Assembly (NCBI GenBank): GCA_937896885.1
Contig: CALBNX010000014.1
Coordinates: 5,061 to 69,060, forward strand
Direction: 5' to 3'
Origin: an uncultured Clostridia bacterium
GTDB taxonomy: Bacteria > Bacillota > Clostridia > Oscillospirales > Acutalibacteraceae
Length of the DNA: 64,000 bases
The notes below the pieces were generated by a model. The model had not been told where the DNA came from, made no database searches, and saw only the letters and a program-made list of their open reading frames with translations. A program made the position numbers and the translations under genes. Below are positions 1 through 64,000 of this stretch, in pieces (positions within the stretch are counted from its first letter, which is position 1; the number at the start of each line of letters is the position of its first letter).

Positions 1-769
1 ACTTTCTATCGTAAATGAAAGTGGTCAGACAATTGTCACTTATGAATATGATTCATGGGGTGCAGTTTCATTCTCTGCAACATCAATGCAGAATATGATG
101 TTGGCTTATACACTTTCATTTGTAAGCCCATTCACTTATCGTGGTTATTGTTATGACTATGATATTGAACTTTATTACTTGCAATCAAGATATTATTCAG
201 CAGAGATTGGTAGGTTCATTAATACTGACGATACGCAGATTGCGATTGCGACACAAGGTACTATTCTTGGTGCGAACTTATTTGCGTATTGTGAAAATAA
301 TCCCATAATAAACATTGATAACAATGGGTACGCATATTTGCGAATTCGCACAACTGTATTAGGATTTGCACTTGATTGTTTATTTACTTTGCTAGGTCCA
401 ACTTTTAAGTACGGATTTGATATAGTAGGCTCTGCATTAAGAATGTATGCAAAAAAGAAAGGTTACAAATATTTTGCGGACAAGTTGTTAACTATGGCAA
501 TACCCAAATTCGTTGGTCTTTTTTCAAAGTTCATGACACTTATTCGAACAGCAATATGTAGAGCCACTGGGGCAGTTTTAAGCAACACCATGAGTACAGC
601 TTTTGTACATATCACAAAAGGGTTAACTAGATTTTATAATAATGGACAATATTATAAAATCTACAGTTATATCGCTACTTTTTTATCGGCCGGTTCTCTA
701 GTTGCTGCATGTTTGGCTTTTATTACATCTGGTAGTTGGTTGGATCCGTATGTTATACTAATTAAATAG
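1..769 (+). CDS. RHS/YD-repeat polymorphic toxin, C-terminal end (5' part lies outside the window)
   Basis: Frame 2 is open from nt 2 (IVNESGQTIVTYEYDSWGAV). The RHS-associated core end reads YDYDIELYYLQSRYYSAEIGRFINTDD...NLFAYCENNPIINIDNNGY, with a DPxGL-like boundary near nt 331. A ~145 aa hydrophobic variable tip follows (nt 332-766). Confidence 0.8.
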   Translation, partial: LSIVNESGQTIVTYEYDSWGAVSFSATSMQNMMLAYTLSFVSPFTYRGYCYDYDIELYYLQSRYYSAEIGRFINTDDTQIAIATQGTILGANLFAYCENNPIINIDNNGYAYLRIRTTVLGFALDCLFTLLGPTFKYGFDIVGSALRMYAKKKGYKYFADKLLTMAIPKFVGLFSKFMTLIRTAICRATGAVLSNTMSTAFVHITKGLTRFYNNGQYYKIYSYIATFLSAGSLVAACLAFITSGSWLDPYVILIK

Positions 770-777
770 GAGATTAT

Positions 778-1446
778 ATGAAAAAAAGTAGAATAATATT
801 TTTCTGTAGTGCGCTATTTTTTATATCTTGGTTTATATTTGAAGATGCTGAATCAATTTCTGTACGAAAGTTTTTAGGGATAGATACAAGTGAATCAATA
901 TATTTTTTACGAAGTTATCCCGTAGGGTTAATTAGTTTATTATTGTTTTTTGCTTTTGTTTTTTTATATAATAATGGTAAAAATTTCGATTTTAATTTCT
1001 CTATAAAAAATCAAGTTAAAATCATTACTATTTACTTATTAATATTTTCTTTACCCATTATATTATTAGGTAAAGGATGTACAATAATAACAGAAAACAG
1101 TATCGTTGAATATAATTCTTATGGAGAAATAAAAAAACAATATTCTTTAACAGATATTGATAATGTTCATTGCGATTTATATAGTATAAGAGGCACCTCA
1201 CAATTCACATACAAATTAACAGTTGAAAACAAGTCAATTACTATTTATAGTACTGATGATGAAGAAAATTGGGAAGCAATGATTTGGATTGATACTATTG
1301 TTAAAACTAATAATATACCAAAATCAATTAATGCATCTACAACTATTGAAGAAATCAAGAATTATTCTACTTGGGATATGATACTTAATAGTTCAACCGG
1401 AGTTTATACTCATATAGAATATTTGGAAAAACTATTAGAAACTTAA
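778..1446 (+). CDS. Putative cognate immunity protein (multi-pass membrane protein)
   Basis: Starts 9 nt after the toxin stop with RBS GGAGAT. The N-terminal half has several hydrophobic helices (IIFFCSALFFISWFIF, LISLLLFFAFVFL, IITIYLLIFSLPIILL). Its position right after a polymorphic toxin tip fits an immunity gene. Confidence 0.55.
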   Translation: MKKSRIIFFCSALFFISWFIFEDAESISVRKFLGIDTSESIYFLRSYPVGLISLLLFFAFVFLYNNGKNFDFNFSIKNQVKIITIYLLIFSLPIILLGKGCTIITENSIVEYNSYGEIKKQYSLTDIDNVHCDLYSIRGTSQFTYKLTVENKSITIYSTDDEENWEAMIWIDTIVKTNNIPKSINASTTIEEIKNYSTWDMILNSSTGVYTHIEYLEKLLET

Positions 1447-1518
1447 ATTTAAAATGCCAATGGGCTGTCCTTCTGTGTCCGATGAATCTAATAACTAAAA
1501 CTTAATATTACACACCAA

Positions 1519-1555
1519 AGCCGATGAGGCACCCACCTCATCGGCTGATTTTTTG
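1519..1555 (+). terminator. Rho-independent terminator
   Basis: Stem AGCCGATGAGG / CCTCATCGGCT with a 6 nt loop, followed by a T-run (GATTTTTT). Confidence 0.75.
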
Positions 1556-1574
1556 TCGAAAAAAGCAAAATTAT

Positions 1575-1601
1575 TGTCACAAAACATTGAATATTTACGA
1601 T
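1575..1601 (+). promoter_or_regulatory. ECF-sigma-type promoter motif, copy 1 (TGTCAC-N17-CGAT)
   Basis: TGTCAC at 1575-1580, exactly 17 nt, then CGAT at 1598-1601 followed by TTATAT. The same motif and spacing recur at 7 other sites. Confidence 0.55.
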
Positions 1602-1607
1602 TTATAT

Positions 1608-1787
1608 TATTGAGGATGAACGATATAATCGTAAGATAGAACATTAATATGTGATAAACTGTTTTTTATTTTGATAAGATAATAAATACAAAAATAACAG
1701 TATACTTCCCATCTCAACCCATCTATCTGTATCATCCCACACCTCACCCCCCAGCCGATGGTTCACCCCATCGGCTTAACTTTTTTT
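1608..1787 (+). ncRNA. Candidate small RNA, copy 1 (CU-rich, terminator-ended)
   Basis: Lies between promoter motif copy 1 and the terminator AGCCGATGG..CCATCGGCT (1753-1776) plus T-run 1781-1787. No ORF of 60 aa or more. Contains the pyrimidine tract CTTCCCATCTCAACCCATCTATCTGTATCATCCCACACCTCACCCC. A paralogous copy lies at 23587-23758. Confidence 0.45.
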
Positions 1788-1917
1788 GTCGAAATTCTGA
1801 ATAATTATGTATTTTATATTGACTATTGTTTACCATTTTATAAAACTAAAACATGCATTATTACTCTACTCGAAGACAAATGAAATTACAATATTCAAAT
1901 TGAAAGAAGGACTTTTT

Positions 1918-2532
1918 ATGGAATTAAAACACTACACCAATATGTTCGTTATAACTTTTGTGTTGTTTTTTATTATTTCACTAATAATTGATTTGAAAAA
2001 AACATATACACATGAAAACATATCGTCAAAATTGATGACGCGAGAGAATGGAGAACAATATATTCTTGTGATGACATTTTCTTGGCAATTCAATAAACAA
2101 AAAAGGATTAGAGAATTGTTTAAGCAAAATAGCGTTTATACGAAGAATGATTTCAATTATGTTATAACTAGTTGCCTTAAAGACCAAAAGACAAGTTTGT
2201 TTACTCGTGATTTCGAATTTGGAGTTAAACCTATTGGGCAATCAAAATCCACAGATATAAAATATTTTATATATATTACAGGTAGGGATAATCTTACTGT
2301 TAATTTGAAAAACGCAATCAACTATAATGAGGTATATTCAGAAATATACAGAAGCAACATTGATAACAACGATAAAGAGTTATTACTTAAATATTTTAAC
2401 AGTCTTTCAAACGATGTTGCTTTCGACAAAGAAAATACCAACGCATTCCTTGAACTTCTTAGAAAATATGAGCCAGTATTTTCCTTTGCAGGCAGTATAA
2501 TTAGTATTATATCAGCTCTCCTTTCAATATAA
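1918..2532 (+). CDS. Hypothetical membrane-anchored protein
   Basis: An internal ATG at 1918 with RBS AAGAAGGA is preferred over the 1807 start. N-terminal TM helix FVITFVLFFIISLIIDL and a C-terminal hydrophobic tail. Confidence 0.5.
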   Translation: MELKHYTNMFVITFVLFFIISLIIDLKKTYTHENISSKLMTRENGEQYILVMTFSWQFNKQKRIRELFKQNSVYTKNDFNYVITSCLKDQKTSLFTRDFEFGVKPIGQSKSTDIKYFIYITGRDNLTVNLKNAINYNEVYSEIYRSNIDNNDKELLLKYFNSLSNDVAFDKENTNAFLELLRKYEPVFSFAGSIISIISALLSI

Positions 2533-2586
2533 TTATTAAAATCGAACTAAAAAGCATAACACTAATTAAAACTAATATTCTATACA

Positions 2587-2622
2587 AAACCGATGGTAAT
2601 TTACTATCGGTTTTATTTTTTT
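2587..2622 (+). terminator. Rho-independent terminator
   Basis: Stem AAACCGATGGTAA / TTACTATCGGTTT followed by TATTTTTTT. Confidence 0.7.
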
Positions 2623-2653
2623 GTCGCTTTTTTCTACTTTTTTGCATTTTATC

Positions 2654-2678
2654 TTACAATTGACTCTTAAAATTGTAA
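2654..2678 (+). promoter_or_regulatory. 9-7-9 palindromic site A (TTACAATTG-ACTCTTA-AAATTGTAA)
   Basis: Imperfect inverted arms around a 7 nt spacer. Belongs to a family of four sites (A-D). Lies 50 nt upstream of the 2728 start. Confidence 0.6.
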
Positions 2679-2727
2679 AATGTATTTGAGGTAAAATATA
2701 AATAAATATATATAGGGAGGATTGTTT

Positions 2728-5322
2728 ATGAAGAAAACTACAAATAAAATTTTAAGTATTATTTTATCGGTGTTACTCTTACTTTCAGTAATGCCAATGA
2801 CTGCTTTTGCGACTAGCTCTGTGGCATCTGTCAAAACAACTGATGGTGAAGTTACTGACTACACCGAGTTAACAGAAGCATTTTATGCTGCTGCAAAAAG
2901 CAAAGCTTCAACAATTACATTGTTAAATGATGTTGATTTGAATGGAAATGGTATTGAAATTTCTGAATACACAGGCTTTACATCTGCTGATTTTACTCTT
3001 GAATTGAATGGTAAAACAATTTCAAGTAGTGTCCATAGCAGTGTTTTAAGCACAGGTGAAAATATCATCATCACAATCAAGGATAGTGTTGGTGCGGGTG
3101 GAATCACAAATACAATGGTTAATGGTACCGCAGTTTCCGCTATTCTTGCCATGGGTAATGTTACAATAGAAAATGGTATTTTTACCGCAGAAGATACAGC
3201 CGTTTGTGTTTATAGCGGAAATGCAACAATCAATGGTGGTACATTCAATAGTGATATGTATGCAGTATCTGTCTATGGTGGTTTTTTAACTGTAAATGAC
3301 GGTGAATTTAACGGTGATTCATGCGGATTGCTGTTCACTGAAGAAATAATGTTCTATAAAACACAAGGCAAAGGAATAGTTTCTGGCGGTACATTCAATG
3401 GTGGTATTTCAATAGTTCATTCTGGCGATTTCTATCTTTTAGACGCAATAACTAATGGCTATGGTGTATTTACTCAAGACGGAACAGAAATTATAATTAC
3501 AGAAATGCAAAAATCTGTAAGTGGTAATATTACTATTAAAGAATCTGATAGTAAAAGAGAATATTCAGCGTGTTTAACAAGTGCTGACGGAGCAAAGCAG
3601 GAATTTGTTTCTTTTGATGAAGCTCATTCGGTTGCAATGACAAAGCCGGGTTCGGTTTTGACTTTATATAAAGACATTGAGGTTGACAACACTGTTTACA
3701 CACCAACAAAATTTGTAAAGCCTGATTTCACATTTGAATTGAATGGATATACAGTTTCAGGTAATTCAGACAGTTGTATTTTTGGATTAACAAAGAACGC
3801 AAAAATAACAATAAAAGATAGTGTCGGAACAGGCAAAATCATAAACACTAACGAATCGTTTGGTTCAGTTTTCAGTAATAGTGGTACATTGATTATTGAA
3901 AGTGGTATGATTATCAGCACAGCAAAATCTGCTATTGTAAATGATAATACAGTTATTGTATATGGTGGTTCAATAAGTGGTAAAGAATATGGTATTAAAA
4001 GTACAGGCAATATAACCGTTTACGATGGTGAAATTTCTGGTGGAAAGTTTGGCTTATATGCAAGCACAAAAACTGCTCCTGTTGCCACTCTTTATGGTGG
4101 AACATTTAATGGCGGTATTGACTTGAATCTTTTACCTGTTGGTTATACACTTGCAAATCTTCTTGCAGAAGGTCATTTCTATTATGATAGTGAAGATAAC
4201 AATATTACTGATTTTGGCGATTTCCAAGGAATTAATGATACTGTAATTGTTAAAAATAAATATCCAGTATCTGTTATTCAACCTGATGGCACAACTGAAT
4301 ACTTCCCTACTGTTGATGAAGGCATAGATAAAGCTAATAAAGATACGGATAGCATTTTAAAGCTTTTAAAAGATATTCTTTTGGATTCATCACTCATAAT
4401 TGACGGTAAAACTACTCTTGACCTTAATGGTAAAACAATTGAGGTTAAAGATGCTGTTTCAATTCTTGTAGAAAATGGTGCAATACTCAGTGTTAAAGAT
4501 ACTCTTGATAATGGCACAATTTGCGGAGGCACAGTTTCAGTTGATGGAGGTGCTCTCAATTTTAACAATGGCACAATCACAAGTACAACAAACGGTATTA
4601 CAAACTCTAGTGGTACTGTTAATGTTAACGGTGGTGAAATCATCTCTGAAAATGGCTATGTTGACATTTTTGTTGAGGGAGAAAATACTACCAAAATCTA
4701 TGGTGGCACTTTTAAGGATGGTTTCACAACATCAGGTGCAACTGTAAATGATATTCTCGCAGATGGCTATGTCTTCTATAATGGCGAAGGCGCTGTTGAA
4801 ATTAAAGATAATCAAAAAGTTGTTAGCGATAATGTTGTTGTTTATGAAAAAACAATCGTAACTGCTATGTCATCACAAATCAGATTCAATAGAAATAGTG
4901 ATGGTTCGTATGCTGAAACATTTGATGTAAGAACAAGAGCAAAAATCAGCGATGCAGACTTCAAAAAATATATTGCAGACACAACTGAAGAAGCAAGAAC
5001 TAAAATTACCAAAGTAGGTTTTGTTTATTCAAGAGCAACAACGGAATTCAATATCGAAAGCGCAAAAACGGTTGCACAAGGTGGAACTGTTACTGGATTT
5101 GTAGATGCACCTATAAGCTTCATTCAAGACGCCGATGGTTATTATATGTTTACTTGTATGGTAACAGGTGTAACAGAAGAAGATATTGATAATGGTCTTA
5201 CAACTTATGCATATATCTGTGTTGAAGACACTTGGTATTTCTTCCCTGTCGAAACAACAGCAGAATTTAGTGATTTATATTGCAATTACTATCCTCTCGC
5301 TGCTGAAAAATACGGTTGGTAA
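2728..5322 (+). CDS. Secreted repetitive surface protein (beta-helix-like internal repeats)
   Basis: RBS GGAGGA then ATG at 2728. Signal peptide MKKTTNKILSIILSVLLLLSVMPMTAFA. Three repeats of the pattern (E/D)LNG(K/Y)T..., followed further along by I(T/K)..KDS(V/L)G.G.I.N; Gly/Asn/Thr-rich. Confidence 0.7.
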   Translation: MKKTTNKILSIILSVLLLLSVMPMTAFATSSVASVKTTDGEVTDYTELTEAFYAAAKSKASTITLLNDVDLNGNGIEISEYTGFTSADFTLELNGKTISSSVHSSVLSTGENIIITIKDSVGAGGITNTMVNGTAVSAILAMGNVTIENGIFTAEDTAVCVYSGNATINGGTFNSDMYAVSVYGGFLTVNDGEFNGDSCGLLFTEEIMFYKTQGKGIVSGGTFNGGISIVHSGDFYLLDAITNGYGVFTQDGTEIIITEMQKSVSGNITIKESDSKREYSACLTSADGAKQEFVSFDEAHSVAMTKPGSVLTLYKDIEVDNTVYTPTKFVKPDFTFELNGYTVSGNSDSCIFGLTKNAKITIKDSVGTGKIINTNESFGSVFSNSGTLIIESGMIISTAKSAIVNDNTVIVYGGSISGKEYGIKSTGNITVYDGEISGGKFGLYASTKTAPVATLYGGTFNGGIDLNLLPVGYTLANLLAEGHFYYDSEDNNITDFGDFQGINDTVIVKNKYPVSVIQPDGTTEYFPTVDEGIDKANKDTDSILKLLKDILLDSSLIIDGKTTLDLNGKTIEVKDAVSILVENGAILSVKDTLDNGTICGGTVSVDGGALNFNNGTITSTTNGITNSSGTVNVNGGEIISENGYVDIFVEGENTTKIYGGTFKDGFTTSGATVNDILADGYVFYNGEGAVEIKDNQKVVSDNVVVYEKTIVTAMSSQIRFNRNSDGSYAETFDVRTRAKISDADFKKYIADTTEEARTKITKVGFVYSRATTEFNIESAKTVAQGGTVTGFVDAPISFIQDADGYYMFTCMVTGVTEEDIDNGLTTYAYICVEDTWYFFPVETTAEFSDLYCNYYPLAAEKYGW

Positions 5323-5459
5323 ATCAATTTAGGTTATTATATAGTGAGTTTTGTTAAAAATCTTGCTGTTATAATAAAAAGTCACTCTGGACGGTACAAA
5401 AACATACAATTACACCATCTTTTTCGTTCAGAGTGGCGACTTTAAAGAAAGGCAATATT

Positions 5460-5579
5460 ATGAAGAAATATACACCACCTGATTTCGATATAACTATTTT
5501 TAAAATTGAAGATATTATCACTGCATCGTCACCTACCTTTGGAGACCAAGACCCCAATGGAGATGACTGGTGGGGATAA
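5460..5579 (+). CDS. Unannotated 39 aa small ORF (MKKYTPPDFDITIFKIEDIITASSPTFGDQDPNGDDWWG)
   Basis: ATG at 5460 preceded by AAAGAAAGG, stop TAA at 5577-5579, hairpin GCACCGATAAAATATTATCGGTGC downstream. The minus-strand track ORF 5369..5587 overlaps it and looks less plausible. Confidence 0.35.
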   Translation: MKKYTPPDFDITIFKIEDIITASSPTFGDQDPNGDDWWG

Positions 5580-5657
5580 AATAACAATTAAAATTCAACA
5601 AAAAAAGCATGAAGCACCGATAAAATATTATCGGTGCTAAAAATTACATACTTTTAT

Positions 5658-5684
5658 TGTCACAAAAAGTCAAATTATTTCGAT
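5658..5684 (+). promoter_or_regulatory. ECF-sigma-type promoter motif, copy 2
   Basis: TGTCAC 5658-5663, 17 nt, CGAT 5681-5684, then TTATATAT. Points into site B and ORF 5846. Confidence 0.55.
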
Positions 5685-5791
5685 TTATATATAAAAGGGA
5701 TACTTATAAGTATATGTATTCAAAATTCTTTCAAATGGAAATAGTAACCTTGTTTCTATTTGAAAAAGTTTTGAAAAATAAAACAAACAAC

Positions 5792-5816
5792 TTACAATAA
5801 CCTCTTATTATTGTAA
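5792..5816 (+). promoter_or_regulatory. 9-7-9 site B (TTACAATAA-CCTCTTA-TTATTGTAA)
   Basis: Perfect 9 bp inverted arms with an asymmetric 7 bp spacer. The reverse complement of site C is identical at 24 of 25 positions, including the whole spacer. Confidence 0.65.
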
Positions 5817-5845
5817 ATAATATTAAATCGTGTGGGAGATAACTT

Positions 5846-6844
5846 ATGACAGAAAGTTTAAAGTACGCCTTTTCTATAAAGCGAGTAAAAAAGACTAACG
5901 ATATTGATTATATAAATGCAATTAAGATATACAATGAAAATATTCCTTTTGATATTAGAACAGATTCTAATGAAATCACATCTTGGTTAAATGAAGATTT
6001 AAACAAATCTCCGTTTGTACCATATTGTTTTATACTTTATTTTAATAATGAAGTAGTTGGCTTTGCTATGGAAACGTATATAAAGCGAACTAAAATTATG
6101 GTTGGAGAATATATAACTTTACAAAACGAATTTCATTCAGAAACTGTTTTATTTACATTTTTAGATTTAATGCATAATTATTATCGAATAAATAATATCG
6201 ATATTTCTTATTTTGTTGATGAAATAAGTAATAAAAATTCAGGTAATAGTGTCGATAAAGAAAGTAAACTTTTTAAAAAAATGCTATGTGTTCAAGGCTT
6301 TGGAGAAATTGATGCACCATATACAACATTGCCTTTGGGCTTAAATAATTTTGAAAGTTCCTTTGATGCAAAGATTTTTATTAAATCTAATGATGAACTT
6401 AAACTTATTTCAAAAGAAACATATCTTTCTATTGTTGAATCTATTTACTATGATTACTTTATTGTTTGGTATAAGGATATGTTTACTGAGAGAGAAAAAA
6501 CAAAATACAAACAGAAAGTTGATTGTTTTTTCAAAAGCATATCAGACGATTTAATTAAAGAATCTGAATTAGAGATAAAATTTGTCGATTGTCCTGTTTT
6601 AAAGGAAAGTCAAGATTCATACAAGACAATAAACATCCCAAATCGCAAACAATCAAACATATTAAAATGGCTTTTTATAATATTAGTATTGATTGTACTT
6701 CCACCTATAATAGCTTTAATTTATACAAGCATATTAAACTTTCTACATATTGAAACAAATACAGTTAGTTCTTTATTAGGAGAAAGTTTAAGTGGTTTAT
6801 TAACTTTTATTTCAGCATATGTAATATATAAAAAGGCTCTATAA
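5846..6844 (+). CDS. Hypothetical protein with a C-terminal membrane anchor (possible GNAT-like N-terminal fold)
   Basis: RBS GGGAGA. C-terminal TM segments WLFIILVLIVLPPIIALIYTSIL and LSGLLTFISAYVIY. The N-terminal segment YCFILYFNNEVVGFAMETYI is only weakly acetyltransferase-like. Confidence 0.5.
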   Translation: MTESLKYAFSIKRVKKTNDIDYINAIKIYNENIPFDIRTDSNEITSWLNEDLNKSPFVPYCFILYFNNEVVGFAMETYIKRTKIMVGEYITLQNEFHSETVLFTFLDLMHNYYRINNIDISYFVDEISNKNSGNSVDKESKLFKKMLCVQGFGEIDAPYTTLPLGLNNFESSFDAKIFIKSNDELKLISKETYLSIVESIYYDYFIVWYKDMFTEREKTKYKQKVDCFFKSISDDLIKESELEIKFVDCPVLKESQDSYKTINIPNRKQSNILKWLFIILVLIVLPPIIALIYTSILNFLHIETNTVSSLLGESLSGLLTFISAYVIYKKAL

Positions 6845-7543
6845 TTTTTTTAATGCAACTATTATATTTCCTGAATATTTTTTTAGAGTAGGGATATAGT
6901 TAGCAAGTTTATCTAACTTTGAAAACTTTATTGCTATGTTATCATTTTTAGCGAATAAACCATCAAAAATATGAAATCCACTCACATTGATAATTTCTAT
7001 ATTAAAACTATTTATAATTGATAAGATATATTGATAAGAGTATATCCACTGTCTATGTTCTTTTCCCAAATAAGGGGTTTTAATAACTGCCGTGTCCTTT
7101 TTGAAGTTTTTACTAAATAGGTATTCAAAACCATTACTATTTTCAAATTCAATTATAATTAATCCATTACTTTTTACTACTCTGATAAGTTCGGAAATAG
7201 ATAATATCGCATCCGTGTAATTTATAACACTTCCGACACATATTGCACCGTCAAAAGTATTATCAGCAAATGGGATTTTTTCAATACTCGCTACTGTATA
7301 TTCATCACAATGACATATTTTATTTTCTGCTATATCAATATGATGCATTCGGCAATCTATATCGTATGTATTTCCTGCAGAACCAGCATTTAATATGTAA
7401 TTATTTTTATGCAATGGTATTAATAATTTTTTTAAATATGCTGAAATATAAGAATAAGAGTATTTATACCAAGGTGAGTTTGACCAAACATTATTAGCAT
7501 CCTCATAAAATTTCTTTATTTCATCTATATTAAAATCACTCAT
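6839..7543 (-). CDS. Class I SAM-dependent methyltransferase
   Basis: Start at the internal M (MSDFNIDEIKKF) with RBS AAGGAAAC. Motif I-like ILNAGSAGN and a Methyltransf_11-like segment FDGAICVGSVINYT. Converges on and overlaps ORF 5846-6844 by 6 nt. Confidence 0.65.
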   Translation of the reverse strand: MSDFNIDEIKKFYEDANNVWSNSPWYKYSYSYISAYLKKLLIPLHKNNYILNAGSAGNTYDIDCRMHHIDIAENKICHCDEYTVASIEKIPFADNTFDGAICVGSVINYTDAILSISELIRVVKSNGLIIIEFENSNGFEYLFSKNFKKDTAVIKTPYLGKEHRQWIYSYQYILSIINSFNIEIINVSGFHIFDGLFAKNDNIAIKFSKLDKLANYIPTLKKYSGNIIVALKKL

Positions 7544-7555
7544 TTTATTGTTTCC

Positions 7556-7580
7556 TTTCAATAATAAGAGGTTATTGTAA
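7556..7580 (+). promoter_or_regulatory. 9-7-9 site C (TTTCAATAA-TAAGAGG-TTATTGTAA), an inverted copy of site B
   Basis: The spacer TAAGAGG is the exact reverse complement of the site B spacer CCTCTTA. The site abuts the methyltransferase RBS. Confidence 0.65.
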
Positions 7581-7607
7581 ATTGGTTGCTATAAAAAACA
7601 TCATAAT

Positions 7608-7639
7608 AGAAAAAGTCATCCCCTAACTTGAGATGACTT
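7608..7639 (-). terminator. Terminator-like hairpin reading on the minus strand
   Basis: Stem AAGTCATC / GATGACTT with a T-run (TTTTTCT) on the minus strand. It sits just outside site C and could insulate the methyltransferase from leftward read-through. Confidence 0.35.
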
Positions 7640-7682
7640 CAAATAAACATAATTATTAAATAAATATAAGGAATGTATCATT

Positions 7683-8384
7683 ATGGAGTTATTGTTATAT
7701 AGAAGTTATTTAAAATATTTGAAAGAGAATAAAATACCCGTATCTGAAGCTCTTAAAAGAATACCAAAACTTATGATAGTGCTTTTAGTAGCTCTAATAC
7801 TATCTGCAATAAGCGCAGTAGTTGTCCTCTATATAGAGCAAATTAGACAATACTTTTTTGTACCATTAGGAGTAGAAGCTATTGTTTCACTGATAGTCTT
7901 TTCATATGCACAGCATTACGAAATTAAGAATAGTGATAAAGATATAAAAGCACACAAAAAATATTGTGAAGCATTATACATATGGTTGGAAAAATCTTTG
8001 ATTTCTGTTGAGTCAAAAGATATAGTTGAATTAAAATCTCGAATGGATAGTCGATTGGAAAAATATGCAGAAACACAGCAAAGAACAACTGATATTATAA
8101 TGCGTTTTATTCAAACACTAATTATACCCGTTATTTTAACTGTATTAACGGTTATATTGAATAATCAAATCGATATTAATGTGATTTTAGCATATGGCTT
8201 TGTCGCTATAATGCTTTTATGTTTCTTCATTGTAACTTTATTCGGCTTTGTTTCTTTCATTAATTTAATTAGAAAAAACGAGTACGAAAAAATGAATAGC
8301 TTTTCTAAAGACTTACAAAGCATATTGGACACACAATTTGAAGATGGCATATTTGCCAAAATAGATGTAAAAGAACAAAAATAA
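7683..8384 (+). CDS. Hypothetical multi-pass membrane protein
   Basis: TM helices LMIVLLVALILSAISAVVVLYI, FVPLGVEAIVSLIVFSY, LIIPVILTVLTVIL and AYGFVAIMLLCFFIVTLFGFVSFI. Confidence 0.5.
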   Translation: MELLLYRSYLKYLKENKIPVSEALKRIPKLMIVLLVALILSAISAVVVLYIEQIRQYFFVPLGVEAIVSLIVFSYAQHYEIKNSDKDIKAHKKYCEALYIWLEKSLISVESKDIVELKSRMDSRLEKYAETQQRTTDIIMRFIQTLIIPVILTVLTVILNNQIDINVILAYGFVAIMLLCFFIVTLFGFVSFINLIRKNEYEKMNSFSKDLQSILDTQFEDGIFAKIDVKEQK

Positions 8385-8410
8385 TTTTAATTATAAAAAT
8401 ATTCAAAAAC

Positions 8411-8435
8411 TTACAATAATCAATAGTTATTGTAA
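8411..8435 (+). promoter_or_regulatory. 9-7-9 site D (TTACAATAA-TCAATAG-TTATTGTAA)
   Basis: Perfect arms (10 bp if the flanking C/G pair is included) with a different spacer. Lies 71 nt upstream of the recombinase start. Confidence 0.6.
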
Positions 8436-8505
8436 GAAAGCTAACAAAAATCCTCATAATTTGATAAAATAGGTCGTATCTTATCAAAATATGAGGTGTT
8501 TTTAT

Positions 8506-9414
8506 ATGGAGAACTTGAATTTATATGCAGAAGAGTGCATTTCTGTTATGAAATCTACAAAAAACATATCGGATTATAGTAGTTTGGCATACAGTTCTGA
8601 TTTGAATGATTTTATTGAATTTTGTGGTGGTGAGATTGACAACAATATTTTAGTCAAATATGTATCTTATCTATCACAGGACAGACATCTGTGTGATACT
8701 ACGATTAGCCGTAAATTGATAACGTTAAAAATGTTTTTTGAGTATCTATACAGTAAAAATCTCATAGAACAAAACTATTATCAGAACTGTCATTTCAAAT
8801 TTCGTAAGGAGCGAAAATTACCTAAAACTCTATCTAAAACAGAAACAGCCGAGCTTCTTAAAACTGCAACAGCAGAAAGAAACTCGGCTAAAAGTAATCC
8901 TGAAGTATTGCGAACGTCAAGGAATTTGGCACTTATCGATGTGCTTATAAGTACCGGCATAAGAATTGGTGAAGCATCAGCGATTTCATTGGATGATATT
9001 ATTGAATCTGAAAAGACTTTGCTTATTCATGGAAAAGGTCGTAAACAACGATTGATATACATTTCTTGTGATGAGACATGGAACAACCTTAACAAATGGT
9101 TGAATATCAGAAAGGAAATGGATATCCCTACTGATAAACTTTTTGTCAATCGTAGTGGTAATCAACTTGGCATTCATGGTATCGAATACATATACAAGCG
9201 AATTAAAGAAAACGCTGGCATCAATCCATCTTCTACCCCTCACTATTTGCGACACACCTTCGCAACAAACCTATTATCAAACGGTGCAGATTTGCGTTCA
9301 GTACAAGAGTTGTTGGGTCATAGCAGTGTTGCAATTACAGAAATCTATACCGAAATCACAACACAGAGAAAAAAGGAAGTATTAGATAAATATAACTTTA
9401 GGAATAGCTTATAG
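8506..9414 (+). CDS. Tyrosine site-specific recombinase, XerC/XerD-like
   Basis: N-terminal SAM-like core-binding domain. Catalytic signature: STGIRIGE (R), HGKGRKQR (K), HYLRHTFATNLL (HxxR), LLGHSSVAITEIYTE (H...Y). RBS GAGGTG before the ATG at 8506. Confidence 0.85.
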   Translation: MENLNLYAEECISVMKSTKNISDYSSLAYSSDLNDFIEFCGGEIDNNILVKYVSYLSQDRHLCDTTISRKLITLKMFFEYLYSKNLIEQNYYQNCHFKFRKERKLPKTLSKTETAELLKTATAERNSAKSNPEVLRTSRNLALIDVLISTGIRIGEASAISLDDIIESEKTLLIHGKGRKQRLIYISCDETWNNLNKWLNIRKEMDIPTDKLFVNRSGNQLGIHGIEYIYKRIKENAGINPSSTPHYLRHTFATNLLSNGADLRSVQELLGHSSVAITEIYTEITTQRKKEVLDKYNFRNSL

Positions 9415-9477
9415 CAATAGTAAAAAATATTAAGTTCATTACTATTGATTTAATAAAGGGATAATAAACCATGTATA

Positions 9478-11154
9478 TTAAAAATCAATATTGTATTTTT
9501 TTAACAACTGATTTTTATTGTAATATACGATTATTTTTTTTAAACTTTCTACCGCATTTTTAATGTCAATATATTGGATTTTTTGAGTAATATGCCGAAG
9601 TGTTTCTATCCAAAGTCTTAGAACGATTTCTATTTCTTTTGAATCAATATATCTTTCTTTTGAAATAGAGTTTTTCTGAAGTGTTGGTATGATATCTTCT
9701 ATATCCTTACAATTGTCCAAATGACTACAAATGTAGTCTAAACTGTCTTGTTCTAATTTGTATTTTGTCAACAAGTTAATTAAGCCATTATATATATCCG
9801 AACAAGGCAACTTACAAGTATTCAAAGAATAATAATCTTGTAATTTACAAACAACTTTTATCAGATCATCATTAGAACAAATGCGATTATAGTCAAATTG
9901 AACATTTTCACACTTTTTTAAAGCTGAACATATATCTGGGCTACTCTTGTTCTTTAAATGTTTCGCCAACTCTTTGATTAAAACATTGTCTATCCAATTA
10001 GTTGTCTCCTGTACTGTCCAAAACTTTTCATTACGTGAAGCTTCATGAATATAATAAGGCTTTAGAACAAATTGAATTTCAGGCTCACCAACTCCACAAC
10101 TTGAATTTATTTGAACTAGTGAAATTATTGCGCATAGTTTCATTCCCTGTTCAATTCTTATTTGGAAACGATCAATAAATATATTAAAATCATTTATACT
10201 TTTTATTTTATCAACGATGTTAGATAGGAGCATATAGAAATAATAACTGGTTTTAAACAGTACAATTCCATCACGACACACTTCATAGTTGCTCAAATTA
10301 TGTTTGTTATCTATTTCATTTAGTGAATTTATGAATTCATCATAGTATTTATCTATTATTTCACATAACTGTTTAGTATCTGCTTCAGGCAAAACAAAAA
10401 TTGTATTGTTAAGTGTAATGAAATATTCATTGTTCATCATATTCTTTTTAATGAATGCTCTATAACCATATTTAATATCAGTATGCACACCTGAAAATAA
10501 TTTATATATGTTATTATTTCCATAAACTGTAAATAAGCAGTTCCGTATCTTTAGTGAGCGAAATTCGAATGAACATTTAGCGTTCATATTTTGGAAATCT
10601 GGTAATGTTCCTTTAAAACTTATTTTACTATAAGACATTGAAATAGTTTTTTCAGAACAAAATATTTCATTAGTTTTATATTCATCTTCGTAATCAAATA
10701 TATCATCTAAAATAATATCAATTGCTTGTTCCATGTCTTCATCTTCCATGTATTTGAGTTTTTGGGACAATTGTGCAGCCGTTTCTGTTATCTCAACATC
10801 TTTATTGTATTTTTCAATTTTTCTCAGAACTTCATCATAATTTTTTTTTGCTGCTTCAAGTGCATCAATAATTCGAGCTTTGTTAATCTTATTACTTTTT
10901 CGAATATTCGTTCCTCTACGTGTTGGAACATAGTTAAATAGACTATCGCATTCAAAATCAATAGGAGCACCAACATCTTTTAGCAATCTTGCAAGTTCTT
11001 CTTTATTATCAAAAGAATGAACAGGTATAATATGGTCTATTTCCATCTCTCTATACTTTATTTTTTCACCTCGATAGAAATCCTCATATCCATATACTTC
11101 CCACAAAGCCGTTCTAACATCTGTATCGGAAGTTCTGTATTTTCGTGTTTTCAT
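9478..11154 (-). CDS. HNH-nuclease fusion protein (N-terminal HNH domain, ~470 aa uncharacterised C-terminal region)
   Basis: Start at MKTRKY with RBS AAGGAGAT. HNH motif EIDHIIPVHSF...LFNYVPTRRGTNIRKSNK. No recognisable motif in the rest. Confidence 0.65.
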   Translation of the reverse strand: MKTRKYRTSDTDVRTALWEVYGYEDFYRGEKIKYREMEIDHIIPVHSFDNKEELARLLKDVGAPIDFECDSLFNYVPTRRGTNIRKSNKINKARIIDALEAAKKNYDEVLRKIEKYNKDVEITETAAQLSQKLKYMEDEDMEQAIDIILDDIFDYEDEYKTNEIFCSEKTISMSYSKISFKGTLPDFQNMNAKCSFEFRSLKIRNCLFTVYGNNNIYKLFSGVHTDIKYGYRAFIKKNMMNNEYFITLNNTIFVLPEADTKQLCEIIDKYYDEFINSLNEIDNKHNLSNYEVCRDGIVLFKTSYYFYMLLSNIVDKIKSINDFNIFIDRFQIRIEQGMKLCAIISLVQINSSCGVGEPEIQFVLKPYYIHEASRNEKFWTVQETTNWIDNVLIKELAKHLKNKSSPDICSALKKCENVQFDYNRICSNDDLIKVVCKLQDYYSLNTCKLPCSDIYNGLINLLTKYKLEQDSLDYICSHLDNCKDIEDIIPTLQKNSISKERYIDSKEIEIVLRLWIETLRHITQKIQYIDIKNAVESLKKIIVYYNKNQLLKKYNIDF

Positions 11155-11331
11155 ACTAACATCTCCTTGTGAATTTGCGATTTTAATTACATTAATTATA
11201 TAAAAAAATAAAAATTTTTTCAATTAGAGAAATCTTGCTATATAAGAATTTTTATCAAAAGTTCATAAATTTATCTTTTCTGCTGTGTATTTTCAAGTGA
11301 GTAGTTCACTTTCTCCTATCGTAATGACAGG

Positions 11332-11388
11332 AGCCACCTACCAACTAAAGGGCATAGTTGTCCCTGGGTTGTAGGTGGCTCTTTTTTG
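11332..11388 (+). terminator. Branched hairpin plus T-run (related to the hairpin at 17924)
   Basis: Stem GAGCCACCTAC / GTAGGTGGCTC with a 29 nt loop, then TTTTTT. Confidence 0.5.
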
Positions 11389-11451
11389 TTGCAACAGTCA
11401 ATAATAAGCACTATTTTCACTTATTGATTATAAGACACCATTCAAAGCGTT

Positions 11452-11478
11452 TGTCACAAAATGATACATATTTTCGAT
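11452..11478 (+). promoter_or_regulatory. ECF-sigma-type promoter motif, copy 3
   Basis: TGTCAC 11452-11457, 17 nt, CGAT 11475-11478, then TAATAT. Upstream of the giant gene. Confidence 0.55.
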
Positions 11479-11646
11479 TAATATAGTATACCAAAATTAG
11501 ATGGAGAGGTGTTTTATTTGTTGGTAAATAAATATTTTGTTTCAAAAAAATAGAAATGGCATGGTGTCTGTTTTGTCATGAAATTACGGTAGATTTTAAT
11601 TTTGCCATACCCGTTGATTGTACAAAAATTAATATCTACTAGTGAT

Positions 11647-14600
11647 ATGAAAAGAGGGATTATTGTGAAAAAGGTCAGGATTTTTTTCAAATCAGCAATT
11701 TCAATTGTTTTAGCACTTGTAATTCTACTGGCATTAGAAAGCCCTATAATGTCAGCAATTGCTTCAGGCATTGAAAGTTTAGCACAACCTGAAGTTTCGA
11801 TTTCTGCCGAAGAAATTACACAAGCTTTGAACAACGCTGAAATTGTTGATATGAGCAAAGACAGTCAGTTTGTTTTGGCTGATGATTCAGTAGAAATTTC
11901 AGATGATTATTTTCCTAAAACTGCTGATATTAATTGTGTTGAATACCCACAGATAACAAACAATTATGAAGTATCTCCCATATCAGAAGGATTGGAAGGA
12001 GATGTTATGGTTTGTTTAACACAAAAATGGTTAAATCAAGAATATGGTGATGTAGAAGGTTTTATCAAAGTTACGGAAAATGGTGAAACAGGGTGGAATA
12101 CCATTTATGCCCTTATACGAGCCTTACAATATGAGCTTGGAATAACAAGCTTAACTAATAATTTTGGACCTACAACAAGTAAACTATATTCACAAAATAT
12201 TTTACGAAGACAAGATGGTGTAACAGATAACAAATATGCTATTTTGCAAGGTGCGTTGTGGTGCAAAGGATATTGTCCGGGATATAACATATCCATGGAT
12301 AGTGATGGAGTTGTAACATTTAACGCTGTTTTTGATGAAGGTGTTGAGAACGCAATTAAACAGTTACAAGCAGATGCGGGTTTACTTGAACAAGATGGTG
12401 TTGTATCATTAAATATTATGAAGGCTCTTATGTCAATGGATAGCTTCAAATTGTTACCAGCATCATACGGCAGTGATAATAAAATTCGTAATTTTCAACA
12501 GTGGCTCAATCGTAATTATGAAGAATATACAGGATTGAATCCATGCGACGGTGTATATGGTCGAAACACAAATAAAGCTCTTGTTTATGCTTTGCAAGCA
12601 GAAGAAGGATTGCCTGTCGGTGTTGCTACTGGTAATTTCGGAAATACAACAAAACTTTGTTGTCCTACAATTCCATATGATAGAAACAATGAAAATGCTG
12701 CACGAAAATATTCTGGTGAGACAGATAGTGATTTGTACACATACAAAGAGATTCAAGATTTTACCAAGCTTATGCAGTTTGCTCTATATGTTAACGGCTT
12801 TGGCGATGGTGATTTCGATGGCGTATATGACAATGCCACTAAACAAGCTATCAGGGGATTCCAAGAACACCATGCAATTGTTGTTAACGGAACGGCTAAT
12901 ACTGGTACGTGGCTATCTTTATTTATTAGCTGTGGAGATAAATATCGTGATGCAATAGCTGCAGACTGTGCAACAATTTTAACTGAAGCAAAAGCCCAAG
13001 CTTTAGTTGAAAATGGATATGAATATATAGGTAGATATTTAACCGGTACATATGGTGGTGGCATTAATAAAGCACTTTCACGTGAAGAAGCCGAAATAAT
13101 TCTTGAAGCTGGTTTGAAAATTTTCCCTATATATCAAGATGGCGGAACAACACAAAGTGATTTCACTGCAGAAAATGGAATACTTGACGGTAAAGCTGCC
13201 GTCAATGCCGCTAAAGCACTTGGATTGCCTGATGGCACAATTATTTATTTTGCTGTTGATTTTGATGCTATGGATTACCAAATCAAATCAAATATTATTC
13301 CATATTTTAAGGAAGTATATGCTGAGGTGACAAGTGCAAGTGCATACCAGGTAGGCGTTTATGGTGCAAGAAATGTTTGCTCACGTGTTTCTAATGCAGG
13401 ATATGCTTGCAGTAGTTTTGTAGGAAATATGTCAACAGGCTTTAGCGGTAACCTTGGTTTTAAAATGCCGTCCAATTGGGCCTTTGACCAGTTTGGTAAT
13501 ATGGATAAAAATGGAAATTATCTGATAATTTCTAGTGCTGATGGTAATTTTGAAATTGATAAAGACGGTGCTTCTGGTAGAGATGATGGTGTATCTTGGT
13601 TAAAAGATGTTGAACCTACAGATTATTGGGACACGGATGGTATTGATTCTGGTAATACAGACAGTGACACTCTTTATGGACCTACAGTTAACATTTTTGG
13701 TAATGCTGTGCCCCTATTCCAATTTGATATATCTTTTGAAACAAAGATTGCTCAAATAGAAACATGGTATGACCACGAAGAAAAAGCTACAAAAGTATTA
13801 ATTGGGTTACGATTAGCAGGTGTGGAAACTGAAATTGGTGGAACACGCGAAAAAATCAATAAATGCAATGAAGCTTATGAACAGGTAAAAAAAACCTTAT
13901 ATAAAATAGGTCAACCAAATACAACATACACATCTATAAAAGATAATTTCAAGGGAAGCCTATATGATAAAGGAGTCAAAGTCGGGTTCGATTTTAACGG
14001 ATATTTTTTGGGATACGCAAAAATAAATAATGATGGCAAGGTAGTCGAGGGAATGCTAGGATTAATGGCAACCGCAAAAGCCAGCATCTCATATCCTATT
14101 GTTCCAACACTTTATCTCAAGTTCCAAATTGAAGGCAGTTTGCAAGGTAAACTTCAACTTATCATAAATGATTCTGGGGCTTTGGGTACTCATGGAGAGT
14201 TTGTCTTTTCAATTAAACCAAGTGTAGGAATTGAGGGTAATCTTTATGTTGCACGAGCGTATGTTGGGTTAAGTGGTGAATTAGAATGTTTAACCCGCAT
14301 ACCATTTAGAACTCTACAAGAATCATTTGAAGCAGAGTATACAGGTAGTTTTTTCTTTGAATGGAATGCATTGTTCTGGAATGGTCGGTATGATTGGGAT
14401 TTTTTAAACGTGAAACTATATCCACAATCAGAAGAGTCCGTTTCAGTTGATGTGTATGACAATTTAAGTTTCATTGAACCACTATCCCAAGCAAGTGTGC
14501 TATCCAATACGACTAACCCAGACGTATTCAAATCTAGCGTTCAAGTTTACGCAGCCCCTAAAATAGTTGACTTTGGCAATGGTCAGTTGTTTATGACATA

Positions 14601-16905
14601 CATTGATGATGCACAAAATCGTTCTGCTGAAAATCGTACTACTTTGATGTATAGTATTTATAACGGAACCATTTGGAGTACACCTCAACCTGTTTTGGAT
14701 GATGGAACTGCCGACTTCGAAGCACAAATACAGCCCGATGGTACAGGTGGTGTTCACATCCTTTGGCAAAATGCCAATACTACATTTAGTGAAGGCGTAA
14801 CATTGGAACAAATGTCACAGGAAATGGAATTATACTATTCTCATTGGAATGGTACAACAATGGAAAATACTACAGCTATTACATCTTCTAATCAGAATTT
14901 AGAAATGACATATTCTGTGGCATCTTCCGACAACAACATTTCTGTTATATGGCAAGAAAACTCTAACAATGATTCTCTTGTTATGAGTGGAACAAACTCA
15001 ATTCACAGACGACAATTAATTGATGGTTTCTGGCAAGATATTGAAAATATTGCATCAAATTTGTCAACAATAAATAGTATTGAAACAGGATATATAAACA
15101 ATTCAAATATAGTTGTTTATTCTGCTAAATCTAATCTTGATGAGGATTTAGAAATATTCTACTATGATGGCACCGAAACAGTTGAATTTACAGATGACGA
15201 TGTACACGATTATTCTGTAAATATCTTGAACGATGAAATATATTGGATTAGTGAAAACTCAATTAACTGCGTAACAAACGGAGATATATCTACAAAACAA
15301 ACTATTCAGATATTTGACGGTACAGTTACTGAAATAAATGTTATCGGAAATGATAATGGAAATAAATCAATTGTATGGACATTAGCTGATGAAACAAAAG
15401 TTGACTTCTATGCAACTGACTTTAATAGTGAAACAAATTCTTATGGAATCATTCGACCAATCACAACCGTTAGTGGTGTTATTAGAGGTTGGGATGCATG
15501 CTTAACATCTGATGGAAATATTGAGTTATCATATTGTAATGCCGAAATATTGGAAGAACCAACTGAGGGTAATTATTACGGAACATTAAGTTTGATTCAA
15601 AAAGCAGAAGAAGATTTCTGTGATATTTCCATAATATCCGAGTTGGGTTGTAGTGGTTATATTGCTCCTAACGAAGAACTTACATTGACGGCTGATATAT
15701 ATAATCGTGGTTCACTACCTGTAAATCAATTCCTTGTTAACGTTATTGATGAAAATGGAAGCATTGTTCAATCTAATAGTATAGAAAAGGAAGTTGGTGT
15801 AAATGAGTATTCAAATATAGAATTTTCATTTACATTACCTGAAACTATTACAAGAACTGATTACAAGGTGAAAACCTTACCACAGCAGTATGACGATATT
15901 AACGAAGGAGATAACTACACTACCCTATCTGTTGGCTTCCCTGATTTAGTTATAAGCTCAATGGAAGAGGTCAGAAGTGATTTAGGTCGAGAACTTCATG
16001 TTACAATTAAAAATCAAGGATATGATGTTGTAAATGCATCTAATTTGAGTTTGTATTTAGATTCGTACAATGGAACAAATCTTGAGACTAAAGAACTTGC
16101 ATCCATTCAACCTGGAGAGGAAGTTGTTTGTACTTTCAATTTAACTGAATCTAATTCTGTACCAGCAGTTAGTGAAGAACCTAATTATGTATATCTGTCA
16201 CTAGAAACGACAGAAACAGAAAATGATTATTCAAACAACTATTCAGAGTATATTGTCTATCCCGATTATTCAATAACTTTAAATACAGGGACTTCTGGAG
16301 GAACAGTTTCAGGAACAGGCATTTACATAAAAGATAGTCTTGTTGAAATAAACGCAACACCTGAACAAGGATACATTTTCAGTGGTTGGTACGAGAACAA
16401 TGTTAAGATTCTTGGTGCTGATTCATCATATTCATTCAATGCAACACAAGATAGAATCTTAACTGCTAAATTTGTCCAATTAGATTTCTGTAGTATTTAT
16501 GCGTTAACATCTCAAACCGGAGAAGTTGATGAGACAAACAAATATCTACGAGGTATTAAAGCTGGTGGAAAAGTTAACGATTACTTTGCGGTAAGTGACA
16601 ATGGTTCATTATTACAGATTGAAAACAATTATGGCAATATAAATGCCACAGGCACAATTGTACAGACTCTTTCTTCAAGCAGAACTGTAATTGATGAATA
16701 TATTATTGTAATTTTGGGCGATGTAAATGGTGATGGAGCTATTGATGGATTTGATGTAATCACAATAGACCTATACATAGCCAATCTTCACGAACTTACT
16801 GGTGCTTATTTAGAAGCTGCCGACATAAATCAAGACGGATTAGTTGACGATTCGGATTATCAACTTTGTATTGATATAAGTACATTAAAAGTTGGTGGAT
16901 ATTAG
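11647..16905 (+). CDS. Giant secreted cell-wall-binding protein: 4x PG_binding_1-like repeats, DUF1906/Rv2525c-like glycoside-hydrolase-like domain, long beta-rich region, CARDB-like repeats, Listeria-Bacteroides repeat, C-terminal dockerin
   Basis: Start at ATG 11647, or GTG 11665 (RBS AGAGGGA). Signal peptide KKVRIFFKSAISIVLALVILLALESP. PG-binding repeats such as YALIRALQYELGI and ATKQAIRGFQEHHAI. DUF1906-like segment YIGRYLTG...IFPIYQ...IYFAVDFDA...VGVYGARNVC. Flg_new-like segment GGTVSGTGIY...GYIFSGWYENN. Dockerin GDVNGDGAIDGFDV...ADINQDGLVDDSDY. Confidence 0.75.
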   Translation: MKRGIIVKKVRIFFKSAISIVLALVILLALESPIMSAIASGIESLAQPEVSISAEEITQALNNAEIVDMSKDSQFVLADDSVEISDDYFPKTADINCVEYPQITNNYEVSPISEGLEGDVMVCLTQKWLNQEYGDVEGFIKVTENGETGWNTIYALIRALQYELGITSLTNNFGPTTSKLYSQNILRRQDGVTDNKYAILQGALWCKGYCPGYNISMDSDGVVTFNAVFDEGVENAIKQLQADAGLLEQDGVVSLNIMKALMSMDSFKLLPASYGSDNKIRNFQQWLNRNYEEYTGLNPCDGVYGRNTNKALVYALQAEEGLPVGVATGNFGNTTKLCCPTIPYDRNNENAARKYSGETDSDLYTYKEIQDFTKLMQFALYVNGFGDGDFDGVYDNATKQAIRGFQEHHAIVVNGTANTGTWLSLFISCGDKYRDAIAADCATILTEAKAQALVENGYEYIGRYLTGTYGGGINKALSREEAEIILEAGLKIFPIYQDGGTTQSDFTAENGILDGKAAVNAAKALGLPDGTIIYFAVDFDAMDYQIKSNIIPYFKEVYAEVTSASAYQVGVYGARNVCSRVSNAGYACSSFVGNMSTGFSGNLGFKMPSNWAFDQFGNMDKNGNYLIISSADGNFEIDKDGASGRDDGVSWLKDVEPTDYWDTDGIDSGNTDSDTLYGPTVNIFGNAVPLFQFDISFETKIAQIETWYDHEEKATKVLIGLRLAGVETEIGGTREKINKCNEAYEQVKKTLYKIGQPNTTYTSIKDNFKGSLYDKGVKVGFDFNGYFLGYAKINNDGKVVEGMLGLMATAKASISYPIVPTLYLKFQIEGSLQGKLQLIINDSGALGTHGEFVFSIKPSVGIEGNLYVARAYVGLSGELECLTRIPFRTLQESFEAEYTGSFFFEWNALFWNGRYDWDFLNVKLYPQSEESVSVDVYDNLSFIEPLSQASVLSNTTNPDVFKSSVQVYAAPKIVDFGNGQLFMTYIDDAQNRSAENRTTLMYSIYNGTIWSTPQPVLDDGTADFEAQIQPDGTGGVHILWQNANTTFSEGVTLEQMSQEMELYYSHWNGTTMENTTAITSSNQNLEMTYSVASSDNNISVIWQENSNNDSLVMSGTNSIHRRQLIDGFWQDIENIASNLSTINSIETGYINNSNIVVYSAKSNLDEDLEIFYYDGTETVEFTDDDVHDYSVNILNDEIYWISENSINCVTNGDISTKQTIQIFDGTVTEINVIGNDNGNKSIVWTLADETKVDFYATDFNSETNSYGIIRPITTVSGVIRGWDACLTSDGNIELSYCNAEILEEPTEGNYYGTLSLIQKAEEDFCDISIISELGCSGYIAPNEELTLTADIYNRGSLPVNQFLVNVIDENGSIVQSNSIEKEVGVNEYSNIEFSFTLPETITRTDYKVKTLPQQYDDINEGDNYTTLSVGFPDLVISSMEEVRSDLGRELHVTIKNQGYDVVNASNLSLYLDSYNGTNLETKELASIQPGEEVVCTFNLTESNSVPAVSEEPNYVYLSLETTETENDYSNNYSEYIVYPDYSITLNTGTSGGTVSGTGIYIKDSLVEINATPEQGYIFSGWYENNVKILGADSSYSFNATQDRILTAKFVQLDFCSIYALTSQTGEVDETNKYLRGIKAGGKVNDYFAVSDNGSLLQIENNYGNINATGTIVQTLSSSRTVIDEYIIVILGDVNGDGAIDGFDVITIDLYIANLHELTGAYLEAADINQDGLVDDSDYQLCIDISTLKVGGY

Positions 16906-16952
16906 ATTTAATTAAGATTAATAAATTTATAATATTTAATGAGGTGAAATAA

Positions 16953-17471
16953 ATGGCTAAAGAAAGATTAGATGAAAAAGTAACCGTTAGAGGAATAATT
17001 TTTCTTATTCTCACAATTCTAGGATTATTTGGATTGTTTGTATTAATGAATAACATTGGTGATGATAAAACTCCTGCCACTTATGAACAAGTATGGAATA
17101 CTCTAACCGAATATGAGTGTACAGCTCTTGATTATACAAAGCATTTTAGTGAAAAGTATCCTGAGTTGGATTTTGAATATGCAATCTCTTGTAGAGATGA
17201 TGACATTTATGTTGACTTTTTCCAATTTAGCAATGTTGAAGATGCAAATATTGCATATAGCAAATTTAATTCTGTTATAAACAAGAATTTTTCAAGAGAT
17301 GCGGTGGAAACTGGCGGAGATATGAGAAACTTCACTATTAGAACTTACTTGTACGAAGGTGAGTACTTTTATCTTATGAGAGTGGATAATACTGTTTTCT
17401 TTAGTAGATGTCTAGAACCAAATAAAAGTTTAGTCAACGATATAGCGTCTAGTTTGGGATACTATCTTTAA
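16953..17471 (+). CDS. Hypothetical membrane-anchored protein
   Basis: RBS GAGGTGAAA. Single N-terminal TM helix GIIFLILTILGLFGLFVLM. Confidence 0.5.
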   Translation: MAKERLDEKVTVRGIIFLILTILGLFGLFVLMNNIGDDKTPATYEQVWNTLTEYECTALDYTKHFSEKYPELDFEYAISCRDDDIYVDFFQFSNVEDANIAYSKFNSVINKNFSRDAVETGGDMRNFTIRTYLYEGEYFYLMRVDNTVFFSRCLEPNKSLVNDIASSLGYYL

Positions 17472-17483
17472 GGAGCGATAATT

Positions 17484-17891
17484 ATGAATTATATGCAACA
17501 AACTTTGCTTACTGTAATTTACTTTATTTTTCTTTTACCGATTACTTATTTAAGTTTTCGTTGGGTTTGGGAATTACTTTGTAAAGCTGGAGGAACAACT
17601 CCAGAAGAAGTAAAACAGAAAAAAAGAGAATTATTTAATAGAACAGTAAATCCACAAATTCAATTTAGAGTATGGTTAGAGCAAAAAGCTACAGATGTTA
17701 TGAAATTTCGTAGAATATATAACATATACTCTATATGTACAACAACGAATATTATCTTTTTAGCTTTTGCTTTTAGTGGATTTGTAACCCCTGCACTTAA
17801 CAAATTAGTTAAGTTGGGAATGGTCATTGTTCCTACTTTAATCATTTGTAGCTTAATTGCAAAAATGATATATAAACATAAGTCTAAATAA
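17484..17891 (+). CDS. Hypothetical membrane protein
   Basis: RBS AGGAG. TM helices at both ends (LLTVIYFIFLLPITYL; IIFLAFAFSGFV; MVIVPTLIICSLIA). Confidence 0.5.
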   Translation: MNYMQQTLLTVIYFIFLLPITYLSFRWVWELLCKAGGTTPEEVKQKKRELFNRTVNPQIQFRVWLEQKATDVMKFRRIYNIYSICTTTNIIFLAFAFSGFVTPALNKLVKLGMVIVPTLIICSLIAKMIYKHKSK

Positions 17892-17923
17892 CTTTTATGT
17901 TATTTAGCTAAAGTCAATGTTAT

Positions 17924-17956
17924 GAGCCATCTACCAAGTTGTAGATGGCTCTTTTT
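17924..17956 (+). terminator. Rho-independent terminator (short version of the 11332 hairpin)
   Basis: Stem GAGCCATCTAC / GTAGATGGCTC, loop CAAGTT, then TTTTT. Confidence 0.7.
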
Positions 17957-17958
17957 CG

Positions 17959-18213
17959 TTATAACAATTTGAATAATAGACTACTTGTTGCACCATTTGT
18001 TCTATATCTTTGTTCGGTTTCAAGCATTCGTTCTTTTCTTAAATCATTAAGAGCTCGTCTGACTGTTGATTGAGACATTTTCAAATCTTTCGAAATTGTG
18101 GCTATTGACGGCCAACATTCATTCTTTTCGTTGGCTCGGTCATATAGATACAGATATACAAGAACTGCTCGACTTGGTAATTCTGATTGATACACATGTT
18201 TTAATTTACCCAT
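17959..18213 (-). CDS. Helix-turn-helix DNA-binding protein (ICE regulatory or accessory)
   Basis: Winged-HTH-like segment SIATISKDLKMSQSTVRRALNDLRKERMLE. Overlaps the coupling-protein gene end. Confidence 0.6.
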   Translation of the reverse strand: MGKLKHVYQSELPSRAVLVYLYLYDRANEKNECWPSIATISKDLKMSQSTVRRALNDLRKERMLETEQRYRTNGATSSLLFKLL

Positions 18214-20071
18214 TTTTCATCGCCTCCGCTATTGTTCTATGTTTTGTTATGTGGTTTACTGGCACTATACGCAATTGTGTCTTATCTTTTCCATTTTTAT
18301 GTTGTGTCATCTCGTGTTCATCTGTATTAGATTCATTTGTTTCATGATGCAACCATTCAGGATGAAATTTAGCAACAATAGTGCCCATCAATTCTTTTCG
18401 TGAAGCATATTCGACTTTCCTATTTGCATTATCTGATACGATATATGGTTTGCTCTCATCAAATTCTATTCCCCATTCAAAGAATAACTTGAGTTTTGTT
18501 TTCATTGGATTAACACCTGTTTTCATTACAATAAACTGTCCTTTAGGTAGTGATTTGAGTTCATCAGGAGTCATCAATGGTCTTTCAATCATCTGCAAAC
18601 TCTGTGATGGGTCATTCTTACCACGAGATACTGAACCAGACATTACCGTTCTGCTACCTAATGCTTTAGATAATTCTTCGGCAGAACTACTATTAGGTGC
18701 AAATCCACCGAACAAGGTTATCTGTGTATTATCTACAATAATATCAGCACCTTCTTTTCCATAGTTCTTTTCAAGTTGTCTAAAAGATTGAATAATAGGT
18801 ATAATCTGTAATCTACGGGAACGAGAAGCACTAAACATCATTTCTGCAGACTCAATCTTTGGTAGCGTACCAAACTCATCACAGAAAAATACACATCTGT
18901 TTTTGAGTTTACCACCTTGTTCATCGGCTACTGCAAGTATTTCACGATATAACTGTTGGATAATAAGAGATACCATAAAGAATGTGTTAGGATTTTCTTC
19001 AGGCATATTGATAAAGATTGCACACTTTTCTGAGCAGAACTTTTCGGCATCTATTTCGGTATCAAAACACAATAATTGCTCTAACTCTGAATCAAGAAAA
19101 GTATTCAGTCTTGATAATGCTGTACTCATAACACTCGCCATTGTATTTTCGGAAGTAGTGAGAGCCGCACCTGCGAACCACTTTGCTTTATGGTCATCAG
19201 GTAACATAGATATCAAGTTTTGAAATTGATTTTTACCTTTCTCTTGTGTTGGTTCAAGAAGTTCTTGTATGACTTTGAATACGGACACAATATGCCTTTT
19301 GCTTGGCTCACAAAATTCTGCTACAAGCAATATTGTTGCAGTAAGGATACCTTCTGCCGCATCGTAGAAATACGCATTTTGTCCGAATGAAGCGGCATCC
19401 ATACCTGATAAGATAATTGTTTTGGATATAATCTTGGCATATTTCTCTGCTTGTGCTTTGTAAGAGAGTTTATCCGGATTAGCGATATACAAGTCCATAT
19501 ACTTGTTAACGAGGTGCAAGAGGTTGTTTCCGTTTGAACGAGTGGGGTTTCTTAAATCAATTACTGCTACACTATAGCCATAGTCTTTTGCTATGTAGCC
19601 ATAGTTTCGCATAATATCTCCTTTGGTATCAGTTGACAGAAAAGACATACCCGAAGCCAAAGCATATTCTATACAAGGATATAACCAATAAGCAGTTTTA
19701 CCGACACCTGCCGCACCAATCATCAATACATGAACATCTCCTGTATCAACCAATGCAGTTGTGTTATGTTTTCCACCTTTGCAACCTACAACAATTCCTT
19801 GTGGTAATGGTTGTTCTTTCTTTTTTACTGATGCAGTTGGATTTTTGCCTTTTAATGCTTGTTTACGCCATTTTTTCGGAGTGAATAGAACATATTTGTA
19901 AGTCTTCAGTAACTCGGATTTAGTTGCCCATCGAGCAGTACCGTGTTGTCCGTCACCGACAGTTTTGCTCTTAATATTATTCAGGTTGTATATGTGAGTA
20001 ATAAGAGATATACCACCGAGAATACAGAACATTACCCCAAAGGCAATAATCAAAGTTGTAACGCTTGACAT
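18206..20071 (-). CDS. Type IV coupling protein (VirD4/TraG family)
   Basis: N-terminal TM helix, Walker A GAAGVGKT, Walker B-like VFFCDEFGTLP, ~620 aa. Confidence 0.85.
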   Translation of the reverse strand: MSSVTTLIIAFGVMFCILGGISLITHIYNLNNIKSKTVGDGQHGTARWATKSELLKTYKYVLFTPKKWRKQALKGKNPTASVKKKEQPLPQGIVVGCKGGKHNTTALVDTGDVHVLMIGAAGVGKTAYWLYPCIEYALASGMSFLSTDTKGDIMRNYGYIAKDYGYSVAVIDLRNPTRSNGNNLLHLVNKYMDLYIANPDKLSYKAQAEKYAKIISKTIILSGMDAASFGQNAYFYDAAEGILTATILLVAEFCEPSKRHIVSVFKVIQELLEPTQEKGKNQFQNLISMLPDDHKAKWFAGAALTTSENTMASVMSTALSRLNTFLDSELEQLLCFDTEIDAEKFCSEKCAIFINMPEENPNTFFMVSLIIQQLYREILAVADEQGGKLKNRCVFFCDEFGTLPKIESAEMMFSASRSRRLQIIPIIQSFRQLEKNYGKEGADIIVDNTQITLFGGFAPNSSSAEELSKALGSRTVMSGSVSRGKNDPSQSLQMIERPLMTPDELKSLPKGQFIVMKTGVNPMKTKLKLFFEWGIEFDESKPYIVSDNANRKVEYASRKELMGTIVAKFHPEWLHHETNESNTDEHEMTQHKNGKDKTQLRIVPVNHITKHRTIAEAMKNG

Positions 20072-20967
20072 TGTTTTTTTACCTCACTTTCTTTAGAAAA
20101 TACTAAATCCTCATTCCAATCTTTGTGCTTTGGAACGAGGATTTTTGATTTAATATTTAATTCATTTAGTTTGTTTTGAATTCGTTTGTTAGCTTCTAGT
20201 CCAGGATTATCATTATCAAAGCATAGATAAGTGAATTGGATATTAGGATTGTCTTTAAGACATTGAAAAAGCACCCTGTCCGATACAGAACAAGATGCCG
20301 CATAACTGTGTTTTTTCCAAGCTTTTTTATGCATTGAGATAAAGGATAGCAAATCAATTGGTGCTTCGAATAGAAATAGATATTTACTTTTTCCATGCCA
20401 ATGAAAACTGTATTCTGGAATACTGCCACTAGCATTTCCTTTGTATGTACTACCTTCACCAATCCCTCTCATATGAGCATGACGGGGTATACCGTTCTCA
20501 TCATAGCCGAGAAATACAACACTGTGATAATCTTTTGATTCATAGAGCATTTGCTCATGAAAAAATGAGTATATGATTTCTTTATCTATTCCTCGTTTAA
20601 CGATTAAGTAGTTAATCATTCGGCTCATATCATCGCTTTTAGGCGGAGGTATAAATTCTTTGCTTTTGTTTGTTTTCTTTACTTGCTGTGTATGGGTTAT
20701 CGCACAACAACTATTGCCAAGTAAGTATTCCATAGCACCTTGAAAAGACTTGTTATAGAACTTATGAACAAAATCAATCGTATCCCCGCCAACTCTTTCA
20801 TATTGATGGAACCATAAGTTATCTCTTATGGTTATTTTTTGTGAGTTGCAGAACCACTCATATTCTGAACCAGATTTCTTAATTTGCTCACCTTGGCTTT
20901 GCAGAAGACTAACAATATCCGTTTGTCTCGCTTGTCGTTTTTGTTCTTCTGTAAAATGAATATACAT
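20050..20967 (-). CDS. DUF3991/Toprim domain protein (primase-like conjugation protein)
   Basis: Start at MYIHFTEEQ with RBS GGAGGTGGA. Toprim acidic motifs LFLFEAPIDLLS and LCFDNDNPG. Confidence 0.7.
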   Translation of the reverse strand: MYIHFTEEQKRQARQTDIVSLLQSQGEQIKKSGSEYEWFCNSQKITIRDNLWFHQYERVGGDTIDFVHKFYNKSFQGAMEYLLGNSCCAITHTQQVKKTNKSKEFIPPPKSDDMSRMINYLIVKRGIDKEIIYSFFHEQMLYESKDYHSVVFLGYDENGIPRHAHMRGIGEGSTYKGNASGSIPEYSFHWHGKSKYLFLFEAPIDLLSFISMHKKAWKKHSYAASCSVSDRVLFQCLKDNPNIQFTYLCFDNDNPGLEANKRIQNKLNELNIKSKILVPKHKDWNEDLVFSKESEVKKQCQALQL

Positions 20968-21052
20968 TATTCCACCTCCATTAATTATAGTTTTATCTAA
21001 TATCAATAAATTTTTTACCGATATAAAAAATTTATTGAATAACATAAAAAAA

Positions 21053-21079
21053 TGTCACAAAAGCACTTATAGTTTCGAT
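21053..21079 (+). promoter_or_regulatory. ECF-sigma-type promoter motif, copy 4
   Basis: TGTCAC 21053-21058, 17 nt, CGAT 21076-21079, then ATATAAT. Upstream of the three-gene plus-strand insert. Confidence 0.55.
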
Positions 21080-21182
21080 ATATAATTATATAGTCGGTAT
21101 TCAAATAAGAATTATAAACGACTAATATTTTTTAATTGTAGAAAAAAGAATGAATAAAATTATTACAACATAGGTGATTTTT

Positions 21183-21662
21183 ATGATGAATAAGTATAGT
21201 TGGAAAAAGTCATTGTTTAAAAATATTTTTCTTTTATTTTTATTGGTTGGTATAATCATATTAATAGTAGTAATAAGTTATTTGTGGGGAGAACTTATAA
21301 AATCGAATGAATTATTTTGTAGTTTGGTGGGTACTTTTTTAGGTATATTTGTTGCATTAATGTTTGATAGATTAATTGAAAATTTCAAATCAATAAAAAC
21401 ATTAAAGAATTGGCTAATATTATTAGATAAAGAACTTACACCTATTTTACAAATACAGCCTAATTCGAGCATTCAGTTTAATTGTTTACAAAATCTAATT
21501 AATTCACCAGATTTCACATTATTCATGAAAAACGAGGAGCTTTTATTAAGTTTATATAATCTTAATAATAACTTGGAAAAATTCGAAAATGGTCAAAATG
21601 ATAGTAATATAATTAATGCAATAAAAAAAGACATAAAGGTAGTAATTAATTTCATAAAATAA
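21183..21662 (+). CDS. Hypothetical membrane protein (2 TM)
   Basis: RBS AGGTGA then ATG at 21183. TM helices IFLLFLLVGIIILIVVISYLW and LVGTFLGIFVALMF. Confidence 0.5.
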   Translation: MMNKYSWKKSLFKNIFLLFLLVGIIILIVVISYLWGELIKSNELFCSLVGTFLGIFVALMFDRLIENFKSIKTLKNWLILLDKELTPILQIQPNSSIQFNCLQNLINSPDFTLFMKNEELLLSLYNLNNNLEKFENGQNDSNIINAIKKDIKVVINFIK

Positions 21663-21676
21663 AGAGGTGCTTTAAT

Positions 21677-22222
21677 ATGTGCTTAGAACAGAAAAACAAA
21701 AAATTTGATTCGTGCTCACCAAATACTTCACAAGAAGAAAAAACTTATGAAGAAAAGTTAAAAAATAATTATTTACAGAAACTTTTTTTATATACATGGA
21801 ACTCAACTTACAGAACGGTTGAAGAATCATATCTCAAATACAATGGTCAAAAAGTATATATTAATTTTGATGATGAGAATACAGATAATTTTAGTTATGT
21901 TGGAACTTGTGAAATTGAAGATCATGCAATCTTCATTAATGTAAAATCAAAAGAAGATAATGACCAATGTTTAGTGATACTAATGAATGATAAAAATTTT
22001 GATCATGAGTATGACACAATATATTTTAATGTTGGAATGATGCTTTCATATGGTCGTAGAAGTCAATTCCCTGAAAGCAAAACGGTTTTTGCTTGCCAAA
22101 AAAAACTAAACATAAATAGCAACTCAATTTTTAACAGACTAATAAAAGACCAACTTAAAAAATATCAAATTGAACCTAATTTTTTAAAAGAAATTAGTAA
22201 GAAAATAGATAAGGTGGGTTGA
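21677..22222 (+). CDS. Hypothetical soluble protein
   Basis: RBS AAGAGGTG. No recognised motif. Ends in TGA, which shows TGA is a stop codon in this genome. Confidence 0.45.
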   Translation: MCLEQKNKKFDSCSPNTSQEEKTYEEKLKNNYLQKLFLYTWNSTYRTVEESYLKYNGQKVYINFDDENTDNFSYVGTCEIEDHAIFINVKSKEDNDQCLVILMNDKNFDHEYDTIYFNVGMMLSYGRRSQFPESKTVFACQKKLNINSNSIFNRLIKDQLKKYQIEPNFLKEISKKIDKVG

Positions 22223-22229
22223 TGGAAAT

Positions 22230-23276
22230 ATGAGTTCAATAAATATAACAAATGTTGAGGAACTGTTGGAATATAGTAACAACTGCTTTGAAAAAATTAT
22301 GAGAAAGCATATAGTAATTATACTAAATTCACAAAAGAATCTAGCACCATCACCGACTTTAGAATTTGAACATGCAAATTCAATTGAACTTTTTACGGAT
22401 ACTGAATATCAAGAAATTGTGGAAGCTTTTGATGAACTGAAAGTTAAATATTCAATTTATTATGAAGAATTAAGCTTTATGACGGATGTGTTGAATGGCA
22501 ATTTAATTCCTGCTGATATTGTGGTTTTTAATTTTGCAAGAAATGGAATAAAAGAAGGTAAAAAAAGTTTAATTCCGTCTTTTTGCGATTTGTTAAATAT
22601 AATTTACACAGGTTCTGGAGCTTTTGCTCAATCATTATGTAGAAATAAATTTGTATATAATAAATTATTACAACAAATTGGTCTCAAGATGCCAAAAACT
22701 TGTGGATACACTCCTCAAGGGAAATGGATGGGTGGACTAGAACCACATGATTTAGATAAAGTAATTATTAAACCTATTGCTGAAAGTGGAAGTATAGGAG
22801 TATCTAAAGAAATTGTGCACTATAATTCTTTAAATAAAAATGATATTAATTTTATACATAATCAAACTATGTTATTTCAAGAATATATTATCGGTAAAGA
22901 AGTGGAATGTCCATTTTTTGTAATAAATGGTAATGTGATTGCGTTACCAGCAATTGAATTAAAAATAAAGAATCAAAGTTTTTTAGATATAGAAACTTCT
23001 GCGAACAATGATTATACTTTTTCAATTTTCAATACTGAAAAAGCAGTTCAACTTTATCCTTTACTAGATAAGATAGTTTCAACTTTAAACATTAATGGGT
23101 ATGGTCGCGCTGATTTTAGAGTGACTAAAGATGGAGAAATGTTTTTATTTGATGTTGCTACAATGCCCTTTATATGTAAGCATTCTTCTTTTGCTTTTGC
23201 CATGGAATATTTAAATTTAAAAAGGTCTGACATATTTAAAATTATTTTATGTATTGCTCTACATAATAAAGTTTAG
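22230..23276 (+). CDS. ATP-grasp enzyme, D-Ala-D-Ala-ligase-like
   Basis: Ddl-like central and C-terminal signatures: IYTGSGAFAQSLCRNKFVYNKLLQQIGLKMP, VIIKPIAESGSIGV, GYGRADFRVTKDGEMFLFDVATMP. Confidence 0.65.
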   Translation: MSSINITNVEELLEYSNNCFEKIMRKHIVIILNSQKNLAPSPTLEFEHANSIELFTDTEYQEIVEAFDELKVKYSIYYEELSFMTDVLNGNLIPADIVVFNFARNGIKEGKKSLIPSFCDLLNIIYTGSGAFAQSLCRNKFVYNKLLQQIGLKMPKTCGYTPQGKWMGGLEPHDLDKVIIKPIAESGSIGVSKEIVHYNSLNKNDINFIHNQTMLFQEYIIGKEVECPFFVINGNVIALPAIELKIKNQSFLDIETSANNDYTFSIFNTEKAVQLYPLLDKIVSTLNINGYGRADFRVTKDGEMFLFDVATMPFICKHSSFAFAMEYLNLKRSDIFKIILCIALHNKV

Positions 23277-23553
23277 TTAGTCTATTGTTAAGAGTTCAAC
23301 ATTTTTATGTTTTTTACATTTCCAACAGGTATAATATAATTTACTATTTTAATTACTAAAAAATATTATTTGCCAAGATGTAAAGACATACTAAAGCCGA
23401 TAATAATTTTCATTGGTGTCGTTTTTAATCCACTTATATGCTAATTACTACTAAACACGAATGGGTGCTTTTTTTGTAATTCGACTCTTAATAACTAAAA
23501 CTCAATATGATATAATAATATATTATATAAACACTTTTTAAATTAGCTGTTTT

Positions 23554-23580
23554 TGTAACAAAATATTGATAGTATGCGAT
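23554..23580 (+). promoter_or_regulatory. ECF-sigma-type promoter motif, copy 5 (TGTAAC variant)
   Basis: TGTAAC 23554-23559, 17 nt, CGAT 23577-23580. Occupies the same position relative to sRNA copy 2 as motif 1 does to copy 1. Confidence 0.5.
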
Positions 23581-23586
23581 TTGTAA

Positions 23587-23758
23587 ACATTGAGGATGAG
23601 CGATATATTCGTAAGATAGAATGTCAATATTTGACAAACTGTTCTTCATTTTGATAAGAGAATAATTTAACAAAGAACAGTTCACTTCCCATCTCATCTA
23701 TCTGTATCATCCCACACCTCACCCCTAGCCGATGGTTCTCCCCATCGGCTTATTTTTT
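23587..23758 (+). ncRNA. Candidate small RNA, copy 2
   Basis: Shares long identical blocks with copy 1: ATTGAGGATGA, TCGTAAGATAGAA, ATTTTGATAAGA, ACTTCCCATCTCA, ATCTATCTGTATCATCCCACACCTCACCCC. Terminator AGCCGATGGTTC..CCCCATCGGCT (23727-23750) plus T-run. Confidence 0.45.
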
Positions 23759-23819
23759 ATGTAATAAGCACTTATTTAATGAAAAAATTATAATAGTTTA
23801 ATTACAAGATGAATTTTTG

Positions 23820-23846
23820 TGTCACAAAATGATGTAAAAAAACGAT
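23820..23846 (+). promoter_or_regulatory. ECF-sigma-type promoter motif, copy 6
   Basis: TGTCAC 23820-23825, 17 nt, CGAT 23843-23846, then TTATTATAT. Lies 32 nt upstream of ORF 23878. Confidence 0.55.
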
Positions 23847-23877
23847 TTATTATATAAAGAGTTTTTGAGGTGATATA

Positions 23878-24195
23878 ATGAATAAAAAAGAACTATATGA
23901 ACTAAAAAAAGATTTTGAATTTGATTGTTATTTACATGATGACATTTCATATCTCTTTATGAAATATGGCTTCTATGTCTGTATGATATTTTTTGCACTT
24001 AATGCTATTTTCGGTATATCGTCCATTGTTACCTATATTATTATTGGAGATGTTTTTGCTTTAATATTTTCAACTTTAATATCTGCACTTCTTTCTTTGC
24101 TTGGTGCTTTTGTACACATTGTAGGATTGGTAATTTTTAATATTAAATTCAGACAAAAATATCATTACTATAAATATGAAATTTTCTGGCCTTGA
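23878..24195 (+). CDS. Small membrane protein
   Basis: RBS GAGGTGA. Two long TM helices (FYVCMIFFALNAIFGISSIVTYIIIG; LISALLSLLGAFVHIVGLVIF). The 3' end overlaps the convergent relaxase gene. Confidence 0.5.
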   Translation: MNKKELYELKKDFEFDCYLHDDISYLFMKYGFYVCMIFFALNAIFGISSIVTYIIIGDVFALIFSTLISALLSLLGAFVHIVGLVIFNIKFRQKYHYYKYEIFWP

Positions 24196-25574
24196 GCAAT
24201 TTGCTTTTCTTCAATCTTTTGTTGAAGTTTCTTTTCGATGTGTTGATTGATATTATCGTTTTTCTCAATTTCATATTGTATGATTTGAGAAATTCGAGCA
24301 AACAATCTTAACGAGGAAAGAGTAATTGAAGTCGCTGAAACCATGTTATTTACATAACCTTTATGCGATGTCACTTTTGAAGTGGCATCGCTTTTTTGTG
24401 CTCGGACATTATTCTTTATCTCTTTTGTGGTATCTTCAACTACTTCTTGTTGTTCATCTTCTTGTGAGATAAGTTTGAATACTTCATTTACAACTGCATT
24501 ACGAATACTTTTGAATTCTTTGTTTTGTGATAATGGAATCTTCTTTGGCAAATTATCCATATATGTAAGAATAACATTGTTCCTTTGCTCATACCACAGC
24601 GCATACAAAGCAGAGACTTTTTCGTCCTTTGCAATTTCATCAACAATAGCATCAACAATATTTTTAGTTGATTTAGGAAGATAACCATATACCTTTCTAC
24701 CTGTATAATCACCAAGCTCGTTAGTAAGTTTTTTGAATAACATTTCAACTGTTTTATTTCCATAATTACTTTTACTAATTTGCTCACTAATATCGTTGAT
24801 TATTTCTCTACTGCGTTCTTTAATATTGTCACGATATATAGTTTGTTTTGAATAAACTTGTAACAAATCTTGCCTGAATATATCTCTCGCAAATGCAGAC
24901 TTGAGTTTAAGAATTCCTTGTTCTGTCATATACGGTTGCTTGCCTACAGAATAAGCTACCACATGAACATGGGGATGATGACCTTCGTTATGGAATGCCG
25001 CATACCATCTTAAATCTTCAATAGGAATTTTCATGCTCTCTGCTATTGCTGGAACATTAGAACGGATTAACTTTTGCCAAGCATAAGAGTTATCATATCC
25101 TAATCGTTCTGCATCTTCTCTTTTTAAAGATATAATATCAGTCCAGACTATGCCTTCGTGATTAGCAACCGTTTCTGAAACTTTTGATAGATTAATTGGT
25201 ACATTATCATCAGTAAACAAGCCGTGAGAACCTAGTTTTTCAACTCTTGGTCTTTTAGCAATGTACTCAACATACTTTTTTCTTTGATTTATGACTTCAG
25301 GATTATCTTCAATAGCACGAGCTATGAATTCAGAAGCATTTTTTCTTGTCGGTGAAGACAAATAATCTTTGTATTCAAAGTTTGAAGCTGTATCGTTCAA
25401 GTCTTTCAATATTTCTTTAATCAATCTTTGCTGTTCAACAGTTGCAGGCAAGTGTTCCCAAGAGTCATCTTTCTTTTCTACACCATCTCTTGTAGCTATA
25501 TAGTTGATTAAATTTTTTGAATGTTTAACTTTACCCGATTTGATGTATCTGCATTTTAATATTATCTTAGCCAA
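24168..25574 (-). CDS. Relaxase (MobL/MOBP-like mobilisation nuclease)
   Basis: TTG start with RBS AAAGGAAA. N-terminus AKIILKCRYIKSGK, histidine cluster FHNEGHHPHVHVVAYS. Position next to the candidate oriT and an RHH-like accessory gene. Confidence 0.7.
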   Translation of the reverse strand: MAKIILKCRYIKSGKVKHSKNLINYIATRDGVEKKDDSWEHLPATVEQQRLIKEILKDLNDTASNFEYKDYLSSPTRKNASEFIARAIEDNPEVINQRKKYVEYIAKRPRVEKLGSHGLFTDDNVPINLSKVSETVANHEGIVWTDIISLKREDAERLGYDNSYAWQKLIRSNVPAIAESMKIPIEDLRWYAAFHNEGHHPHVHVVAYSVGKQPYMTEQGILKLKSAFARDIFRQDLLQVYSKQTIYRDNIKERSREIINDISEQISKSNYGNKTVEMLFKKLTNELGDYTGRKVYGYLPKSTKNIVDAIVDEIAKDEKVSALYALWYEQRNNVILTYMDNLPKKIPLSQNKEFKSIRNAVVNEVFKLISQEDEQQEVVEDTTKEIKNNVRAQKSDATSKVTSHKGYVNNMVSATSITLSSLRLFARISQIIQYEIEKNDNINQHIEKKLQQKIEEKQIAQGQKISYL

Positions 25575-25588
25575 TAAATATTTCCTTT

Positions 25589-25999
25589 CTATTCATAGTT
25601 TTGAAAAGATACGGCATCTTCAAGTTTAATTGTACCTTGAATTTTTTTGACTTCATCAACGCACATTCCACGAAGGGCAATTAAGGTATCTTTTTCAATA
25701 TTGTTACTTGCCGCAGTTACATGAAGCATCATAGCAATCTCGACTGCCATCTTGAAAAGCAATCTTCCCATTCTATTTTCAAAACTATCAAGCGTTCCTT
25801 TCACAGTTGAGAGAACAACATTAGGTAAGTATTCGCGATAGTTTGGTGCAGTAAGGAAGCCACAATAAAAGATTATTGCTTTTTCAATAAACTCTGATTT
25901 GGTCTTGCACCCATCCTTTTTGTATAGCTCATCTATCTTCAATTCTGTTTCAGGATAATACCATAATTGAAATTTCTTTTTACCTTTTGGATTTGCCAT
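25589..25999 (-). CDS. Relaxosome accessory protein candidate
   Basis: Small basic N-terminus (MANPKGKKKFQLWY) and an SEFIEKAI ribbon-helix-helix-like segment. Immediately upstream of the relaxase. Confidence 0.45.
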   Translation of the reverse strand: MANPKGKKKFQLWYYPETELKIDELYKKDGCKTKSEFIEKAIIFYCGFLTAPNYREYLPNVVLSTVKGTLDSFENRMGRLLFKMAVEIAMMLHVTAASNNIEKDTLIALRGMCVDEVKKIQGTIKLEDAVSFQNYE

Positions 26000-26029
26000 A
26001 TATTATCACTCCTTTTACTCTAAATTTAG

Positions 26030-26360
26030 CAGCAACCCTGCTCTAAATGGCTAAACAGCGTGGTTTCTTGATTTTGCAGTCAAAACACAATTTTTAAGCC
26101 CCATTTGCAACCCACTTTTTTGAAAGTCTAAAACCCCTTGACACAGCCCGCGTTGCGGGCTGTTGTGGTCGAGGAATGGGAGCTTTGCAACCCATCCTCT
26201 TTTTCCTGCAACAAAATCGGACAGTGAAAAACTGCCGATTTTCTCTCATTTGAGTTAGTTTGCAAATTTGCCCCACAAAACCGTTTTTTATTTCTTTGTC
26301 GGAATCGTACTCGATTTTCTATTTAAAAGGCTTTAGAGGGCTTTTCTTGGGGTCACAAAT
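26030..26360. promoter_or_regulatory. Candidate oriT / relaxosome assembly region
   Basis: A 330 bp non-coding, locally GC-rich stretch upstream of the accessory and relaxase genes. GC hairpin ACAGCCCGCGTTGCGGGCTGT. The direct repeat TTTGCAACCCA occurs twice (about 26104 and 26186), with further TGCAAC/TTGCAAA motifs. Confidence 0.45.
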
Positions 26361-26362
26361 CG

Positions 26363-26611
26363 CTATTCTTTGTTTTCATTGCCTGTGGTTGTCACAGGTC
26401 CTTTTTTTCTTCTTTTTAGAGTAGGAACGACTCTGCCACTCCTCATCTCAATAAACTCTCTCACATTCTGTGGTACTACCTTTGCATAAACAACTTCAGT
26501 AGCTTTTTCAAGTTCATCTTCAAGTGTAACACCTTTTTGTGCGAGATAGATTTTTAATGCATTTAACTTTTCTTCATCGTACGAAAAATTAATGGGTACT
26601 TTTTTTATCAT
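26363..26611 (-). CDS. Small conserved ICE protein (RHH-like)
   Basis: Start at MIKKVPINFSYDEEK with RBS AAGGATGTGA, 82 aa. The longer 101 aa version would overlap the upstream gene. Confidence 0.5.
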   Translation of the reverse strand: MIKKVPINFSYDEEKLNALKIYLAQKGVTLEDELEKATEVVYAKVVPQNVREFIEMRSGRVVPTLKRRKKGPVTTTGNENKE

Positions 26612-26625
26612 AAGTTTCACATCCT

Positions 26626-27402
26626 TTACATTTCTTGTATGATAGTTGCTACGGGTTCTTCTATCCACTCTGCAAGATAAGTGGATACATTTTTCATATT
26701 TGCTTTCGATATATCCGTGTCAATCCACTGTGCATCTACTATGCATGAATTCAAAAAATCCATATTTATTACATTAGTTTTTAAGAACTTTGCATTAGAA
26801 AAATTAGAGTGAGTATAAACACCATTTTGCATACCACATTTAATGAATTCAGCATCTGTAAAATCAGCTTCTTCAGCAGTTACTTTTTCCATATAGCAAC
26901 CCTCAAATGATGTTCCGATACATTCTGCAAAGCACATCTGTGTATCATGAAAACTGCAGTTAATGAATTTTGAACCACTTAATATTACGCTATTTAATTC
27001 AAGACCATTGAAGTCATAGCTATCAAAAAACATATTTCTGAAGTCTGCCTGAACACCACCATACTCATCATTAAGCCAAAGATAGTGTTTGGCTATTTGA
27101 ATTTTTATTTCTTGTGGAGTAGGAACAAATAAATTGTCTTTTGTTTCTTCATTGAGATATTCAGGTTTAATAATGAACTGCATTTCTCCACAGTACAGAC
27201 AAGGAACTTCAACTTCTTCTCTTTCTGAAAGCATATCCATTAACAATGTCTGGTCTAATGATTTCATGCCAAACTCCTGACTCATTGAATCAATATCAAG
27301 AAGATAGCGACCATTATGTTGTCCTTTAATAGCTCTCTGAACACATTCGTCAGCTATCTCTTTCATGTTGTCAGTATAGATTTTTAAGTTTTTGTAGTCC
27401 AT
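26626..27402 (-). CDS. Pentapeptide-repeat protein (possible DNA mimic)
   Basis: The C-terminal ~130 aa is made of tandem A(D/N)LxX-type pentapeptides: LELNSVILSGSKFINCSFHDTQMCFAECIGTSFEGCYMEKVTAEEADFTDAEFIKCGMQNGVYTHSNFSNAKFLKTNVINMDFLNSCI. Confidence 0.7.
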   Translation of the reverse strand: MDYKNLKIYTDNMKEIADECVQRAIKGQHNGRYLLDIDSMSQEFGMKSLDQTLLMDMLSEREEVEVPCLYCGEMQFIIKPEYLNEETKDNLFVPTPQEIKIQIAKHYLWLNDEYGGVQADFRNMFFDSYDFNGLELNSVILSGSKFINCSFHDTQMCFAECIGTSFEGCYMEKVTAEEADFTDAEFIKCGMQNGVYTHSNFSNAKFLKTNVINMDFLNSCIVDAQWIDTDISKANMKNVSTYLAEWIEEPVATIIQEM

Positions 27403-27412
27403 CTTCTACACC

Positions 27413-27775
27413 TCACATTGATATATCAGAGTCCATATTCTCTGATATATTTTCAAGATTGATATCGTTACTTATATCAAAAATCTTTCGTGCTTCAGGA
27501 AGAAATGAAGCATACCTTGCATAAGCACTACCTTGCGCATCAACAAGAATCCTATCATTACTGTTTTCAGATAATACAAGCATACAACAACGAACATCAT
27601 CTTCGTAGCCCATGCAATCTCGGTTTTCTAAAATAAAATCATAGTTGTTAAGTAAATGTTTTGAAAAATATTCAAAGTCACTTTGTGTTAACTCTATGAC
27701 TTTTGTTACTTTACATTTTTCAGTTTCAATGTCTGCTTCTTTTCTTCTGAATGTAGCATTAAAAATCAAGTTCAT
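27413..27775 (-). CDS. Hypothetical ICE protein
   Basis: Start at MNLIFNATF with a strong RBS AGGAGGAAA. ATGA overlap with the upstream gene stop. Confidence 0.5.
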   Translation of the reverse strand: MNLIFNATFRRKEADIETEKCKVTKVIELTQSDFEYFSKHLLNNYDFILENRDCMGYEDDVRCCMLVLSENSNDRILVDAQGSAYARYASFLPEARKIFDISNDINLENISENMDSDISM

Positions 27776-28809
27776 ATATTTTCCTCCTGTTCTAAATATT
27801 CGATATATGGTATTTTCAACCAATGTGTCCAAGCGATTGAGGATAACCTCGTCCGTATAACTCCCACTTGAGTATTAGCTGCCTGAATGACTTCTCCTTT
27901 ACCTATGTAGATACCAATATGACCTTCGTGCCAAACACCAAGTCCCGGTATTTCAGGTAGCGTATCAATTGTTCCTTTTTCAGTTGCATTGTCAAACATA
28001 TTGTCTGCACCAATGTCAGGCATATTGTTTGAACCGATAATCGTCTTCTTATTCTCTGTATCGTACCAACTGTAACCTTTTATAAGACCTACACAGTCTG
28101 CAGTTCTCTTACCGAGCCAGTTGGAAGTTATAAATTCAACATTGTTTCCAACCATATCGGGATATTGCTCTGCTTTAAGTTCAAGCATAGTTTTGTCAAG
28201 GACTGTTCCATATGTACCATAAACATATCCCCAATGATTATCTGCCGCATTGATGGCCCATGTAACAAGGTCGAGATTGTTCTTGGTTGTTGCATCCGCA
28301 TATCCTGATGTGTCAATGTAAACAGAACGGATACCGTTCATTATATTTGAGAAATCTTCAACAGACAAGTCTGTTCCAAAGGTTGAATTGACTTTTGAGA
28401 TTAACTGTTCATCAGTTTGATTGTCTGAAAAGCAAGCTGTTAGTTTTGAAACAAAGTCATTCTGTTTTGCATAATCAGAAAGCCCAAGTACATAAAGTAT
28501 CTGGGCTTCTTTTATCTGATTATTCGAATGACCTGCATCAGTCATTGATGCTTGAATATTATTCATTGTGTCTTCGACAAACTGTAACTTTGCTTGTTCT
28601 TCTGTAGTTAAACTTGATATAACGGTTTCTTTGATTCCGCTTGTATCTAATTCAATATTGCCACTGAAAAAATACACAACTGCCACTATTGGCATAAGCA
28701 AGCCCACCACAACAGATAAAACCATACAGAGAATCTTTTTCAAGGTTTCGGGTTCTGTAACAATAGCAAGTGCTATCTTCTTTAAGGCGGTGGCAACGGT
28801 AGCAGACAT
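27772..28809 (-). CDS. NlpC/P60 (C40) peptidoglycan hydrolase of the transfer apparatus
   Basis: N-terminal TM helix. C-terminal C40 signature RTADCVGLIKGYSWY...VWHEGHIGIYIG. Confidence 0.75.
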   Translation of the reverse strand: MSATVATALKKIALAIVTEPETLKKILCMVLSVVVGLLMPIVAVVYFFSGNIELDTSGIKETVISSLTTEEQAKLQFVEDTMNNIQASMTDAGHSNNQIKEAQILYVLGLSDYAKQNDFVSKLTACFSDNQTDEQLISKVNSTFGTDLSVEDFSNIMNGIRSVYIDTSGYADATTKNNLDLVTWAINAADNHWGYVYGTYGTVLDKTMLELKAEQYPDMVGNNVEFITSNWLGKRTADCVGLIKGYSWYDTENKKTIIGSNNMPDIGADNMFDNATEKGTIDTLPEIPGLGVWHEGHIGIYIGKGEVIQAANTQVGVIRTRLSSIAWTHWLKIPYIEYLEQEENI

Positions 28810-30641
28810 TATCTGCCACCAGTCTTTCCAAACAATGCAAATTTATATTCAGGTGCAATTACCTGCAACAGATATCTTTCATTACCGCAACGGTAAAGAC
28901 AAGTACCACGTTCAGGGTATTTAATCAACTCAAACTCACTTGGTTCAATTTGCAACGCATCCATAAAATCTTTGGGGTTAATCTGACCTGCGTTGAATAA
29001 AAACTGATGTGTAGGAATTGAAAACAACGGTTTTGTAAACTCTCTGATAGACGGAATCAAAAAGTCCTCAATATTCTGACTTGCAAGAATAATTGAGGAT
29101 TCTTTTTTTCTAACTCTTTTCATTGAGTTACGGATATATTCAATTGCTGTCATATTAGTTAGGAATAAGTAAAGCTCATCGATGGATGCAGTTGTGTTGC
29201 CAATACCGAGCAACTGATTGCTCATATATGACAAGATGTTAAAGAGCATTGCATCTTTGAGCCTTTTGTTTGTATCCATAAGGCCTTTAACACCAAACAC
29301 AAGAAATGCATCATCTGTAATATTTGTGTGTCCATTGAAGTATTTACTTTCTGCACCTACACACATACTGTGGATACCCAAACAGATTTCCTGCAAGGTT
29401 TCTTCTGTGTAAAGATGCTTGTAATGATGGTTGTATGCCATAAACTCTTTTTCACACAAATCATATAAATCTTTCATCACAGGGAAGTCCGTAGGCTTCA
29501 TCTGACTGTAATCTGTTGTATCGGTAATGTTAAACTTTTCATACAACTTTGAAAGCATAATTTCAATAGTATCAATCTGCGCATCTGTAAAATCCTTGTA
29601 GCTTCTGAAAAAGTCTTTAAGGAATGCAATGTGTTGTGATAGTCTTGATACCTTTTGGAATGCTTCGGGGACAGACAAATCCTCTTCATCAATTTCTTCT
29701 CCCCATGCTTTTGGTTCAAGAGGATTGATTGTGTATTTGCCTAACATAAAGTCAATGTAACAACCATCAAGAGATGAGCAAAGTTCTTCGTATTCAGCTT
29801 CAGGGTCAAGGCAGATAATCTTCTTTCCTGACTCACGAATATTTGTTAGTAATAATTTAAGAAGATAACTTTTACCCTGACCACTATTACCGAGAATGAG
29901 GATATTGGATGTTGTTTTATCTTCTGCACGTCTGTCAAAGTCAACAAGGATATTTGTTCCGTACTTATCTCTCCCGATATAGATACCGTTAGGGTCTGTC
30001 TTACCTGAAAAGTTAAATGGATACAGATTTGCCACAGAGCTTGCAGGAAGCACTCTTTCAAACTGTGTACCGAACTGATTGAAGCCCACAGGCAGAACAG
30101 AAAGGAAACCTTCTTTTTGTCGCAAAGTGAGACGGTCAACTGAAATCTTTGAACGAGTAAGTTCCATTGCAACTTCACTTTGTAATTCCTTTAACTCATC
30201 CATATCTTTTGCTTTCAATTCAATGAATACGGAACAATGGAGCAACGGTTCTCTGTTCTTACGAAGGTTTGCAAGCATTTCAATTACATCCTGTAAGTTG
30301 CCTTCAGCTTCAATAGTTTCGTTTACATCGTTGCCACCACTTTTGAGTTTGTTTCGTCTTGTTGCATTCTGGATAATCTTACGCTGCTCCATACTTTCAA
30401 CAAGACGATGGTAAACTCTCAATGTAACACCGTTTCTGTCAGCAAGCTGTGAGAGTATTGCCTGTTCTTCAGTTGTTGGTGGATATTCTCTTACTGCCCA
30501 TACACAACGATATGAATCACCAACAATATAATGGTCAGAGAGGAACTTTATTGTACTTGGGAGAATGCAGTCAAAGAAATCTTTTGTACGGATTTCTTCA
30601 ATCTGTTCGGGAGTTAATTCTTTTTTCTTACTCATTTTCAT
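28809..30641 (-). CDS. VirB4-family conjugation ATPase
   Basis: Walker A LGNSGQGKSYLLK, Walker B-like ASIDELYLF, 610 aa. Confidence 0.85.
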   Translation of the reverse strand: MKMSKKKELTPEQIEEIRTKDFFDCILPSTIKFLSDHYIVGDSYRCVWAVREYPPTTEEQAILSQLADRNGVTLRVYHRLVESMEQRKIIQNATRRNKLKSGGNDVNETIEAEGNLQDVIEMLANLRKNREPLLHCSVFIELKAKDMDELKELQSEVAMELTRSKISVDRLTLRQKEGFLSVLPVGFNQFGTQFERVLPASSVANLYPFNFSGKTDPNGIYIGRDKYGTNILVDFDRRAEDKTTSNILILGNSGQGKSYLLKLLLTNIRESGKKIICLDPEAEYEELCSSLDGCYIDFMLGKYTINPLEPKAWGEEIDEEDLSVPEAFQKVSRLSQHIAFLKDFFRSYKDFTDAQIDTIEIMLSKLYEKFNITDTTDYSQMKPTDFPVMKDLYDLCEKEFMAYNHHYKHLYTEETLQEICLGIHSMCVGAESKYFNGHTNITDDAFLVFGVKGLMDTNKRLKDAMLFNILSYMSNQLLGIGNTTASIDELYLFLTNMTAIEYIRNSMKRVRKKESSIILASQNIEDFLIPSIREFTKPLFSIPTHQFLFNAGQINPKDFMDALQIEPSEFELIKYPERGTCLYRCGNERYLLQVIAPEYKFALFGKTGGR

Positions 30642-31236
30642 CCACCTCTGTCACATATTGTTCGCCGTCAATATCTGGCATCTTTTCGCCATTCATTGAT
30701 GCACCGAAATACAAGGCGAAGAATCTCTTAATATCTTCCTTTCTCATTCGTTTTACTTCAAATCCTTGTTCGGCTATAAGCTTCTCTACCTTATTAGCAG
30801 AAGAGAATACTTGTTCGGGTTTCTGTGAACGATATCGGGTAACAAATATAAATTGTCTGGCCGTTGCCATTTCAATCTGTATGTCATCAAGAAAATCCAT
30901 ATCATTTTTAAGGATTTTCTTGACCTTTGAATTCGGTTCATTCTCATATCTGCTCTGCAAGTACAACTTGTTGTTATCAAAGCATTCTGATGCATCCGTA
31001 CAGGCAAATTCAATATCGGGTAATGCTGATAAAAGCATCATAAAGTGCCTGATTTTGTTTTCTAAATTCACACTTGAAAGCACAGAGATATTTGTAGGTG
31101 CGATTGAATAAAAAACAAGCTCACCACGATTGGTTTCTACACCATATTGGGTGAACTTTGTTACACCGATTAAATCCTGAACCGAATGTCCTTTTTTCTT
31201 TTTATCTTTCTTTGTCAAAAAATCACTTCCATTCAT
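30628..31236 (-). CDS. Conjugation protein resembling the N-terminal domain of long VirB4 proteins
   Basis: 202 aa, overlaps the VirB4 ORF by 14 nt. The motif SVQDLIGV...ELVFYSIAPTNISVLS resembles the start of ~800 aa Firmicutes VirB4 proteins. The combined length would be about 810 aa. Confidence 0.5.
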   Translation of the reverse strand: MNGSDFLTKKDKKKKGHSVQDLIGVTKFTQYGVETNRGELVFYSIAPTNISVLSSVNLENKIRHFMMLLSALPDIEFACTDASECFDNNKLYLQSRYENEPNSKVKKILKNDMDFLDDIQIEMATARQFIFVTRYRSQKPEQVFSSANKVEKLIAEQGFEVKRMRKEDIKRFFALYFGASMNGEKMPDIDGEQYVTEVDENE

Positions 31237-31483
31237 AATATTGTTGGGTTGAAATGAAGTATCTCACTGCATATTTAATAAAATCCAATATCGTTGTTTC
31301 ATCTATACGGATAGTTAAAAAGCCGTAACACAAGGTTACAGCAATTGGAATTAACCATCTGAACTGTACCAAAACAACAATGGATAAAAGCAGAGACACT
31401 CCTAATATTGTAAAATCTTTAAGACTCCATAACCATAAGTTTGCAGTAGCTTTAAGGTTTTGAGGATATAGATATTGTGTCAT
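31223..31483 (-). CDS. PrgI/VirB3-like small membrane protein
   Basis: 86 aa with two TM helices. The N-terminus YLYPQNLKATANLWLWSLKDF is typical of PrgI-family proteins preceding VirB4. Confidence 0.6.
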   Translation of the reverse strand: MTQYLYPQNLKATANLWLWSLKDFTILGVSLLLSIVVLVQFRWLIPIAVTLCYGFLTIRIDETTILDFIKYAVRYFISTQQYYEWK

Positions 31484-31497
31484 TGTATTTCTCCTTT

Positions 31498-32427
31498 TTA
31501 TCTTGCTCTTGCAAGTGACCGAGTCATATTTACAGCAGTTGTTGAAGCGTGAACTACAGACATCATATTTACCTTTACGCTTGAATCAAGACCAAACTGT
31601 TGAGCTATTCTCGGCACTTCATTTGCGGCAAGCATAATACCAAGTGCGAGGAGCATATTGTCGGGGAATGTTATTAGACCAAGATATAGCAAGGTTGCCT
31701 GTAAAAACGCTGTTAAGCACAAGGCGGCAATCTGTTTCATCCATTGGTTGAATCCATCCGTATATCCTCTCGGAACAGAGAACATATATAACGAAGCGAC
31801 TGCCATCTGCACAAGCAGAATGCCACCTCGTTTGATATTCTGAAAGAAAATCTTAACAACACAGTAACCAAACGCAATGAGGGCAAGTGTGCTATACAGT
31901 GTAATCTGCATAGTTTGAGGTGCCATAAATGTTGAGGTTAATATGCTCAATGCTTTTTGTGACAAATTGATACCTTGTTCATTTGCAAAGATACTTGCAA
32001 GGTCATGCGAGAATGTGTTCTGTAAACTTATGCAGAATCTATACAACTCTACGGGAACGACACCAATCAGCGAACAGGCAAAGAAACCTTTTAAGATATT
32101 AATTGCAGTTGTCTTTACATTTGCACGACCTTGCTGATATTCGATTGCTACATCAAATACTGCTACAACCGTGCCGGCGGTGAACAGTGTTCAACCGAAC
32201 AAAGTAAATATCATTATTGTTGCATCTACCCATTCAAGTTCAAAGATTTCTGCACCGAGATTACCCATAACCGTAAAAAAGTCGGCAATAGCACCATACA
32301 CCATTTCATAAATCCAACGCAATGCGGTGTCCCAAATAGTTCTTGCTATCTGTTCGCCAAGAGTACCAAAGACTGTGCCTATTGAATCTCCTATACCGGA
32401 GATAAGGTCACCGAGCCAATCAAACAT
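31498..32427 (-). pseudogene. VirB6-like polytopic membrane protein interrupted by an in-frame TGA
   Basis: ORFs 32191..32427 and 31498..32046 are in the same frame. The sequence reads ...IMIFTLFG-TGA(32191-32193)-TLFTAGTVVAVFDVAIEY... with no start or RBS after the stop. A continuous reading gives 310 codons with multiple TM helices. Confidence 0.65.
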
Positions 32428-32443
32428 GCTCTACACCTCCGCA

Positions 32444-32776
32444 TCAGATAATTGTCCAGATGTACAATGGAGCGGTAAGTGTAAAGATAAGACAGGCAAA
32501 CAAGATACATGGTGCAGTAAATTCAAACTGTCCATGTTTCTTGTATTCAAAGTATGCTGTACCGACTTTTACGAAAAACAGGATTGCTAGAATCATGTCA
32601 ACCACAGGGAAGACTACATTGTTCACGACTTGTTGCACCTGACCTTTAGCCGCATTCCAAGTGTTTTCAATAGCACCTGCAACATCACCTGTGGCAAAAG
32701 ACATTACTGAAAAACTGCAAATGAGCAAAGCCACAAGCAGAATAATACCAGTTGTTTTTAAGTGTTTGTTTTTCAT
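32444..32776 (-). CDS. VirB2/TrbC-like pilin candidate
   Basis: Start at MKNKHLK with RBS AGGAGGTAA. Signal peptide then two hydrophobic helices, 110 aa. Immediately upstream of the VirB6-like gene. Confidence 0.5.
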   Translation of the reverse strand: MKNKHLKTTGIILLVALLICSFSVMSFATGDVAGAIENTWNAAKGQVQQVVNNVVFPVVDMILAILFFVKVGTAYFEYKKHGQFEFTAPCILFACLIFTLTAPLYIWTII

Positions 32777-32792
32777 AAGATTACCTCCTGAT

Positions 32793-35700
32793 TTATTCTT
32801 CATCTTTTCTCTTGATTGTGATAATGACATAAGCTACAAGACCACCAAAGGCAATGGCAGTCATACCAACCCAAAAACTTAATCTCCATGATGCATCTGT
32901 ATTTGGAATATCGGGCACAGGAACTTTAGGTTTAGGGATTTTCTCGTTTGTGATTTTAAGTTCAATCAACATACCATCTTCTGTAATCTCAAAATAATGA
33001 TAATCATTATCTTTGATATATCCGTCAGGAGCTGATTTTTCATGAATGAAGTATCCGTTGTGTCTTAAATCATTCATGATATATACACCGACTTCATCCT
33101 CTTTGAGTTCGCCTATAAGAATATCAATTTCAGGATTAAATTCCTTGTTTCCGTCAACATCCACATAGAGTTCAAAGATTGCACCTGAAAGCTTTATTTC
33201 AGGATTATCTTCATCCACCTTTGTTACTTCAACAGAGCCGAGAATAAATTTGTTTTCTACAACAAGTTCGATTACCTCTCCATCTTCCATGACCTTCACC
33301 TTGTATACTGTAGGATTGAGTTTGAATGAAGGGGGTGATTTAAGTTCATGAATAATCCATTTGCCATAAGAAACATTTTCAAATCCGAATACACCGATTT
33401 CATTTGAAGTAGAAATCATAAGGGCTGTTTCCTCTGTGAATTCAGTTTCACTTTCATTGAAAAGACCAAAGACTGCACCTGCGATAGCAAAACCATCTTC
33501 ATCAATTTTCTTACCTACAATAGTTCCACGGATAGGCTTGTTTTCAACCTCGATTACCACCACTATAATTCCACCATCTTCTTTTGCTGTATCGGCAGTA
33601 ATGTCAAAAGATACAGGGTTTCTGTCTATTACATATCCGTATGGTGCTTGAACCTCTATAAGTGAATATCCCTTACCATAAGGAAGTCTTTCAGGTGTTA
33701 TAAGTGAACCATTTGCATCTGTATAGAAGGTGTCAATTGTTGTAGGTGTAGGATAAGTATATGTCATTGTTACAAGTTTGCCATCAGGGTCATAAATCTT
33801 GAAACCAGCACCAGCGTATGGAACTGTCTTTCCTGTTTCGGAATCCTTTTTGATTACCTTAACATAACTTTCAAGGTTTGCATTGTTAATGAGGTAACGG
33901 TATGTCTGACCATCAGTATTAATTACCACATCAAAATCAGCAATAAATTCTCTGCCTTCAGTACCTTTAGTTTGATGCACAGTATATGTACCGTATGGCA
34001 AATCTTTTGTCTGTGTAAAACCATTTTTATCACAAACGATTGCATCTCGTTCTGTTTCTTTTGCTTTATTGTAACTGCCAGCAGATTTAAGATATACTTG
34101 GAATTCTGCGCCAACTTCAGGATGCTCAATCTGTGTACTACCATTGTCTGAATGCTTGATAATGGCAATATTGCCTTTGATAACTTGTTCTGTTACATTC
34201 ATTGAGAGTGTATTCTTTTCTACCGTATAGTTCTTTGATTCAGCACAAATTTTGTGTACTGTTTCATCAAGAAGATAACCTTCACTTGCAGTAATCTCTC
34301 TCAATGTCCAATTATCACCACAAACATATTCTTTTGTTGTAAATTTACCATTAGCATCTGTTGTGTATTTGTCCACTAATTTTTCACCATAGTAAACACC
34401 ATAAACTGCACCTGAAAGTGTTGCATCGCCTTGAGCATAGCCTTTTTCAGCGTCTGTTTTTGTAACCGTTACTGTAAATTTCTTGAGCACATTGTGGAAT
34501 GATTTTTCTGTTATCTTATTCCATTGAATGTTTGCATTCTGTGATTCAGGAACTACATATTTTGAATCAGTATCGACTTCTTCAAGGGTGTAGTTGTTGC
34601 CAATAAGCACATCATTGAATATAGCAATACCGTTTTTATCTGTTACTGCATATTCATCGACTTTAAGTCCTGAATGAGATGTTCCGTATAGATGGAACTT
34701 AACACCTTCATTAAGACCATCTTCTGATGTCTTTGTAACCTCCAAGTTTCCTCGTTTAAGGGTATTGTTGAAAGTAATTGTTGAGGTTTGTCCTGAAACT
34801 ACAGTTACTGTTCTTGTTTCTTGTGGTTCGTACTTATCCTCAACTGTTTCTGTAATAGTGTATGTACCAGGTTTTAAGTCACTTATAGTAATTTTACCGC
34901 CATTTTCTGTTTTAACCGTTTTATCTACACCATTACCTATAATACGAAATGAGATTCCATCAATCTTATTATCTTCTGATGTCTTTACAATCTGTACTTT
35001 ACCGGGTATCTGTTCATTTATAGCATTGATAGTAACTGTTCCTTTGTTACTAGAATTTACAGTTACTGTCCATTCTGATTGACCTGATGCCTGATAGTTT
35101 GTAGGGAATACAGTTTCTTTTACTGTATATGTGCCATATGGTAATCTTTCCTGTGATACAGCATATCCGTTGCTATTAGTTGGACCAATTTTGTATTGAA
35201 TGCCTGTTTCTTTATGTGTAGCAACAAACACAGCACCACTTAATGCCTTACCATTGGTATCCTTTTTGTATATTTCAATTACACCATTTTCTTCAATAAT
35301 CTCTGGAACAATAACTGATGATACTAACTCTGCCGCACCATTTTTTGATAAACCTTCCAAAGTGATAATTTCAGGGCCACGACTGTTGCCCACGTGAGTA
35401 ATAAAATTCTTACCATTGTACTTACCGGCATACAAGCCAACGTGACTTACCGTTCCACTTGCAGTAAATACAATCAATGAACCGATTGGGATTTCTTCGT
35501 CTGCGGTAAAAGTCTTTCCGTCTGAACTTTGCTTGAATTTAATCTCTCTTGCAAGTCCTGATTCTACCCATTTTTCTGCCGCAGTTGACCACGCACCTGA
35601 TGATTTAAGATTTGTTGGTCGAATATAATCAGATGTGCCAACTCCTGCAATGTTTGGAAGATAATTAAAGTACACATATGAGCAATACGATGCACAGCAG

Positions 35701-36050
35701 AGACCATATTTCTCAAAGCGAGCAAGATTTGGAGCTTTGCCTGAAACTGTTGACACATTTACAACAGTTTCTGTACCTTCATTTGCAAAACCTGTATCAT
35801 AACTGATATTTGATAAGATACTATCAGCTACCATTGAACCGTATTTCTTGAAAATTTGTCCGTTATCTTTTAAGCCCTGCACATCGTATCCTGTATATGC
35901 CAACGCATCAAGATAGACATTATCAAGCATTTCATCGGGGATATCCGAAGCAGGAGCCGCAAATACCGTAACTGGAATTGTTGAAAATACCGATATTACG
36001 GCAAGAATAACTGCAAGTAATTTTTTGATATTAATATTTTTCTTGAACAT
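32793..36050 (-). CDS. Cell-wall-anchored adhesin with an N-terminal NlpC/P60- or CHAP-like domain and tandem Cna-B/SpaA-type repeats
   Basis: Signal peptide. Cys/His hydrolase-like segment GLCCASYCSYVY...VSHVGLYAG. Seven or more repeats of the G..F.(L/V)....(G)(T/K)Y.(V/L).E...P.GY type. C-terminus IPNTD followed by a TM helix and RKDEE (sortase-signal-like). Confidence 0.75.
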   Translation of the reverse strand: MFKKNINIKKLLAVILAVISVFSTIPVTVFAAPASDIPDEMLDNVYLDALAYTGYDVQGLKDNGQIFKKYGSMVADSILSNISYDTGFANEGTETVVNVSTVSGKAPNLARFEKYGLCCASYCSYVYFNYLPNIAGVGTSDYIRPTNLKSSGAWSTAAEKWVESGLAREIKFKQSSDGKTFTADEEIPIGSLIVFTASGTVSHVGLYAGKYNGKNFITHVGNSRGPEIITLEGLSKNGAAELVSSVIVPEIIEENGVIEIYKKDTNGKALSGAVFVATHKETGIQYKIGPTNSNGYAVSQERLPYGTYTVKETVFPTNYQASGQSEWTVTVNSSNKGTVTINAINEQIPGKVQIVKTSEDNKIDGISFRIIGNGVDKTVKTENGGKITISDLKPGTYTITETVEDKYEPQETRTVTVVSGQTSTITFNNTLKRGNLEVTKTSEDGLNEGVKFHLYGTSHSGLKVDEYAVTDKNGIAIFNDVLIGNNYTLEEVDTDSKYVVPESQNANIQWNKITEKSFHNVLKKFTVTVTKTDAEKGYAQGDATLSGAVYGVYYGEKLVDKYTTDANGKFTTKEYVCGDNWTLREITASEGYLLDETVHKICAESKNYTVEKNTLSMNVTEQVIKGNIAIIKHSDNGSTQIEHPEVGAEFQVYLKSAGSYNKAKETERDAIVCDKNGFTQTKDLPYGTYTVHQTKGTEGREFIADFDVVINTDGQTYRYLINNANLESYVKVIKKDSETGKTVPYAGAGFKIYDPDGKLVTMTYTYPTPTTIDTFYTDANGSLITPERLPYGKGYSLIEVQAPYGYVIDRNPVSFDITADTAKEDGGIIVVVIEVENKPIRGTIVGKKIDEDGFAIAGAVFGLFNESETEFTEETALMISTSNEIGVFGFENVSYGKWIIHELKSPPSFKLNPTVYKVKVMEDGEVIELVVENKFILGSVEVTKVDEDNPEIKLSGAIFELYVDVDGNKEFNPEIDILIGELKEDEVGVYIMNDLRHNGYFIHEKSAPDGYIKDNDYHYFEITEDGMLIELKITNEKIPKPKVPVPDIPNTDASWRLSFWVGMTAIAFGGLVAYVIITIKRKDEE

Positions 36051-36121
36051 ATATATCGTCCTTTCAAATAGAAAACTCTGCTACATTAAGTAACAGAGTT
36101 CCTTTTCATATATATTTTATT

Positions 36122-36919
36122 TTATAAATTGTCGCTATTTTCCATAGCAACTGCTATATCGCAATACCACATTCCACTTTCGTATGTGATTCCTATGCCG
36201 ATATATTTGTATCGACTGTCACCAACATACGCCCAGTGTCCTGAACTGTTCCTTGTGAGTGTTGCAAATTTCTTTGCTATCTCATCAGCCGTTCCTACAT
36301 ACCCAGCCTTTGCTATTGCTTCGCCAGCATTAGCGGTGTAGTAGGGTTCACCTGACATACCATACAAGGATGGGTCAACATACTCACCATATTTGAGTGC
36401 AGTAGCGGCAGTTCGTTCATCTTCTGTATCATGAGCAAAGTTAGATATTAGTTGACGACTACGATGTTCTGCATATTTGGTTAATCCAGGAAGTTTAGTC
36501 GTTACGGGAGTACCTTGCTCTTTACGGTACTCGTTGATGTAATAAGCTAACCTTTCCGCTATTGCTTTCTCATCTGCCTTTGCAGCATACTGAGCAGGAC
36601 TTGTTGTTCCTGTTTCAGTTTCTTGTGGCTTGGTGGTAATTGTTGTATTTGTTGGTTTTGGCTTTAAACTTTTAACAGTTGTAGTTTCTTTACTGTCAGC
36701 ATTTTGACCACTTGTTATTTCTTCACTTTTAGGTTTTGTACTTTCTTCTGTAGGTTCGGTAGTGCTTTCAGTTGCTTCCTCAACTGTTTCTGGTTCGGTT
36801 GTGGATTCCTTTACCGTTACATTTGATTGGGTAGTGGTAGTCTGTTCTTCAGTATTTCTGCATCCTGTTATGCTTAGAAGGAGTGCTATGCATAGAAACA
36901 TTGATAATGCTCTTTTCAT
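36122..36919 (-). CDS. Lipoprotein with a CAP/SCP (PR-1-like) domain
   Basis: Start at MKRALSMFLCIALLLSITGC (lipobox) with RBS AGAGGTGAA. Thr/Glu-rich linker. The C-terminal segment YINEYRKEQG...GHWAYV...YIGIGI is CAP-like. Confidence 0.6.
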   Translation of the reverse strand: MKRALSMFLCIALLLSITGCRNTEEQTTTTQSNVTVKESTTEPETVEEATESTTEPTEESTKPKSEEITSGQNADSKETTTVKSLKPKPTNTTITTKPQETETGTTSPAQYAAKADEKAIAERLAYYINEYRKEQGTPVTTKLPGLTKYAEHRSRQLISNFAHDTEDERTAATALKYGEYVDPSLYGMSGEPYYTANAGEAIAKAGYVGTADEIAKKFATLTRNSSGHWAYVGDSRYKYIGIGITYESGMWYCDIAVAMENSDNL

Positions 36920-36986
36920 AATTTTCACCTCTAACTCATACAATACACAAAAATTTTCAAAAGTCCAGCAAAATTGCGAATGTTTT

Positions 36987-37370
36987 TTACATATCCTGAG
37001 AAACAGCTTCATCCTGTGTAACATCTTCACTCTGCGTCTGATTTTCTCTCATTTCTAACTGTTCTTCATAGGCCTTAAGAACAACGCTATTGAGTTCAGC
37101 ACGAGCTTCTGATGAGATTGGATGGCACACATCAGAATATTTCTGTTTGCCATCTTTTGTGTACTTGCTCTGTGGCATTGATACAAAAAGACCGTTTTTG
37201 GATTCAATTATCTTTACTCCATGAAAAGCAAAAGCATCCGCAATTGTGATACTCGCAACTGCCTTTACATTGCTATCTTCATAATCAACCATCTGTGTGA
37301 TTTTTGCTTTGATATTAAGAGATGGTTTCTGTTTGTTTGTATTCTTAAAATTTGATTTTTTGTTTGCCAT
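36987..37370 (-). CDS. SpoVG-family nucleic-acid-binding protein homologue
   Basis: VKAVASITIADAFAFHGVKIIESKNGLFVSMPQSKYTKDGKQKYSDVCHPISSEARAEL parallels the SpoVG core (..VHDIRVIEG..GLFVAMPS.R..DG.FRDIAHPI). Confidence 0.6.
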   Translation of the reverse strand: MANKKSNFKNTNKQKPSLNIKAKITQMVDYEDSNVKAVASITIADAFAFHGVKIIESKNGLFVSMPQSKYTKDGKQKYSDVCHPISSEARAELNSVVLKAYEEQLEMRENQTQSEDVTQDEAVSQDM

Positions 37371-37385
37371 AATAACTATCCTTTC

Positions 37386-38075
37386 TTAACCATAATAAAT
37401 TATGAATCCCATATCATTTTGAACATCTTCTTCGGGGATTTCTTCAGGTTCGGAGAAGCGTTCCATATATTTCTGTGCTTCTTCATCTGTAAGGGAGCAG
37501 AAGTCATCTTCTGTCAAGCCCACCACAAAGAAAGAGCCAGCGATAATTGAAGAGCCATCACCGATACGGCGATTACCATCAAGACCCATAAGTTTGCCTT
37601 CTTCATTACAGATAATGGCAGTACCATCCTCGTTGTAAACAATTTCGATAAGTCCACCAACTGCTTTCTGTTCGGCATCAAGTGTGTGTTCAATTTCAGA
37701 AACAAAAGGTTTTCTGTGAGGTTCAACATACACAACTTGCATCAGGTTGTCCTGTTTGTGAACAAGTGATTCATCAAAGTCAATCTTTGCAAAACCGATA
37801 CGGTCACAGTAATAGAATCCAGCTTCAAGGTCATTGATGTTTTCTTCGAGTTTTACCACATCTGATACAGAGAGTGCGTGACCTCTATGTAACGGATGAC
37901 CGTCTGTATTGAACTTTTTGAACACATCTTCGAGTGTGTTGCTATCGACATCACCCATAAATACTTCGTTATACAAAGATGCATCGACCTTGTTATCTTT
38001 GAGACGATTAAGGGATTGAAATTTAGCACCAACATTATCTCGATTGGTGTCAATCTGATAAATTTTAATATTCAT
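37386..38075 (-). CDS. Conserved ICE protein of unknown function
   Basis: 229 aa with no catalytic motif recognised. The N-terminus MNIKIYQIDTNRD resembles YodL-like domains seen on conjugative elements; this comes from memory. Confidence 0.4.
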   Translation of the reverse strand: MNIKIYQIDTNRDNVGAKFQSLNRLKDNKVDASLYNEVFMGDVDSNTLEDVFKKFNTDGHPLHRGHALSVSDVVKLEENINDLEAGFYYCDRIGFAKIDFDESLVHKQDNLMQVVYVEPHRKPFVSEIEHTLDAEQKAVGGLIEIVYNEDGTAIICNEEGKLMGLDGNRRIGDGSSIIAGSFFVVGLTEDDFCSLTDEEAQKYMERFSEPEEIPEEDVQNDMGFIIYYG

Positions 38076-38079
38076 AATA

Positions 38080-38382
38080 TTAAACCTCCATTTTCATATT
38101 GGTTTGCTGTTCTGCCCACATTACTGAAAGGTGAACAAGTGCGGCTCTCTGTTGCTCGGCAGAAAGACCATTGAGGAAGTCATAAAGTGTAACTTCGTCA
38201 TCTTTTTTAGTATGTCGCTGACTGCAATTATCACAGATTTTTTCTTTTTTCACTGTAACCGAACTACCATCAGGGTTTTCTGTGAAAGACAATACATCGT
38301 TATAACTGAATCCGATTCTCTGTCTGATTTCAAACGGAATGGTAATTCTTCCTCGTTTACCAAGAATTCTGAATAGTTTCAT
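38080..38382 (-). CDS. AbrB/SpoVT-type DNA-binding protein
   Basis: Start at MKLFRILGKRGRITIPFEIRQRIGF, a swapped-hairpin AbrB-like N-terminus. Confidence 0.55.
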   Translation of the reverse strand: MKLFRILGKRGRITIPFEIRQRIGFSYNDVLSFTENPDGSSVTVKKEKICDNCSQRHTKKDDEVTLYDFLNGLSAEQQRAALVHLSVMWAEQQTNMKMEV

Positions 38383-38651
38383 TACATCACATCCTTTACA
38401 CATTCCTCACAAAAATCGAAGCAAGGGCAGTTAGCACAATCTTCATCACAATCCATATTGAAAAATTCACATTCTTCGCAATTGCCGTCGCAGATGTAAT
38501 CATCTTCGTTTTCTGCAGCTTTAATTACAATAGTTCCTTTTCGAGCACTGATATATAAAATACCAGCCTGACCTGCACCAGCTTCTTCAAATATTTCAGT
38601 TGGAATTGCCAAAAGGACATATTCATTTGAATTTAGTTTTTTATCTTGCAT
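38382..38651 (-). CDS. Small acidic cysteine-rich protein
   Basis: Start at MQDKK with RBS AAGGAGTG. The C-terminal ~40 aa carry 11 Cys (DDYICDGNCEECEFFNMDCDEDCANCPCFDFCEECV). Confidence 0.45.
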   Translation of the reverse strand: MQDKKLNSNEYVLLAIPTEIFEEAGAGQAGILYISARKGTIVIKAAENEDDYICDGNCEECEFFNMDCDEDCANCPCFDFCEECVKDVM

Positions 38652-39652
38652 TGAACAATACACTCCTTTAAGATTTTTTCATAATTCACATCATCTTCTT
38701 TAATACCGTTATGAAGATTGAATAAAGTCATTTGCTTGGGTTTTGCTTTTTCTCTTTCGTATAAATCGTAATTACCGATAAGTAATTCTTTGAATTCTTT
38801 CCCGGCATCATATCGTTGAGCCATAGAGTGAGTACGAGAGAAATCAAGCATTGGAAAACCTTTATACAACTTCCTGATTTCAGGGCAATCGTTGTAGGAC
38901 AACAAAAACTTTCCATTGATATTTTTCAAGGTATCACGAAGCCTTACATGGTCATCCCATCCGAACTCAATCGCATACATATCTTCAGTAGAGAAATATG
39001 GCGGGTCAAGATAGAAGAAGGCATCATTTCTGTCATAGTGTCTAATCAGAGTTTCAAAGTCCTGATTTTCAACAACCACATTTGCCATTCTGTTTTCAAG
39101 TTCCTGAATAAGACCGAATAGTTTCCGTATATCAAATGGCTGTGAAGCGAAGGATTTACAACTACTTGAATAACTATAACGGAGCAATTTCAAAAACATT
39201 GAAGCTCTGCGTACATCATAATCTTTCGTTATCCTTGTACGGATTTCTTTAAGTTCATCTGCTTCAGGAACAGGGAATGACAACTCTGTCAATTTAAGTT
39301 CTTCCGAAAGGTATTCATCGCTGAACTGCTCATGGTCAAAGAACCTGCGGATTGCGATAAAATCCTCCCGGGAGTTTAGATTGCAGAAACCTAACTCACG
39401 AATTGTAGCCACTGTGCGTTCTTTCATACAATGAAAGAGGTTAGCTAAATTTCGGTCAAAGTCGTTATACACCTCAAAGGGATGTATTTCGGGTTTACCA
39501 AGTAACACACTACCTGAACCACCGAATACATCAATAAATCTGCCATAATTCACGGGAAATACGGCATAAAGAATATGTAGGATGGAAGATTTATTTCCCA
39601 CCCTTGATACAGGAGTTTTAATATTAACCACCTTACTTTCGTAAGGCATCAA
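38633..39652 (-). CDS. Orphan N6-adenine DNA methyltransferase (Dam / D12 class)
   Basis: Motif I FIDVFGGSGSV, NDFDRNLANLF, motif IV FFYLDPPYF. No adjacent endonuclease gene. Confidence 0.8.
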   Translation of the reverse strand: MMPYESKVVNIKTPVSRVGNKSSILHILYAVFPVNYGRFIDVFGGSGSVLLGKPEIHPFEVYNDFDRNLANLFHCMKERTVATIRELGFCNLNSREDFIAIRRFFDHEQFSDEYLSEELKLTELSFPVPEADELKEIRTRITKDYDVRRASMFLKLLRYSYSSSCKSFASQPFDIRKLFGLIQELENRMANVVVENQDFETLIRHYDRNDAFFYLDPPYFSTEDMYAIEFGWDDHVRLRDTLKNINGKFLLSYNDCPEIRKLYKGFPMLDFSRTHSMAQRYDAGKEFKELLIGNYDLYEREKAKPKQMTLFNLHNGIKEDDVNYEKILKECIVQCKIKN

Positions 39653-39708
39653 TCGTTCAAAACAAAAAGAGGTATCAATCTGTTAAAAACGATTGATACC
39701 GTAAATCT

Positions 39709-39813
39709 TTATCTATTCATATCTTCGTCAGATTTTGAAGCCGCATTGCAAAACGCCATTGCAATAATGCCAATCATACTGCCGACAACACAACCAATAA
39801 AAAATGCGAGCAT
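39709..39813 (-). CDS. Unannotated 34 aa hydrophobic peptide (MLAFFIGCVVGSMIGIIAMAFCNAASKSDEDMNR)
   Basis: RBS AGAGGTGAAAAT then ATG at 39813, stop at 39709-39711. Followed on the minus strand by the hairpin GGTATCAATC..GATTGATACC. Confidence 0.4.
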   Translation of the reverse strand: MLAFFIGCVVGSMIGIIAMAFCNAASKSDEDMNR

Positions 39814-39824
39814 ATTTTCACCTC

Positions 39825-41492
39825 TTAAATCATTTCATTGTCATAACTATGTGTTGATTCAATACAATGTTGCTCGAATGCAGAACCAACAGGAGTATGT
39901 AAATCAGGATGACCTGCATTAGTAATTGTGTATTCTTCAACTGTTATTACCGTTTCGGAAACATGAATATCTTTTAAGTATTTATGCACACCAAAGCAAC
40001 CCGTACCTAATGTTGTTACATGAGATGGAACAACAAATGCCTCAATGTTTTTACCCTGTGGATAGAAGTATAGTTTTGTTGTGTCTTTGCTATACAAAGC
40101 ACCATCAATAATGCATAAGTTTTCATTATTTTCTGAAACACTAAAGTATTCAACTGAACGCATATCTGCCAAAGCATTACCTTCGATGGTAGTTACTGTG
40201 TCAGGAATCTCTAATGTTTTAATTTTGCTACAGTATTGAAGTGCATATTTTTCAATTGTTGTTACACCAGATGGAATTTCAATACTTTCAAGAGATATAC
40301 ATGAGTAAAGGAGACCATAACTGAGTTTTGTAATTCCTTTCGGAATATTAATACTCTTTAATGCTTTACATTCACTAAATGCTCTATCTGCCATTGTTGT
40401 AACTGTTTCAGGAATTACAATACTTTCAAGTGCATAAGCATATCTGAATGCCCATAAGCCAATTGATTGTAAACCATAAGGTAAACTGACATTGGCAAGT
40501 AAATCACATTCACTGAAAGCAGAACTCCCAATGGATTTAACATTCTTTCCTACGACAAGAGTTACAAGACCTTTACAACGCGAAAAACTGCTGCTTGAAA
40601 CAGTCGTTAAACTTTCTGGAAGAATAACTTCAGTAAGAGCATAGCATTCATAAAAAGCTGAACTGCCAATGGTTTTAACGCTATTTGGAAAGTCAACATT
40701 ATTAAGCGCATGACATCTGTTAAATACATTATCTGCAATGATGGTTAAACTTTCAGGGAAGTCAATTGTTATTAAGTTTTCGCATTCATAAAAAGCACAT
40801 ACACCAATATTAATAATGCCTTCTTTGATAAGTGCGGTATTAAGTGTTTCTTTGTTCAAAGAGAATTCAGACTCTCTCGCATTCCAACCTTTCATTCTAC
40901 CGTCACTGTCATCGCCATTTTTAGTAACAAGAACAGCGGAATAATCCTCAGTAAACTGTGCGACAACATATTCAGGCTTTGTTGCACCAATACCGAAAAG
41001 TAACGGATTTTCATCGATTTCTTCAACGGTATAGTCTGTCTGTGTAATTTCTTTAACATCCACATTAAAGGTTACTGTTGCAGTATATACACCTGAATAG
41101 TTTACATCGCTTGAGGTTTTTGCAGTGAGTGTTGTTACTGCATCGTCACTTGCACCTGCTATCTGTTTGAGAACACTATCACCGGATGTGACTTCTTCAT
41201 CATCGGCATAAAAGGTATAAGGAATTGTAATGCCATTTGCTTCACGAAGTTTTAGTTGATTATCAAATTTTGCAGAAATATTCACTTCATATCCAAATGG
41301 AATAACCGCATCAGCGATTTTCACTTCTTGTCCGTCTGCATTAGCTTCAATATATTCAGGAAGGGTAACTGTGTAGCTACTTTCTACTGTATAATCTAAT
41401 GTTGCCGTTTTGCTTTCTGCAGCAAAGGAGGTTAACGGGAATGCCGTAAGGAGCGTGAGCAGAACGCAAAACATTGAGATAATTTTTTTCAT
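39825..41492 (-). CDS. Secreted BspA-type leucine-rich-repeat surface protein
   Basis: Signal peptide. About 12 repeats of the I(G/A)..AF..C..L..I.(I/L)P type, e.g. IGVCAFYECENLITIDFPESLTII and IGSSAFYECYALTEVILPESLTTV. Confidence 0.75.
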   Translation of the reverse strand: MKKIISMFCVLLTLLTAFPLTSFAAESKTATLDYTVESSYTVTLPEYIEANADGQEVKIADAVIPFGYEVNISAKFDNQLKLREANGITIPYTFYADDEEVTSGDSVLKQIAGASDDAVTTLTAKTSSDVNYSGVYTATVTFNVDVKEITQTDYTVEEIDENPLLFGIGATKPEYVVAQFTEDYSAVLVTKNGDDSDGRMKGWNARESEFSLNKETLNTALIKEGIINIGVCAFYECENLITIDFPESLTIIADNVFNRCHALNNVDFPNSVKTIGSSAFYECYALTEVILPESLTTVSSSSFSRCKGLVTLVVGKNVKSIGSSAFSECDLLANVSLPYGLQSIGLWAFRYAYALESIVIPETVTTMADRAFSECKALKSINIPKGITKLSYGLLYSCISLESIEIPSGVTTIEKYALQYCSKIKTLEIPDTVTTIEGNALADMRSVEYFSVSENNENLCIIDGALYSKDTTKLYFYPQGKNIEAFVVPSHVTTLGTGCFGVHKYLKDIHVSETVITVEEYTITNAGHPDLHTPVGSAFEQHCIESTHSYDNEMI

Positions 41493-41551
41493 AACTTTTC
41501 TCCTTAATTAAGATTAATAGCCCCAAGGCAAGAAGGGGCTACAGTAATTAC

Positions 41552-42079
41552 TTAGGCTACAGATACTACGAAGTTTGCAGTGTTTGCATACATGCCTGAA
41601 TAGATTGGTGCTTCAGTAAGAATACCACCGATTGCAACAGTTGTTACGCTTGTTGGGTTACCTGCATCAACAGTAAGGATTGTATCGCCTGTGTTGATAT
41701 CAGAACCATCTACCTGAAGACCATATCCGATTGTTACTTCACCGTTATCTCTCAATTTGAGCTCATCATTGTATGTGATGTCAATTGAAAGAGTTGTGTT
41801 GTATGGAATAAGAACTTCTTTAGCAGTAATGTTCTGTGTAACAGGGCTCTTATTCATTGGAGCAGCTTCAATGTAGTCAGGGATTGTTACTTTATATGTA
41901 CCTGATACTTCATCGTCTGTTGGGTCATCGAGGTCATTCGGATTACCAAATTCACCAATTTTGTAATATACGGTTGAGTCACCTGATGGGGCGGTCTGGT
42001 CAAGTTCACCTGCAAATGCAGTTACTGACATAAGGCAAAGAGCCATAACGAGTGTGATAATTGTAATAAGTCTTTTCAT
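41552..42079 (-). CDS. Secreted protein paralogous to the N-terminal domain of the LRR protein
   Basis: Signal peptide. YKVTIPDYIEAAP...ELKLRDNGEVTIGY...YSGMYANTANFVVSV aligns with YTVTLPEYIEANA...QLKLREANGITIPY...YSGVYTATVTFNVDV of ORF 39825-41492. Confidence 0.55.
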   Translation of the reverse strand: MKRLITIITLVMALCLMSVTAFAGELDQTAPSGDSTVYYKIGEFGNPNDLDDPTDDEVSGTYKVTIPDYIEAAPMNKSPVTQNITAKEVLIPYNTTLSIDITYNDELKLRDNGEVTIGYGLQVDGSDINTGDTILTVDAGNPTSVTTVAIGGILTEAPIYSGMYANTANFVVSVA

Positions 42080-42144
42080 AATTTTTTACCTACCTTTTTA
42101 AATTTTTGATATATATCTTCGGTTATCTTGCCTGCGTATAACCG

Positions 42145-42882
42145 TCAGATAACATTGATTGTGATTTTTGTATCTGCTGAATTCATCTTTGCTCCTGTTT
42201 CAAGCTCATTTGTAAGAATTGAAACAAATGCCGTACATGTACCTTTTTCTAAAGGTTCATTGATTTTGATTCTTTTGATTTCATTACCAGGTGGAACATG
42301 GTCTGACTGGTAAAGTACAGTTCCATCTTCCAAGGTGATAATGAAGGTGAAATAACAGGGATTACCGTCAGGGTTTTTGAGTGAGATAGGTAGATTTCCT
42401 GTTTCGCCAGCTTTTACGTTCCATTCGGTAAATCCACAGATTGTTATTTGATTTCTTTCTGCTTCTTCTGTCGTTTCTTCAATATCCACAAACTGTTCAA
42501 TTACTGGATTCCAAGGTTCGTCATCAACCGTTGGCTCGTTTGGATGAAACATTGTGAGCAAGCAGAGAAGTATTGCTATTAAAAGGATGAATGGCAAGAG
42601 ACTTGGTCTGATAATAGCGTAATAGTTGTCATCATTTCCTTTTACATATCCTCTTACTACAGAGAACATAGGCCTTTCTTTAAATAAATCAAAAGAATTC
42701 TTTTCAGTCTGAATAGTATTCTCTGTACGAGATTTCCTGAAATGAAAAAAACCTTGAATGGATGTTTCATCACACTCAAGGCTCTTAAATCTCTTTTTGG
42801 ATATATAGCGAATTGCTTCTTTTTGATATTTTATGACTTTGTCGTAAGCAGGGTCATTTCTCTTAATCTGAACTATATTCAT
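42145..42882 (-). CDS. Single-pass membrane protein
   Basis: Central TM helix LLPFILLIAILLCLLTMF with a beta-rich C-terminal ectodomain. Confidence 0.5.
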   Translation of the reverse strand: MNIVQIKRNDPAYDKVIKYQKEAIRYISKKRFKSLECDETSIQGFFHFRKSRTENTIQTEKNSFDLFKERPMFSVVRGYVKGNDDNYYAIIRPSLLPFILLIAILLCLLTMFHPNEPTVDDEPWNPVIEQFVDIEETTEEAERNQITICGFTEWNVKAGETGNLPISLKNPDGNPCYFTFIITLEDGTVLYQSDHVPPGNEIKRIKINEPLEKGTCTAFVSILTNELETGAKMNSADTKITINVI

Positions 42883-42903
42883 AATGACTTTCCTTTCTTT
42901 TAA

Positions 42904-43473
42904 TTACATTTGTGGCTCATAATCTTCATCGGCATCTTCGTTCATTTCGTCATCTGATGTGATGTTTACATACTCACCGATAACATAAAGAGCTTCTTCA
43001 TAACTGCCGGATGCTTTTACCTTATCACGCATCTCTACTGCTTGTTCAGCCATTCCGTTATCACGGAGTGTCTTTGAAGCAATGCCGATAAGATTGAAGA
43101 TGTTACCATCCTTACCAATAAGAGGACAGTCAGGTTTGTGCTTTTTCTCAGCATAACCACCCAACTGGTTTGGTATGAAATCTGAAAGCCATGTGCCGCC
43201 AAATGAATTGTATGTATGCAATCTCCAGATGGCGAATTTACCGATATCAAGTTCCACATCATCAAACGGGAATAACAGACAAGTCAAGTCATTATGAGTG
43301 AAGCTCTGACAGTCAGTAAATTTTGTGTTATTCAAAAGAATACCATGTTTAGTCAATTCTTCATTAATTCCGTCAACCCATTCCTGAAGGTCACCACCGC
43401 AACCCTGAAGAATTAAACCTTCCTTTTCATTCATTTGAGGAATAGCATCAGTTGTAATGTTTGTAATACTCAT
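42904..43473 (-). CDS. Hypothetical ICE protein
   Basis: 189 aa, acidic C-terminus, no motif recognised. ATGA-type overlap with the upstream gene. Confidence 0.45.
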   Translation of the reverse strand: MSITNITTDAIPQMNEKEGLILQGCGGDLQEWVDGINEELTKHGILLNNTKFTDCQSFTHNDLTCLLFPFDDVELDIGKFAIWRLHTYNSFGGTWLSDFIPNQLGGYAEKKHKPDCPLIGKDGNIFNLIGIASKTLRDNGMAEQAVEMRDKVKASGSYEEALYVIGEYVNITSDDEMNEDADEDYEPQM

Positions 43474-44543
43474 AAACTTAATTCTCCTATATCTTCGGAT
43501 TCGTCCTCATCAACATCTTCAGGCATCGTGTAATCACCGTCAATGTAGTCACCGAAAGTAACTGAATCATCACCAACAAAATGAGGTTTTGTGTCTTCAT
43601 CAAAGGCAATGAACTTCTGAATACCTAAATCAAGTTTTTCATTGATGACAATAGTACCGCCGAAGTTTACTGTTACGTTTTCTTCCAATGTACTGTATTC
43701 TCCGGAATCATCTGTACGGATATGGTAATAGTGAAGAGCTTTTGGAACATCGTGGTCAGTCAATTTTTTATCTGAATACAATGCAGGTTTACCAAGAACT
43801 TCGACAAGCTCATAGTCACCATAATGAACAGAGATATAGTCATTTTCTGCAATATTGAGAACAAGACCAATTTCTTCGAGGTCATAGTCCATAACTTTTG
43901 CCGCAAATTCAATGGCTACTTTATCACTTTCGGGATAATACTCTGATACAAGTTCACCATTTTCGTATTCCCATCTGCCACAGTTCTGACCGATATCTTC
44001 GTCAGCCCATTCATGACTGAATTTAATATTAGGAAACATTTCAGCAAGCTTATTAATGACAGGGTGAGGTGATGACCATGCAGTTGTGAAATACAGAGCA
44101 TCCATTTTGGCGTAGGACATATCCTCACTATAGCCATAGGAATTCCACTTTGTACCCCAGTTATTGATACTCCACTCATACCATGTTGAGTAGCCATACT
44201 GATAAGCATTCTGGAATGCTTTCTTTCCTAATTCCCAATCTCCTCGTTCAATATCCTTGCGGATTTCAAGGAATTTTTCTTCACTTTCAGCAGGGACATT
44301 AAGTAAATCTAAATTCTCAACTTTTCTCCCGAAAGTATAAATTTCGAGGAATTCCTTGTATGCTTTAAGGCCTCTGTCTGTCCTGCTACCACTTTCAATA
44401 TTTAGTGATTCAGGCATTGGAATGAGTTTGTTAAAGTCAATAGTACCGATACCGAATTCGTCAACTTTAATCTGCTCAAGCATTTCTTTGATTCTGTCGG
44501 CATCGCCCTCATATTTAACTATGTTAGTAATATGGTTTGGCAT
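43470..44543 (-). CDS. Hypothetical ICE protein
   Basis: 357 aa. The N-terminus MPNHITNIVKYEGDADRIKEM resembles DUF1281-like plasmid/ICE proteins (from memory). Acidic C-terminus. Confidence 0.4.
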   Translation of the reverse strand: MPNHITNIVKYEGDADRIKEMLEQIKVDEFGIGTIDFNKLIPMPESLNIESGSRTDRGLKAYKEFLEIYTFGRKVENLDLLNVPAESEEKFLEIRKDIERGDWELGKKAFQNAYQYGYSTWYEWSINNWGTKWNSYGYSEDMSYAKMDALYFTTAWSSPHPVINKLAEMFPNIKFSHEWADEDIGQNCGRWEYENGELVSEYYPESDKVAIEFAAKVMDYDLEEIGLVLNIAENDYISVHYGDYELVEVLGKPALYSDKKLTDHDVPKALHYYHIRTDDSGEYSTLEENVTVNFGGTIVINEKLDLGIQKFIAFDEDTKPHFVGDDSVTFGDYIDGDYTMPEDVDEDESEDIGELSL

Positions 44544-44637
44544 TTTTGTTTCTCTCCTTTATTAGTTATTTCCGAAAAAAGGCATAAAAAATCGGACTAC
44601 CTAAAGGTATCCGAGACTTCCATACTTTTATTCAATT

Positions 44638-44949
44638 TTACATTTCTATAACTGGATTATTATCTTCGTCCACATCATCGATATCTTGTGTTGTGTCTTG
44701 TTCTTCTGCAAGTTCCTGTTCGGTGAGTTTGCGAAAGGAATCTTCGCCTGGGACAAGACCTAACTGTCTGCCATTGTCAAAACTGCAATGGACAGTACCG
44801 AGTGAGTCAACTGTTCTTACAGTTCCTCTTGTGTTCGGCGGAATTGGTCGTGGGTCATCACCCATGTGCAAAAGCAACACTCTCGTTCTAGCGGGATATT
44901 GCTTTTTATATGTTTCCGCCTGTCTGCTCAATCTTTCCCATTCGTTCAT
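44638..44949 (-). CDS. DUF4314-like small protein
   Basis: RVLLLHMGDDPRPIPPNTRGTVRTVDSLGTVHCSFDNGRQLGLVPGEDSF matches the DUF4314 pattern common on Firmicutes conjugative elements. Confidence 0.55.
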   Translation of the reverse strand: MNEWERLSRQAETYKKQYPARTRVLLLHMGDDPRPIPPNTRGTVRTVDSLGTVHCSFDNGRQLGLVPGEDSFRKLTEQELAEEQDTTQDIDDVDEDNNPVIEM

Positions 44950-45035
44950 TTTTTCACCTCCTTGAATGGTTAATTTATATTTGATAGAATGTTTTTACTT
45001 AAATCATTTCTATCACCAACTCCTTTCAGGCATAA

Positions 45036-45067
45036 AACAAGAGCTAATCGTTTGATTAACTCTTGTT
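45036..45067 (-). terminator. Strong hairpin at the ICE / defence-island junction
   Basis: Stem AACAAGAGCTAATC / GATTAACTCTTGTT (13 of 14 bp), loop GTTT. On the minus strand it is followed by TTTTAT. Confidence 0.35.
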
Positions 45068-45267
45068 ACTGTTGTTAATATAAGATATTCATCCTCAAAT
45101 AAAATTTCGATTATTTTTATATAGATATACATTACTTGATTTTGTTGTAATAAATAGATATAATAATATGTAGTATTTTATCACAATATGTCTTTTTTTA
45201 TATTGTGATTTGAAATCAATTTTGAGAGATAGATGATTATCTCTGTGCGGAAAAGGAAGGATACAAT

Positions 45268-48200
45268 ATGGCAAGCAAAGAAATGAAGATTCATATTGAT
45301 TTACTAAAACGCAGAGGCAACTTTTTTACCAATATAGGCTTATTAATTTCAATAAATAATGGAGATGACTATTATAATATAATAAAAAAGTATTTTACAG
45401 ATTCTAATCCAATTAATAGAAAATCTTTTTTTCACAATAATTATAATGATGTATTAGAATATACCCCTACTGGACAAACCGCTAACTTATTAAAAATGTT
45501 ATTATGGAGTAGTACTATTATATCTTTCTATAAAGAAGAAATTGTAAATTTTGTTTCCATAAAGAAAAAATTTGATTATTATGTTTTAACCGGAGATTAT
45601 GAAAACGCATTAAAAGAATTGGATTACATAGAAAACAATATAAGCTTTTCTATGTGGTCACTCAAAAATAGAATAATGCTTGCTAACTTAAGAGGCGACA
45701 GAGTTGATGAATATATTAATTCCTTGAATTTAAATAAATATGCAACATCACATGCTAACTTATATGCTCATTTTACAAAAGTTGAGTGTAATGTTAATGA
45801 ATATATTAAAAATATAGAACATATTACTAATACTTTGCCAAAAGATTATGTAAATTGTTTTTTATATCTATATGGTGATGTTGATGATATAGAAATTGAA
45901 AACTATTCTAATGTTTTAGCATATTGTAATGCTTATTCAATTATTGATAGCTATCTTTGCATTAAAAGAATTCTACATAGTTATTTATCAACAGAAGAGT
46001 TTGAAAACAAGCTAATACAAAAAAGCATAGATATCTTATCATGCATAGAGAACGATGATGAACTATTACTTTTTATATCACACAACATCCCTAAAGATAT
46101 GAATATGTCTTCTTCCTGTGAAAGATTATTTGCTGATTTTAGTCATAAGAATTATGAAAAAATCTTTATAAATCGAAATAACTATTTACTAGATATCTCA
46201 GCATGTAGTCTCATAAAAATTATTATTATCACGATATCTGGTATTCTTTCTAATAAAATTGATAATAATTTTTCAGAAAAAAGCATTTTGGATTCCATTA
46301 TTCTTTCTTTATACAGAGTTTTAAAGTCTGATAACCTATATGATTTTCGTATTGGATTGTCAAAAATGGAAAGTTATAATAGAGTATTACGTTGGTTTGA
46401 TATATCAAATCCCTTAGGTCTCTTTTGGAAGAATTGTTTAAGTTATATAGAGGAGAATCCGATAGAAAAATGCTTTTCTATCGATGATAAAATACTTTAT
46501 AATAAGATTGTAGATTTACAAGTTCCGCCAATCTTTTTCGAATCGCTTTATCATTATACAAAAATGGATTTTGATTATTCTGATATTAAAAAAGATTTTA
46601 CTGATAATGAGAATAATATCTTTATAATATCATTGCTTTACATACAATATTATGTCGCGCTAGGCAAAAAGGACTACTATTTTGCTACTGATATTTTCTC
46701 AAAGGCTATTGCTAATTTTACTCCATTAATATATAGATTTAGAGTTGATGAAGTTTGTAAACATGTTATAAATAATATTACTATAAAAGAATCAGTAACA
46801 ATAAGTGATGTTATTTTTTCCTTCAATGTGAATGATTTAAAACCATACAAACTTATAGCTTATAAGAATTTTTTGGATGAAAACAACATTGTAAAGCCTT
46901 TAGAGATTATTAATTTGCCTATAGATAAGCAGCTTAAAATATATTTTCTTAAAGAAATTTGCACGATTGACACAATGACATGTCTCTATGTTACATTTCC
47001 TAATAGTAATGAGATTGAAAACCATAGAATAGAAATCTGCAAATTCTTACTTGAGAATGATCCTTCAAATAAAGGCTCATATGGTAAAGAAATATCAGAA
47101 ATATTAAAAGAACAAGAAGTAAGAAAATTAAACAAAACTATTGATAAGTCTAAATTAAGTATAGATTACCAATATATTTTAGATAAAACATATGAACAAT
47201 TCTTAGATTTAACTAAAATGTATTATGATACTAGACCAGATGCAATAGAGTATGTTTCTTTTTCGTCACCAATGATTATCAGCACTGAACCACAAAGTTG
47301 GCGTTTTATTGCTTTGTCTCGCGATATTGTACTCGAAAATATGTATAAAGTATATGCCGCAGAGTTCTGTTTTGGAAGCAGGGGCCTTGATACATACCTT
47401 AGTACACGAGTACGACATGGAACTTTTGAAAACACAATAAAGAAAGTGTTTATAGAAAATAATCTATATAACACTGAAAACAATTTTTTTAAATCTATGT
47501 TTTCAAAAGAGCATGTTTCACAAAAAATTACGGAGGTTATAAAAGACTTTAGAGAACAATTACTTAATAGGATTCATGTTTTGACAAACACAACATTTAA
47601 AGTATTTATTGAAAATGAGATAAAAGGAGCTCTTTTCGATTATTATATGGATACAAAAGATGTAGCAATAATATACAAACAATTGAATTTAAAAGAATCA
47701 TTTTCAGTTCTTGATTTTATAAACATTATTTCGGATACAATAGTAATAAAAACAAACGAATATCTTGCGTTTATTAGAGACGCTGTTTTAGAAAATCTTA
47801 AAAGCGAGATTATTGACTTGTTAGATAATTTAAATGCCGATGTAGAAATCTACTGCTTGGAAGCTTCAGCACTTTCTAATATTAGAAATAACATATCTAG
47901 AAGCAAAACAAACATTCAAAACAAAATAGATGATATAAAAAATTGGTTTTACCTATCCGAATCAATTCCTATGGAAAACTATACAATTGACAAATTGATT
48001 GATGTGTTAAACAAGAATTTATGTCAGCAGTTTGATGATTTTAATTTAATTGATTTAAAAACTAACAACTCTATTTCAAAAGATTTTGTAGGTGAATCTT
48101 TCGTTTATCTTTACGATATACTGCACATTCTTTTGTCAAATGCAATTATTCATTCAAAATTTGAAAATTTAAATGAATTGAAAATTATTTTGGAGACAAC

Positions 48201-48486
48201 AGAAATTAGTGATGAATATGTTTCATTCTGTATAAAAAATAATTATTCTGAAGCATGTAGTCGTGAGCAAGTGGAAGAATCAATTAGAAAAATTAATAAT
48301 ATTTATGTAAATAGAGAATACACAAAAGTAGATACCCACAAAGAAGGCGGAATGGGCCAAATAAAAGTTTTAGATATTTTATATAATATTTTAAATGTCG
48401 GGAATACTTTTGAGGCAGTATGTGATTCTGATAATTATGAAATAAAGTTTACTATTTCAAAAAAAGGAGTAATTGCCTGTGATTAA
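45268..48486 (+). CDS. dtcA: Detocs DtcA-like sensor: large helical-repeat N-terminal region plus a histidine-kinase-type GHKL ATPase
   Basis: RBS AAGGAAGGA. 1072 aa with no TM helix or signal peptide. The N-terminal ~650 aa are Tyr/Leu/Asn-rich and helical-repeat-like. Candidate phospho-His in LSTRVRHGTFEN (His codon 47416-47418). N-box ILLSNAIIHS and G-box HKEGGMGQIKV at the C-terminus. Confidence 0.7.
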   Translation: MASKEMKIHIDLLKRRGNFFTNIGLLISINNGDDYYNIIKKYFTDSNPINRKSFFHNNYNDVLEYTPTGQTANLLKMLLWSSTIISFYKEEIVNFVSIKKKFDYYVLTGDYENALKELDYIENNISFSMWSLKNRIMLANLRGDRVDEYINSLNLNKYATSHANLYAHFTKVECNVNEYIKNIEHITNTLPKDYVNCFLYLYGDVDDIEIENYSNVLAYCNAYSIIDSYLCIKRILHSYLSTEEFENKLIQKSIDILSCIENDDELLLFISHNIPKDMNMSSSCERLFADFSHKNYEKIFINRNNYLLDISACSLIKIIIITISGILSNKIDNNFSEKSILDSIILSLYRVLKSDNLYDFRIGLSKMESYNRVLRWFDISNPLGLFWKNCLSYIEENPIEKCFSIDDKILYNKIVDLQVPPIFFESLYHYTKMDFDYSDIKKDFTDNENNIFIISLLYIQYYVALGKKDYYFATDIFSKAIANFTPLIYRFRVDEVCKHVINNITIKESVTISDVIFSFNVNDLKPYKLIAYKNFLDENNIVKPLEIINLPIDKQLKIYFLKEICTIDTMTCLYVTFPNSNEIENHRIEICKFLLENDPSNKGSYGKEISEILKEQEVRKLNKTIDKSKLSIDYQYILDKTYEQFLDLTKMYYDTRPDAIEYVSFSSPMIISTEPQSWRFIALSRDIVLENMYKVYAAEFCFGSRGLDTYLSTRVRHGTFENTIKKVFIENNLYNTENNFFKSMFSKEHVSQKITEVIKDFREQLLNRIHVLTNTTFKVFIENEIKGALFDYYMDTKDVAIIYKQLNLKESFSVLDFINIISDTIVIKTNEYLAFIRDAVLENLKSEIIDLLDNLNADVEIYCLEASALSNIRNNISRSKTNIQNKIDDIKNWFYLSESIPMENYTIDKLIDVLNKNLCQQFDDFNLIDLKTNNSISKDFVGESFVYLYDILHILLSNAIIHSKFENLNELKIILETTEISDEYVSFCIKNNYSEACSREQVEESIRKINNIYVNREYTKVDTHKEGGMGQIKVLDILYNILNVGNTFEAVCDSDNYEIKFTISKKGVIACD

Positions 48487-48922
48487 TAAGATTTTAGTTG
48501 TAGAAGATGATGCATTAAAAGGTCGTCAAATAGTTAATTTCACAAAATCAATTAACAACAATATAATAATCACTCAAAAAGGTGCATTAAATTCTGGACT
48601 TATAGAGTTAACTAAAAATGAATATGATTTGGTTATTCTCGATATGAGTTTACCGACTTTTGACAACAATGAATCAGAACATTTCCAGCCTTATGGTGGA
48701 TTGTTGTTTTTAGATGAGGTGAAAAGAAAGAAATATAAAGTACCGGTTGTGATAGTGACTCAATATGCCTCTTTTGGAGAAGGAGAAGGCGAAACAACGC
48801 TTGAAGAAATTGATTTAAATTGTAAAAACAAATATCCAAATTTCAAAGAAATAATCTACTATTTAGATGATGATTGGCAAGAGAAGTTAAAGACATACAT
48901 TGTAGGTGAAAATGATGATTAG
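48473..48922 (+). CDS. dtcB: Detocs DtcB-like stand-alone receiver (REC) protein
   Basis: Overlaps the dtcA end. The likely start is GTG 48479, 9 nt after AAGGAG. REC motifs ILVVEDD, DLVILDMSLP and PVVIVTQ. No output domain. Confidence 0.75.
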   Translation: MPVINKILVVEDDALKGRQIVNFTKSINNNIIITQKGALNSGLIELTKNEYDLVILDMSLPTFDNNESEHFQPYGGLLFLDEVKRKKYKVPVVIVTQYASFGEGEGETTLEEIDLNCKNKYPNFKEIIYYLDDDWQEKLKTYIVGENDD

Positions 48923-50117
48923 AATTCTTTTTATTGATGATAATATTGAACGAACACAGGAAATTGCTAGTTGGTTAGATGAGTATCAAATAGAAAATGA
49001 TAGCGAATTCGCTGTAACAAAAGATGATGCATTAAGAAAACTAAGCTGTAACCAGTACGACTTGGTAATCGTTGATATTGTTCTACCCGAAAGTATGAAA
49101 ACACTAGGATTTTCAAAATCTGCAGGTTTGGATATTGTTAAAGAGATATGTTTTAGCAGAACCGTTATCCGTCCATTGTTTTTATTGGGTATAACTTCAA
49201 ATCAAGAAAGCTATGATGCTGTAAAAAACGAGTTTGACAGCAGTTTCATACCATTATCTATTTGGGAAATAGGTGATGATAATTGGAAAACAAAATTAAT
49301 TGCGAAAATTAAATATCTTTCAAAATTAACGAATGAGTATAAGCCTATTAATAAAAATAAAGTAGATGTAGCAATTATTACAGCTGTCGATGATGAGTAT
49401 CATGCACTTGACGCTTTGCCAGTATGTTGGAGAGATGTAATAATACCATGTGACCCTCTTATATATTCAAGAGGCATATTAACCAGTGGAAAGATTATTT
49501 TGAGAGTAAAACTGCCAGAAATGGGAATGAGTGCTGCTTCACATGTTACAACTAGAATTATAGAGTTGTTTGAACCTAAATCAGTCATAATGACTGGAAT
49601 TTGTGGTGGAAATAAAGGCGAAGTAGATTTGGGGGATGTTGTTGTAGCAGAGAGAACATGGGACTATGGTTCAGGGAAGATAAAAAAAGGAGAAGATGGG
49701 AAAATAACTTTTTCTGCCTTGCCAAACCAAATTGGTATTGATACGATATTGCGAAGTGATATTGAACGAAATTCAAAAATAATAAGCAAGATATGTGACG
49801 AATGGAATACGACGAAAAATGATGATAAAAGTTCTTCGATAAAAATAGGTGCTATAACAACAGGTTCTGCTGTTGTGGCAAATAGAGATATTATCGATGC
49901 AATTATTGAACCTCAATACAGAAAGGTATTGGGTATAGATATGGAAACATATGGCGTGTATTTTGCATGCGAAAAGACAGGGAGAAACATAAAATTTGTT
50001 TCAATTAAGGCAGTTTCTGATTTGGCTGATGTAGAAAAAGACGATTCGTATCACAATTTTTGTTCATATGTAAGTGCAAAATTTGCTTTTAAATTAGTTG
50101 AACTGGATATTTTATAA
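48906..50117 (+). CDS. dtcC: Detocs DtcC-like effector: receiver domain fused to a PNP_UDP_1 (nucleoside phosphorylase / MTA-nucleosidase-like) domain
   Basis: Overlaps the dtcB end. REC motifs ILFIDDN, DLVIVDIVLP and LGITSN. Phosphorylase-fold motifs VDVAIITAVDDEYHAL, MTGICGG, GDVVVAE, GIDMETYGV and IKAVSDLAD. Confidence 0.8.
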   Translation: MKMMIRILFIDDNIERTQEIASWLDEYQIENDSEFAVTKDDALRKLSCNQYDLVIVDIVLPESMKTLGFSKSAGLDIVKEICFSRTVIRPLFLLGITSNQESYDAVKNEFDSSFIPLSIWEIGDDNWKTKLIAKIKYLSKLTNEYKPINKNKVDVAIITAVDDEYHALDALPVCWRDVIIPCDPLIYSRGILTSGKIILRVKLPEMGMSAASHVTTRIIELFEPKSVIMTGICGGNKGEVDLGDVVVAERTWDYGSGKIKKGEDGKITFSALPNQIGIDTILRSDIERNSKIISKICDEWNTTKNDDKSSSIKIGAITTGSAVVANRDIIDAIIEPQYRKVLGIDMETYGVYFACEKTGRNIKFVSIKAVSDLADVEKDDSYHNFCSYVSAKFAFKLVELDIL

Positions 50118-50185
50118 TACATAACAAATTATAAGGTATTTAATAACTTAACTATAACATAGACTTTAATAAAATTTTATATCAA

Positions 50186-50236
50186 AACAAAAATCCGAAA
50201 CCGTTGCCAATTGGCAATAGTTTCGGATTTTTTGTT
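50186..50236. terminator. Bidirectional terminator between convergent operons
   Basis: Stem AAATCCGAAAC / GTTTCGGATTT with the inner palindrome TTGCCAATTGGCAA. A-run on the left and T-run on the right. Confidence 0.75.
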
Positions 50237-50375
50237 TTGGTTGGAGCATAGGACGATTCCATTTAATATCTTGATTATAAAGTAAGCATTCATCACAGCT
50301 TAACTAATCCCAATATTATTCACTTGTTTATCGTTTACTAATTCTCACAAAAAAGTCAAGAAATGCATAGTAATA

Positions 50376-51347
50376 TTAAAAGAAAATCATATGATTATCT
50401 TTTAATTGTTGCAATATAGACTCAATATCATCTCTTACTTTTCTTTCATATATAGATGTATTATTATCTATTTGTTTAAAGTTCAAATTATATAGTTGCT
50501 CTTTGTAATCTTCATTCAAGTCAAAATATCTATGTAGTACACAACTCTTAGCATTAAACATATCATCAATATGTGTGTTACCATCATCCACGCGATATAA
50601 CACAAATACATCAGTTATAGCTTTAACCTTCATACCATGGTTTACCGCAGAGTTAAACTCACTCACAGCATTAATCAATTGTGTTCCCTTTGATGTATTA
50701 CAATCAATTAGTACAGCACATCCTTTGCGGTGTTCAAAGAGTTCCCAAGAACCTTCTATATTCACCTTATAGCATTCTTTAGTAGAACTATCTATTGTTG
50801 TTGCTCTAGAATCATCGTTCTTATCTTTTACCACAACAAGTTTTGCACCGTATTTCATAGCCACAGATTGAGCTAATTCCACGTTACCACCTTTAGGTAC
50901 AACAATTACAGCAGGATTTGTTTTTCTTGTTTTATTTATTAAAGTAACCATTAATTCTGTCATTTCATTTAAATCGTCAGAATCTGTTGAAGCCTCCATT
51001 GTATCCACATAATATCTACTATTAATATCTTTGCTGTAATTAATATTAGTTGGGAAAGCCATTGTATATCGAGCGAGAAGTAATATTAATCTTTCAAAAG
51101 AATTCTCTGCCTTTTTCATTTTTGACCGTTTGGCTATATTTTTCATTGATTTGTTAATTTCTTTTGCCGTTTTATCAGTAAAACCCCAATCAAATAAAAC
51201 CTTCTCTATTAAATTTTCATCATGATTGCCGTAAATAAACTTTGAATACCATTTATTGTTTCTAGGAACATTTGCAAATGCTGCTATTATATCTCTTATT
51301 GAAAATATTCCTAAAACAACAAGAATTACCCATTCTGACCAATTCAT
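50376..51347 (-). CDS. Membrane-anchored phosphoribosyltransferase-fold (PRTase-like) protein
   Basis: N-terminal TM helix WSEWVILVVLGIFSI. Type I PRTase-like core AVIVVPKGGNVELAQSVAMKYGAKLVVV and a degenerate PRPP loop AVLIDCNTSKGTQL. Confidence 0.6.
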   Translation of the reverse strand: MNWSEWVILVVLGIFSIRDIIAAFANVPRNNKWYSKFIYGNHDENLIEKVLFDWGFTDKTAKEINKSMKNIAKRSKMKKAENSFERLILLLARYTMAFPTNINYSKDINSRYYVDTMEASTDSDDLNEMTELMVTLINKTRKTNPAVIVVPKGGNVELAQSVAMKYGAKLVVVKDKNDDSRATTIDSSTKECYKVNIEGSWELFEHRKGCAVLIDCNTSKGTQLINAVSEFNSAVNHGMKVKAITDVFVLYRVDDGNTHIDDMFNAKSCVLHRYFDLNEDYKEQLYNLNFKQIDNNTSIYERKVRDDIESILQQLKDNHMIFF

Positions 51348-51351
51348 ACAT

Positions 51352-52095
51352 TTATCCTTTCACATCGTTTTGCTTTAACAAATATTCCAACAAGTATTCA
51401 TCTGAATCAAACGAGTAACAACCGTTTTGTTTTATATAATCAGTTATTTCTTTAACTTTAGTATCTTCAACGTATTTCCACACCGAATCATTACACCAAT
51501 TTACAACTCTATCAACACATGTATATTTATTATCTATAAATTTTTTATAAAATTCATCTTCAGGATTGATGTATAAACCTCCTGTTAAAAAAAGTTTTAC
51601 AAAACTAGTATCATTGATTATCTCGCAGTATTCGTTCATACTAATAAACGGTAAAATAGGCTTCAGTACTACAGCTGTTTTTACTCCTGTGTCTTTCAAA
51701 TTTTTCAACAAATCAATTCTATATTTATAATCAGCAGTACCTGGTTCGATTTCATTTATACAACTTTTAGTTGTGAATCCGACACCTAATTTTACGAAAC
51801 CATTTCTAATTTTCGAGTTTAATTTTAATATATCATTTATTGAAGAATCCGCAATTTTGCCCTTACACGAAAAACTAAAAATTATTTTTTTGCTATCATT
51901 ATATTTTTTTAAGATTTTTTCACAAAAAGTCCAATCAATTTCAAAATCCGAATCACAAGTTGGATAAAAAGCAAGCACATCATCATCAAAAAATTCTTCA
52001 TTAATTTTCGGATATTTATAATTATCCCATTTTGAAAAACAATACATACAATTTTTCTCACATTTTTTATTAGAATGAATAAAAACTCGTTTCAT
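51352..52095 (-). CDS. Small radical SAM enzyme
   Basis: CX3CX2C cluster at the N-terminus (KKCEKNCMYCFSKW). 247 aa. Lies 4 nt upstream of the PRTase-like gene, so the two are probably co-transcribed. Confidence 0.65.
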   Translation of the reverse strand: MKRVFIHSNKKCEKNCMYCFSKWDNYKYPKINEEFFDDDVLAFYPTCDSDFEIDWTFCEKILKKYNDSKKIIFSFSCKGKIADSSINDILKLNSKIRNGFVKLGVGFTTKSCINEIEPGTADYKYRIDLLKNLKDTGVKTAVVLKPILPFISMNEYCEIINDTSFVKLFLTGGLYINPEDEFYKKFIDNKYTCVDRVVNWCNDSVWKYVEDTKVKEITDYIKQNGCYSFDSDEYLLEYLLKQNDVKG

Positions 52096-52311
52096 AATAA
52101 TCTCCAGTCAAAAATATTTATTTGCAGTTCAAAAAATAAAATACAAATGCGCCACATTAGCGTATCATATATGATATGGTTGTTTTAATAGTATTTTTAT
52201 CTTTCGATCACTTTTTTTATTATATTTTGTTTTTTATTATTATAGTATTTTTTAGTCAAATATTTTTAGTTAATAAAACTATTTTATACAAGTCAAGTGT
52301 CTAAATTTATA

Positions 52312-52338
52312 ATCGGAATGAAGTCATATTTTGTGACA
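52312..52338 (-). promoter_or_regulatory. ECF-sigma-type promoter motif, copy 7 (minus strand)
   Basis: The plus strand reads ATCG(52312-52315)-N17-GTGACA(52333-52338). The reverse complement is TGTCACAAAATATGACTTCATTCCGATTATAAAT. It points at the radical SAM gene. Confidence 0.5.
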
Positions 52339-52815
52339 TTTTTTTGTATTTTACTAAAGTATATTCAATAACAAATATATGCTAATACTGATTTATGTGT
52401 TATAACACAAGTATTAGATATGAAACATTACCATACGATGAAACAATAACATTAGAACATCTTACACAATTTTTCCATTTTTAAAAGCCGAATATAAAAA
52501 ATTATAGGAATTGTTTCTATTTATGAGGATGTTGAAAAATGGTTACGATAAAAAGAATTCTTTAGAATTCGAATTAAACTTATTGAAATATATATGGAAA
52601 CTGACGCCTTATCATCTGTACCCGACTTTTTCTTTATACGTTTCTGTGTGTTCGCATAAAAGGGATTAAACATCTGAAATGATTGTGTATATGATAATGG
52701 GTATCGTTCGAAATACGAACCAAAATATGCTTTTAAAAATTACATTGCTGAGCTTGTCAATGATTGAAACTAGTTATCCACATACTATCAGAACTTATTT
52801 GATTAATTCTAGCGA

Positions 52816-52871
52816 TTAGACCGCTTATGGACCACTTGAGGTGAAAACTCGATGGAAATATTAGAATTATT
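52816..52871 (+). repeat. 56 bp direct repeat, copy 1
   Basis: TTAGACCGCTTATGGACCACTTGAGGTGAAAACTCGATGGAAATATTAGAATTATT has 3 mismatches against 54907-54962. Contains an SD (GAGGTGA) plus ATG. Confidence 0.8.
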
Positions 52872-52957
52872 AAAATGGTATGAACTTAAACCCTGTCTTT
52901 TTAATGGAATAGTGGACACTACATAGAAAACATATTACTCAAATGTTCTTTTTTATA

Positions 52958-54580
52958 TTATTCCTGAACTTTAACCTGAAACTTTTTAGTATAGACATTT
53001 GGAGAATGCTTCGAACGAATCTCATATCTAATATATTGTGGTACAGATTCAAAGAATAAGTATGCAGGGAAATGCATCGAGGTGTGTTGTTTTAAATAAG
53101 GCACATTAAAACACAAAATATCTTCTTTGTCTGTATCACGAATTCCATAACAGAAGACATCATTAAGTGAATCACAATATTTTTGTTTGCACTCTTCAAG
53201 TTCGTCTTCTCTACTTTTAAAAGGAAGGTTAATAAGACCAGGTATGTATGGTTGAACAGGATAATTTGAATATGCTTCCACGTCAGCAGTAGAATGTCCT
53301 GCGAATAAATATTCTACTGCATCTGCGTCTACGATTTCCTCTATGAAATGTATCCCTGGGATAGGTAAATTTTCTATGTTTACTAAATGACCCTTATCAA
53401 TAAAAATTTTTACATCAATATCTTCGTCAAATGTAGTACCCATATTGCTGATAACAAGCGATGTATTATACAAAGAGGATAGTTTAAGAAAATACTCCTC
53501 AGCATCGTTGTAATCCTCGACCTTTTTTATAAGTTCTTTTAAGTGATTATGCTTTTCTTTTTCGCTATCTGAACCTATGTATTCAGTCGTTGTTGTATTC
53601 ATGATATTAAATACTGGAGTTGAGGTTTCAAAATGTAGATTTCCCAAACTCCAAAACTCATTTGAAAGCGTTATTCCTTTTTTTGCACAAAAAGTTTCAA
53701 CTAACTCAATGTACCCTGAGTACAATTCAACTTTTTTGCATACGGGTGGTTCCTGCCCCAACATCGTATGATAATCTGCTTTACTAATTGAACCATTGGC
53801 TAATCCTTTCATTATTTCCCCTACGGTCATATGTTCCTTTTGCTCATCAGTAAGTTTGGGAGTGTTTATTTCTTCCGGTGTTTCTGAAGGAACTATATCA
53901 AAACCATTAATAACTGTTATCAAGTCTCGTATAGCATTTTCTTTGTTTACAAGAACCTTGATATTTTTATATCTATCATTACTTAAAAAGATAGTGTCAG
54001 ATTTATCACATTCTGCTGTGATTAATAGGTTTGGTATGAAGGTAGGTGATACTTCAGAAATGGTAGATGATACTGTCTTGAGAAAATACATAGTAATTGC
54101 ATTTTGAAATTCTTTTCGCAGCTGTTCATCGCTTTTTATAACAGAGTATATGCCTTTATCAGCATACTTGTCTTTGAAACTCTTAACTTTTGCTAATTGC
54201 TCCAGATCAATCGTGCTATGATCTACTTGCCTTTCTATAAAATACAGAAAAACTTGTTTGCCTTGAGAAAGCATAATTTCGATTTCTTCTTCAGTGCCAG
54301 AATCGTAATGATCGGTCGGGGTGCCAAATCTTGTTCCGAGCAAAGCAACACACAAATCACAATTATTAACAAACTGTTCATTGAGTAATTTTTGAGGTTT
54401 TCCGCCAGATTGTGGAAAACTATCCGTCGACCAATGTTTAAGGTCAACACGAATATTGTTTATTGTTCCAAGAGTGTTGTTAAATATTGTGGTACACTCT
54501 TCTATAACTCCTTTCAAGTCAAGCACATCGCCTGGGCATGACAGTAATAAATCATAAACTGTAACATTTGGACGTGGCAT
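52958..54580 (-). CDS. DUF4062-like (TIR / nucleoside-deoxyribosyltransferase-like Rossmannoid) N-terminal domain protein with an uncharacterised ~380 aa C-terminal region
   Basis: The N-terminal pattern VYDLLLSCPGD...SFPQSGGKPQKLLNEQFVNNCDLCVALLGTRFGT....SGTEEEIEIMLSQGKQVFLYF matches the DUF4062 consensus (S...FP.S...P......I..CD..I.I.G.RYG....S.TE.E...A...GKP.L.F). Confidence 0.55.
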   Translation of the reverse strand: MPRPNVTVYDLLLSCPGDVLDLKGVIEECTTIFNNTLGTINNIRVDLKHWSTDSFPQSGGKPQKLLNEQFVNNCDLCVALLGTRFGTPTDHYDSGTEEEIEIMLSQGKQVFLYFIERQVDHSTIDLEQLAKVKSFKDKYADKGIYSVIKSDEQLRKEFQNAITMYFLKTVSSTISEVSPTFIPNLLITAECDKSDTIFLSNDRYKNIKVLVNKENAIRDLITVINGFDIVPSETPEEINTPKLTDEQKEHMTVGEIMKGLANGSISKADYHTMLGQEPPVCKKVELYSGYIELVETFCAKKGITLSNEFWSLGNLHFETSTPVFNIMNTTTTEYIGSDSEKEKHNHLKELIKKVEDYNDAEEYFLKLSSLYNTSLVISNMGTTFDEDIDVKIFIDKGHLVNIENLPIPGIHFIEEIVDADAVEYLFAGHSTADVEAYSNYPVQPYIPGLINLPFKSREDELEECKQKYCDSLNDVFCYGIRDTDKEDILCFNVPYLKQHTSMHFPAYLFFESVPQYIRYEIRSKHSPNVYTKKFQVKVQE

Positions 54581-54832
54581 ATATTATCTCCTTTATTATT
54601 AATCTTATATAAAACTATGTCGTCTATTTGTAGGTTGAGCTTTTCACAAACACGCAGAATAATGTCACTTTCAACTGATTTGTTCTGCGTTATATTTAGC
54701 TTTTATCAAAACATTCTCTACACATATAGCCATTTTTTGGAGAACGACAATTATTTTGACAATTACTGTTTATTAATATTTTGTTATATTTTCTAAAGTA
54801 TATTTCATATAAAACATACCTATTTAATATAA

Positions 54833-54859
54833 ATCGTTTTTTGAAATAGAAATGTGACA
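54833..54859 (-). promoter_or_regulatory. ECF-sigma-type promoter motif, copy 8 (minus strand)
   Basis: The plus strand reads ATCG(54833-54836)-N17-GTGACA(54854-54859). The reverse complement is TGTCACATTTCTATTTCAAAAAACGATTTATATT. It points at the 540 aa gene. Confidence 0.5.
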
Positions 54860-54906
54860 AAAAATATAATAAATTTAGTTTTTTTACAAAAAACTTAGAT
54901 TCTATT

Positions 54907-54962
54907 TTAGACCACTTATGGACCACTTGAGGTGAAAACGCGATGTAAATATTAGAATTATT
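54907..54962 (+). repeat. 56 bp direct repeat, copy 2
   Basis: TTAGACCACTTATGGACCACTTGAGGTGAAAACGCGATGTAAATATTAGAATTATT. The ATG is followed directly by TAA, so this is a decayed copy. Confidence 0.8.
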
Positions 54963-55039
54963 TGAAAAATGTGCTTGAAATATTGGGATTATTAGAGTAA
55001 AATTAACTCAAAACCTATCTTTTAAGGTTATCGTCGACG

Positions 55040-55084
55040 CTACGAACCAAAAGGTCGGGGGTTCGAATCCCTTCCGGCGTGCCA
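55040..55084 (+). pseudogene. 3' half of a tRNA-Arg(ACG)-like gene (att scar)
   Basis: Parses as anticodon loop CTACGAA, 3' anticodon stem CCAAA, variable loop AGGTC, T-arm GGGGG-TTCGAAT-CCCTT, acceptor CCGGCGT, discriminator G and CCA. No matching 5' half exists upstream: no D-arm and no complementary acceptor or anticodon strands. Confidence 0.6.
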
Positions 55085-55090
55085 TTAAAA

Positions 55091-55125
55091 GAGAGTACAC
55101 TTTTGTGTACTCTCTTTTATTTTTA
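55091..55125 (+). terminator. Rho-independent terminator after the tRNA fragment
   Basis: Stem GAGAGTACAC / GTGTACTCTC, loop TTTT, then TTTTATTTTT. Confidence 0.8.
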
Positions 55126-55286
55126 TGTAATATGGACGGGAATCGACCGTCTGCTACGGCTTCGCCTTGCATACTGCACGCTCGACATAACTGTCTCACG
55201 CCTTTTGGCTAAAAACAATTCCCCGAATTGTTTTCTTGACGCAAAAGCCCTCTCGGGTTCGATTCCCTATATTTGAATTCAGGCAA

Positions 55287-55322
55287 AAAGAAAACAGCCA
55301 CACTTTGTGTAGCTGTTTCTTT
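55287..55322. terminator. Bidirectional terminator, ending the minus-strand tRNA operon
   Basis: Stem AGAAAACAGCCACAC / GTGTAGCTGTTTCT, flanked by CAAAAAG and TTTTT. Confidence 0.7.
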
Positions 55323-55323
55323 T

Positions 55324-55398
55324 TGGTGACCCGGACGGGAATCGAACCCGTGTTACCGCCGTGAAAGGGCGGTGTCTTAACCGCTTGACCACCGGGCC
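55324..55398 (-). tRNA. tRNA-Glu (anticodon UUC)
   Basis: The reverse complement GGCCCGGTGGTCAAGCGGTTAAGACACCGCCCTTTCACGGCGGTAACACGGGTTCGATTCCCGTCCGGGTCACCA folds as a cloverleaf. Anticodon loop CTTTCAC, encoded CCA. Confidence 0.95.
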
Positions 55399-55424
55399 AT
55401 TTTTAAGGGACTTGTTCAGTCCCT

Positions 55425-55501
55425 TGGTAGCGGCAACGGGACTTGAACCTGTGACCTTCCGGGTATGAACCGGACGCTCTAGCCAACTAAGCTATGCCGC
55501 C
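55425..55501 (-). tRNA. tRNA-Met (anticodon CAU, elongator-like)
   Basis: The reverse complement is GGCGGCATAGCTTAGTTGGCTAGAGCGTCCGGTTCATACCCGGAAGGTCACAGGTTCAAGTCCCGTTGCCGCTACCA. Anticodon stem TCCGG/CCGGA, loop TTCATAC. A lysidine-modified Ile2 identity cannot be excluded from sequence alone. Confidence 0.85.
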
Positions 55502-55735
55502 ATAGTTGCCGTCGTGTTGACGGCTTGATTATTATAATATAAGACTTTTGTTTTGTCAACATATTTTTACAAATATTTTTTACTTTTTTTCAAAAATTAT
55601 TATTGGATTGAAATTATTCTGAAATTCTCTTGATTTTATGTGTTTATTGTTTTTTGTAGTCAGTTTTTCCCTTTACAAAGTGTATTTTCTGTGCTAAAAT
55701 TTTCTTGTTAAAAATCAATTCACGGGGTGAAAAAT

Positions 55736-56932
55736 ATGAACCTTAAAGAACAAAGACAATGGGTGCTTGATGAACTTAATAGCGTTGCTGATTTCTGGCT
55801 TCAGAATGGTATGGACAAAGTTCACGGTGGCGTTTACACTTGTCTTGATAAAGACGGCAAAGTTTTCTCAACTGACAAAAGTGTCTGGATGCAAGGCCGT
55901 TGCGGTTGGACATTTGCTTATCTCTGCCATATTTATGGTGTGAAAGAAGAATGGCTCAAAGCATCAAAAAGTTGCATTGACTTTCTTGAAGATTATTGCG
56001 TAAACAAAAATGCTCAAGGCAGACTTTATTTCACAGTTACAGAAGATGGCAAGCCACTTCGTCAAAGAAGATATTGCTATTCAGAAGCATTTTATTGCAT
56101 TGCAAATGCTGAATACTATGGTATTACAGGTGAAAAAGAACATTTAGAGAGAGCAAGACGTGCTTATGATATCTATTGGAATCTTAACCACGGTATGCCT
56201 GACCCAACAGGTTTAGGTCCAAAGACTGACCCAGAAACCCGAACAGGCAGAGCACTTGGTATTCCGATGATTATTCTCAATGTTACTTCTGTTATGCTTC
56301 GTGTTGACCCTGAAAATGCGGACCTTTATAACAGCCGTGCAAACGAATGTGTTGAACATATTTTAAAATATCACGTTAAAAAGGATTTAGGTTGCACGCT
56401 TGAAACAGTTGCTCTTGATGGTACACCAAGACTTGATATTACAGAAGGACGAGTTGTAAACCCTGGTCACGATATTGAGTGTAGCTGGTTCTTGATGGAA
56501 AGAGCAAATCAGACTGGTGATAAAGAGCTTCACGCAAAAGCTATTGAAATCTTTGATATGGCATTCCAAAAAGGCTGGGACAAGGAATTTGGTGGTATCC
56601 TCTATTTCTTTGACTGTCTTGGCAATCCGCCTGAAGCATATGAGCACGATATGAAACTCTGGTGGCCACACAACGAGGCACTTATTGCATCTTTGATGAT
56701 TTACAGAGATACAAAGAATGAAAAATATCTCGATATTTTCAATCAGTTGTTCGAATATACAAAGGACAAGTTTGCAGTAGCACCTTGTGGTGAATGGTAT
56801 GGTTATCTTCGTCGTGATGGTAATCCTACACTTCCTGCTTGTATTGGTTCAACATTCAAAGGACCATTCCACGTGCCAAGATGTCTTATTATGCTTGACC
56901 AAATGATGAAAGAAATTGAAGAAAGAGGTTAA
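55736..56932 (+). CDS. AGE-family epimerase (N-acylglucosamine 2-epimerase-like)
   Basis: RBS GGGGTGA then ATG at 55736. Alpha/alpha-barrel family motifs WMQGRCGWTF, NPGHDIECSWFL, LWWPHNEAL and GEWYGYLRRDG. Adjacent to a NanA-like lyase. Confidence 0.65.
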   Translation: MNLKEQRQWVLDELNSVADFWLQNGMDKVHGGVYTCLDKDGKVFSTDKSVWMQGRCGWTFAYLCHIYGVKEEWLKASKSCIDFLEDYCVNKNAQGRLYFTVTEDGKPLRQRRYCYSEAFYCIANAEYYGITGEKEHLERARRAYDIYWNLNHGMPDPTGLGPKTDPETRTGRALGIPMIILNVTSVMLRVDPENADLYNSRANECVEHILKYHVKKDLGCTLETVALDGTPRLDITEGRVVNPGHDIECSWFLMERANQTGDKELHAKAIEIFDMAFQKGWDKEFGGILYFFDCLGNPPEAYEHDMKLWWPHNEALIASLMIYRDTKNEKYLDIFNQLFEYTKDKFAVAPCGEWYGYLRRDGNPTLPACIGSTFKGPFHVPRCLIMLDQMMKEIEERG

Positions 56933-56937
56933 TTAAA

Positions 56938-57864
56938 ATGAGTCTTGAAAAATATAAGGGTGTTATCCCCGCATTCTATGCTTGTTATGATGAAAACGGT
57001 GATGTTTCAGTTGATGGCACAAAGGCATTAGTTGAATTCCTTATTTCAAAAGGTGTTGACGGTCTTTATGTTGGTGGTTCATCAGGTGAATGCATCTATT
57101 TAAGTGTTGAAGACAGAAAAAAGACACTTGAAGCAGTTATGGAAGCCAACAAAGGCAGAATCACAATTATTGCTCATGTTGCTTGTAACAATACAAAAGA
57201 CAGCTGTGAGCTTGCTCGTCACGCTGAAGCACTTGGTGTTGATGCCATCGCAACAATCCCACCAATTTATTTCAGACTTCCCGAAAAGGCTATTGCAAAA
57301 TACTGGAATGACATTTCAGCAGCAGCACCAAACACAGATTATGTTATTTATAACATTCCACAGCTTGCAGGTGTTGCACTTACAATGCCATTGTTCGACG
57401 AGATGCTTAAAAATCCTAGAGTAATTGGTGTTAAGAACTCATCAATGCCAATTCAGGACATTCAGATGTTCCGTCGTCAAGCAGCACTCAACAACCGTGA
57501 AGTTGTTATTTTCAATGGTCCTGACGAACAGTTTATCGGTGGCCGTATGATTGGTGCTGAAGGTGGCATTGGTGGTACATATGGTGTTATGCCTGAGCTT
57601 TTCGTTACACTTAACAATATGATTAAAGCCAGCGATGTTAAGGAAGCATATAAATTGCAGGACGACATCAACGAAGTAATTTACACAATGTGCTCAACAA
57701 AAGGTAATATGTATGCAACTGCAAAGGCTGCTCTTAAAAAGAGAGCAGGACTTGAGCTTGGTGGTGTAAGAGAGCCACTCTTAAACCTTCAAGATGGCGA
57801 CGAAGTAATCGTTGACAAGGTTGTTGAATTAGTTGAAACAGCAGTTGCTAAATGGGTTAAATAA
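56938..57864 (+). CDS. nanA: N-acetylneuraminate lyase-like DapA-family aldolase
   Basis: DGLYVGGSSGE, PPIYF, YNIP and IGVKNSS (candidate Schiff-base Lys). Paired with the AGE epimerase. Confidence 0.65.
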   Translation: MSLEKYKGVIPAFYACYDENGDVSVDGTKALVEFLISKGVDGLYVGGSSGECIYLSVEDRKKTLEAVMEANKGRITIIAHVACNNTKDSCELARHAEALGVDAIATIPPIYFRLPEKAIAKYWNDISAAAPNTDYVIYNIPQLAGVALTMPLFDEMLKNPRVIGVKNSSMPIQDIQMFRRQAALNNREVVIFNGPDEQFIGGRMIGAEGGIGGTYGVMPELFVTLNNMIKASDVKEAYKLQDDINEVIYTMCSTKGNMYATAKAALKKRAGLELGGVREPLLNLQDGDEVIVDKVVELVETAVAKWVK

Positions 57865-57915
57865 AATATAAACAAAAATTAAGTGGTGTTCAATTGAGCA
57901 CCACTTTTTATTATA

Positions 57916-58776
57916 TTAATTCTTTTCTAACCAATCAAAAACAAAATCTATTACTTTTTCATAATCGACCTTTAACACTCCACCAAGCCCTTGGTCTCCA
58001 ATGCAAAGACTAACTAAATCATTACCAGACATGGCGACTATTCTGATATATGAGCCATCATTTTTTAAGGCATAATATCCAATTATGTTTTCTTCATTTA
58101 TTTCTTTCAGTGTTGAAAATCCATCTTCAACATAGCGAGATTTTTCAAGTTGGTAAACTTCTTCGTCATATATTTTTTTAACAGCCCATCTTGGGCAATC
58201 CTTCATCCATGTATAAAAAGCAATGCCCCGACTCTTACCAATAATTTCGCCATCTGTTGTAGCTGTGTTTTCATTAAAATCATATAACGGACCACTTGTA
58301 ACTGTTACGGCAGGTAATGTGCTTGCAAAATATGTATTATTTAAAGCCACAGATGCCGTATTAACATCAAGATTAGTATAATTTTCAATTTTAAAATCTT
58401 TGAAATCATCTTCTAAAACATTAGCTGTTAAAAGCATAGAAATCGACGACCACGAAGACAATAAAACACAAACTACAACTGCGATTATAGCCGTTAAGCG
58501 ATAAATTTTCTTATGATTTTTTGGTAAGTTTGATGCAACATCAGAATATTTTGTAAATTCAATTTCAGAATCGTATGTACCATGAATATAAACTATTGTA
58601 CGGATTATTTTAGAAAGTCCTATTATAGTAAATATAGGTATTTCCAAAGTTGCCGCTGACACAATACCACTCGCTGAACCAGAAAAGTCAAGCCAATATG
58701 AAGCTATTACTATTAGCAATACAAATGTTATTACTTGATAAATAAGTTTTCTTATAATTGCCTTATCGTTTGTCAT
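57916..58776 (-). CDS. Hypothetical membrane protein
   Basis: Start at MTNDKAIIRK with RBS GGGGAAGGG. Three TM helices followed by an extracytoplasmic domain. Confidence 0.5.
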   Translation of the reverse strand: MTNDKAIIRKLIYQVITFVLLIVIASYWLDFSGSASGIVSAATLEIPIFTIIGLSKIIRTIVYIHGTYDSEIEFTKYSDVASNLPKNHKKIYRLTAIIAVVVCVLLSSWSSISMLLTANVLEDDFKDFKIENYTNLDVNTASVALNNTYFASTLPAVTVTSGPLYDFNENTATTDGEIIGKSRGIAFYTWMKDCPRWAVKKIYDEEVYQLEKSRYVEDGFSTLKEINEENIIGYYALKNDGSYIRIVAMSGNDLVSLCIGDQGLGGVLKVDYEKVIDFVFDWLEKN

Positions 58777-58867
58777 ATACCCTTCCCCAAATAATCTATA
58801 TAATTCTTTACAAATTAAAATCAAACTCTTACAAATCAAATATAACACTAACTTTATAAAAAGTCAA

Positions 58868-58894
58868 ACAAAAAGGGCGATTCGTGAATCGCCC
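58868..58894 (-). terminator. Terminator downstream of the arg operon
   Basis: Stem GGGCGATTC / GAATCGCCC with a T-run on the minus strand (A-run 58868-58874 on the plus strand). Confidence 0.65.
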
Positions 58895-59040
58895 CTACAT
58901 TTTTAGTTAAATATCATACTTTTATAGAACACATTATTTTTGAGCAGATTTTTCGTAAGACAATGTGTCCAAGGCGAAGCTGTATAAAAATACCGCGAGC
59001 CGATAGACACGCGGTATTGCGGAAAATATGCCAAAAAGAA

Positions 59041-59952
59041 TTATTTTTTCTCCATAAGTGCAACCATAACTGCTTTTTGTGCGTGGAGTCTGTTTTCTGC
59101 TTCGTCGAAGATTTCGTCTGCATGTTCTTCAAACACTTTTTCTGTGATTTCTTCGCCACGGTGTGCAGGAAGACAATGTTGCACCATACAGCCTGGGTTT
59201 GCTGCTTCTAACAACTTATCATTGATTTGATAGATGCCTTGGAAAATCTGTCTTCTTTCATAAGCTTCTTGCTCTTGACCCATTGATGCCCAAACATCTG
59301 TGAAGATTACATCTGCACCAGCACAAGCTTCAACAGGGTCACGATAAAGACCGAAACCTTTATAATCCTTTGCAAAGTCAAGAACTCTTTGGTCAGGGTC
59401 ATAGTTTTCAGGGCAAGCAACTGTTACATCCATACCCATTTTAAGACCACCGACGATAAGTGAATTTGCCATATTGTTACCGTCACCGATATATGTCATT
59501 TTAAGTCCGTCAAGGTGACCTTTATGCTCACGGACTGTCATAAGGTCAGCAAGCACCTGACAAGGATGGCAGAAGTCAGTAAGACCGTTGATAATTGGAA
59601 TAGAACCATATTTTGCAAGGTTTTCAACTTCACTCTGCTCAAAAGTTCTAATCATAATACCGTCAAGGTAACGAGAAAGCACACGAGCTGTATCCTGAAT
59701 TGGCTCACCACGACCAATCTGCAAGTCACGGTTTGAAAGGAAGAGCGCCTGACCACCAAGCTGATACATACCTGTTTCAAAAGAAACACGAGTACGAGTT
59801 GATGATTTCTGGAAAATCATACCAAGTGTCTGACCTTCAAGTCTATGGTGTTTGATTCCGTTTTTATTTTCATATTTCAACTGGTCTGCAAGATTTAAAA
59901 TTTCTGTAATCTCTTCAGTTGAAAGTGAGAGCATACTTAAAAGATGTTTCAT
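59041..59952 (-). CDS. argF: Ornithine carbamoyltransferase
   Basis: STRTRVSFE (carbamoyl-phosphate site), FCHPCQ, HCLPAHRGEE. Confidence 0.92.
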   Translation of the reverse strand: MKHLLSMLSLSTEEITEILNLADQLKYENKNGIKHHRLEGQTLGMIFQKSSTRTRVSFETGMYQLGGQALFLSNRDLQIGRGEPIQDTARVLSRYLDGIMIRTFEQSEVENLAKYGSIPIINGLTDFCHPCQVLADLMTVREHKGHLDGLKMTYIGDGNNMANSLIVGGLKMGMDVTVACPENYDPDQRVLDFAKDYKGFGLYRDPVEACAGADVIFTDVWASMGQEQEAYERRQIFQGIYQINDKLLEAANPGCMVQHCLPAHRGEEITEKVFEEHADEIFDEAENRLHAQKAVMVALMEKK

Positions 59953-59955
59953 AGT

Positions 59956-61128
59956 TTATACCTCTGCAATAATATTTTTCAATATGTTGATACCTTTGTC
60001 GATTTCTTCTTTTGAAATTACCAAAGGCGGTAACATTCGAAGCTTAGTTTTAGCGGTGAGAATTAAAAGTCCGTTCTCACTGCATTTTTTTGCGACTTCA
60101 CCGGCATTTTTAGTCTTTAATTCAATACCGAGCATAAGACCTAAACCGCTGACAGATTTTATTTCTTCAATAGCGCCAAGTTTTTCTCTTATATACTCCC
60201 CTTTTTCTGCGACTTCATTTAAGAAATTATCTGTGAGAGTATTGAGAATATATTTAGCACCTGCACAAGCAACTGGGTTGCCACCAAATGTTGTTCCGTG
60301 AGTGCCTGCTGTCAACACATTTGCACATTTTTCTGTGCAAAGACAAGCGCCCATAGGAAGACCATTACCGATACCCTTTGCACTTGTAACAACATCAGGT
60401 AAAATGCCAGCGTGTTCATATGCGAAAAGTTTACCCGTTCGTCCCATACCTGTCTGAACTTCGTCGATTATGAGAAGAATATCCTTTTCCTTACATACCT
60501 TTTCAACAGTTTTAAGGTACTCGAAATCAGTTGGCACAACGCCACCCTCACCTTGAACAATTTCAAGGATGATTGCACAAACGGTATCGTCCGCCATTTC
60601 TAAAAACTGCTCAGTGTTGCCTGACTCTGCATATTTAAAGCCCCCAACGAATGGGTCAAAGAACTTATGATAATGCTCTTGACCTGTTGCAGTAATGGTA
60701 GCCATTGTTCTGCCGTGGAATGAGTTTACAAGAGTGATTATATTGTGACGGTTTTCACCGTATTTATCAAAACTATATTTACGAGCCAATTTAATTGCAC
60801 ATTCATTTGCTTCAGCACCTGAATTACAAAGGAAAACACGTTCAAAGCCTGTTCTTTTTGTAAGCATTTCTGCGTATTCAGCAACAGTAGAATTATAATA
60901 AAGGTTTGATGTATGCTGAACTTTTTTAAGTTGCTCAGTTACTGCATCAATCCAACCTTCGTTGTTATAGCCAAGAGAATTAACACCAATTCCTGAACCG
61001 AAGTCGATTACTTCATTACCTTCGCTGTCAATGAATGTTGCACCATTGCCCTTTTCGATTGAAACAGGAAAATGTGCATAAGTTGGCATTAAAGAATTGT
61101 CTGCCTGATTTTTAATATTTTCTAACAT
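59956..61128 (-). CDS. argD: Acetylornithine aminotransferase
   Basis: Class III aminotransferase motifs NSGAEANE, IIDEVQTGMGRTGK and TSAKGIGNG (PLP Lys). Lies within the arg cluster. Confidence 0.9.
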   Translation of the reverse strand: MLENIKNQADNSLMPTYAHFPVSIEKGNGATFIDSEGNEVIDFGSGIGVNSLGYNNEGWIDAVTEQLKKVQHTSNLYYNSTVAEYAEMLTKRTGFERVFLCNSGAEANECAIKLARKYSFDKYGENRHNIITLVNSFHGRTMATITATGQEHYHKFFDPFVGGFKYAESGNTEQFLEMADDTVCAIILEIVQGEGGVVPTDFEYLKTVEKVCKEKDILLIIDEVQTGMGRTGKLFAYEHAGILPDVVTSAKGIGNGLPMGACLCTEKCANVLTAGTHGTTFGGNPVACAGAKYILNTLTDNFLNEVAEKGEYIREKLGAIEEIKSVSGLGLMLGIELKTKNAGEVAKKCSENGLLILTAKTKLRMLPPLVISKEEIDKGINILKNIIAEV

Positions 61129-61143
61129 TATGTATCACCTGAA

Positions 61144-62016
61144 TTAAAGGAACATTGTGCCTATACCACTATCTGTCAACATTTCTATCAAAATAGAATG
61201 TGGAATTCTGCCGTCAATAATATGTGTACGCTTAACGCCACGACGAACAGCCTCAACACAGCAATCAATTTTTGGAATCATTCCACCCTTGATAATGCCT
61301 TGACTTTTAAGCTGTGGCACTTCGCTGACATTAACACTATGAATAAGTGTATCTTCGTCGTCCTTATCCCTTAAAAGCCCACGGACATCTGTCATTAAAA
61401 GAAGTTTTTCAGCACCCAATGCTGCTGCGATTTTTGCCGCTGCAATATCTGCATTGATATTGAAAACTTCACCGTTTTCGCCACCACCAACAGTTGAGAT
61501 TACAGGAATATAGTGCTGTTCGAGAATACCATCAACCAAAGTTGTATCAATATCGATAATATCACCAACAAAGCCGATGTCTTTTTCAACTTTTTTAGCC
61601 TTAATCATTCCGTCATCAAGACCGCAGATACCGATTGCGTGACCACCGTGATGATGAAGAAGATGAACAAGACGCTTGTTGACTTTACCAGCAAGAACCA
61701 TCTGCACAATATCGATAGTTTCTTCGTCAGTATAGCGAAGTCCGTCAACGAATTTTGACTCCTTACCTATTTTATTGAGCATATCGTTGATTTCAGGTCC
61801 ACCACCGTGAACGAGAATAACATTGATGCCAACTGAACGAAGAAGAACAATATCAGTCATAACTGCTTCTTGCAAATCTTCATTTATCATTGCGTTGCCA
61901 CCATATTTGATAACAACTGTTTTTCCGTGATACTGCTGAATGTAAGGGAGCGCCTGAACAAGCACTTCACTACGGTCAGCATGTGTAAGTTTTGAAATGT
62001 CCATTGTATTCACCAT
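61144..62016 (-). CDS. argB: Acetylglutamate kinase
   Basis: VVIKYGGNAM, LVHGGGPEI, NINADIAA. Confidence 0.92.
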   Translation of the reverse strand: MVNTMDISKLTHADRSEVLVQALPYIQQYHGKTVVIKYGGNAMINEDLQEAVMTDIVLLRSVGINVILVHGGGPEINDMLNKIGKESKFVDGLRYTDEETIDIVQMVLAGKVNKRLVHLLHHHGGHAIGICGLDDGMIKAKKVEKDIGFVGDIIDIDTTLVDGILEQHYIPVISTVGGGENGEVFNINADIAAAKIAAALGAEKLLLMTDVRGLLRDKDDEDTLIHSVNVSEVPQLKSQGIIKGGMIPKIDCCVEAVRRGVKRTHIIDGRIPHSILIEMLTDSGIGTMFL

Positions 62017-62106
62017 ATTAGAATTTATTTAGAAAGGGAAATCCCCTATATTTTACACAAATTTCAAGAGTGCGCACAGTTTGTAGGGGCTCGTCCCCTA
62101 CATTTT

Positions 62107-63321
62107 TTATGTTCTATAATCTCCATTGATTTTTACATATTCATATGTAAGGTCGCAGCCGTAAGCTGTTGCGTTGTATTCACCATCGTTAAGAGAAACA
62201 ATTATATATACTTCGTCTTCTATAAGAACTGTTTTTGCGATTTCTTCTGAAAATTCTATGCCTGCGCCGTTTTTACAAACTGCGATTTCTCCGCCTGAAG
62301 ATTTAAATGAAACATCAACCTTGTTAACATCAATATCTGCACCTGCATAACCAAGTGCACAAAGGATACGTCCCCAGTTTGCATCTGCACCAAACATTGC
62401 AGCTTTTACAAGTGATGAGCAGATAACACTCTTTGCACAAATCTTTGCGATTTCCTTAGTCTTTGCACCACTCACCTGACATTCAACAAGTTTGGTTGCA
62501 CCCTCACCGTCTTTTGCCATAAGTTTTACAAGCTTTTCGCAAATAGCATTAAGTGCTGAAACGAATGTAAAGTAATCATCATTTTCACTTTCAATTCTTG
62601 CATTTCCGCAAAGTCCTGATGCCAAAACTGCAACAGTATCGTTTGTTGATGTATCACCATCAACTGAAAGCATATTAAAACTATCTTTAACAACTTCTAA
62701 AAGTGCTTTTTTGAGCATTTCACTTGAAATGTTTGCATCGGTTGTGATAAATCCAAGCATTGTAGCCATATTCGGATGAATCATACCGCTACCCTTTGAG
62801 ATAGCACCGATTTTACATTCTTTACCTTGGAGTGTAAATGAAACTGCAAATTCTTTTTTTACAGTATCGGTTGTCATAATCGCCTGTGCGGCATTGTCAG
62901 AACCGTCTTCACTTAATTCTGCAACAAGCTGTGCCATACCCTTTTCGATTGGTTCAATATCAATTGGTTGACCAATAACACCAGTAGATGCAACAACAAA
63001 GTCGGTTGATTTAAGTCCTGTTGCTTTAGCTACGATTTCGCACATCATTTCTGCTTTTTCTATACCGTCAGCATTGCAAGTATTTGCAATACCACTGTTA
63101 CAGATTACACCATAAGCCTTACCATCTGCAATATTGTTTCTTGTAACTGTAATCGGTGCACCGTAAACGAGATTCTGTGTATAAACTGCTGCTGCATCAC
63201 ATTCAATTTCACAGAGAATAAGTGCTAAATCTTTTTTTGTTTTGTTCTTACGGATTCCGCAGTGAATACCACTTGCTTTGAATCCTTTTGGTGCAGTAAC
63301 ACCACCATTTATAAATTGCAT
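62107..63321 (-). CDS. argJ: Bifunctional ornithine acetyltransferase / N-acetylglutamate synthase
   Basis: Start at MQFINGGVTAPKGFKASG with RBS GGTGAAAA. Autoprocessing site region HPNMATMLGFITTDA. Confidence 0.92.
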   Translation of the reverse strand: MQFINGGVTAPKGFKASGIHCGIRKNKTKKDLALILCEIECDAAAVYTQNLVYGAPITVTRNNIADGKAYGVICNSGIANTCNADGIEKAEMMCEIVAKATGLKSTDFVVASTGVIGQPIDIEPIEKGMAQLVAELSEDGSDNAAQAIMTTDTVKKEFAVSFTLQGKECKIGAISKGSGMIHPNMATMLGFITTDANISSEMLKKALLEVVKDSFNMLSVDGDTSTNDTVAVLASGLCGNARIESENDDYFTFVSALNAICEKLVKLMAKDGEGATKLVECQVSGAKTKEIAKICAKSVICSSLVKAAMFGADANWGRILCALGYAGADIDVNKVDVSFKSSGGEIAVCKNGAGIEFSEEIAKTVLIEDEVYIIVSLNDGEYNATAYGCDLTYEYVKINGDYRT

Positions 63322-63332
63322 AATTTTCACCA

Positions 63333-64000
63333 TTATATGTTTAATTGAAATTTTGGGTCTAACCCCATTTTTATGTTCAAGCATTGAACTGCGGCACCGC
63401 TGGCACCTTTACCGAGATTATCATATCTTGCGATTAAAAGAATTCTGTCATCATTACCGCAGACTGTAATTTCCATACCGTCGTTTTCGCTCATTTTGTT
63501 ACCTGCGATAAAGCCGTTTTCGTCAATACTTTCTTTGTACATTACAATATCTGAATTGTATTTTTCTTTGTAAAGAGCCTTGATATCCTCTACAGTTTTG
63601 CCGTTCTTCAAATCCTTTTTGAAAAGTGGAACTGTCATAACCATACCGCTGAAATAGTCGCAGATATATGGGCTGAAAATCGGCTCGTTATTAAGACCTG
63701 AAATGGCTTTCATCTCTTTTAAGTGCTTATGCTGTTGAGTGAGAGCGTATTCTCTTGGTGCATCCAAAAGCCAATCTCTTTCTGCATCCTCATACTGTGC
63801 GATACCATTTTTACCTGCACCGCTGTAGCCTGACATAGCGTGACAAGCAATACAAATATCACTATCAACAAATCCAGCATCCACCAAAGGCTTTACAAGT
63901 GCAATAAATCCACTTGCATAGCAACCTGGTACTGCAATTCGCTTTGATTTTTTAAGTTTATTCTCAAAGTCTTCGCTGAGTTCTGGAAAACCATATGCCC
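63333..64000 (-). CDS. argC: N-acetyl-gamma-glutamyl-phosphate reductase (5' end outside the window)
   Basis: The frame stays open to nt 64000 (..KRIAVPGCYASGFIALVKPLVDAGF..). Contains the catalytic Cys motif PGCY and YDNLGKGASGAAVQ. Confidence 0.9.
   Translation of the reverse strand, partial: AYGFPELSEDFENKLKKSKRIAVPGCYASGFIALVKPLVDAGFVDSDICIACHAMSGYSGAGKNGIAQYEDAERDWLLDAPREYALTQQHKHLKEMKAISGLNNEPIFSPYICDYFSGMVMTVPLFKKDLKNGKTVEDIKALYKEKYNSDIVMYKESIDENGFIAGNKMSENDGMEITVCGNDDRILLIARYDNLGKGASGAAVQCLNIKMGLDPKFQLNI

Follow-up and report, generated by a model that had tools for sequence, protein, structure and literature searches.

Regulatory RNAs known from conjugative elements, such as FinP of F and Anti-Q of pCF10, are antisense RNAs that overlap their own target. 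RsaE/RoxS (RF01820) are C-rich sRNAs of Bacillales (PMC6158497, PMC5419742). Envelope-stress sRNAs that depend on sigma-E include MicA, RybB and MicL, with FoxJ as the example in Fusobacterium (PMC4102768, PMC11005410). In cellulolytic Clostridia, sigma-I promoters are composed of a specificity region with an A-tract, a gap of 13-14 nt, and CGWA, and the -35 element of sigma-I6 is CNNAAA (PMC4711584, PMC10575876). Sigma-I of C. thermocellum has been assayed in B. subtilis by co-expression with reporter fusions to promoters (PMC4711584). No sigma-I-dependent sRNA was described in the literature that we searched.

Here we analyzed 64 kb of DNA from an uncultured Clostridia bacterium (33% G+C), referred to as the window. 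Among public sequences, a Candidatus Fimenecus MAG (Clostridia) is the closest, with ~90% identity over 3 kb. Judged from its sequence, a unit that occurs twice in the window most likely represents a new sRNA gene of narrow distribution that is controlled by an alternative (sigma-I-like) promoter. An earlier note on this DNA had likened the unit to RsaE/RoxS. The core proposal of that note, a two-copy sRNA unit, was upheld in part. Membership of the RsaE/RoxS family was not, as RF01820 gave no match at the gathering score, nor at E-values up to 10. A gathering-score Rfam scan of the whole window, together with permissive scans of both copies, returned only tRNAs and chance matches.

Extent and setting of the two copies

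The following features delimit the unit and its left neighbor.

1606-1787, plus strand: RNA copy 1, ~177 nt if the start lies near 1609-1612; covariance-model match of 199 bits
23586-23758, plus strand: RNA copy 2, ~170 nt; covariance-model match of 221 bits
1753-1787, plus strand: intrinsic terminator of copy 1, with a 9-bp stem AGCCGAUGG/CCAUCGGCU, a 6-nt loop and a T-run; hairpin at 1753-1776 (terminator scan)
23727-23758, plus strand: intrinsic terminator of copy 2, with a hairpin at 23727-23750 and then a T-run (terminator scan)
1489-1560, plus strand: terminator module of the preceding immunity-like gene, with left edge TAATAACTAAAACT, hairpin at 1519-1546 and tail TTTTTTGTCG

Pairwise alignment of 1440-1860 with 23440-23830 placed the similarity between ~1575/23554 and the T-runs at 1787/23758, and the two copies were ~85% identical from promoter to terminator. 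Every block that the earlier note had listed as shared was seen in both segments, namely ATTGAGGATGA, TCGTAAGATAGAA, ATTTTGATAAGA, ACTTCCCATCTCA and the 30-mer ATCTATCTGTATCATCCCACACCTCACCCC. The 30-mer had 2 exact matches in the window, compared to 0.00 expected, and TCGTAAGATAGAA had 2 matches, compared to 0.08 expected. A covariance model built from the homologues found exactly 2 copies in the 64 kb; the next match scored 17.7 bits and was due to a similar terminator stem. Each copy is a real, conserved and discrete unit that runs from a promoter to a terminator.

The terminator scan found the same terminator with its T-run in both copies, as had been claimed before. Both stems have 9 bp with 6 G-C pairs, are followed by a T-run and are found on the plus strand only. 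The hairpins were calculated at -15.8 kcal/mol for copy 1 and -17.6 kcal/mol for copy 2, with z-scores of ~-4.8. The stem itself, CCGATG..CATCGG, is a recurring module with four occurrences.

The earlier note had also counted the common left edge as a part of the unit. We instead assigned TAATAACTAAAACT to the terminator of the preceding gene because the whole module, consisting of TAATAACTAAAACT, a hairpin and TTTTTTGTCG, recurs at 2556-2626, following the gene at 1918-2532. The covariance model matched the module at 1489-1560 only weakly, and this match was caused by the shared stem. The unit proper begins at the promoter, and the left-edge module is no part of it.

The gene content around both copies agrees with the context given previously, in which one copy follows an RHS toxin-immunity pair and the other sits in an ICE between a cargo operon and the relaxase. 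Copy 1 lies 3' of two genes, one for the C-terminal portion of an RHS protein and the other immunity-like, and RHS_repeat is present in the full-length homologues of the former on contigs L002 and L031. On its 3' side are the gene for a 204-aa membrane protein and then that for an 866-aa secreted protein. Copy 2 is carried by a conjugative element with a MobL relaxase, a coupling protein, a DUF3991-Toprim primase, TrbL and a VirB4-like ATPase. There, the unit is flanked on one side by a cargo operon of three genes, one of which encodes an ATP-grasp protein, and on the other by a 105-aa gene that runs convergent to the MobL relaxase gene. The cargo adjoining copy 2 had no match to defense-system models.

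Homologues and promoter class

A search for homologues, which had been set as a check, found five further versions, all in Candidatus Fimenecus-like assemblies and all in the same two settings: behind an RHS toxin/immunity pair or at the cargo edge of a MobL-type element. Seven distinct versions are thus available (copy 1, L002, L031, copy 2, L010, L018 and L015), with a mutual identity of 82-96%. Among 185,579 GTDB species genomes there was 1 true match (L002), and 8 others were chance matches in coding DNA. The homologues beyond L002 came from contigs fetched via the neighboring proteins; L010/L011, L012, L013, L015/L016 and L018 represent the ICE setting and L031 the chromosomal setting. 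No homologue was found in plasmids and phages by BLAST, or in exact-pattern scans of IMG/VR (three patterns) and JGI metagenomes (two patterns).

In the ICE setting, three different cargos abut the RNA: the ATP-grasp operon, a TIR (TIR_2) operon and a RimK-like gene. Relatives of the ICE that share the 100-103-aa gene at 71-75% identity (L019-L028) had no cargo and no RNA, and in these the primase gene and the 100-aa gene are only 100 nt apart. On L029 and L030, which encode homologues of the 866-aa neighbor (70-73% identity), there was also no RNA at that place.

Conservation among the versions starts at the -35 element and stops at the T-run. Variation falls in the promoter spacer, in both flanks, in the loop of the terminator and in the CCCC (TTTC in L018 and L015) directly 5' of the terminator. 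L031 carries an A-to-G change in the linker ahead of the terminator and an altered motif in the loop of helix P5.

Both copies are preceded by the same promoter motif, and the motif recurs elsewhere in the window.

1575-1601, plus strand: alternative-sigma promoter of copy 1, with TGTCAC (specificity region), AAAA (A-tract), 13 nt and CGAT
23554-23580, plus strand: alternative-sigma promoter of copy 2, with TGTAAC, AAAA, 13 nt and CGAT
1575, 5658, 11452, 21053, 23554 and 23820, plus strand, and 52338, minus strand: sites of the motif

Written as TGTMACAAAA-N13-CGAT, the motif has 7 matches in the window with no mismatch, compared to 0.11 expected. All 7 sites are co-directional with the gene or RNA downstream. 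Among the genes that carry the motif is one for a protein of 1767 aa that has dockerin, CARDB and peptidoglycan-binding domains. The motif is also found 5' of the 100-105-aa gene in all the related conjugative elements, and in L010 it would drive the TIR-domain operon. Since the tRNA-gene promoter of the host is a canonical TTGACA-N17-TATAAT (sigma-A), the motif belongs to a different class of promoter.

The earlier note had called this promoter ECF-type. The part of the claim that held is the shared motif 5' of both copies; the class is less clear-cut. The B. subtilis sigma-X promoter is TGTAAC-N17-CGAC, and ECF (group IV) promoters have a -35 element containing AAC and a -10 element containing CGT, ~16-17 nt apart. 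TGTAAC-N17-CGAT resembles the sigma-X/W sites of B. subtilis. Written in this layout, the motif is TGT(C/A)AC-N17-CGAT, but AAC occurs in copy 2 only, with CAC at the other sites, the -10 element has CGA rather than CGT, and an invariant A-tract is foreign to ECF promoters. When compared to sigma-I promoters, the A-tract was present as CACAAAA in 6/7 sites and as AACAAAA in 1/7, and the distance after AAAA was exactly 13 nt in 7/7 sites. The -10 element was CGAT in 7/7 sites, so that the first three bases fit CGWA and the fourth is T, not A; strict membership among the sigma-I promoters fails for this reason. Overall, the promoter appears to fit the sigma-I layout, with its A-tract, 13-14 nt gap and CGWA-like -10, at least as well as the ECF layout.

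No sigma-factor domain, including sigI/rsgI and ECF, was found in the window, where 55 ORFs were compared with Pfam and the remaining small ORFs were inspected by eye. An ECF sigma factor with DUF4367 on L030 was considered as a candidate and rejected; its own promoter looks sigma-A-like.

Coding potential, predicted fold and putative targets

The unit could in principle encode a small protein, either through a plus-strand mini-ORF or through a minus-strand frame of ~35-69 codons, and we found this to be highly improbable. A 7-codon mini-ORF is present in all the versions (MNDIIVR and MSDIFVR in the two copies), but its GAGG SD abuts the AUG without spacing, L010 has GTG as the start codon, and each of the four substitutions in the mini-ORF alters the amino acid. 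On the minus strand, WEV...HPQ (~35 codons) was alone in staying open across all five sequences tested, although an open frame of 35 codons is not unusual by chance among six frames. This frame had 14 non-synonymous and 5 synonymous codon columns, and the counts by codon position (5/7/10) gave no clear third-position bias. Its start and stop vary by lineage because of a 5-nt indel and because of a stop that only copy 1 and L002 have. There is no SD 5' of the frame, and the gene callers left it uncalled in L010, L011 and L018. The 69-aa minus-strand ORF exists in copy 2 only. Consistent with the earlier description of mini-ORFs and no conserved long ORF, there was no coding signature in any frame.

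Both copies and all the homologues adopt essentially the same predicted fold, the parts of which are as follows.

1614-1619/1732-1737 (P1), 1620-1632 (P2), 1634-1640/1722-1728 (P3) and 1658-1663/1696-1701 (P5): predicted helices of copy 1
1702-1721, junction ACUUCCCAUCUCAACCC, and 1740-1752, linker CACACCUCACCCC: exposed segments of copy 1, from unpaired probabilities
23594-23599/23707-23712 (P1), 23614-23620/23697-23703 (P3), 23622-23636 (P4) and 23637-23646/23673-23682 (P5): predicted helices of copy 2
23683-23696, junction, and 23715-23726, linker: exposed segments of copy 2, from unpaired probabilities

The MFE was -36.7 kcal/mol for copy 1 (z = -3.39 against shuffled sequences) and -44.7 kcal/mol for copy 2 (z = -4.91). 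In every homologue, P1 is predicted to pair GGAUGA at the 5' end with UCAUCC, and P3 to pair AGAUAGA with UCUAUCU. P2 is predicted as a hairpin, ACGAU...AUCGU, and P4 as a weak hairpin that is poorly kept in copy 1 and L031. P5 would join ACUGUU to AACAGU below a large AU-rich loop. On the 3' side of P1, a single-stranded linker is predicted, followed by the terminator.

The 3' pyrimidine tract had been described before as unstructured. The predictions contradict this, as about half of the CU-rich tract is paired with the purine-rich 5' end, with UCAUCCC (of which UCAUCC forms the helix) in P1 and UCUAUCU in P3. Predicted exposure is confined to two parts, the junction segment ACUUCCCA(U) and the linker segment (C)CACCUCA (CACCUCACCCC), each with an unpaired probability of ~0.9.

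Variable columns made up 35/88 of the unpaired positions compared to 11/78 of the paired positions (Fisher p = 2.4e-4), a test that is partly circular since the structure was derived from the same sequences. In the covariation test, there was one compensatory pair (P4, G-C to A-U), and 188/500 shuffles reached the observed score, which gives the fold no support from covariation. Single changes compatible with G-U pairing were seen in P1, P2 and P4, and there was no compensatory variation in P1, P3, P5 or the terminator. On the sequence evidence as a whole, the unit is probably a real non-coding RNA gene.

The best reading of the unit is a stand-alone, trans-acting sRNA that is co-regulated with surface and cargo genes, and we give this a probability of about one half. 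Each copy would be an independent gene whose product, a folded non-coding RNA of ~170-180 nt, is transcribed from a sigma-I-like alternative-sigma promoter that is shared with neighboring surface, membrane and cargo genes, and transcription would stop at a constitutive intrinsic terminator. The RNA would close on itself through GGAUGA/UCAUCC at the 5' end and AGAUAGA/UCUAUCU, with two or three hairpins inside this frame. Conserved, pyrimidine-rich and putatively single-stranded, ACUUCCCA in the junction and CACCUCA before the terminator could then pair in trans with the purine-rich ribosome-binding regions of mRNAs and lower translation. The RNA would thereby form a non-coding arm of the regulon of that sigma factor, with one paralogue on the chromosome beside the RHS toxin/immunity cassette and the other at the cargo edge of the MobL-type conjugative element. 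The analysis shows the unit itself, where it begins and ends, that it is conserved, that a coding signal is lacking and that it folds better than shuffled sequences; we infer transcription, the acting sigma factor, action in trans and an anti-Shine-Dalgarno mechanism.

The last of these is possible but doubtful. The exposed C-rich segments are similar to the anti-SD sequence, and they bound the translation-initiation regions of the window in silico with mean energies of -7.9 and -8.0 kcal/mol, compared to -5.1 and -4.6 kcal/mol for random windows, a preference that is generic since any C-rich anti-SD-like sequence would show the same. The AU-rich P5 loop had no better binding to translation-initiation regions. 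A 15-nt complement of the P5 loop was found at 8477-8491, abutting the SD of a tyrosine recombinase gene; 6.6% of shuffles reach that length, and the loop motif behind this match is the one altered in L031. With the initiation region of gene 22230, which encodes the ATP-grasp protein and is absent from the other contexts, the junction formed a duplex of -18.4 kcal/mol. In the target search over the initiation regions of the window, the best duplexes (genes 22230, 26626, 38080 and 5846) were not conserved across contexts. Because the in silico affinity is generic and the specific leads are weak, we infer anti-SD pairing only tentatively. Of the C-rich, SD-pairing seed proposed in the earlier note, what stands is that the exposed segments favor initiation regions in silico. 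The seed is partly variable, and no conserved target was found.

Another possible explanation, which we consider rather unlikely, is that the unit is a structured RNA that binds a protein or ligand, acting as a sponge, decoy or cofactor for conflict systems (RHS toxin/immunity, TIR or ATP-grasp cargo), with C-rich stretches that serve as structural elements or as sites for a protein. The closed multi-helix fold with long invariant stretches, some of them paired, would suit such a role, as would the finding that the unit adjoins variable conflict or cargo modules everywhere (RHS toxin/immunity, TIR_2 operon, ATP-grasp genes), and no conserved mRNA target was found that would speak for pairing instead. 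However, there is no obvious protein partner, since no protein gene is common to all the contexts, and the unit matched no Rfam family or known protein-binding RNA motif. It is unlikely as well that the unit is a non-functional or incidentally transcribed repeat that arose when a promoter was duplicated along with a terminator module and that has been kept at recombination boundaries, serving at most as a homology patch for the exchange of cassettes between the chromosome and conjugative elements. This would account for the position of the unit, exactly at the border of variable and conserved DNA in both settings, and for the recurrence of the terminator stem. L031 also speaks for it. This contig is 99.8% identical to the window in the 204-aa gene and 97.2% from the terminator to the ATG, but the RNA body reaches only 85% and the DNA upstream of it 76%. 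The L031 allele shares 87.5% with the ICE copy, compared to 83.7% with copy 1. This pattern suggests allele exchange between the chromosomal and ICE paralogues and, together with the border position, it keeps alive the explanation that the unit chiefly marks or mediates recombination boundaries. Against it, conservation is much stronger in the body than in the DNA on its left side, and in the ICE lineage it also exceeds that of the DNA right after the terminator. The substitutions avoid the predicted helices, the promoter core is kept while the spacer drifts, and the predicted fold is clearly more stable than those of shuffled sequences; neutral repeats that are 15% diverged are not expected to show such patterns.

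The two copies in the window both lie 5' of a co-directional gene for a small membrane protein, and a closing helix followed by a terminator is reminiscent of a riboswitch. A cis-acting leader (riboswitch or attenuator), whose terminator would control read-through into the downstream gene, is nevertheless very unlikely. The genes downstream are unrelated (204-aa and 105-aa in the window and 864-aa in L002) and in the window they have their own promoter after the terminator, TTGACT-N17-TATAAA for copy 1 and a second TGTCAC-type promoter for copy 2. Alternative pairings reached only -5.2 and -3.6 kcal/mol, no better than shuffles and far short of the terminator hairpins, and no Rfam riboswitch matched. 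A stand-alone RNA is likelier than a leader because there is no antiterminator and because the downstream genes of the window copies differ and have their own promoters. Lastly, dispersal of two copies, with one on a mobile element, would also be expected of the ends or remnants of a transposable element (a MITE or IS end), which is the least probable of the explanations that we weighed. The copies share no terminal inverted repeats or target duplications, with only AT-rich chance matches that differ between them. Their boundaries are a promoter and a terminator, there is no adjacent transposase, and synteny is continuous across copy 1 in L002 and L031.

Comparison with known systems

Should the stand-alone sRNA prove to be transcribed and active, an alternative-sigma regulon that drives surface, dockerin and mobile-element cargo genes in uncultured gut Clostridia would gain a post-transcriptional layer, and a conjugative element would be carrying a paralogue of a regulatory RNA of its host. 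It is quite unlikely that the unit is the first riboregulator under a sigma-I-type (SigI/RsgI-like) surface-sensing factor, with an ICE paralogue that places the cargo and the surface-protein program of the host under a common post-transcriptional control, or else a homology patch by which toxin/immunity and defense cassettes pass between the chromosome and the ICE. As it stands, the unit is one more sRNA candidate with a narrow distribution. More may be gained from the promoter motif, since it marks co-regulated cargo genes across MobL-type conjugative elements and provides a handle for finding the responsible sigma factor.

Like RsaE/RoxS, the unit looks like a stand-alone sRNA of Bacillota with an intrinsic terminator, and some of its C-rich motifs, ACUUCCCA and CACCUCACCCC, are predicted to be exposed and could pair with G-rich Shine-Dalgarno regions. 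RsaE/RoxS are roughly 100 nt in length, whereas the RNA here would be ~175 nt long, and its predicted multi-helix fold is closed and pairs half of the C-rich tract. The covariance model of that family does not match, the promoter is of another type, and the unit is found in Fimenecus-like Clostridia only. With FinP and Anti-Q, it has in common a small RNA gene on a conjugative element near transfer genes (relaxase and primase). In contrast to these, the RNA here overlaps no gene, has a chromosomal paralogue, and is absent from related elements that are cargo-less.

The promoter resembles the sigma-I promoters of cellulosome-producing Clostridia in its upstream specificity region, A-tract, 13-14 nt gap and a -10 element beginning with CGA. 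There is also a conserved T(A) a few bases 3' and, among the genes with the motif, one for a dockerin-containing surface protein. It differs in having CGAT, not CGWA, at 7/7 sites, and there is no sigI-rsgI operon within the window. The sigma-E-dependent sRNAs are Gram-negative, Hfq-associated and experimentally proven, while the RNA here is predicted, its promoter is sigma-I-like, and the two have no similarity in sequence or structure. The likeness is one of arrangement, with an sRNA gene and surface or envelope genes of a regulon placed, here putatively, under one alternative-sigma promoter.

Terminator module and identity break at the candidate RNA gene

A terminator module, composed of AACTAAAACTnAATATT ... 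AAAGCCGATG-loop-CATCGGCT followed by a T-run and GTCG, was found after two different genes at the following positions:

1489-1560, terminator module
2556-2626, recurrence of the terminator module

The stem of the module is also present in both terminators of the candidate small RNA (1753-1776 and 23727-23750). In total, the CCGAT..ATCGGYT stem pattern forms four hairpins, with 8 strand-wise matches compared to 0.14 expected, and TTTTTTGTCG occurs three times compared to 0.32 expected. The region looks like a series of cassettes with the same terminator as their boundary.

Positions 1447-2532 were compared with 2700-3805 of L031, a relative contig that carries the RNA in a chromosomal setting. 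Identity was 99.8% in the 204-aa gene and 97% from the terminator to the ATG of this gene, but fell to 85% within the body of the RNA and to 76% upstream of it, with a sharp shift at the RNA terminator. The RNA allele of L031 is also nearer to the copy on the integrative and conjugative element (ICE) than to the chromosomal copy 1. Together, these identities suggest a recombination breakpoint and an exchange of alleles between the RNA paralogues.

ICE cargo hot spot and possible element border

Positions 20050-24195 were compared with two ICE relatives carrying the RNA (L010 and L018) and with those lacking both cargo and RNA (L019-L028). In this MobL-type ICE family, the primase gene and a 100-105-aa gene flank a hot spot for cargo. 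Some relatives have no cargo at this site (100 nt); in others, it is occupied by an ATP-grasp operon, by an operon with a TIR-domain gene or by a RimK-like gene. In all three cargo cases, the RNA gene lies at the right edge of the hot spot.

Matches to two candidate defence systems are also found on the conjugative element. Three adjacent genes (45268-50117) match PDC-M60 A, B and C, with receiver-like domains in B and C and an additional nucleoside-phosphorylase-type effector domain in C, and a 540-aa protein (52958-54580) matches PDC-S60.

55327-55501, minus strand, two tRNA genes

These genes lie behind a textbook sigma-A promoter (TTGACA-N17-TATAAT, ~55530-55560). They lie at the switch from mobile or accessory DNA to housekeeping genes, including pyrB, and, therefore, may be the integration site of the conjugative element.

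Complement to the P5 loop

In the region 8460-8510, a 15-nt perfect complement to the loop of the P5 hairpin of the RNA, TATCTTATCAAAATA, is found at 8477-8491; a match of this length was reached in 6.6% of shuffles. It adjoins the Shine-Dalgarno sequence (TGAGGTG) of a tyrosine recombinase gene with a likely start at 8506, and sits within an inverted repeat, TTTGATAA..TTATCAAA, which looks like an operator.

Alternative-sigma promoter motif

The motif TGTMAC-AAAA-N13-CGAT-nnn-TA occurs seven times in the window, compared to 0.11 expected:

1575, 5658, 11452, 21053, 23554 and 23820, plus strand, motif match
52338, minus strand, motif match

Each site is followed either by the RNA or by a gene of the cargo, surface or membrane class, and all the related ICEs have the motif upstream of the 100-105-aa gene. 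The site at 11452 would drive the gene of a 1767-aa protein (11602-16905) with peptidoglycan-binding, Rv2525c-like glycoside-hydrolase, CARDB, Listeria-Bacteroides repeat and dockerin domains.

No cognate sigma gene was found within the window. In one relative, L030, an ECF sigma factor gene (Sigma70_r2 and r4_2) and a DUF4367 gene, together at 579-1821, lie ~2 kb upstream of the gene whose product is homologous to the 866-aa secreted protein. This sigma gene has a promoter that looks sigma-A-like (GTGACA-N16-TATAAA) rather than TGTCAC/CGAT.

The motif has the same layout as the sigma-I promoters of cellulolytic Clostridia, but departs from them in the fourth base of the -10 element, which is T in the window.

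Follow-up and report, generated by a model that had tools for sequence, protein, structure and literature searches.

This locus poses the question of what recognizes a bipartite motif, TGTCAC-N17-CGAT, that recurs in front of dispersed accessory units of a low-GC Clostridia genome. The window, the whole 64,000-nt stretch of DNA that was analyzed, contains seven exact matches, and a one-mismatch scan adds a TGTAAC copy at 23554; these are the eight positions given by an earlier note made from the letters alone. Dinucleotide shuffles of the window hold a mean of 0.07 exact matches, and 0 of 100 shuffles reach seven. The spacer is 17 nt in 8/8 sites, as had been claimed, and a scan of the window with GTMAC-Nx-CGAT (x = 14-20) returned eight matches at N17, against 0-1 at each of the other spacings. 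The one-mismatch scan also picked up 63819-63845 (CGGT), which lies inside the argC coding sequence and resembles a chance match. When a position weight matrix built from the eight sites was run over the window, no scores between 8 and 33 bits were found elsewhere, and the window therefore holds no weaker copies of the motif. The extended consensus is tttTGTCACAAAA(T/A)G-AT-rich-CGATTTATAT, in which the -35 box reads TGTCAC (CAC, not AAC), the CG of the -10 box is invariant, and its third base is A (CGAT) in all sites. AAAA follows the -35 hexamer in seven of the eight sites rather than the six counted earlier, with 54859 alone having ATTT.

By the ORF map, all eight copies are intergenic and co-oriented with the next unit, which agrees with the original description. 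Six lie on the plus strand. Copy 1 (1575..1601; -35 TGTCAC at 1575-1580, a 17-nt spacer, -10 CGAT at 1598-1601, then TTATAT) follows a terminator at 1519-1546 and precedes a predicted noncoding transcript of ∼180 nt with a C-rich 3′ half (1608..1790), which ends in an intrinsic terminator (1753-1778) and T-run. Copy 2 (5658..5684) precedes a structured leader and a 332-aa ORF (unit 5692..6844, ORF 5846-6844); the leader is conserved, with a 25-bp hairpin at ∼5719-5775 and a second hairpin at ∼5792-5816, and the ORF has no match in Pfam or PADLOC. Copy 3 (11452..11478) faces a 1767-aa secreted protein with PG_binding_1, Rv2525c-like GH, CARDB, and dockerin domains, followed by two small membrane-protein genes (16953-17471 and 17484-17891; unit 11602..17891, terminator 17924-17951). 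Copy 4 (21053..21079; -10 CGATAT) stands before a three-gene operon inserted within a conjugative element (21174..23276) that encodes 162-aa, 181-aa, and 348-aa products, the last ATP-grasp/D-Ala-D-Ala-ligase-like. Copy 5, the TGTAAC variant (23554..23580), leads into a second copy of the predicted noncoding transcript (23587..23765, terminator 23727-23752), and copy 6 (23820..23846) into the gene of a 105-aa membrane protein (23878..24195). On the minus strand, copy 7 (52312..52338) precedes genes for a 247-aa protein and a 323-aa PRTase-like protein (50376..52095), neither with a Pfam match; the former contains a CX3CX2C motif and is radical-SAM-like by eye. Copy 8 (54833..54859) precedes a gene for a 540-aa DUF4062 protein (52958..54580). 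All but copy 5 are exact matches.

Some of what had been said about the setting of these copies needs adjustment. A terminator directly before the motif is clear at 1575, 5658, 11452, and 23820 and less so at the remaining sites, where it had been called usual. The description of the targets as accessory or defense genes holds for accessory; defense fits only some, since PADLOC gives a candidate defense model (PDC-S60) for the DUF4062 gene but for no other of the eight units, and the window's PDC-M60 system lacks the motif. The reported absence of the motif from the core is correct: the 9 kb of the window right of the tRNA genes at 55327-55501 contains no copy. A perfect sigma-A promoter, TTGACA-17-TATAAT, is found just upstream of these tRNA genes (55559-55531, minus strand).

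To see the motif outside the window, we scanned 185,579 species genomes with the pattern TGTCACAAAA-N13-CGATTTAT. This strict pattern occurs in 81 stretches, ∼41 of them in gut Clostridia MAGs of <40% GC, chiefly Candidatus Fimenecus, which accounts for 12 of these MAGs. There are one to three strict matches per genome, and the motif is present in only a subset of Fimenecus species. Nearly all of the low-GC matches with readable downstream sequence are AT-rich and intergenic, with an RBS and start codon 30-150 nt further on, and the genes downstream in related loci are accessory. The strict-match loci hold nine further relaxed sites; shuffling of the same loci yields ∼0.9, seeds and extras combined. 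For 44 nonredundant N17-pattern sites from the window and the other genomes, the logo is bipartite, with a spacer that varies. Box conservation in most of the fetched homologues is partly forced because retrieval used the pattern itself, and unbiased comparisons come only from L163 for site 11452, the three copies of the small-RNA unit, and the divergent membrane-protein promoters. The L163 homologue, found by blastn and not by the pattern, keeps both boxes, and 7/13 of its unspecified spacer positions are changed. The two small-RNA units of the window (unit 1 and 23554-23765) are 82% identical, with the similarity starting exactly at the -35 box and stopping at the intrinsic terminator, which lends indirect support to a transcription start shortly past the -10 box; a third copy (L102), 92% identical to unit 1, has TATCAC with the same N17-CGAT. 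Unit 1 has a fold z-score of -4.2 and no match in an Rfam search. Homologues of the unit 6 membrane-protein gene in L092, L135, L138, and L145 each have their own TGTCAC-N17-CGAT, and the one in L106 is located behind the strict-pattern site of that locus.

The module preceding ORF 5846 bears on whether the motif might be something other than a promoter. Site 5658 has homologues in six loci (L102, L128, L090, L158, L144, and L137), with the same terminator hairpin ahead of each, and the gene behind the conserved terminator-motif-leader module varies with the genome, its product having 332 aa in the window and in L144 but 748 aa in L090. Such a pattern would suit a recombination or cassette-boundary (att-like) site that marks cassette exchange, but we regard this as very improbable, given the strictly bipartite geometry with a variable spacer, the fixed orientation toward the gene at a promoter-like distance from the RBS, the presence of the motif before chromosomal sigma operons, and the lack of a consistently adjacent recombinase. 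The different origins that had been supposed for the cassettes find no support: the motif-bearing segments of the window share the same very low GC and common extended promoter flanks, and the window recurs at 85-97% identity in several of the Ca. Fimenecus loci; on these sequence features, they look like one lineage-specific gene pool.

We read the eight sites as promoters to which RNA polymerase is directed by an alternative sigma factor of the ECF type (group 4), encoded outside the window, with a probability of roughly three in four. Support comes from higher-GC Clostridia MAGs or contigs, in which three ECF sigma genes, unrelated to one another, have the exact motif upstream at 22-35 nt from the start codon, the arrangement that is a hallmark of autoregulation. 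These are a 160-aa family (L105, L122, L162, and L201), a 170-aa sigma (L121), and a 184-aa family (L209 and L215). All of the motif-preceded sigmas pass TIGR02937 (sigma70-ECF), none reaches the SigX, SigW, SigM, or SigV equivalog cut-offs, and the sigma domain of L215 gives notable scores with the SigJ and SigX4 (ECF41-type) models. A membrane anti-sigma-like gene, in one case with a PASTA domain, follows each of them. The more divergent L122-family sigmas, of 47-59% identity, have TGCAAC-N17-CGTA or TGTGAC-N17-CGTG at the equivalent position; at the level of sequence comparison, the promoter co-varies with the sigma within this family, which also argues for an ECF promoter. A further argument is that ECF41 target promoters have the same -35 box and spacing, and together these observations support the earlier proposal of an ECF-class promoter before dispersed accessory units.

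The nearest published signature is that of ECF41, rather than SigW, SigM, or SigV. The ECF41 target promoter has been defined experimentally as TGTCACA-N16-CGTC (Wecke et al. 2012, PMC3426412). Its -35 heptamer is identical to that of the motif, TGTCAC-N17 being the same as TGTCACA-N16, and both -10 boxes open with CG. However, at the -10 the sites here read CGAT and then TTATAT, and none has CGTC. ECF41 sigmas have a fused C-terminal SnoaL-like regulatory extension and no anti-sigma, whereas the motif-bearing sigmas, 160-184 aa in length, consist of sigma domains only and have transmembrane anti-sigma-like genes behind them. ECF41 also has essentially one neighboring target, a COE gene; the targets here number eight, dispersed over 55 kb, and run to dozens over all genomes, and they include sRNAs, membrane proteins, ATP-grasp, DUF4062, LytTR, HsdM, and others. 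Membership in an ECF41 regulon was rejected on these three points. The Bacillus subtilis SigX/SigM/SigW/SigV promoters (TGnAAC-N16-17-CGnn), with which the motif had been compared, share the bipartite ECF architecture, 17-nt spacer, and CG-initiated -10, as well as an A/T-rich tract past the -35, tandem sigma-A promoters, and membrane anti-sigma control. That likeness has its limits: their -35 has AAC where the motif has CAC, with TGTAAC only at 23554, the motif has CGAT as its -10, and their targets are cell-envelope homeostasis genes whereas those of the motif are mobile cargo. Compared with the usual CGT and AAC, CGAT and CAC are points against an ECF assignment; for group ECF41, TGTCACA is accepted as a -35 box, and genes of related sigmas have CGTA or CGTG at the -10. 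A phage tolerance response has been connected with SigX (bioRxiv 2021.02.16.428622).

The candidate targets in sister genomes include stand-alone LytTR regulators, type I R-M genes, and nuclease- and ATPase-type genes (NERD and AAA_15). At the HsdM loci, ECF-type and sigma-A promoters stand in tandem. Tandem promoters of these two kinds are typical of ECF-regulated genes in Bacillus. R-M-type genes are not expected among the targets of an inducible sigma, an objection that the tandem sigma-A promoters mitigate. The target seen most often is a LytTR regulator gene, and in other genomes the unit 6 homologue is divergently paired with it, with the same promoter type there; the two -35 boxes of such LytTR/small-membrane-protein pairs make an inverted repeat. 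Since divergence from a small membrane-protein gene is also seen in LytTR systems, the boxes could be operator half-sites of a DNA-binding regulator, LytTR being one candidate, that activates or represses weak sigma-A promoters, and a sigma-70 consensus scan does give a weak 9/12 match, TTGTCA-16-TACGAT, at 1575. LytTR-activated promoters have two direct repeats of ∼9 bp, ∼12 bp apart, upstream of a weak -35. The boxes here, TGTCACAAAA and CGATTTATAT, are dissimilar and not repeats of each other, most sites have a single TGTCAC box, and the window contains no LytTR gene, so that a LytTR-activated promoter was rejected. Neither do the sites conform to a sigma-A promoter (TTGACA-N17-TATAAT, with a conserved A at -11 and T at -7), which was likewise rejected: in the best alignment, TTGTCA-N16-nnCGAT, position -11 is A, T, T, T, G, A, C, and A across the eight sites and thus not conserved, and there is no conserved hexamer 17 nt upstream of the TATAT run. 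True consensus sigma-A promoters do occur at other places in the window, as well as in related loci. With the motif also preceding ECF sigma genes in genomes that lack an adjacent LytTR gene, we consider operator half-sites unlikely.

An ECF promoter calls attention to its sigma. HMM and Pfam scans detected no sigma gene in the window, as the earlier note had stated, and ∼278 kb of low-GC DNA flanking motif sites contains only one, in L142. If the cognate sigma were autoregulated via a consensus site, some of the low-GC strict matches should precede a sigma gene; none of the ∼41 does. L142 and L197 (34-36% GC) each have a motif-bearing gene immediately preceded by an ECF sigma/anti-sigma operon, which also favors the ECF reading, and only operons of these two types are candidates for the cognate sigma of the lineage. 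The L142-type sigma, with a DUF4367 anti-sigma, is a candidate host family; across nine loci, it has sigma-A-type promoters and no motif nearby. Serine-recombinase elements are inserted right beside this operon, which would fit a sigma carried by mobile elements of the Tn916/Tn1549/Tn5397 type. In that case the motif would serve as a private promoter code of the mobilome, constitutive with the element, and no host envelope-stress regulon would be involved. The sigmas of the Tn916, Tn1549, and Tn5397 families are alternative sigmas tied to mobile elements of Clostridia, and C. difficile has eight sigma factors associated with transposons, for which no promoter consensus is known (PMC7438776). 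In the window, a conjugative element has several of the motif sites inside it or next to it. The clustering of sites on mobile and accessory DNA, their absence from the 9 kb of core sequence, and the low number of strict matches in a subset of Fimenecus species also fit. However, the conjugative element and islands of the window are devoid of a sigma gene, the L142 sigma is the sole one in the low-GC motif-flanking DNA, and the motif-bearing sigmas elsewhere are paired with membrane anti-sigma-like genes, the classical signal-responsive arrangement. An element-borne sigma is thus a minor possibility, albeit the least improbable of the alternatives considered.

For a signal-responsive ECF sigma there is a precedent in Myxococcus xanthus, where the DdvS/DdvA sigma/anti-sigma pair controls a CBASS-CRISPR defense island (PMC11506125), an ECF sigma held by a transmembrane anti-sigma turning on antiphage defense genes. 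That pair has its genes at the island itself and acts on a single locus; the window, which belongs to a Firmicute, has no sigma close by, and here the promoter is spread across many independent cassettes and mobile elements. We infer transcription from the motif, a cognate sigma encoded elsewhere in this lineage, and an inducing signal along the following lines. Region 4 of the sigma would contact the extended -35 element TGTCACAAAA and region 2 the -10 element CGAT exactly 17 nt downstream, with transcription starting in the TTATAT/purine-rich stretch a few bases past CGAT. By analogy with the motif-bearing sigma operons, a single-pass membrane anti-sigma with a PASTA- or DUF4367-type extracellular domain probably sequesters the sigma and would let it go upon a cell-envelope signal. 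The freed sigma would turn on the dispersed accessory units, or lift them above a sigma-A basal level, among them the two sRNA copies, conjugative-element cargo operons, the large cell-surface dockerin protein, and defense-like genes. Because the promoter fronts eight units in the window and ECF sigma genes in relatives, one stress-responsive sigma probably switches on much of the accessory genome in this Ca. Fimenecus-like gut Clostridium.

Seven exact matches to TGTCAC-N17-CGAT occur in the window, against 0.07 from dinucleotide-preserving shuffles. Two more matches appear when one mismatch is allowed: the TGTAAC variant at 23554, and a chance-like one within the argC coding sequence. Setting the latter aside, the sites lie at 1575, 5658, 11452, 21053, 23554 and 23820 on the plus strand and at 52338 and 54859 on the minus strand. 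Spacers of 14-20 nt were compared, and N17 gave eight matches, with none or one at every other length; chance or low complexity is excluded by the shuffles together with this exclusive spacing. When the window is scored with a matrix derived from these eight, no match of intermediate score appears elsewhere, so that there are eight sites without weaker copies. The ORF map places 8/8 in intergenic DNA, oriented toward the next unit. The positions, the N17 spacing and the placement facing downstream units described in the earlier note are thus borne out, with seven exact copies and the TGTAAC variant; its count of six sites with AAAA after the -35 hexamer is wrong, as seven of the eight carry it. 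A dispersed repeat or mobile-element end is also excluded as the source of the motif, the flanks of the eight sites being unrelated apart from two small RNA copies. We read the sites as predicted promoters for an ECF-type alternative sigma factor of a Candidatus Fimenecus-like bacterium, in which they would serve a set of accessory cassettes that are mobile, and give this reading of the sequence a probability of about three in four. The suggestion that the cassettes are of different origin was not upheld.

The motif precedes two copies of a non-coding transcript of roughly 180 nt, each running from motif to intrinsic terminator, whose mutual homology starts at the -35 box; a 332-aa ORF behind the structured leader of promoter 5658; a 1767-aa PG-binding/GH-like/dockerin protein; an ATP-grasp operon; a 105-aa membrane protein (23878-24195); a radical-SAM-like/PRTase-like pair, which Pfam does not confirm; and a DUF4062 protein matching the PADLOC candidate defence model PDC-S60. 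Describing the targets as defence genes suits only some of them, and the motif is missing from the PDC-M60 candidate defence system at 45.3-50.1 kb. PADLOC matches PDC-M60 A, B and C to three genes (45268-50117) encoding a 1072-aa protein, a receiver-domain protein and a receiver plus PNP_UDP phosphorylase effector. A Firmicute-type conjugative element occupies 24-45 kb on the minus strand (relaxase, VirB4-like ATPase, TrbL_5, DUF3852, SpaA adhesin, SpoVG, D12 methylase), and the coupling protein and a DUF3991/Toprim gene lie at 18.2-21.0 kb. The left edge (86-1446) encodes what resembles the C-terminal part of an RHS/polymorphic toxin (YD-repeat end, 'RYYSAEIGRFINTD') and, after it, a membrane protein, possibly the matching immunity protein; Pfam returned no matches for either. 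Two tRNA genes at 55.3-55.5 kb mark the boundary between accessory DNA and core genes (nanA, arg genes). Ahead of them stands a perfect TTGACA-17-TATAAT promoter, which indicates that the housekeeping sigma of the host has ordinary specificity and that the motif must belong to something else.

The 180-nt promoter-to-terminator RNA is found in three copies of 82-92% identity (1608-1790, 23587-23765 and about 5322-5528 of the comparison locus L102). It has a C-rich 3' half (CCCATCT...CCCACACCTCACCCC), a fold z-score of -4.2, and a 7-codon ORF (MNDIIVR/MSDIFVR) downstream of GAGG. The leader after promoter 5658 (5692-5845) is conserved in L102, L128, L090, L158, L137, L189 and L212, and consists of a 25-bp hairpin, an A-rich stretch and a second hairpin (ACTTACAATAA...TTATTGTAA). 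The terminator-promoter-leader module is kept before differing genes, namely the 332-aa ORF (window, L144) and a 748-aa protein (L090); a riboregulator and a cassette junction are both conceivable roles for the leader. Rfam gave nothing for the small RNA units and leaders, neither at gathering score nor at E <= 1.

The extended pattern TGTCACAAAA-N13-CGATTTAT (18 bases) was scanned against 185,579 species, one genome each, and returned 81 stretches. About 41 of these are in metagenome-assembled genomes (MAGs) of <40% GC, where 21 loci come from 12 Candidatus Fimenecus MAGs and the others from gut/rumen 'Clostridia bacterium' MAGs; the remaining strict matches are mostly GC-rich chance, about 17 being one conserved Bradyrhizobium-like coding locus. 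Several Fimenecus loci are 85-97% identical to the window, a core gene among them, so the window derives from a Fimenecus-like organism. Where downstream sequence is readable, the low-GC sites are nearly all AT-rich, intergenic, and 30-150 nt ahead of an RBS and start codon. Nine additional matches to a relaxed pattern occur in the low-GC loci, against about 0.9 upon shuffling of the loci, seeds and extras together. The logo of 44 non-redundant sites reads tttTGTCACAAAA(T/A)G - AT-rich - tt(t/a)CGATTTATAT. With only 1-3 strict matches per genome, the regulon appears small and largely limited to the flexible genome. We note that most homologues were fetched with the pattern itself, and in these the bases it specifies are conserved of necessity. 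Three comparisons are unbiased in this respect. The homologue of site 11452 in L163, found by blastn, retains both boxes while 7/13 unspecified spacer positions differ; the three small RNA copies have TGTCAC, TGTAAC and TATCAC, with N17-CGAT in 3/3; and the promoters of a divergently transcribed membrane protein gene are intact in L092, L135, L138 and L145 and degraded in L149 and L163. A phage feature is excluded, as a 15-base pattern gave 85 matches in viral contigs, mostly coding and chance-like. One 14.2-kb IMG/VR contig (L056) has a plausible copy (TGTCACAAAATGAAATTTATTTTCGATTTGT) 242 nt from each end, inverted, which would reflect inverted terminal repeats or an assembly artefact.

The genes that recur as targets in these loci encode a stand-alone LytTR regulator (166-170 aa), a type I restriction-modification HsdM, an NgoFVII-like endonuclease, a NERD nuclease, an AAA_15 ATPase, and MBL-fold and SNF2 proteins. 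A further recurrent target is a small membrane protein gene homologous to that at 23878, which is divergent from the LytTR gene and has its own TGTCAC-N17-CGAT. This arrangement, a LytTR gene divergent from a gene for a membrane protein of ~100 aa, is seen in L092, L135, L138, L145, L149, L163, L185 and L193 and is absent from the window. In the four pairs inspected (L092, L135, L138, L145) both genes carry their own promoter, so that the two -35 boxes stand about 20 nt from each other as an inverted repeat. The layout resembles that of LytTR regulatory systems composed of a regulator and a membrane inhibitor; the LytTR protein had no match in the plasmid collection. Ahead of hsdM (L086, L088, L101, L114, L125) the promoters are in tandem, with a TGTCAC-type promoter, a hairpin and a canonical TTGACA/TGnTAAAAT sigma-A promoter in that order. 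The hairpin between them is conserved (ATAGGGTATTT...CTCCCTAT), and a tandem ECF-type and sigma-A layout is common among ECF-controlled Bacillus genes. In L140, a tyrosine integrase and the motif-bearing gene adjoin a duplicated tRNA 3' end, and the site looks like an integration hot spot.

Sigma-A, the sporulation sigmas (SigE/K/F/G), SigH and SigD were rejected as readers of the motif on the basis of their general consensus sequences: the boxes misfit, the -11 A is not conserved, there is no CATA or GAAT -10, and CGAT is the sole element in common with SigD. The evidence we regard as decisive on what would read the promoter comes from ECF sigma genes of three families in other Clostridia, which have the exact 18-base motif at 22-35 nt on their 5' side. 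This argues for the ECF class proposed in the earlier note. The families comprise a 160-aa sigma ('Ruminiclostridium sp.', Clostridia MAGs and one metagenome contig; L105, L122, L162, L201), a 170-aa sigma 29% identical to it (L121) and a 184-aa sigma (L209, L215). The third autoregulated family came from the metagenome scan, which otherwise returned mostly one Bradyrhizobium-like coding locus, a chance match. All three score above the cut-off of TIGR02937 (sigma70-ECF) and short of any named equivalog model; each gene is followed, in the anti-sigma position, by a single-pass membrane protein, with a PASTA domain in one case. Members of the 160-aa family at 47-59% identity have TGCAAC-N17-CGTA or TGTGAC-N17-CGTG at the equivalent position, such that promoter and sigma vary together, as autoregulated ECFs should. 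Among known signatures, that of ECF41, TGTCACA-N16-CGTC (PMC3426412), comes closest, with an equal -35 heptamer and spacing. However, its -10 is CGTC rather than CGAT, its sigma has a C-terminal extension missing from the motif-linked sigmas, which precede anti-sigma-like genes, and its target is a single adjacent COE gene, unlike the targets here; in three defining features, then, the motif and its sigmas depart from ECF41. Next closest is the SigX-type consensus of B. subtilis (TGTAAC-N17-CGAC); SigW, SigM and SigV, with which the earlier note also compared the motif, are not the nearest types.

In agreement with the earlier note, no sigma factor gene was found in the window, either by Pfam scans of about 50 ORFs or by two ECF HMMs run on every six-frame ORF. 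Among the low-GC strict matches none lies before a sigma gene, and the sigma of this lineage may lack consensus-site autoregulation or be element-borne in unsampled parts. In two low-GC contigs (L142, L197) an ECF sigma/anti-sigma operon is immediately 5' of the motif-bearing gene; the L197 sigma fragment gave one match as a query. The L142-type operon, encoding a sigma, a DUF4367 anti-sigma and a 134-aa protein, has a chromosomal location in contigs whose GC content is 32-37%. Its sigma is 29% identical to the autoregulated L215 sigma (E = 3e-24), no motif occurs near operons of this type, and the promoters there are sigma-A-type; this sigma is only a candidate for the cognate factor of the window lineage. 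In L142 itself the reading frame of the gene (reverse-complement 1482-2067) shifts by 1 nt within a T7 homopolymer and is thereby split, which is either an assembly error or a sign of a phase-variable or pseudogenised sigma; 92 homologues are intact, at about 181 aa. Comparison of L217, L218 and L220 with L219 and L222 reveals large serine-recombinase elements directly up- or downstream of the operon, in what looks like an integration hot spot.

In a broader scenario, which we consider possible and rather unlikely, the flexible genome of an uncultured gut Clostridia genus would be controlled by one ECF sigma, a master switch encoded away from the genes that it governs. Among these would be conjugative-element cargo, small RNAs, LytTR regulators, restriction-modification and candidate anti-phage systems, with cassettes swapped behind a terminator-promoter-leader module that is portable. 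In that case the mobilome would have adopted the promoter as a lineage-specific 'plug', which could be a host-range determinant for these elements, and envelope perturbation, for example by phage adsorption or conjugative contact, may be the common trigger.

To the best of our knowledge, there is no promoter information for Candidatus Fimenecus or for the uncultured gut/rumen Clostridia related to it. If the sites are functional, they show which sequence an alternative sigma recognises in these bacteria, and much of its regulon. The motif is specific enough to predict transcription units and small RNAs and helps in choosing candidate sigma/anti-sigma pairs for heterologous tests, and the 18-base pattern, being nearly noise-free, can serve to search metagenomes for such cassettes. 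It also bears on which promoters the ECF and transposon-associated sigma factors of Clostridia read; C. difficile has three of the former and eight of the latter, with consensus sequences stated to be unknown (PMC7438776). Precedents for wiring cargo or defence to a signal-responsive sigma are so far only DdvS/DdvA in Myxococcus (PMC11506125) and, indirectly, SigX in B. subtilis (bioRxiv 2021.02.16.428622). The interest lies in having, for uncultured gut Clostridia, a regulon motif that is both highly specific and testable; in these bacteria, if the reading is true, mobile cargo and defence-like cassettes would be tied to one signal-responsive sigma factor and not simply be constitutive.

Follow-up and report, generated by a model that had tools for sequence, protein, structure and literature searches.

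A two-gene segment bounded by inverted recombination sites, located in the 64,000-nucleotide stretch of DNA from an uncultured Clostridia bacterium analysed here (the window), occurs turned around between the same flanks in a related locus, and the region that contains it is probably a platform for site-specific inversion and cassette exchange equipped with an either/or switch. In that locus (L038), which comes from another metagenome, the flanks of the window follow in the same order with 80-82% identity and the 1.74-kb cassette between them is inverted at 99.7% identity, with the breakpoints inside the 25-bp sites, one of the inversion endpoints being site B. The first-pass annotation had proposed that sites B and C form an inverted pair recombined by an adjacent Xer-like recombinase, and had suggested comparing locus orientation among relatives; this comparison, which revealed the inverted segment, and the covariation of the site spacers both support the proposal. 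Moreover, the variant inner arm typical of site C travels with the methyltransferase side of the cassette in the inverted copies L038-L040. Judged by these alignments, B and C are a working inversion pair around the two-gene segment. Three further cassettes were found in both orientations relative to the recombinase (L001/L010, L007/L011 and L026/L054), the first of them with 99.8% identity over 4723 bp. In a species carrying the platform between parAB and smpB-recR-dnaX, eight contigs show one state and two the other, with flanks 96-99.6% identical, and the two contigs in the second state have one SNP in common, so that they count as a single lineage.

The four sites A to D described earlier were recovered with the same coordinates and sequences. 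A search for TTACAAT-N11-ATTGTAA allowing up to 2 mismatches gave 7 matches in the 64-kb window, a number reached by none of 100 shuffles (mean 1.81), and the four best matches (0, 0, 1 and 0 mismatches) were confined to positions 2654-8435. From 59 related sites we obtained the refined consensus C-TTACAATAA-[C/T]NNNNN-A-TTATTGTAA-G, with arms of at least 10 bp and a variable centre of 5-7 bp. Site B (5792..5816), with the sequence TTACAATAA-CCTCTTA-TTATTGTAA, is the left site of the invertible cassette, and site C (7556..7580) the right one; the spacer of C, TAAGAGG, is the reverse complement of that of B and its inner arm has one variant base (TTTCAAT), so that, as previously noted, 24 of 25 positions, the entire spacer included, coincide between B and the reverse complement of C. 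Site A (2654..2678) is a relative of these sites that keeps perfect outer 7+7 bp and matches the spacer of B at 6 of 7 positions, but deviates at the five central positions 8, 9, 10, 17 and 18 (AAC to TGA, TT to AA). The other 59 sites show no variation at positions 8, 9, 17 and 18 and have either C or T, never A, at position 10; since, in addition, a counterpart of A was absent from every related locus compared, the participation of this site that had been suggested is unlikely, and A is probably inactive or a relic. Fifty nucleotides downstream of it starts the gene of a secreted 864-aa protein with repeats and a signal peptide (2728..5322, plus strand), which had no match in Pfam, NCBIfam or PADLOC and no homolog in the related loci, and which we regard as a neighbour and at most a candidate member of the switch.

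The gene at 8506..9414 (plus strand) encodes the XerC/D-like tyrosine recombinase previously recognized (PF00589, E 1e-35; PF02899) and presumed to be the invertase. All six catalytic residues (R, K, HxxR, H, Y) align with those of E. coli XerD, and the score of the protein falls below the XerC and XerD equivalog cut-offs. Its orthologs are linked to sites in about 70 loci. The site arms shift as the recombinase diverges, reading TTACAATAA for identities of 56% or more, CAAATAA for 41-50% and GGATAA for about 31%. Such a parallel change points to this recombinase as the likely catalyst of the inversion. Site D (8411..8435, spacer TCAATAG) recurs in most loci, about 95 nt ahead of the recombinase ortholog. 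No partner site for D was found within the window, and the slot that it marks is occupied in L001, L003 and L005, with a 4.7-5.1 kb cassette exactly at the position of D in L001 and L005. Rather than controlling the recombinase gene by inversion, D is the recombinase-proximal site of a second slot, empty in the window. As the spacers of B/C and D differ, we are dealing with two independent switches and not with the four-site shufflon initially envisaged. Between D and the recombinase, a leader hairpin (8446..8503, plus strand; -19 kcal/mol, z -3.6) holds the Shine-Dalgarno GAGG in base pairs and has a U-run after it, and its palindrome is kept in L001-L010 and L038; it is possible that this element acts as an attenuator and as a transcription barrier in both directions.

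Inside the B-C cassette, the two convergent ORFs of the first annotation are indeed present (5846-6844 on the plus strand and 6839-7543 on the minus strand), with starts 30 and 13 nt inside their respective sites. The first arm encodes a 332-aa membrane protein. Its AlphaFold model (pLDDT 82) begins with a GNAT acetyltransferase fold, which a helical linker connects to two transmembrane helices at the C-terminus, and Foldseek matches to GNAT enzymes reach a target TM of 0.78; homologs of the protein form 68 clusters, none of them with a name. The second arm, correctly called a SAM methyltransferase, is of class I (PF08241, E 9.9e-9) and was found together with the arm-1 family in all the homologous cassettes that were examined. 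Regarding the flanks, the promoter proposed at 5658-5684 was not recovered by a promoter scan, and a better candidate would be a fixed promoter reading into site B at 5771..5798 (plus strand; TTGAAA-16-TACAAT, 10/12 consensus match), whose -35 box lies outside B and whose -10 box falls in the outer arm of the site and stays in place upon inversion. This flank motif is kept in L007 and L038. The minus-strand terminator reported outside C was found at 7612..7640, 23 nt from the site, where it is predicted to block leftward transcription into the cassette; it occupies the same position in 4/4 loci of the B-C type, although the stem is built from either of two unrelated sequences. The promoters and terminators were assigned by consensus matching, and promoter-like matches showed no enrichment over shuffles. 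Being next to the candidate promoter, arm 1 is predicted to be ON in the window, and arm 2, distal to it and behind the terminator, to be OFF. A gene for a 233-aa membrane protein (7683..8384, plus strand) lies between both slots; L001, L003 and L005 have it too, flanked by site C and by the distal site of the second slot.

Altogether, these elements can be assembled into a model. The recombinase would bind C-TTACAATAA-N7-TTATTGTAA-G sites, presumably as a homomer, and strand exchange would take place within the asymmetric 7-bp centre. Recombination is restricted to site pairs with matching centres, so that B and C (CCTCTTA and its complement) constitute one private pair, with D (TCAATAG) belonging to an independent second slot. 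With a fixed promoter outside B, a terminator outside C, and two promoterless inward arms overlapping tail to tail, the sole transcribed arm would be the one beside B, and the opposite arm would be read antisense. Inversion would then exchange the active arm, the GNAT arm being on in the window and the methyltransferase arm in L038. Over evolutionary time, the cargo between a site pair is replaced wholesale and moves between species, and the sites and their spacer remain. Inversion, site pairing and cargo turnover are seen in the data themselves; the role of this recombinase as catalyst, the precise point of exchange and the either/or expression are inferences.

The related loci share this architecture. 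In all 27 distinct cassettes the genes read inward from each site, lack promoters and meet tail to tail, with the first ATG of each arm 5-110 nt from the site. An inward-blocking terminator 10-35 nt outside exactly one site was detected in the four B-C loci and in L033, L056, L032 and L075, and a near-consensus promoter was found on the opposite flank in loci with readable flanks; one promoter on one side and a terminator on the other, where they can be read, suggests an either/or switch. We consider it unlikely that the region is instead mainly an integron-like exchange slot where the two arms are expressed at all times, driven by promoters in the sites or on each flank, and where inversion is a neutral by-product of having two inverted sites. 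Most loci scanned had no detectable flank terminator on either side, and the leaders at the two ends of many cassettes are identical, which suits orientation-independent expression. One cassette has ThsA on one arm and a ThsB-like TIR protein on the other, and effector/enzyme pairings recur, so the arms may cooperate, a poor fit with a strict either/or; replacement of cargo within species and its presence in different species would also be expected of such a slot. Against it, the clear signals are asymmetric, and a flank with its terminator 10-35 nt from the site has no space left for a promoter. Tail-to-tail overlap without an internal terminator, seen in 27/27 cassettes, is a poor design for co-expression, which a co-directional operon, found in none of them, would serve better, and populations keep both orientations.

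Whether these palindromes recombine at all was questioned by the first annotation itself, which kept as an alternative that they are repressor operators placed upstream of each gene; in a variant of this reading, the recombinase itself would bind them purely as a regulator. Certainly, every site lies in a 5' leader with a fixed orientation relative to its gene, and D precedes the recombinase gene even when its slot is empty, so autoregulation by binding is conceivable. An operator, however, has no need for a centre that is the exact reverse complement of that of a partner 2-6 kb away. Among the about 70 related loci we found 35 site pairs with exactly reverse-complementary spacers, carrying 12 different spacers, and D itself is usually partnered 2-6 kb upstream by such a site, with all 7 bp complementary. 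This covariation, together with inter-site segments that occur inverted with breakpoints in the sites, excludes the operator reading for practical purposes, and we grant it very little probability.

Strains whose recombinase genes are 96-99% identical carry at least four unrelated cargos and an empty slot between identical flanks, and the L001 and L010 cassettes, 99.8% identical, accompany recombinase genes with just 79% identity. Cargo is therefore swapped between strains of one species and common to different species at 99.8% identity, always bounded by the sites. It includes TIR, SIR2, ThsA/ThsB, STAND, radical SAM, ATP-grasp and methyltransferase genes, so the phase variation of surface genes put forward at first does not hold as a theme: the cassette of the window would alternate a methyltransferase with a GNAT-fold membrane protein, and its relatives carry immune-type genes. 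Identical repeat-bounded cassettes in different species, and leaders that in some cases contain nested sites of a second type, could also be expected from small transposon-like elements with terminal inverted repeats, inserted independently in either orientation. We find this reading scarcely credible: none of the 27 cassettes encodes a transposase, no solo copies occur elsewhere in the window, the cassettes are always in the same slot beside a recombinase ortholog, the outer arms belong to the flank, and empty slots retain one complete site.

Assembly behaviour offers another view of the inversion. The contigs L039 and L040 begin 33 and 8 nt before a site and stop 3 nt past the other, the points at which an assembly graph with k=55 or k=31 would fork between the two orientations; the longest contig measures 1.66-1.90 kb in 16 of the 68 homolog clusters, and 41 of 94 blocks of P0006 hold solely contigs below 2 kb. 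Every comparative dataset consists of short-read metagenome assemblies, but that the inversions are artefacts of the inverted repeats is exceedingly improbable, as the identical repeat spans just 18-25 bp, below the k-mers of the assemblers concerned (k119 and k141 in contig names, and the SPAdes and Logan values), and the orientation differences recur in independent samples and studies, one of them tied to a private SNP.

Among known systems, the Mycoplasma vpma, vsp and vsa loci (with Xer1, Mbr and HvsR) have a similar layout, where an adjoining Xer-like tyrosine recombinase acts on sites within the untranslated 5' leaders of the alternative genes and inversion brings a silent gene under the one fixed promoter of the locus (PMC2268961). 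Those loci hold paralogous families of surface lipoproteins with one site type, any two sites of which can recombine, whereas here each slot has two unrelated genes and a private spacer, and the immune-type and enzyme cargo is horizontally exchanged. The phage Mu G and P1 C segments are invertible and, much as in our case, contain two alternative gene sets that face opposite ways and are read from a fixed promoter outside the segment, beside the invertase gene. Their Din-family enzymes Gin and Cin, however, are serine invertases using an enhancer, Fis and 34-bp repeats, and their arms are tail-fibre variants joined to a constant 5' exon, in contrast to the tyrosine recombinase and the complete genes with own start codons and diverse cargo found here. 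In the R64-type shufflons, Rci acts on short sfx sites with a 7-bp centre. This tyrosine recombinase also adjoins the invertible DNA (PMC11852207), and adjoining enzyme, short sites and 7-bp centre are all likenesses to our platform. The sfx sites are asymmetric with one common centre and serve multi-segment shuffling of the pilV 3' end, unlike the symmetric arms, slot-specific centres and whole-gene swaps described here.

Integron cassettes, including the anti-phage ones of chromosomal integrons, are promoterless, compact, highly strain-variable and enriched in defence genes. The cassettes of our loci share all of these features, and the platform likewise consists of a recombination site and a divergent promoter together with the gene of a tyrosine recombinase. 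Yet the match of the recombinase to the integron-integrase model is far too weak (96.9 vs 265 bits), attC hairpin sites are lacking, and two-armed cassettes between inverted double-stranded sites fill one or two slots instead of a long one-directional array. The Acinetobacter pdif modules are also bounded by inverted Xer-type sites, with identical modules in different replicon contexts (PMC6449649, PMC13141974). They use 11-6-11 XerC/XerD hetero-sites, host XerCD and plasmids, without a dedicated adjacent recombinase or the anatomy of an expression switch, in contrast to the symmetric arms, 7 bp centre, dedicated recombinase and chromosomal slots of our system. A comparable logic is that of Cre with heterospecific lox sites and recombinase-mediated cassette exchange, where symmetric arms surround an asymmetric spacer that sets orientation and partner, and the DNA between inverted identical sites can be flipped or, given a donor, exchanged. 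That is an engineered laboratory design; the same logic appears natural here, with a putative exchange mechanism.

We found no published description of this flip-and-swap slot in the literature. The switching principle is already known from Mycoplasma vpma and phage Mu G; what looks new is the cargo, its exchange as cassettes and the coding of slots by their spacers. Such a flip-and-swap slot, often carrying anti-phage genes, is common in gut Firmicutes.

The B-C segment of the window was first proposed as an inverton from its sequence, and this was borne out by a relative. L038 (L numbers designate related loci or contigs from genomes and metagenomes, with suffixes a and b for cassettes of one locus) was retrieved via an exact match to the methyltransferase protein and carries the cassette inverted: its flanks are collinear with the window at 80-82% identity, whereas the B-C segment between them runs in the opposite direction and is 99.7% identical. 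The variant inner-arm base (TTTCAAT) keeps to the methyltransferase side in L038, as expected if strand exchange falls within the site, and L009 holds the cassette in the window's orientation at 97% identity. Moreover, both orientations relative to the recombinase were observed in three further cassettes (L001/L010, L007/L011 and L026/L054), the first of them 99.8% identical over its whole 4723 bp. In another species (hereafter the parAB species), a 60%-identical cassette lies between parB-parA and recombinase-smpB-recR-ybaB-dnaX, in one state in eight contigs and in the other in two, with flanks 96-99.6% and cassettes 99.9% identical. The two state-2 contigs (L078 and L080) count as one lineage, since they have in common a nonsense mutation (E17 to stop, at 6644) in the methyltransferase arm; in this lineage, where that arm is dead, the other arm is promoter-adjacent.

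Contig ends offered a different kind of information. L039 and L040 begin 33 and 8 nt ahead of one site, and a further 22 nt, which reach the last base common to both alternative inner arms, bring these distances to 55 and 30 nt. Both contigs stop 3 nt past the other site, on GTT, which in L038 (from the same study as L040) is the prefix common to the right flank and the reverse-complemented left flank. SPAdes and Logan assemblies work with k=55 and k=31, respectively, and we infer that these ends are de Bruijn branch points (k=55 or k=31) if one sample holds both orientations. In this line, the longest contig measures 1.66-1.90 kb in 16 of 68 homolog clusters and 41 of the 94 blocks of P0006 contain nothing but contigs shorter than 2 kb, which is consistent with assembly graphs branching at the sites; both short contigs inspected terminate at sites.

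The four palindromic sites, A (2654-2678), B (5792-5816), C (7556-7580) and D (8411-8435), proved on rechecking to be exactly as the first-pass annotation had given them in coordinates and sequence, and B differs from the reverse complement of C at a single position out of 25. A search for TTACAAT-N11-ATTGTAA with up to two mismatches returned seven matches in the window (dinucleotide shuffles: mean 1.8, none of 100 reaching seven), and the four good copies of the palindrome are restricted to 2654-8435. Across 59 distinct sites, the consensus of this class (class 1) is C-TTACAATAA-[C/T]NNNNN-A-TTATTGTAA-G. In most of the related loci, the recombinase gene is preceded at about 95 nt by a copy of site D, and 1.8-5.7 kb further upstream there is a partner site; the 7-bp centres of the two are exact reverse complements of each other. 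There are 35 such reverse-complementary pairs with 12 different centres (e.g., CTATTGA, CTATAAA, TACTTAA, CTGTTAA and CCTCTTA); the sites occur in inverted pairs, up to two per locus, and the centre varies by slot and species. Operators bound by a repressor had been retained as an alternative to recombination sites, but a protein-binding operator gives no reason for a centre to covary with a distant partner, which excludes this reading, whereas tyrosine recombinases need matching crossover regions, and the covariation therefore identifies recombination sites. A self-contained promoter within the site was also discarded, its best version (cTTACA-17-TAAGTT) matching only about 7 of 12 positions.

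The sole recombinase at the locus is of the tyrosine type (8506-9414, plus strand; PF00589 E 1e-35, PF02899 E 1.4e-7), and no serine recombinase was found there. It has the architecture of the Xer-like branch, with a C-terminal catalytic domain (PF00589) and an N-terminal SAM-like core-binding domain, its nearest solved structures are XerA, XerD and XerH, and the six catalytic residues match E. coli XerD in the alignment (TGIRIGE, GKGRKQR, HYLRHTF, GHSS, IYTE). The protein scores far under the NCBIfam equivalog cut-offs for XerC (215.5 vs 335 bits) and XerD (202.5 vs 329.6 bits), and the integron-integrase model TIGR02249 reaches 96.9 bits against a cut-off of 265, with only the C-terminal 65 residues matching. 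Orthologs were detected in 37 genome loci (Candidatus Fimenecus, other Acutalibacteraceae, Ruminococcus-like MAGs and Acholeplasmataceae) and 32 metagenome loci. The recombinase leader contains a hairpin just outside D (8446-8503; -19 kcal/mol, z -3.6) that pairs the Shine-Dalgarno and is followed by a U-run. A second long hairpin occurs just outside B (5717-5777), and Rfam on 2400-9600 flagged both, giving generic hairpin matches only, far under threshold.

A conjugative-element gene set, partly conserved in L001, adjoins the platform at 11602-36050, with a type IV coupling protein (18206-20071), a MobL relaxase (24168-25574), a VirB4/TraG-like ATPase (28809-30641), a SpaA-repeat adhesin (32793-36050) and a 1767-aa PG-binding/GH-like/dockerin protein. 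That the recombinase could be the integrase of this element was discarded, because the recombinase-site-cassette unit sits among housekeeping genes in other species. Directly downstream of the recombinase there is a minus-strand 581-aa ORF with a weak HNH_4 match (9419-11272). It is missing from L001, where the alignment skips from window 9419 to 11272, and in L005 its place is taken by about 8.6 kb of other DNA, so the right side of the recombinase is also an indel hotspot. At the other end of the window, an RHS-core-like C-terminal fragment with a YD...RYYSAEIGRFINTDD motif (86-769) precedes small membrane/unknown ORFs (778-1446 and 1807-2532), a layout reminiscent of a polymorphic toxin tip and its immunity genes; Pfam gave no match for any ORF in 86-2532. 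Exact-protein look-ups returned no record of the 864/866-aa or 233-aa proteins.

The earlier suggestion of a four-site shufflon did not hold, as the centres are slot-specific (CCTCTTA in B/C vs TCAATAG in D) and whole genes are swapped. We now read D as a second cassette slot (slot 2) that is empty in the window: L001 and L005 match the window as far as D and again from the recombinase on, with an extra 4.7-5.1 kb in between that is bounded by a distal site and D. The sole match in the window to a partner of D (CTATTGA between degenerate arms), at 47129, has 7 mismatches in 18 arm positions, so D is a solo site. L001 and L005 have solo C-type sites too, and a search for their partners likewise found none. 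Between C and D lies a plus-strand ORF (7683-8384). Site A, which had been counted as a participant, retains the outer 7+7 bp and 6 of the 7 spacer positions of B. Five of its central positions are altered; the other 59 sites are invariant at four of these and never have A at the fifth. Relatives have no counterpart of site A, which is probably a relic or locked site, and inactive.

In all 27 distinct cassettes, the genes at each end point into the cassette, the two arms abut or overlap at their 3' ends and the first ATG of each arm is located 5-110 nt from the site. In slot 1 of the window, arm 1 (5846-6844, plus strand) combines a GNAT fold at about residues 1-210, a helical linker and two transmembrane helices (model pLDDT 82; Foldseek target TM up to 0.78 vs GNAT enzymes), and arm 2 (6839-7543, minus strand) is a class I methyltransferase. 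Many cassettes have inner flanks identical over 15-50 nt, which gives both arms the same leader and ribosome-binding site. In L103, a 56-nt inverted repeat (1-56 and 1743-1798) spans site, leader and the first four codons, so that both arms open with the peptide MERL. The cassette interior leaves no space for a promoter. All four B-C type loci have an inward-facing terminator 23-26 nt outside C, at the same position with two unrelated stem sequences, and none outside B. The candidate promoter at B is TTGAAA-16-TACAAT, with its -10 within the non-moving outer arm; the one originally placed at 5658-5684 was not recovered by our promoter scan. The outer promoter at B and the terminator flanking C predict that the GNAT arm is ON in the window and the methyltransferase arm in L038. 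In a clade of human-gut relatives (the gut clade), the parAB species and Enterococcus, a near-consensus extended -10 promoter between the proximal site and the recombinase gene reads into the cassette (e.g., TTGAAT-17-TGaTATAAT; TGATATAAT; TGcTATCTT in the parAB species), and L033, L056 and L075 have a terminator 27-35 nt outside the distal site. This layout, with a promoter on one side and a terminator on the opposite one, is evident in about 8 loci and absent or indistinct elsewhere. Flank signals that are one-sided where readable support an either/or switch: the arm nearer the promoter would be transcribed and the other one read antisense. We keep the switch in the conditional because promoter-like matches overall show no excess above chance and no terminator was detected on many flanks.

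The cargo of related cassettes offered a varied panorama. The arms of a cassette are unrelated to each other (e.g., GNAT vs methyltransferase, TIR vs radical SAM), and among 67 arm proteins the domains include TIR_2 (7), SIR2_2 (3), STALD (2), radical SAM (6) and ATP-grasp (7). TIR and TPR domains oppose radical SAM and ATP-grasp in L003/L005, a radical SAM arm opposes a TIR arm in L017, and a P-loop kinase-like arm opposes TIR in L033 and L038b. Other cassettes pair a class III aminotransferase with SIR2-AAA/STAND (L001), a pentapeptide protein with ATP-grasp and/or radical SAM (L007a, L024, L049, L053), a large unknown protein with an SHMT-like PLP enzyme (L014, L019, L021), or a GT2 (with a pyruvyl transferase in L008) with an unknown or HEAT-repeat protein (L007b, L008, L025). 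In L004 and L012, one arm is ThsA (SIR2-STALD) and the other a TIR protein (seen in L012; ThsB-like). PADLOC on the cargo reported ThsA (E 4e-143), ThsB, Dsr2, TIR-TM and further candidates. The predicted Thoeris cargo has PF18185 and PF13289 on one arm and TIR_2 (E 1.9e-13) on the opposite one, so that a complete, putative Thoeris pair is split over the two arms of one invertible cassette (L012/L013 7683-9905; L004 7682-9907); this pair is cargo of the relatives L004 and L012 and is absent from the window. A second convergent pair resembling the L017 cassette, radical SAM (360 aa) and TIR (493 aa), occurs downstream of the recombinase in one parAB-species strain (L073 8377-10946). Across cassettes there are recurrent pairings, one arm tending to be effector-like and the opposite arm enzyme-like, and these, together with ThsA and ThsB on opposite arms, suggest that both arms of a cassette belong to one system. 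Such a relationship sits uneasily with strict either/or expression, and the main puzzle is why partners such as ThsA and ThsB occupy opposite arms of a single switch.

Cassettes are also replaced. L001 and L010 have cassette and sites 99.8% identical with recombinase genes at 79% and left flanks that cannot be aligned, and the window and L038 contrast a 99.7% identical cassette with flanks at about 81%. Gut-clade strains with recombinase genes 96-99% identical and both flanks in common carry at least four unrelated cargos (L048, L053, L054, L060) or none (L061), all with the same sites and the same spacer. Similarly, slot 2 of Fimenecus (spacer CTATAAA) holds four different cargos (L001, L004, L007, L038) and slot 1 (spacer CCTCTTA) two. 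An empty slot retains one complete site in either spacer orientation (TCAATAG in the window, TACTTAA in L061). Several class-1 cassettes have a second-class site, GGATAA-N7-TTATC, nested in both leaders (L054 4743-4765; L011, L024, L055, L060), which suggests that cassettes pass between platforms of different specificity; in another species a GGATAA-type motif is the working inversion site itself (L075 4962-4979 and 6708-6725). In engineered systems, cassettes are exchanged between inverted lox or FRT sites; this is the analogue for swapping DNA bounded by inverted sites, and the natural exchange may resemble it.

Site arms follow the divergence of the recombinase around a core, ATAA-N7-TTAT, common to all classes. 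Recombinases at least 56% identical to that of the window go with TTACAATAA-N7-TTATTGTAA (Fimenecus, the gut clade and relatives), those at 41-50% with CAAATAA-N7-TTATTTG (Acholeplasmataceae, a Bacillota MAG and Enterococcus sp. AZ126), and those at about 31% with GGATAA-N7-TTATCC (parAB species) or the imperfect GGATAA-type AGATAA-N7-TTATAA (a Chitinispirillales MAG). Elsewhere in the window, no class 2 or class 3 sites were found. The platform is present in a cultured isolate, Enterococcus sp. AZ126, at L083 (chromosome 2,662,639-2,673,643), where a GNAT-TM/methyltransferase cassette and its recombinase adjoin a type I restriction HsdR gene and a phospholipase-like gene. A class-1 site scan of viral contigs gave 18 palindromes, all solo. 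We read them as chance matches, as each lacks both the flanking C..G and the spacer ends that are conserved elsewhere and has neither partner nor recombinase. Plasmid and phage sequences gave no megablast match to 2500-9500.

Regarding known systems, the closest by mechanism are the Mycoplasma vpma/vsp/vsa loci, where an adjacent Xer-like recombinase acts on sites in 5' leaders and silent genes are brought behind a unique promoter (PMC2268961). As in the vpma type, the recombinase adjoins in about 70 loci and the sites lie 5-110 nt ahead of the arm start codons; in contrast, the arms here are unrelated proteins, whereas the vpma alternatives are paralogous surface lipoproteins. By mechanism, the Mu G and P1 C segments are close as well, but the Din-family recombinases (Gin/Hin/Cin/Pin) are serine enzymes and the one here is a tyrosine enzyme. 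The Rci/sfx shufflon has several segments whose sites use a common centre, and it shuffles the 3' end of one gene, unlike the slot-specific centres and whole genes observed here, and canonical XerC/XerD resolvases use a single 28-bp dif site (11-6-11) per replicon. The logic of the platform resembles integrons and Acinetobacter dif modules (dif modules: PMC6449649, PMC13141974), although an integron is an attC-bounded one-directional array downstream of Pc, and the cassettes here are bounded by 25-bp inverted sites with two convergent arms (27/27). None of these families fits the platform in its defining features. Programmed inversions and gut invertons have been surveyed, but the surveys consulted (PMC9881135, PMC11892184) describe no such system, and a full-text literature search of incomplete coverage found no prior description.

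Altogether, the switching principle is already known, and what appears new is the two-armed immune/enzyme cargo, the spacer-addressed slots and the horizontal replacement of cassettes. A bolder reading, to which we give slightly less than even chances, is that of an undescribed and widespread class of Bacillota platforms reaching Fibrobacterota, in which a dedicated Xer-like recombinase would maintain one or two slots addressed by a 7-bp centre. Two-armed immune/modification cassettes would be swapped horizontally, as a natural recombinase-mediated cassette exchange, and flipped, so that the halves of a two-part system (ThsA/ThsB, effector/enzyme) would be transcribed alternately and not together. 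If true, the many unannotated arms (GNAT-TM/MTase, 750-1030-aa proteins) would be a rich source of new defence systems, with the slot as a guilt-by-association route to new defence genes, as with integron cassettes and defence hotspots. The recombinases and site classes would also be a natural set of orthogonal inversion tools, the candidates comprising 25-31 bp sites that span three or more arm classes and 12 or more natural spacers, and the AZ126 isolate is a tractable organism for work on the platform. If confirmed, this would be a new mode of regulating and diversifying immunity, with whole defence genes under a DNA flip switch whose slot cargo is exchanged between strains and species, and a heterogeneous, bet-hedged anti-phage defence in gut Clostridia would become directly testable.
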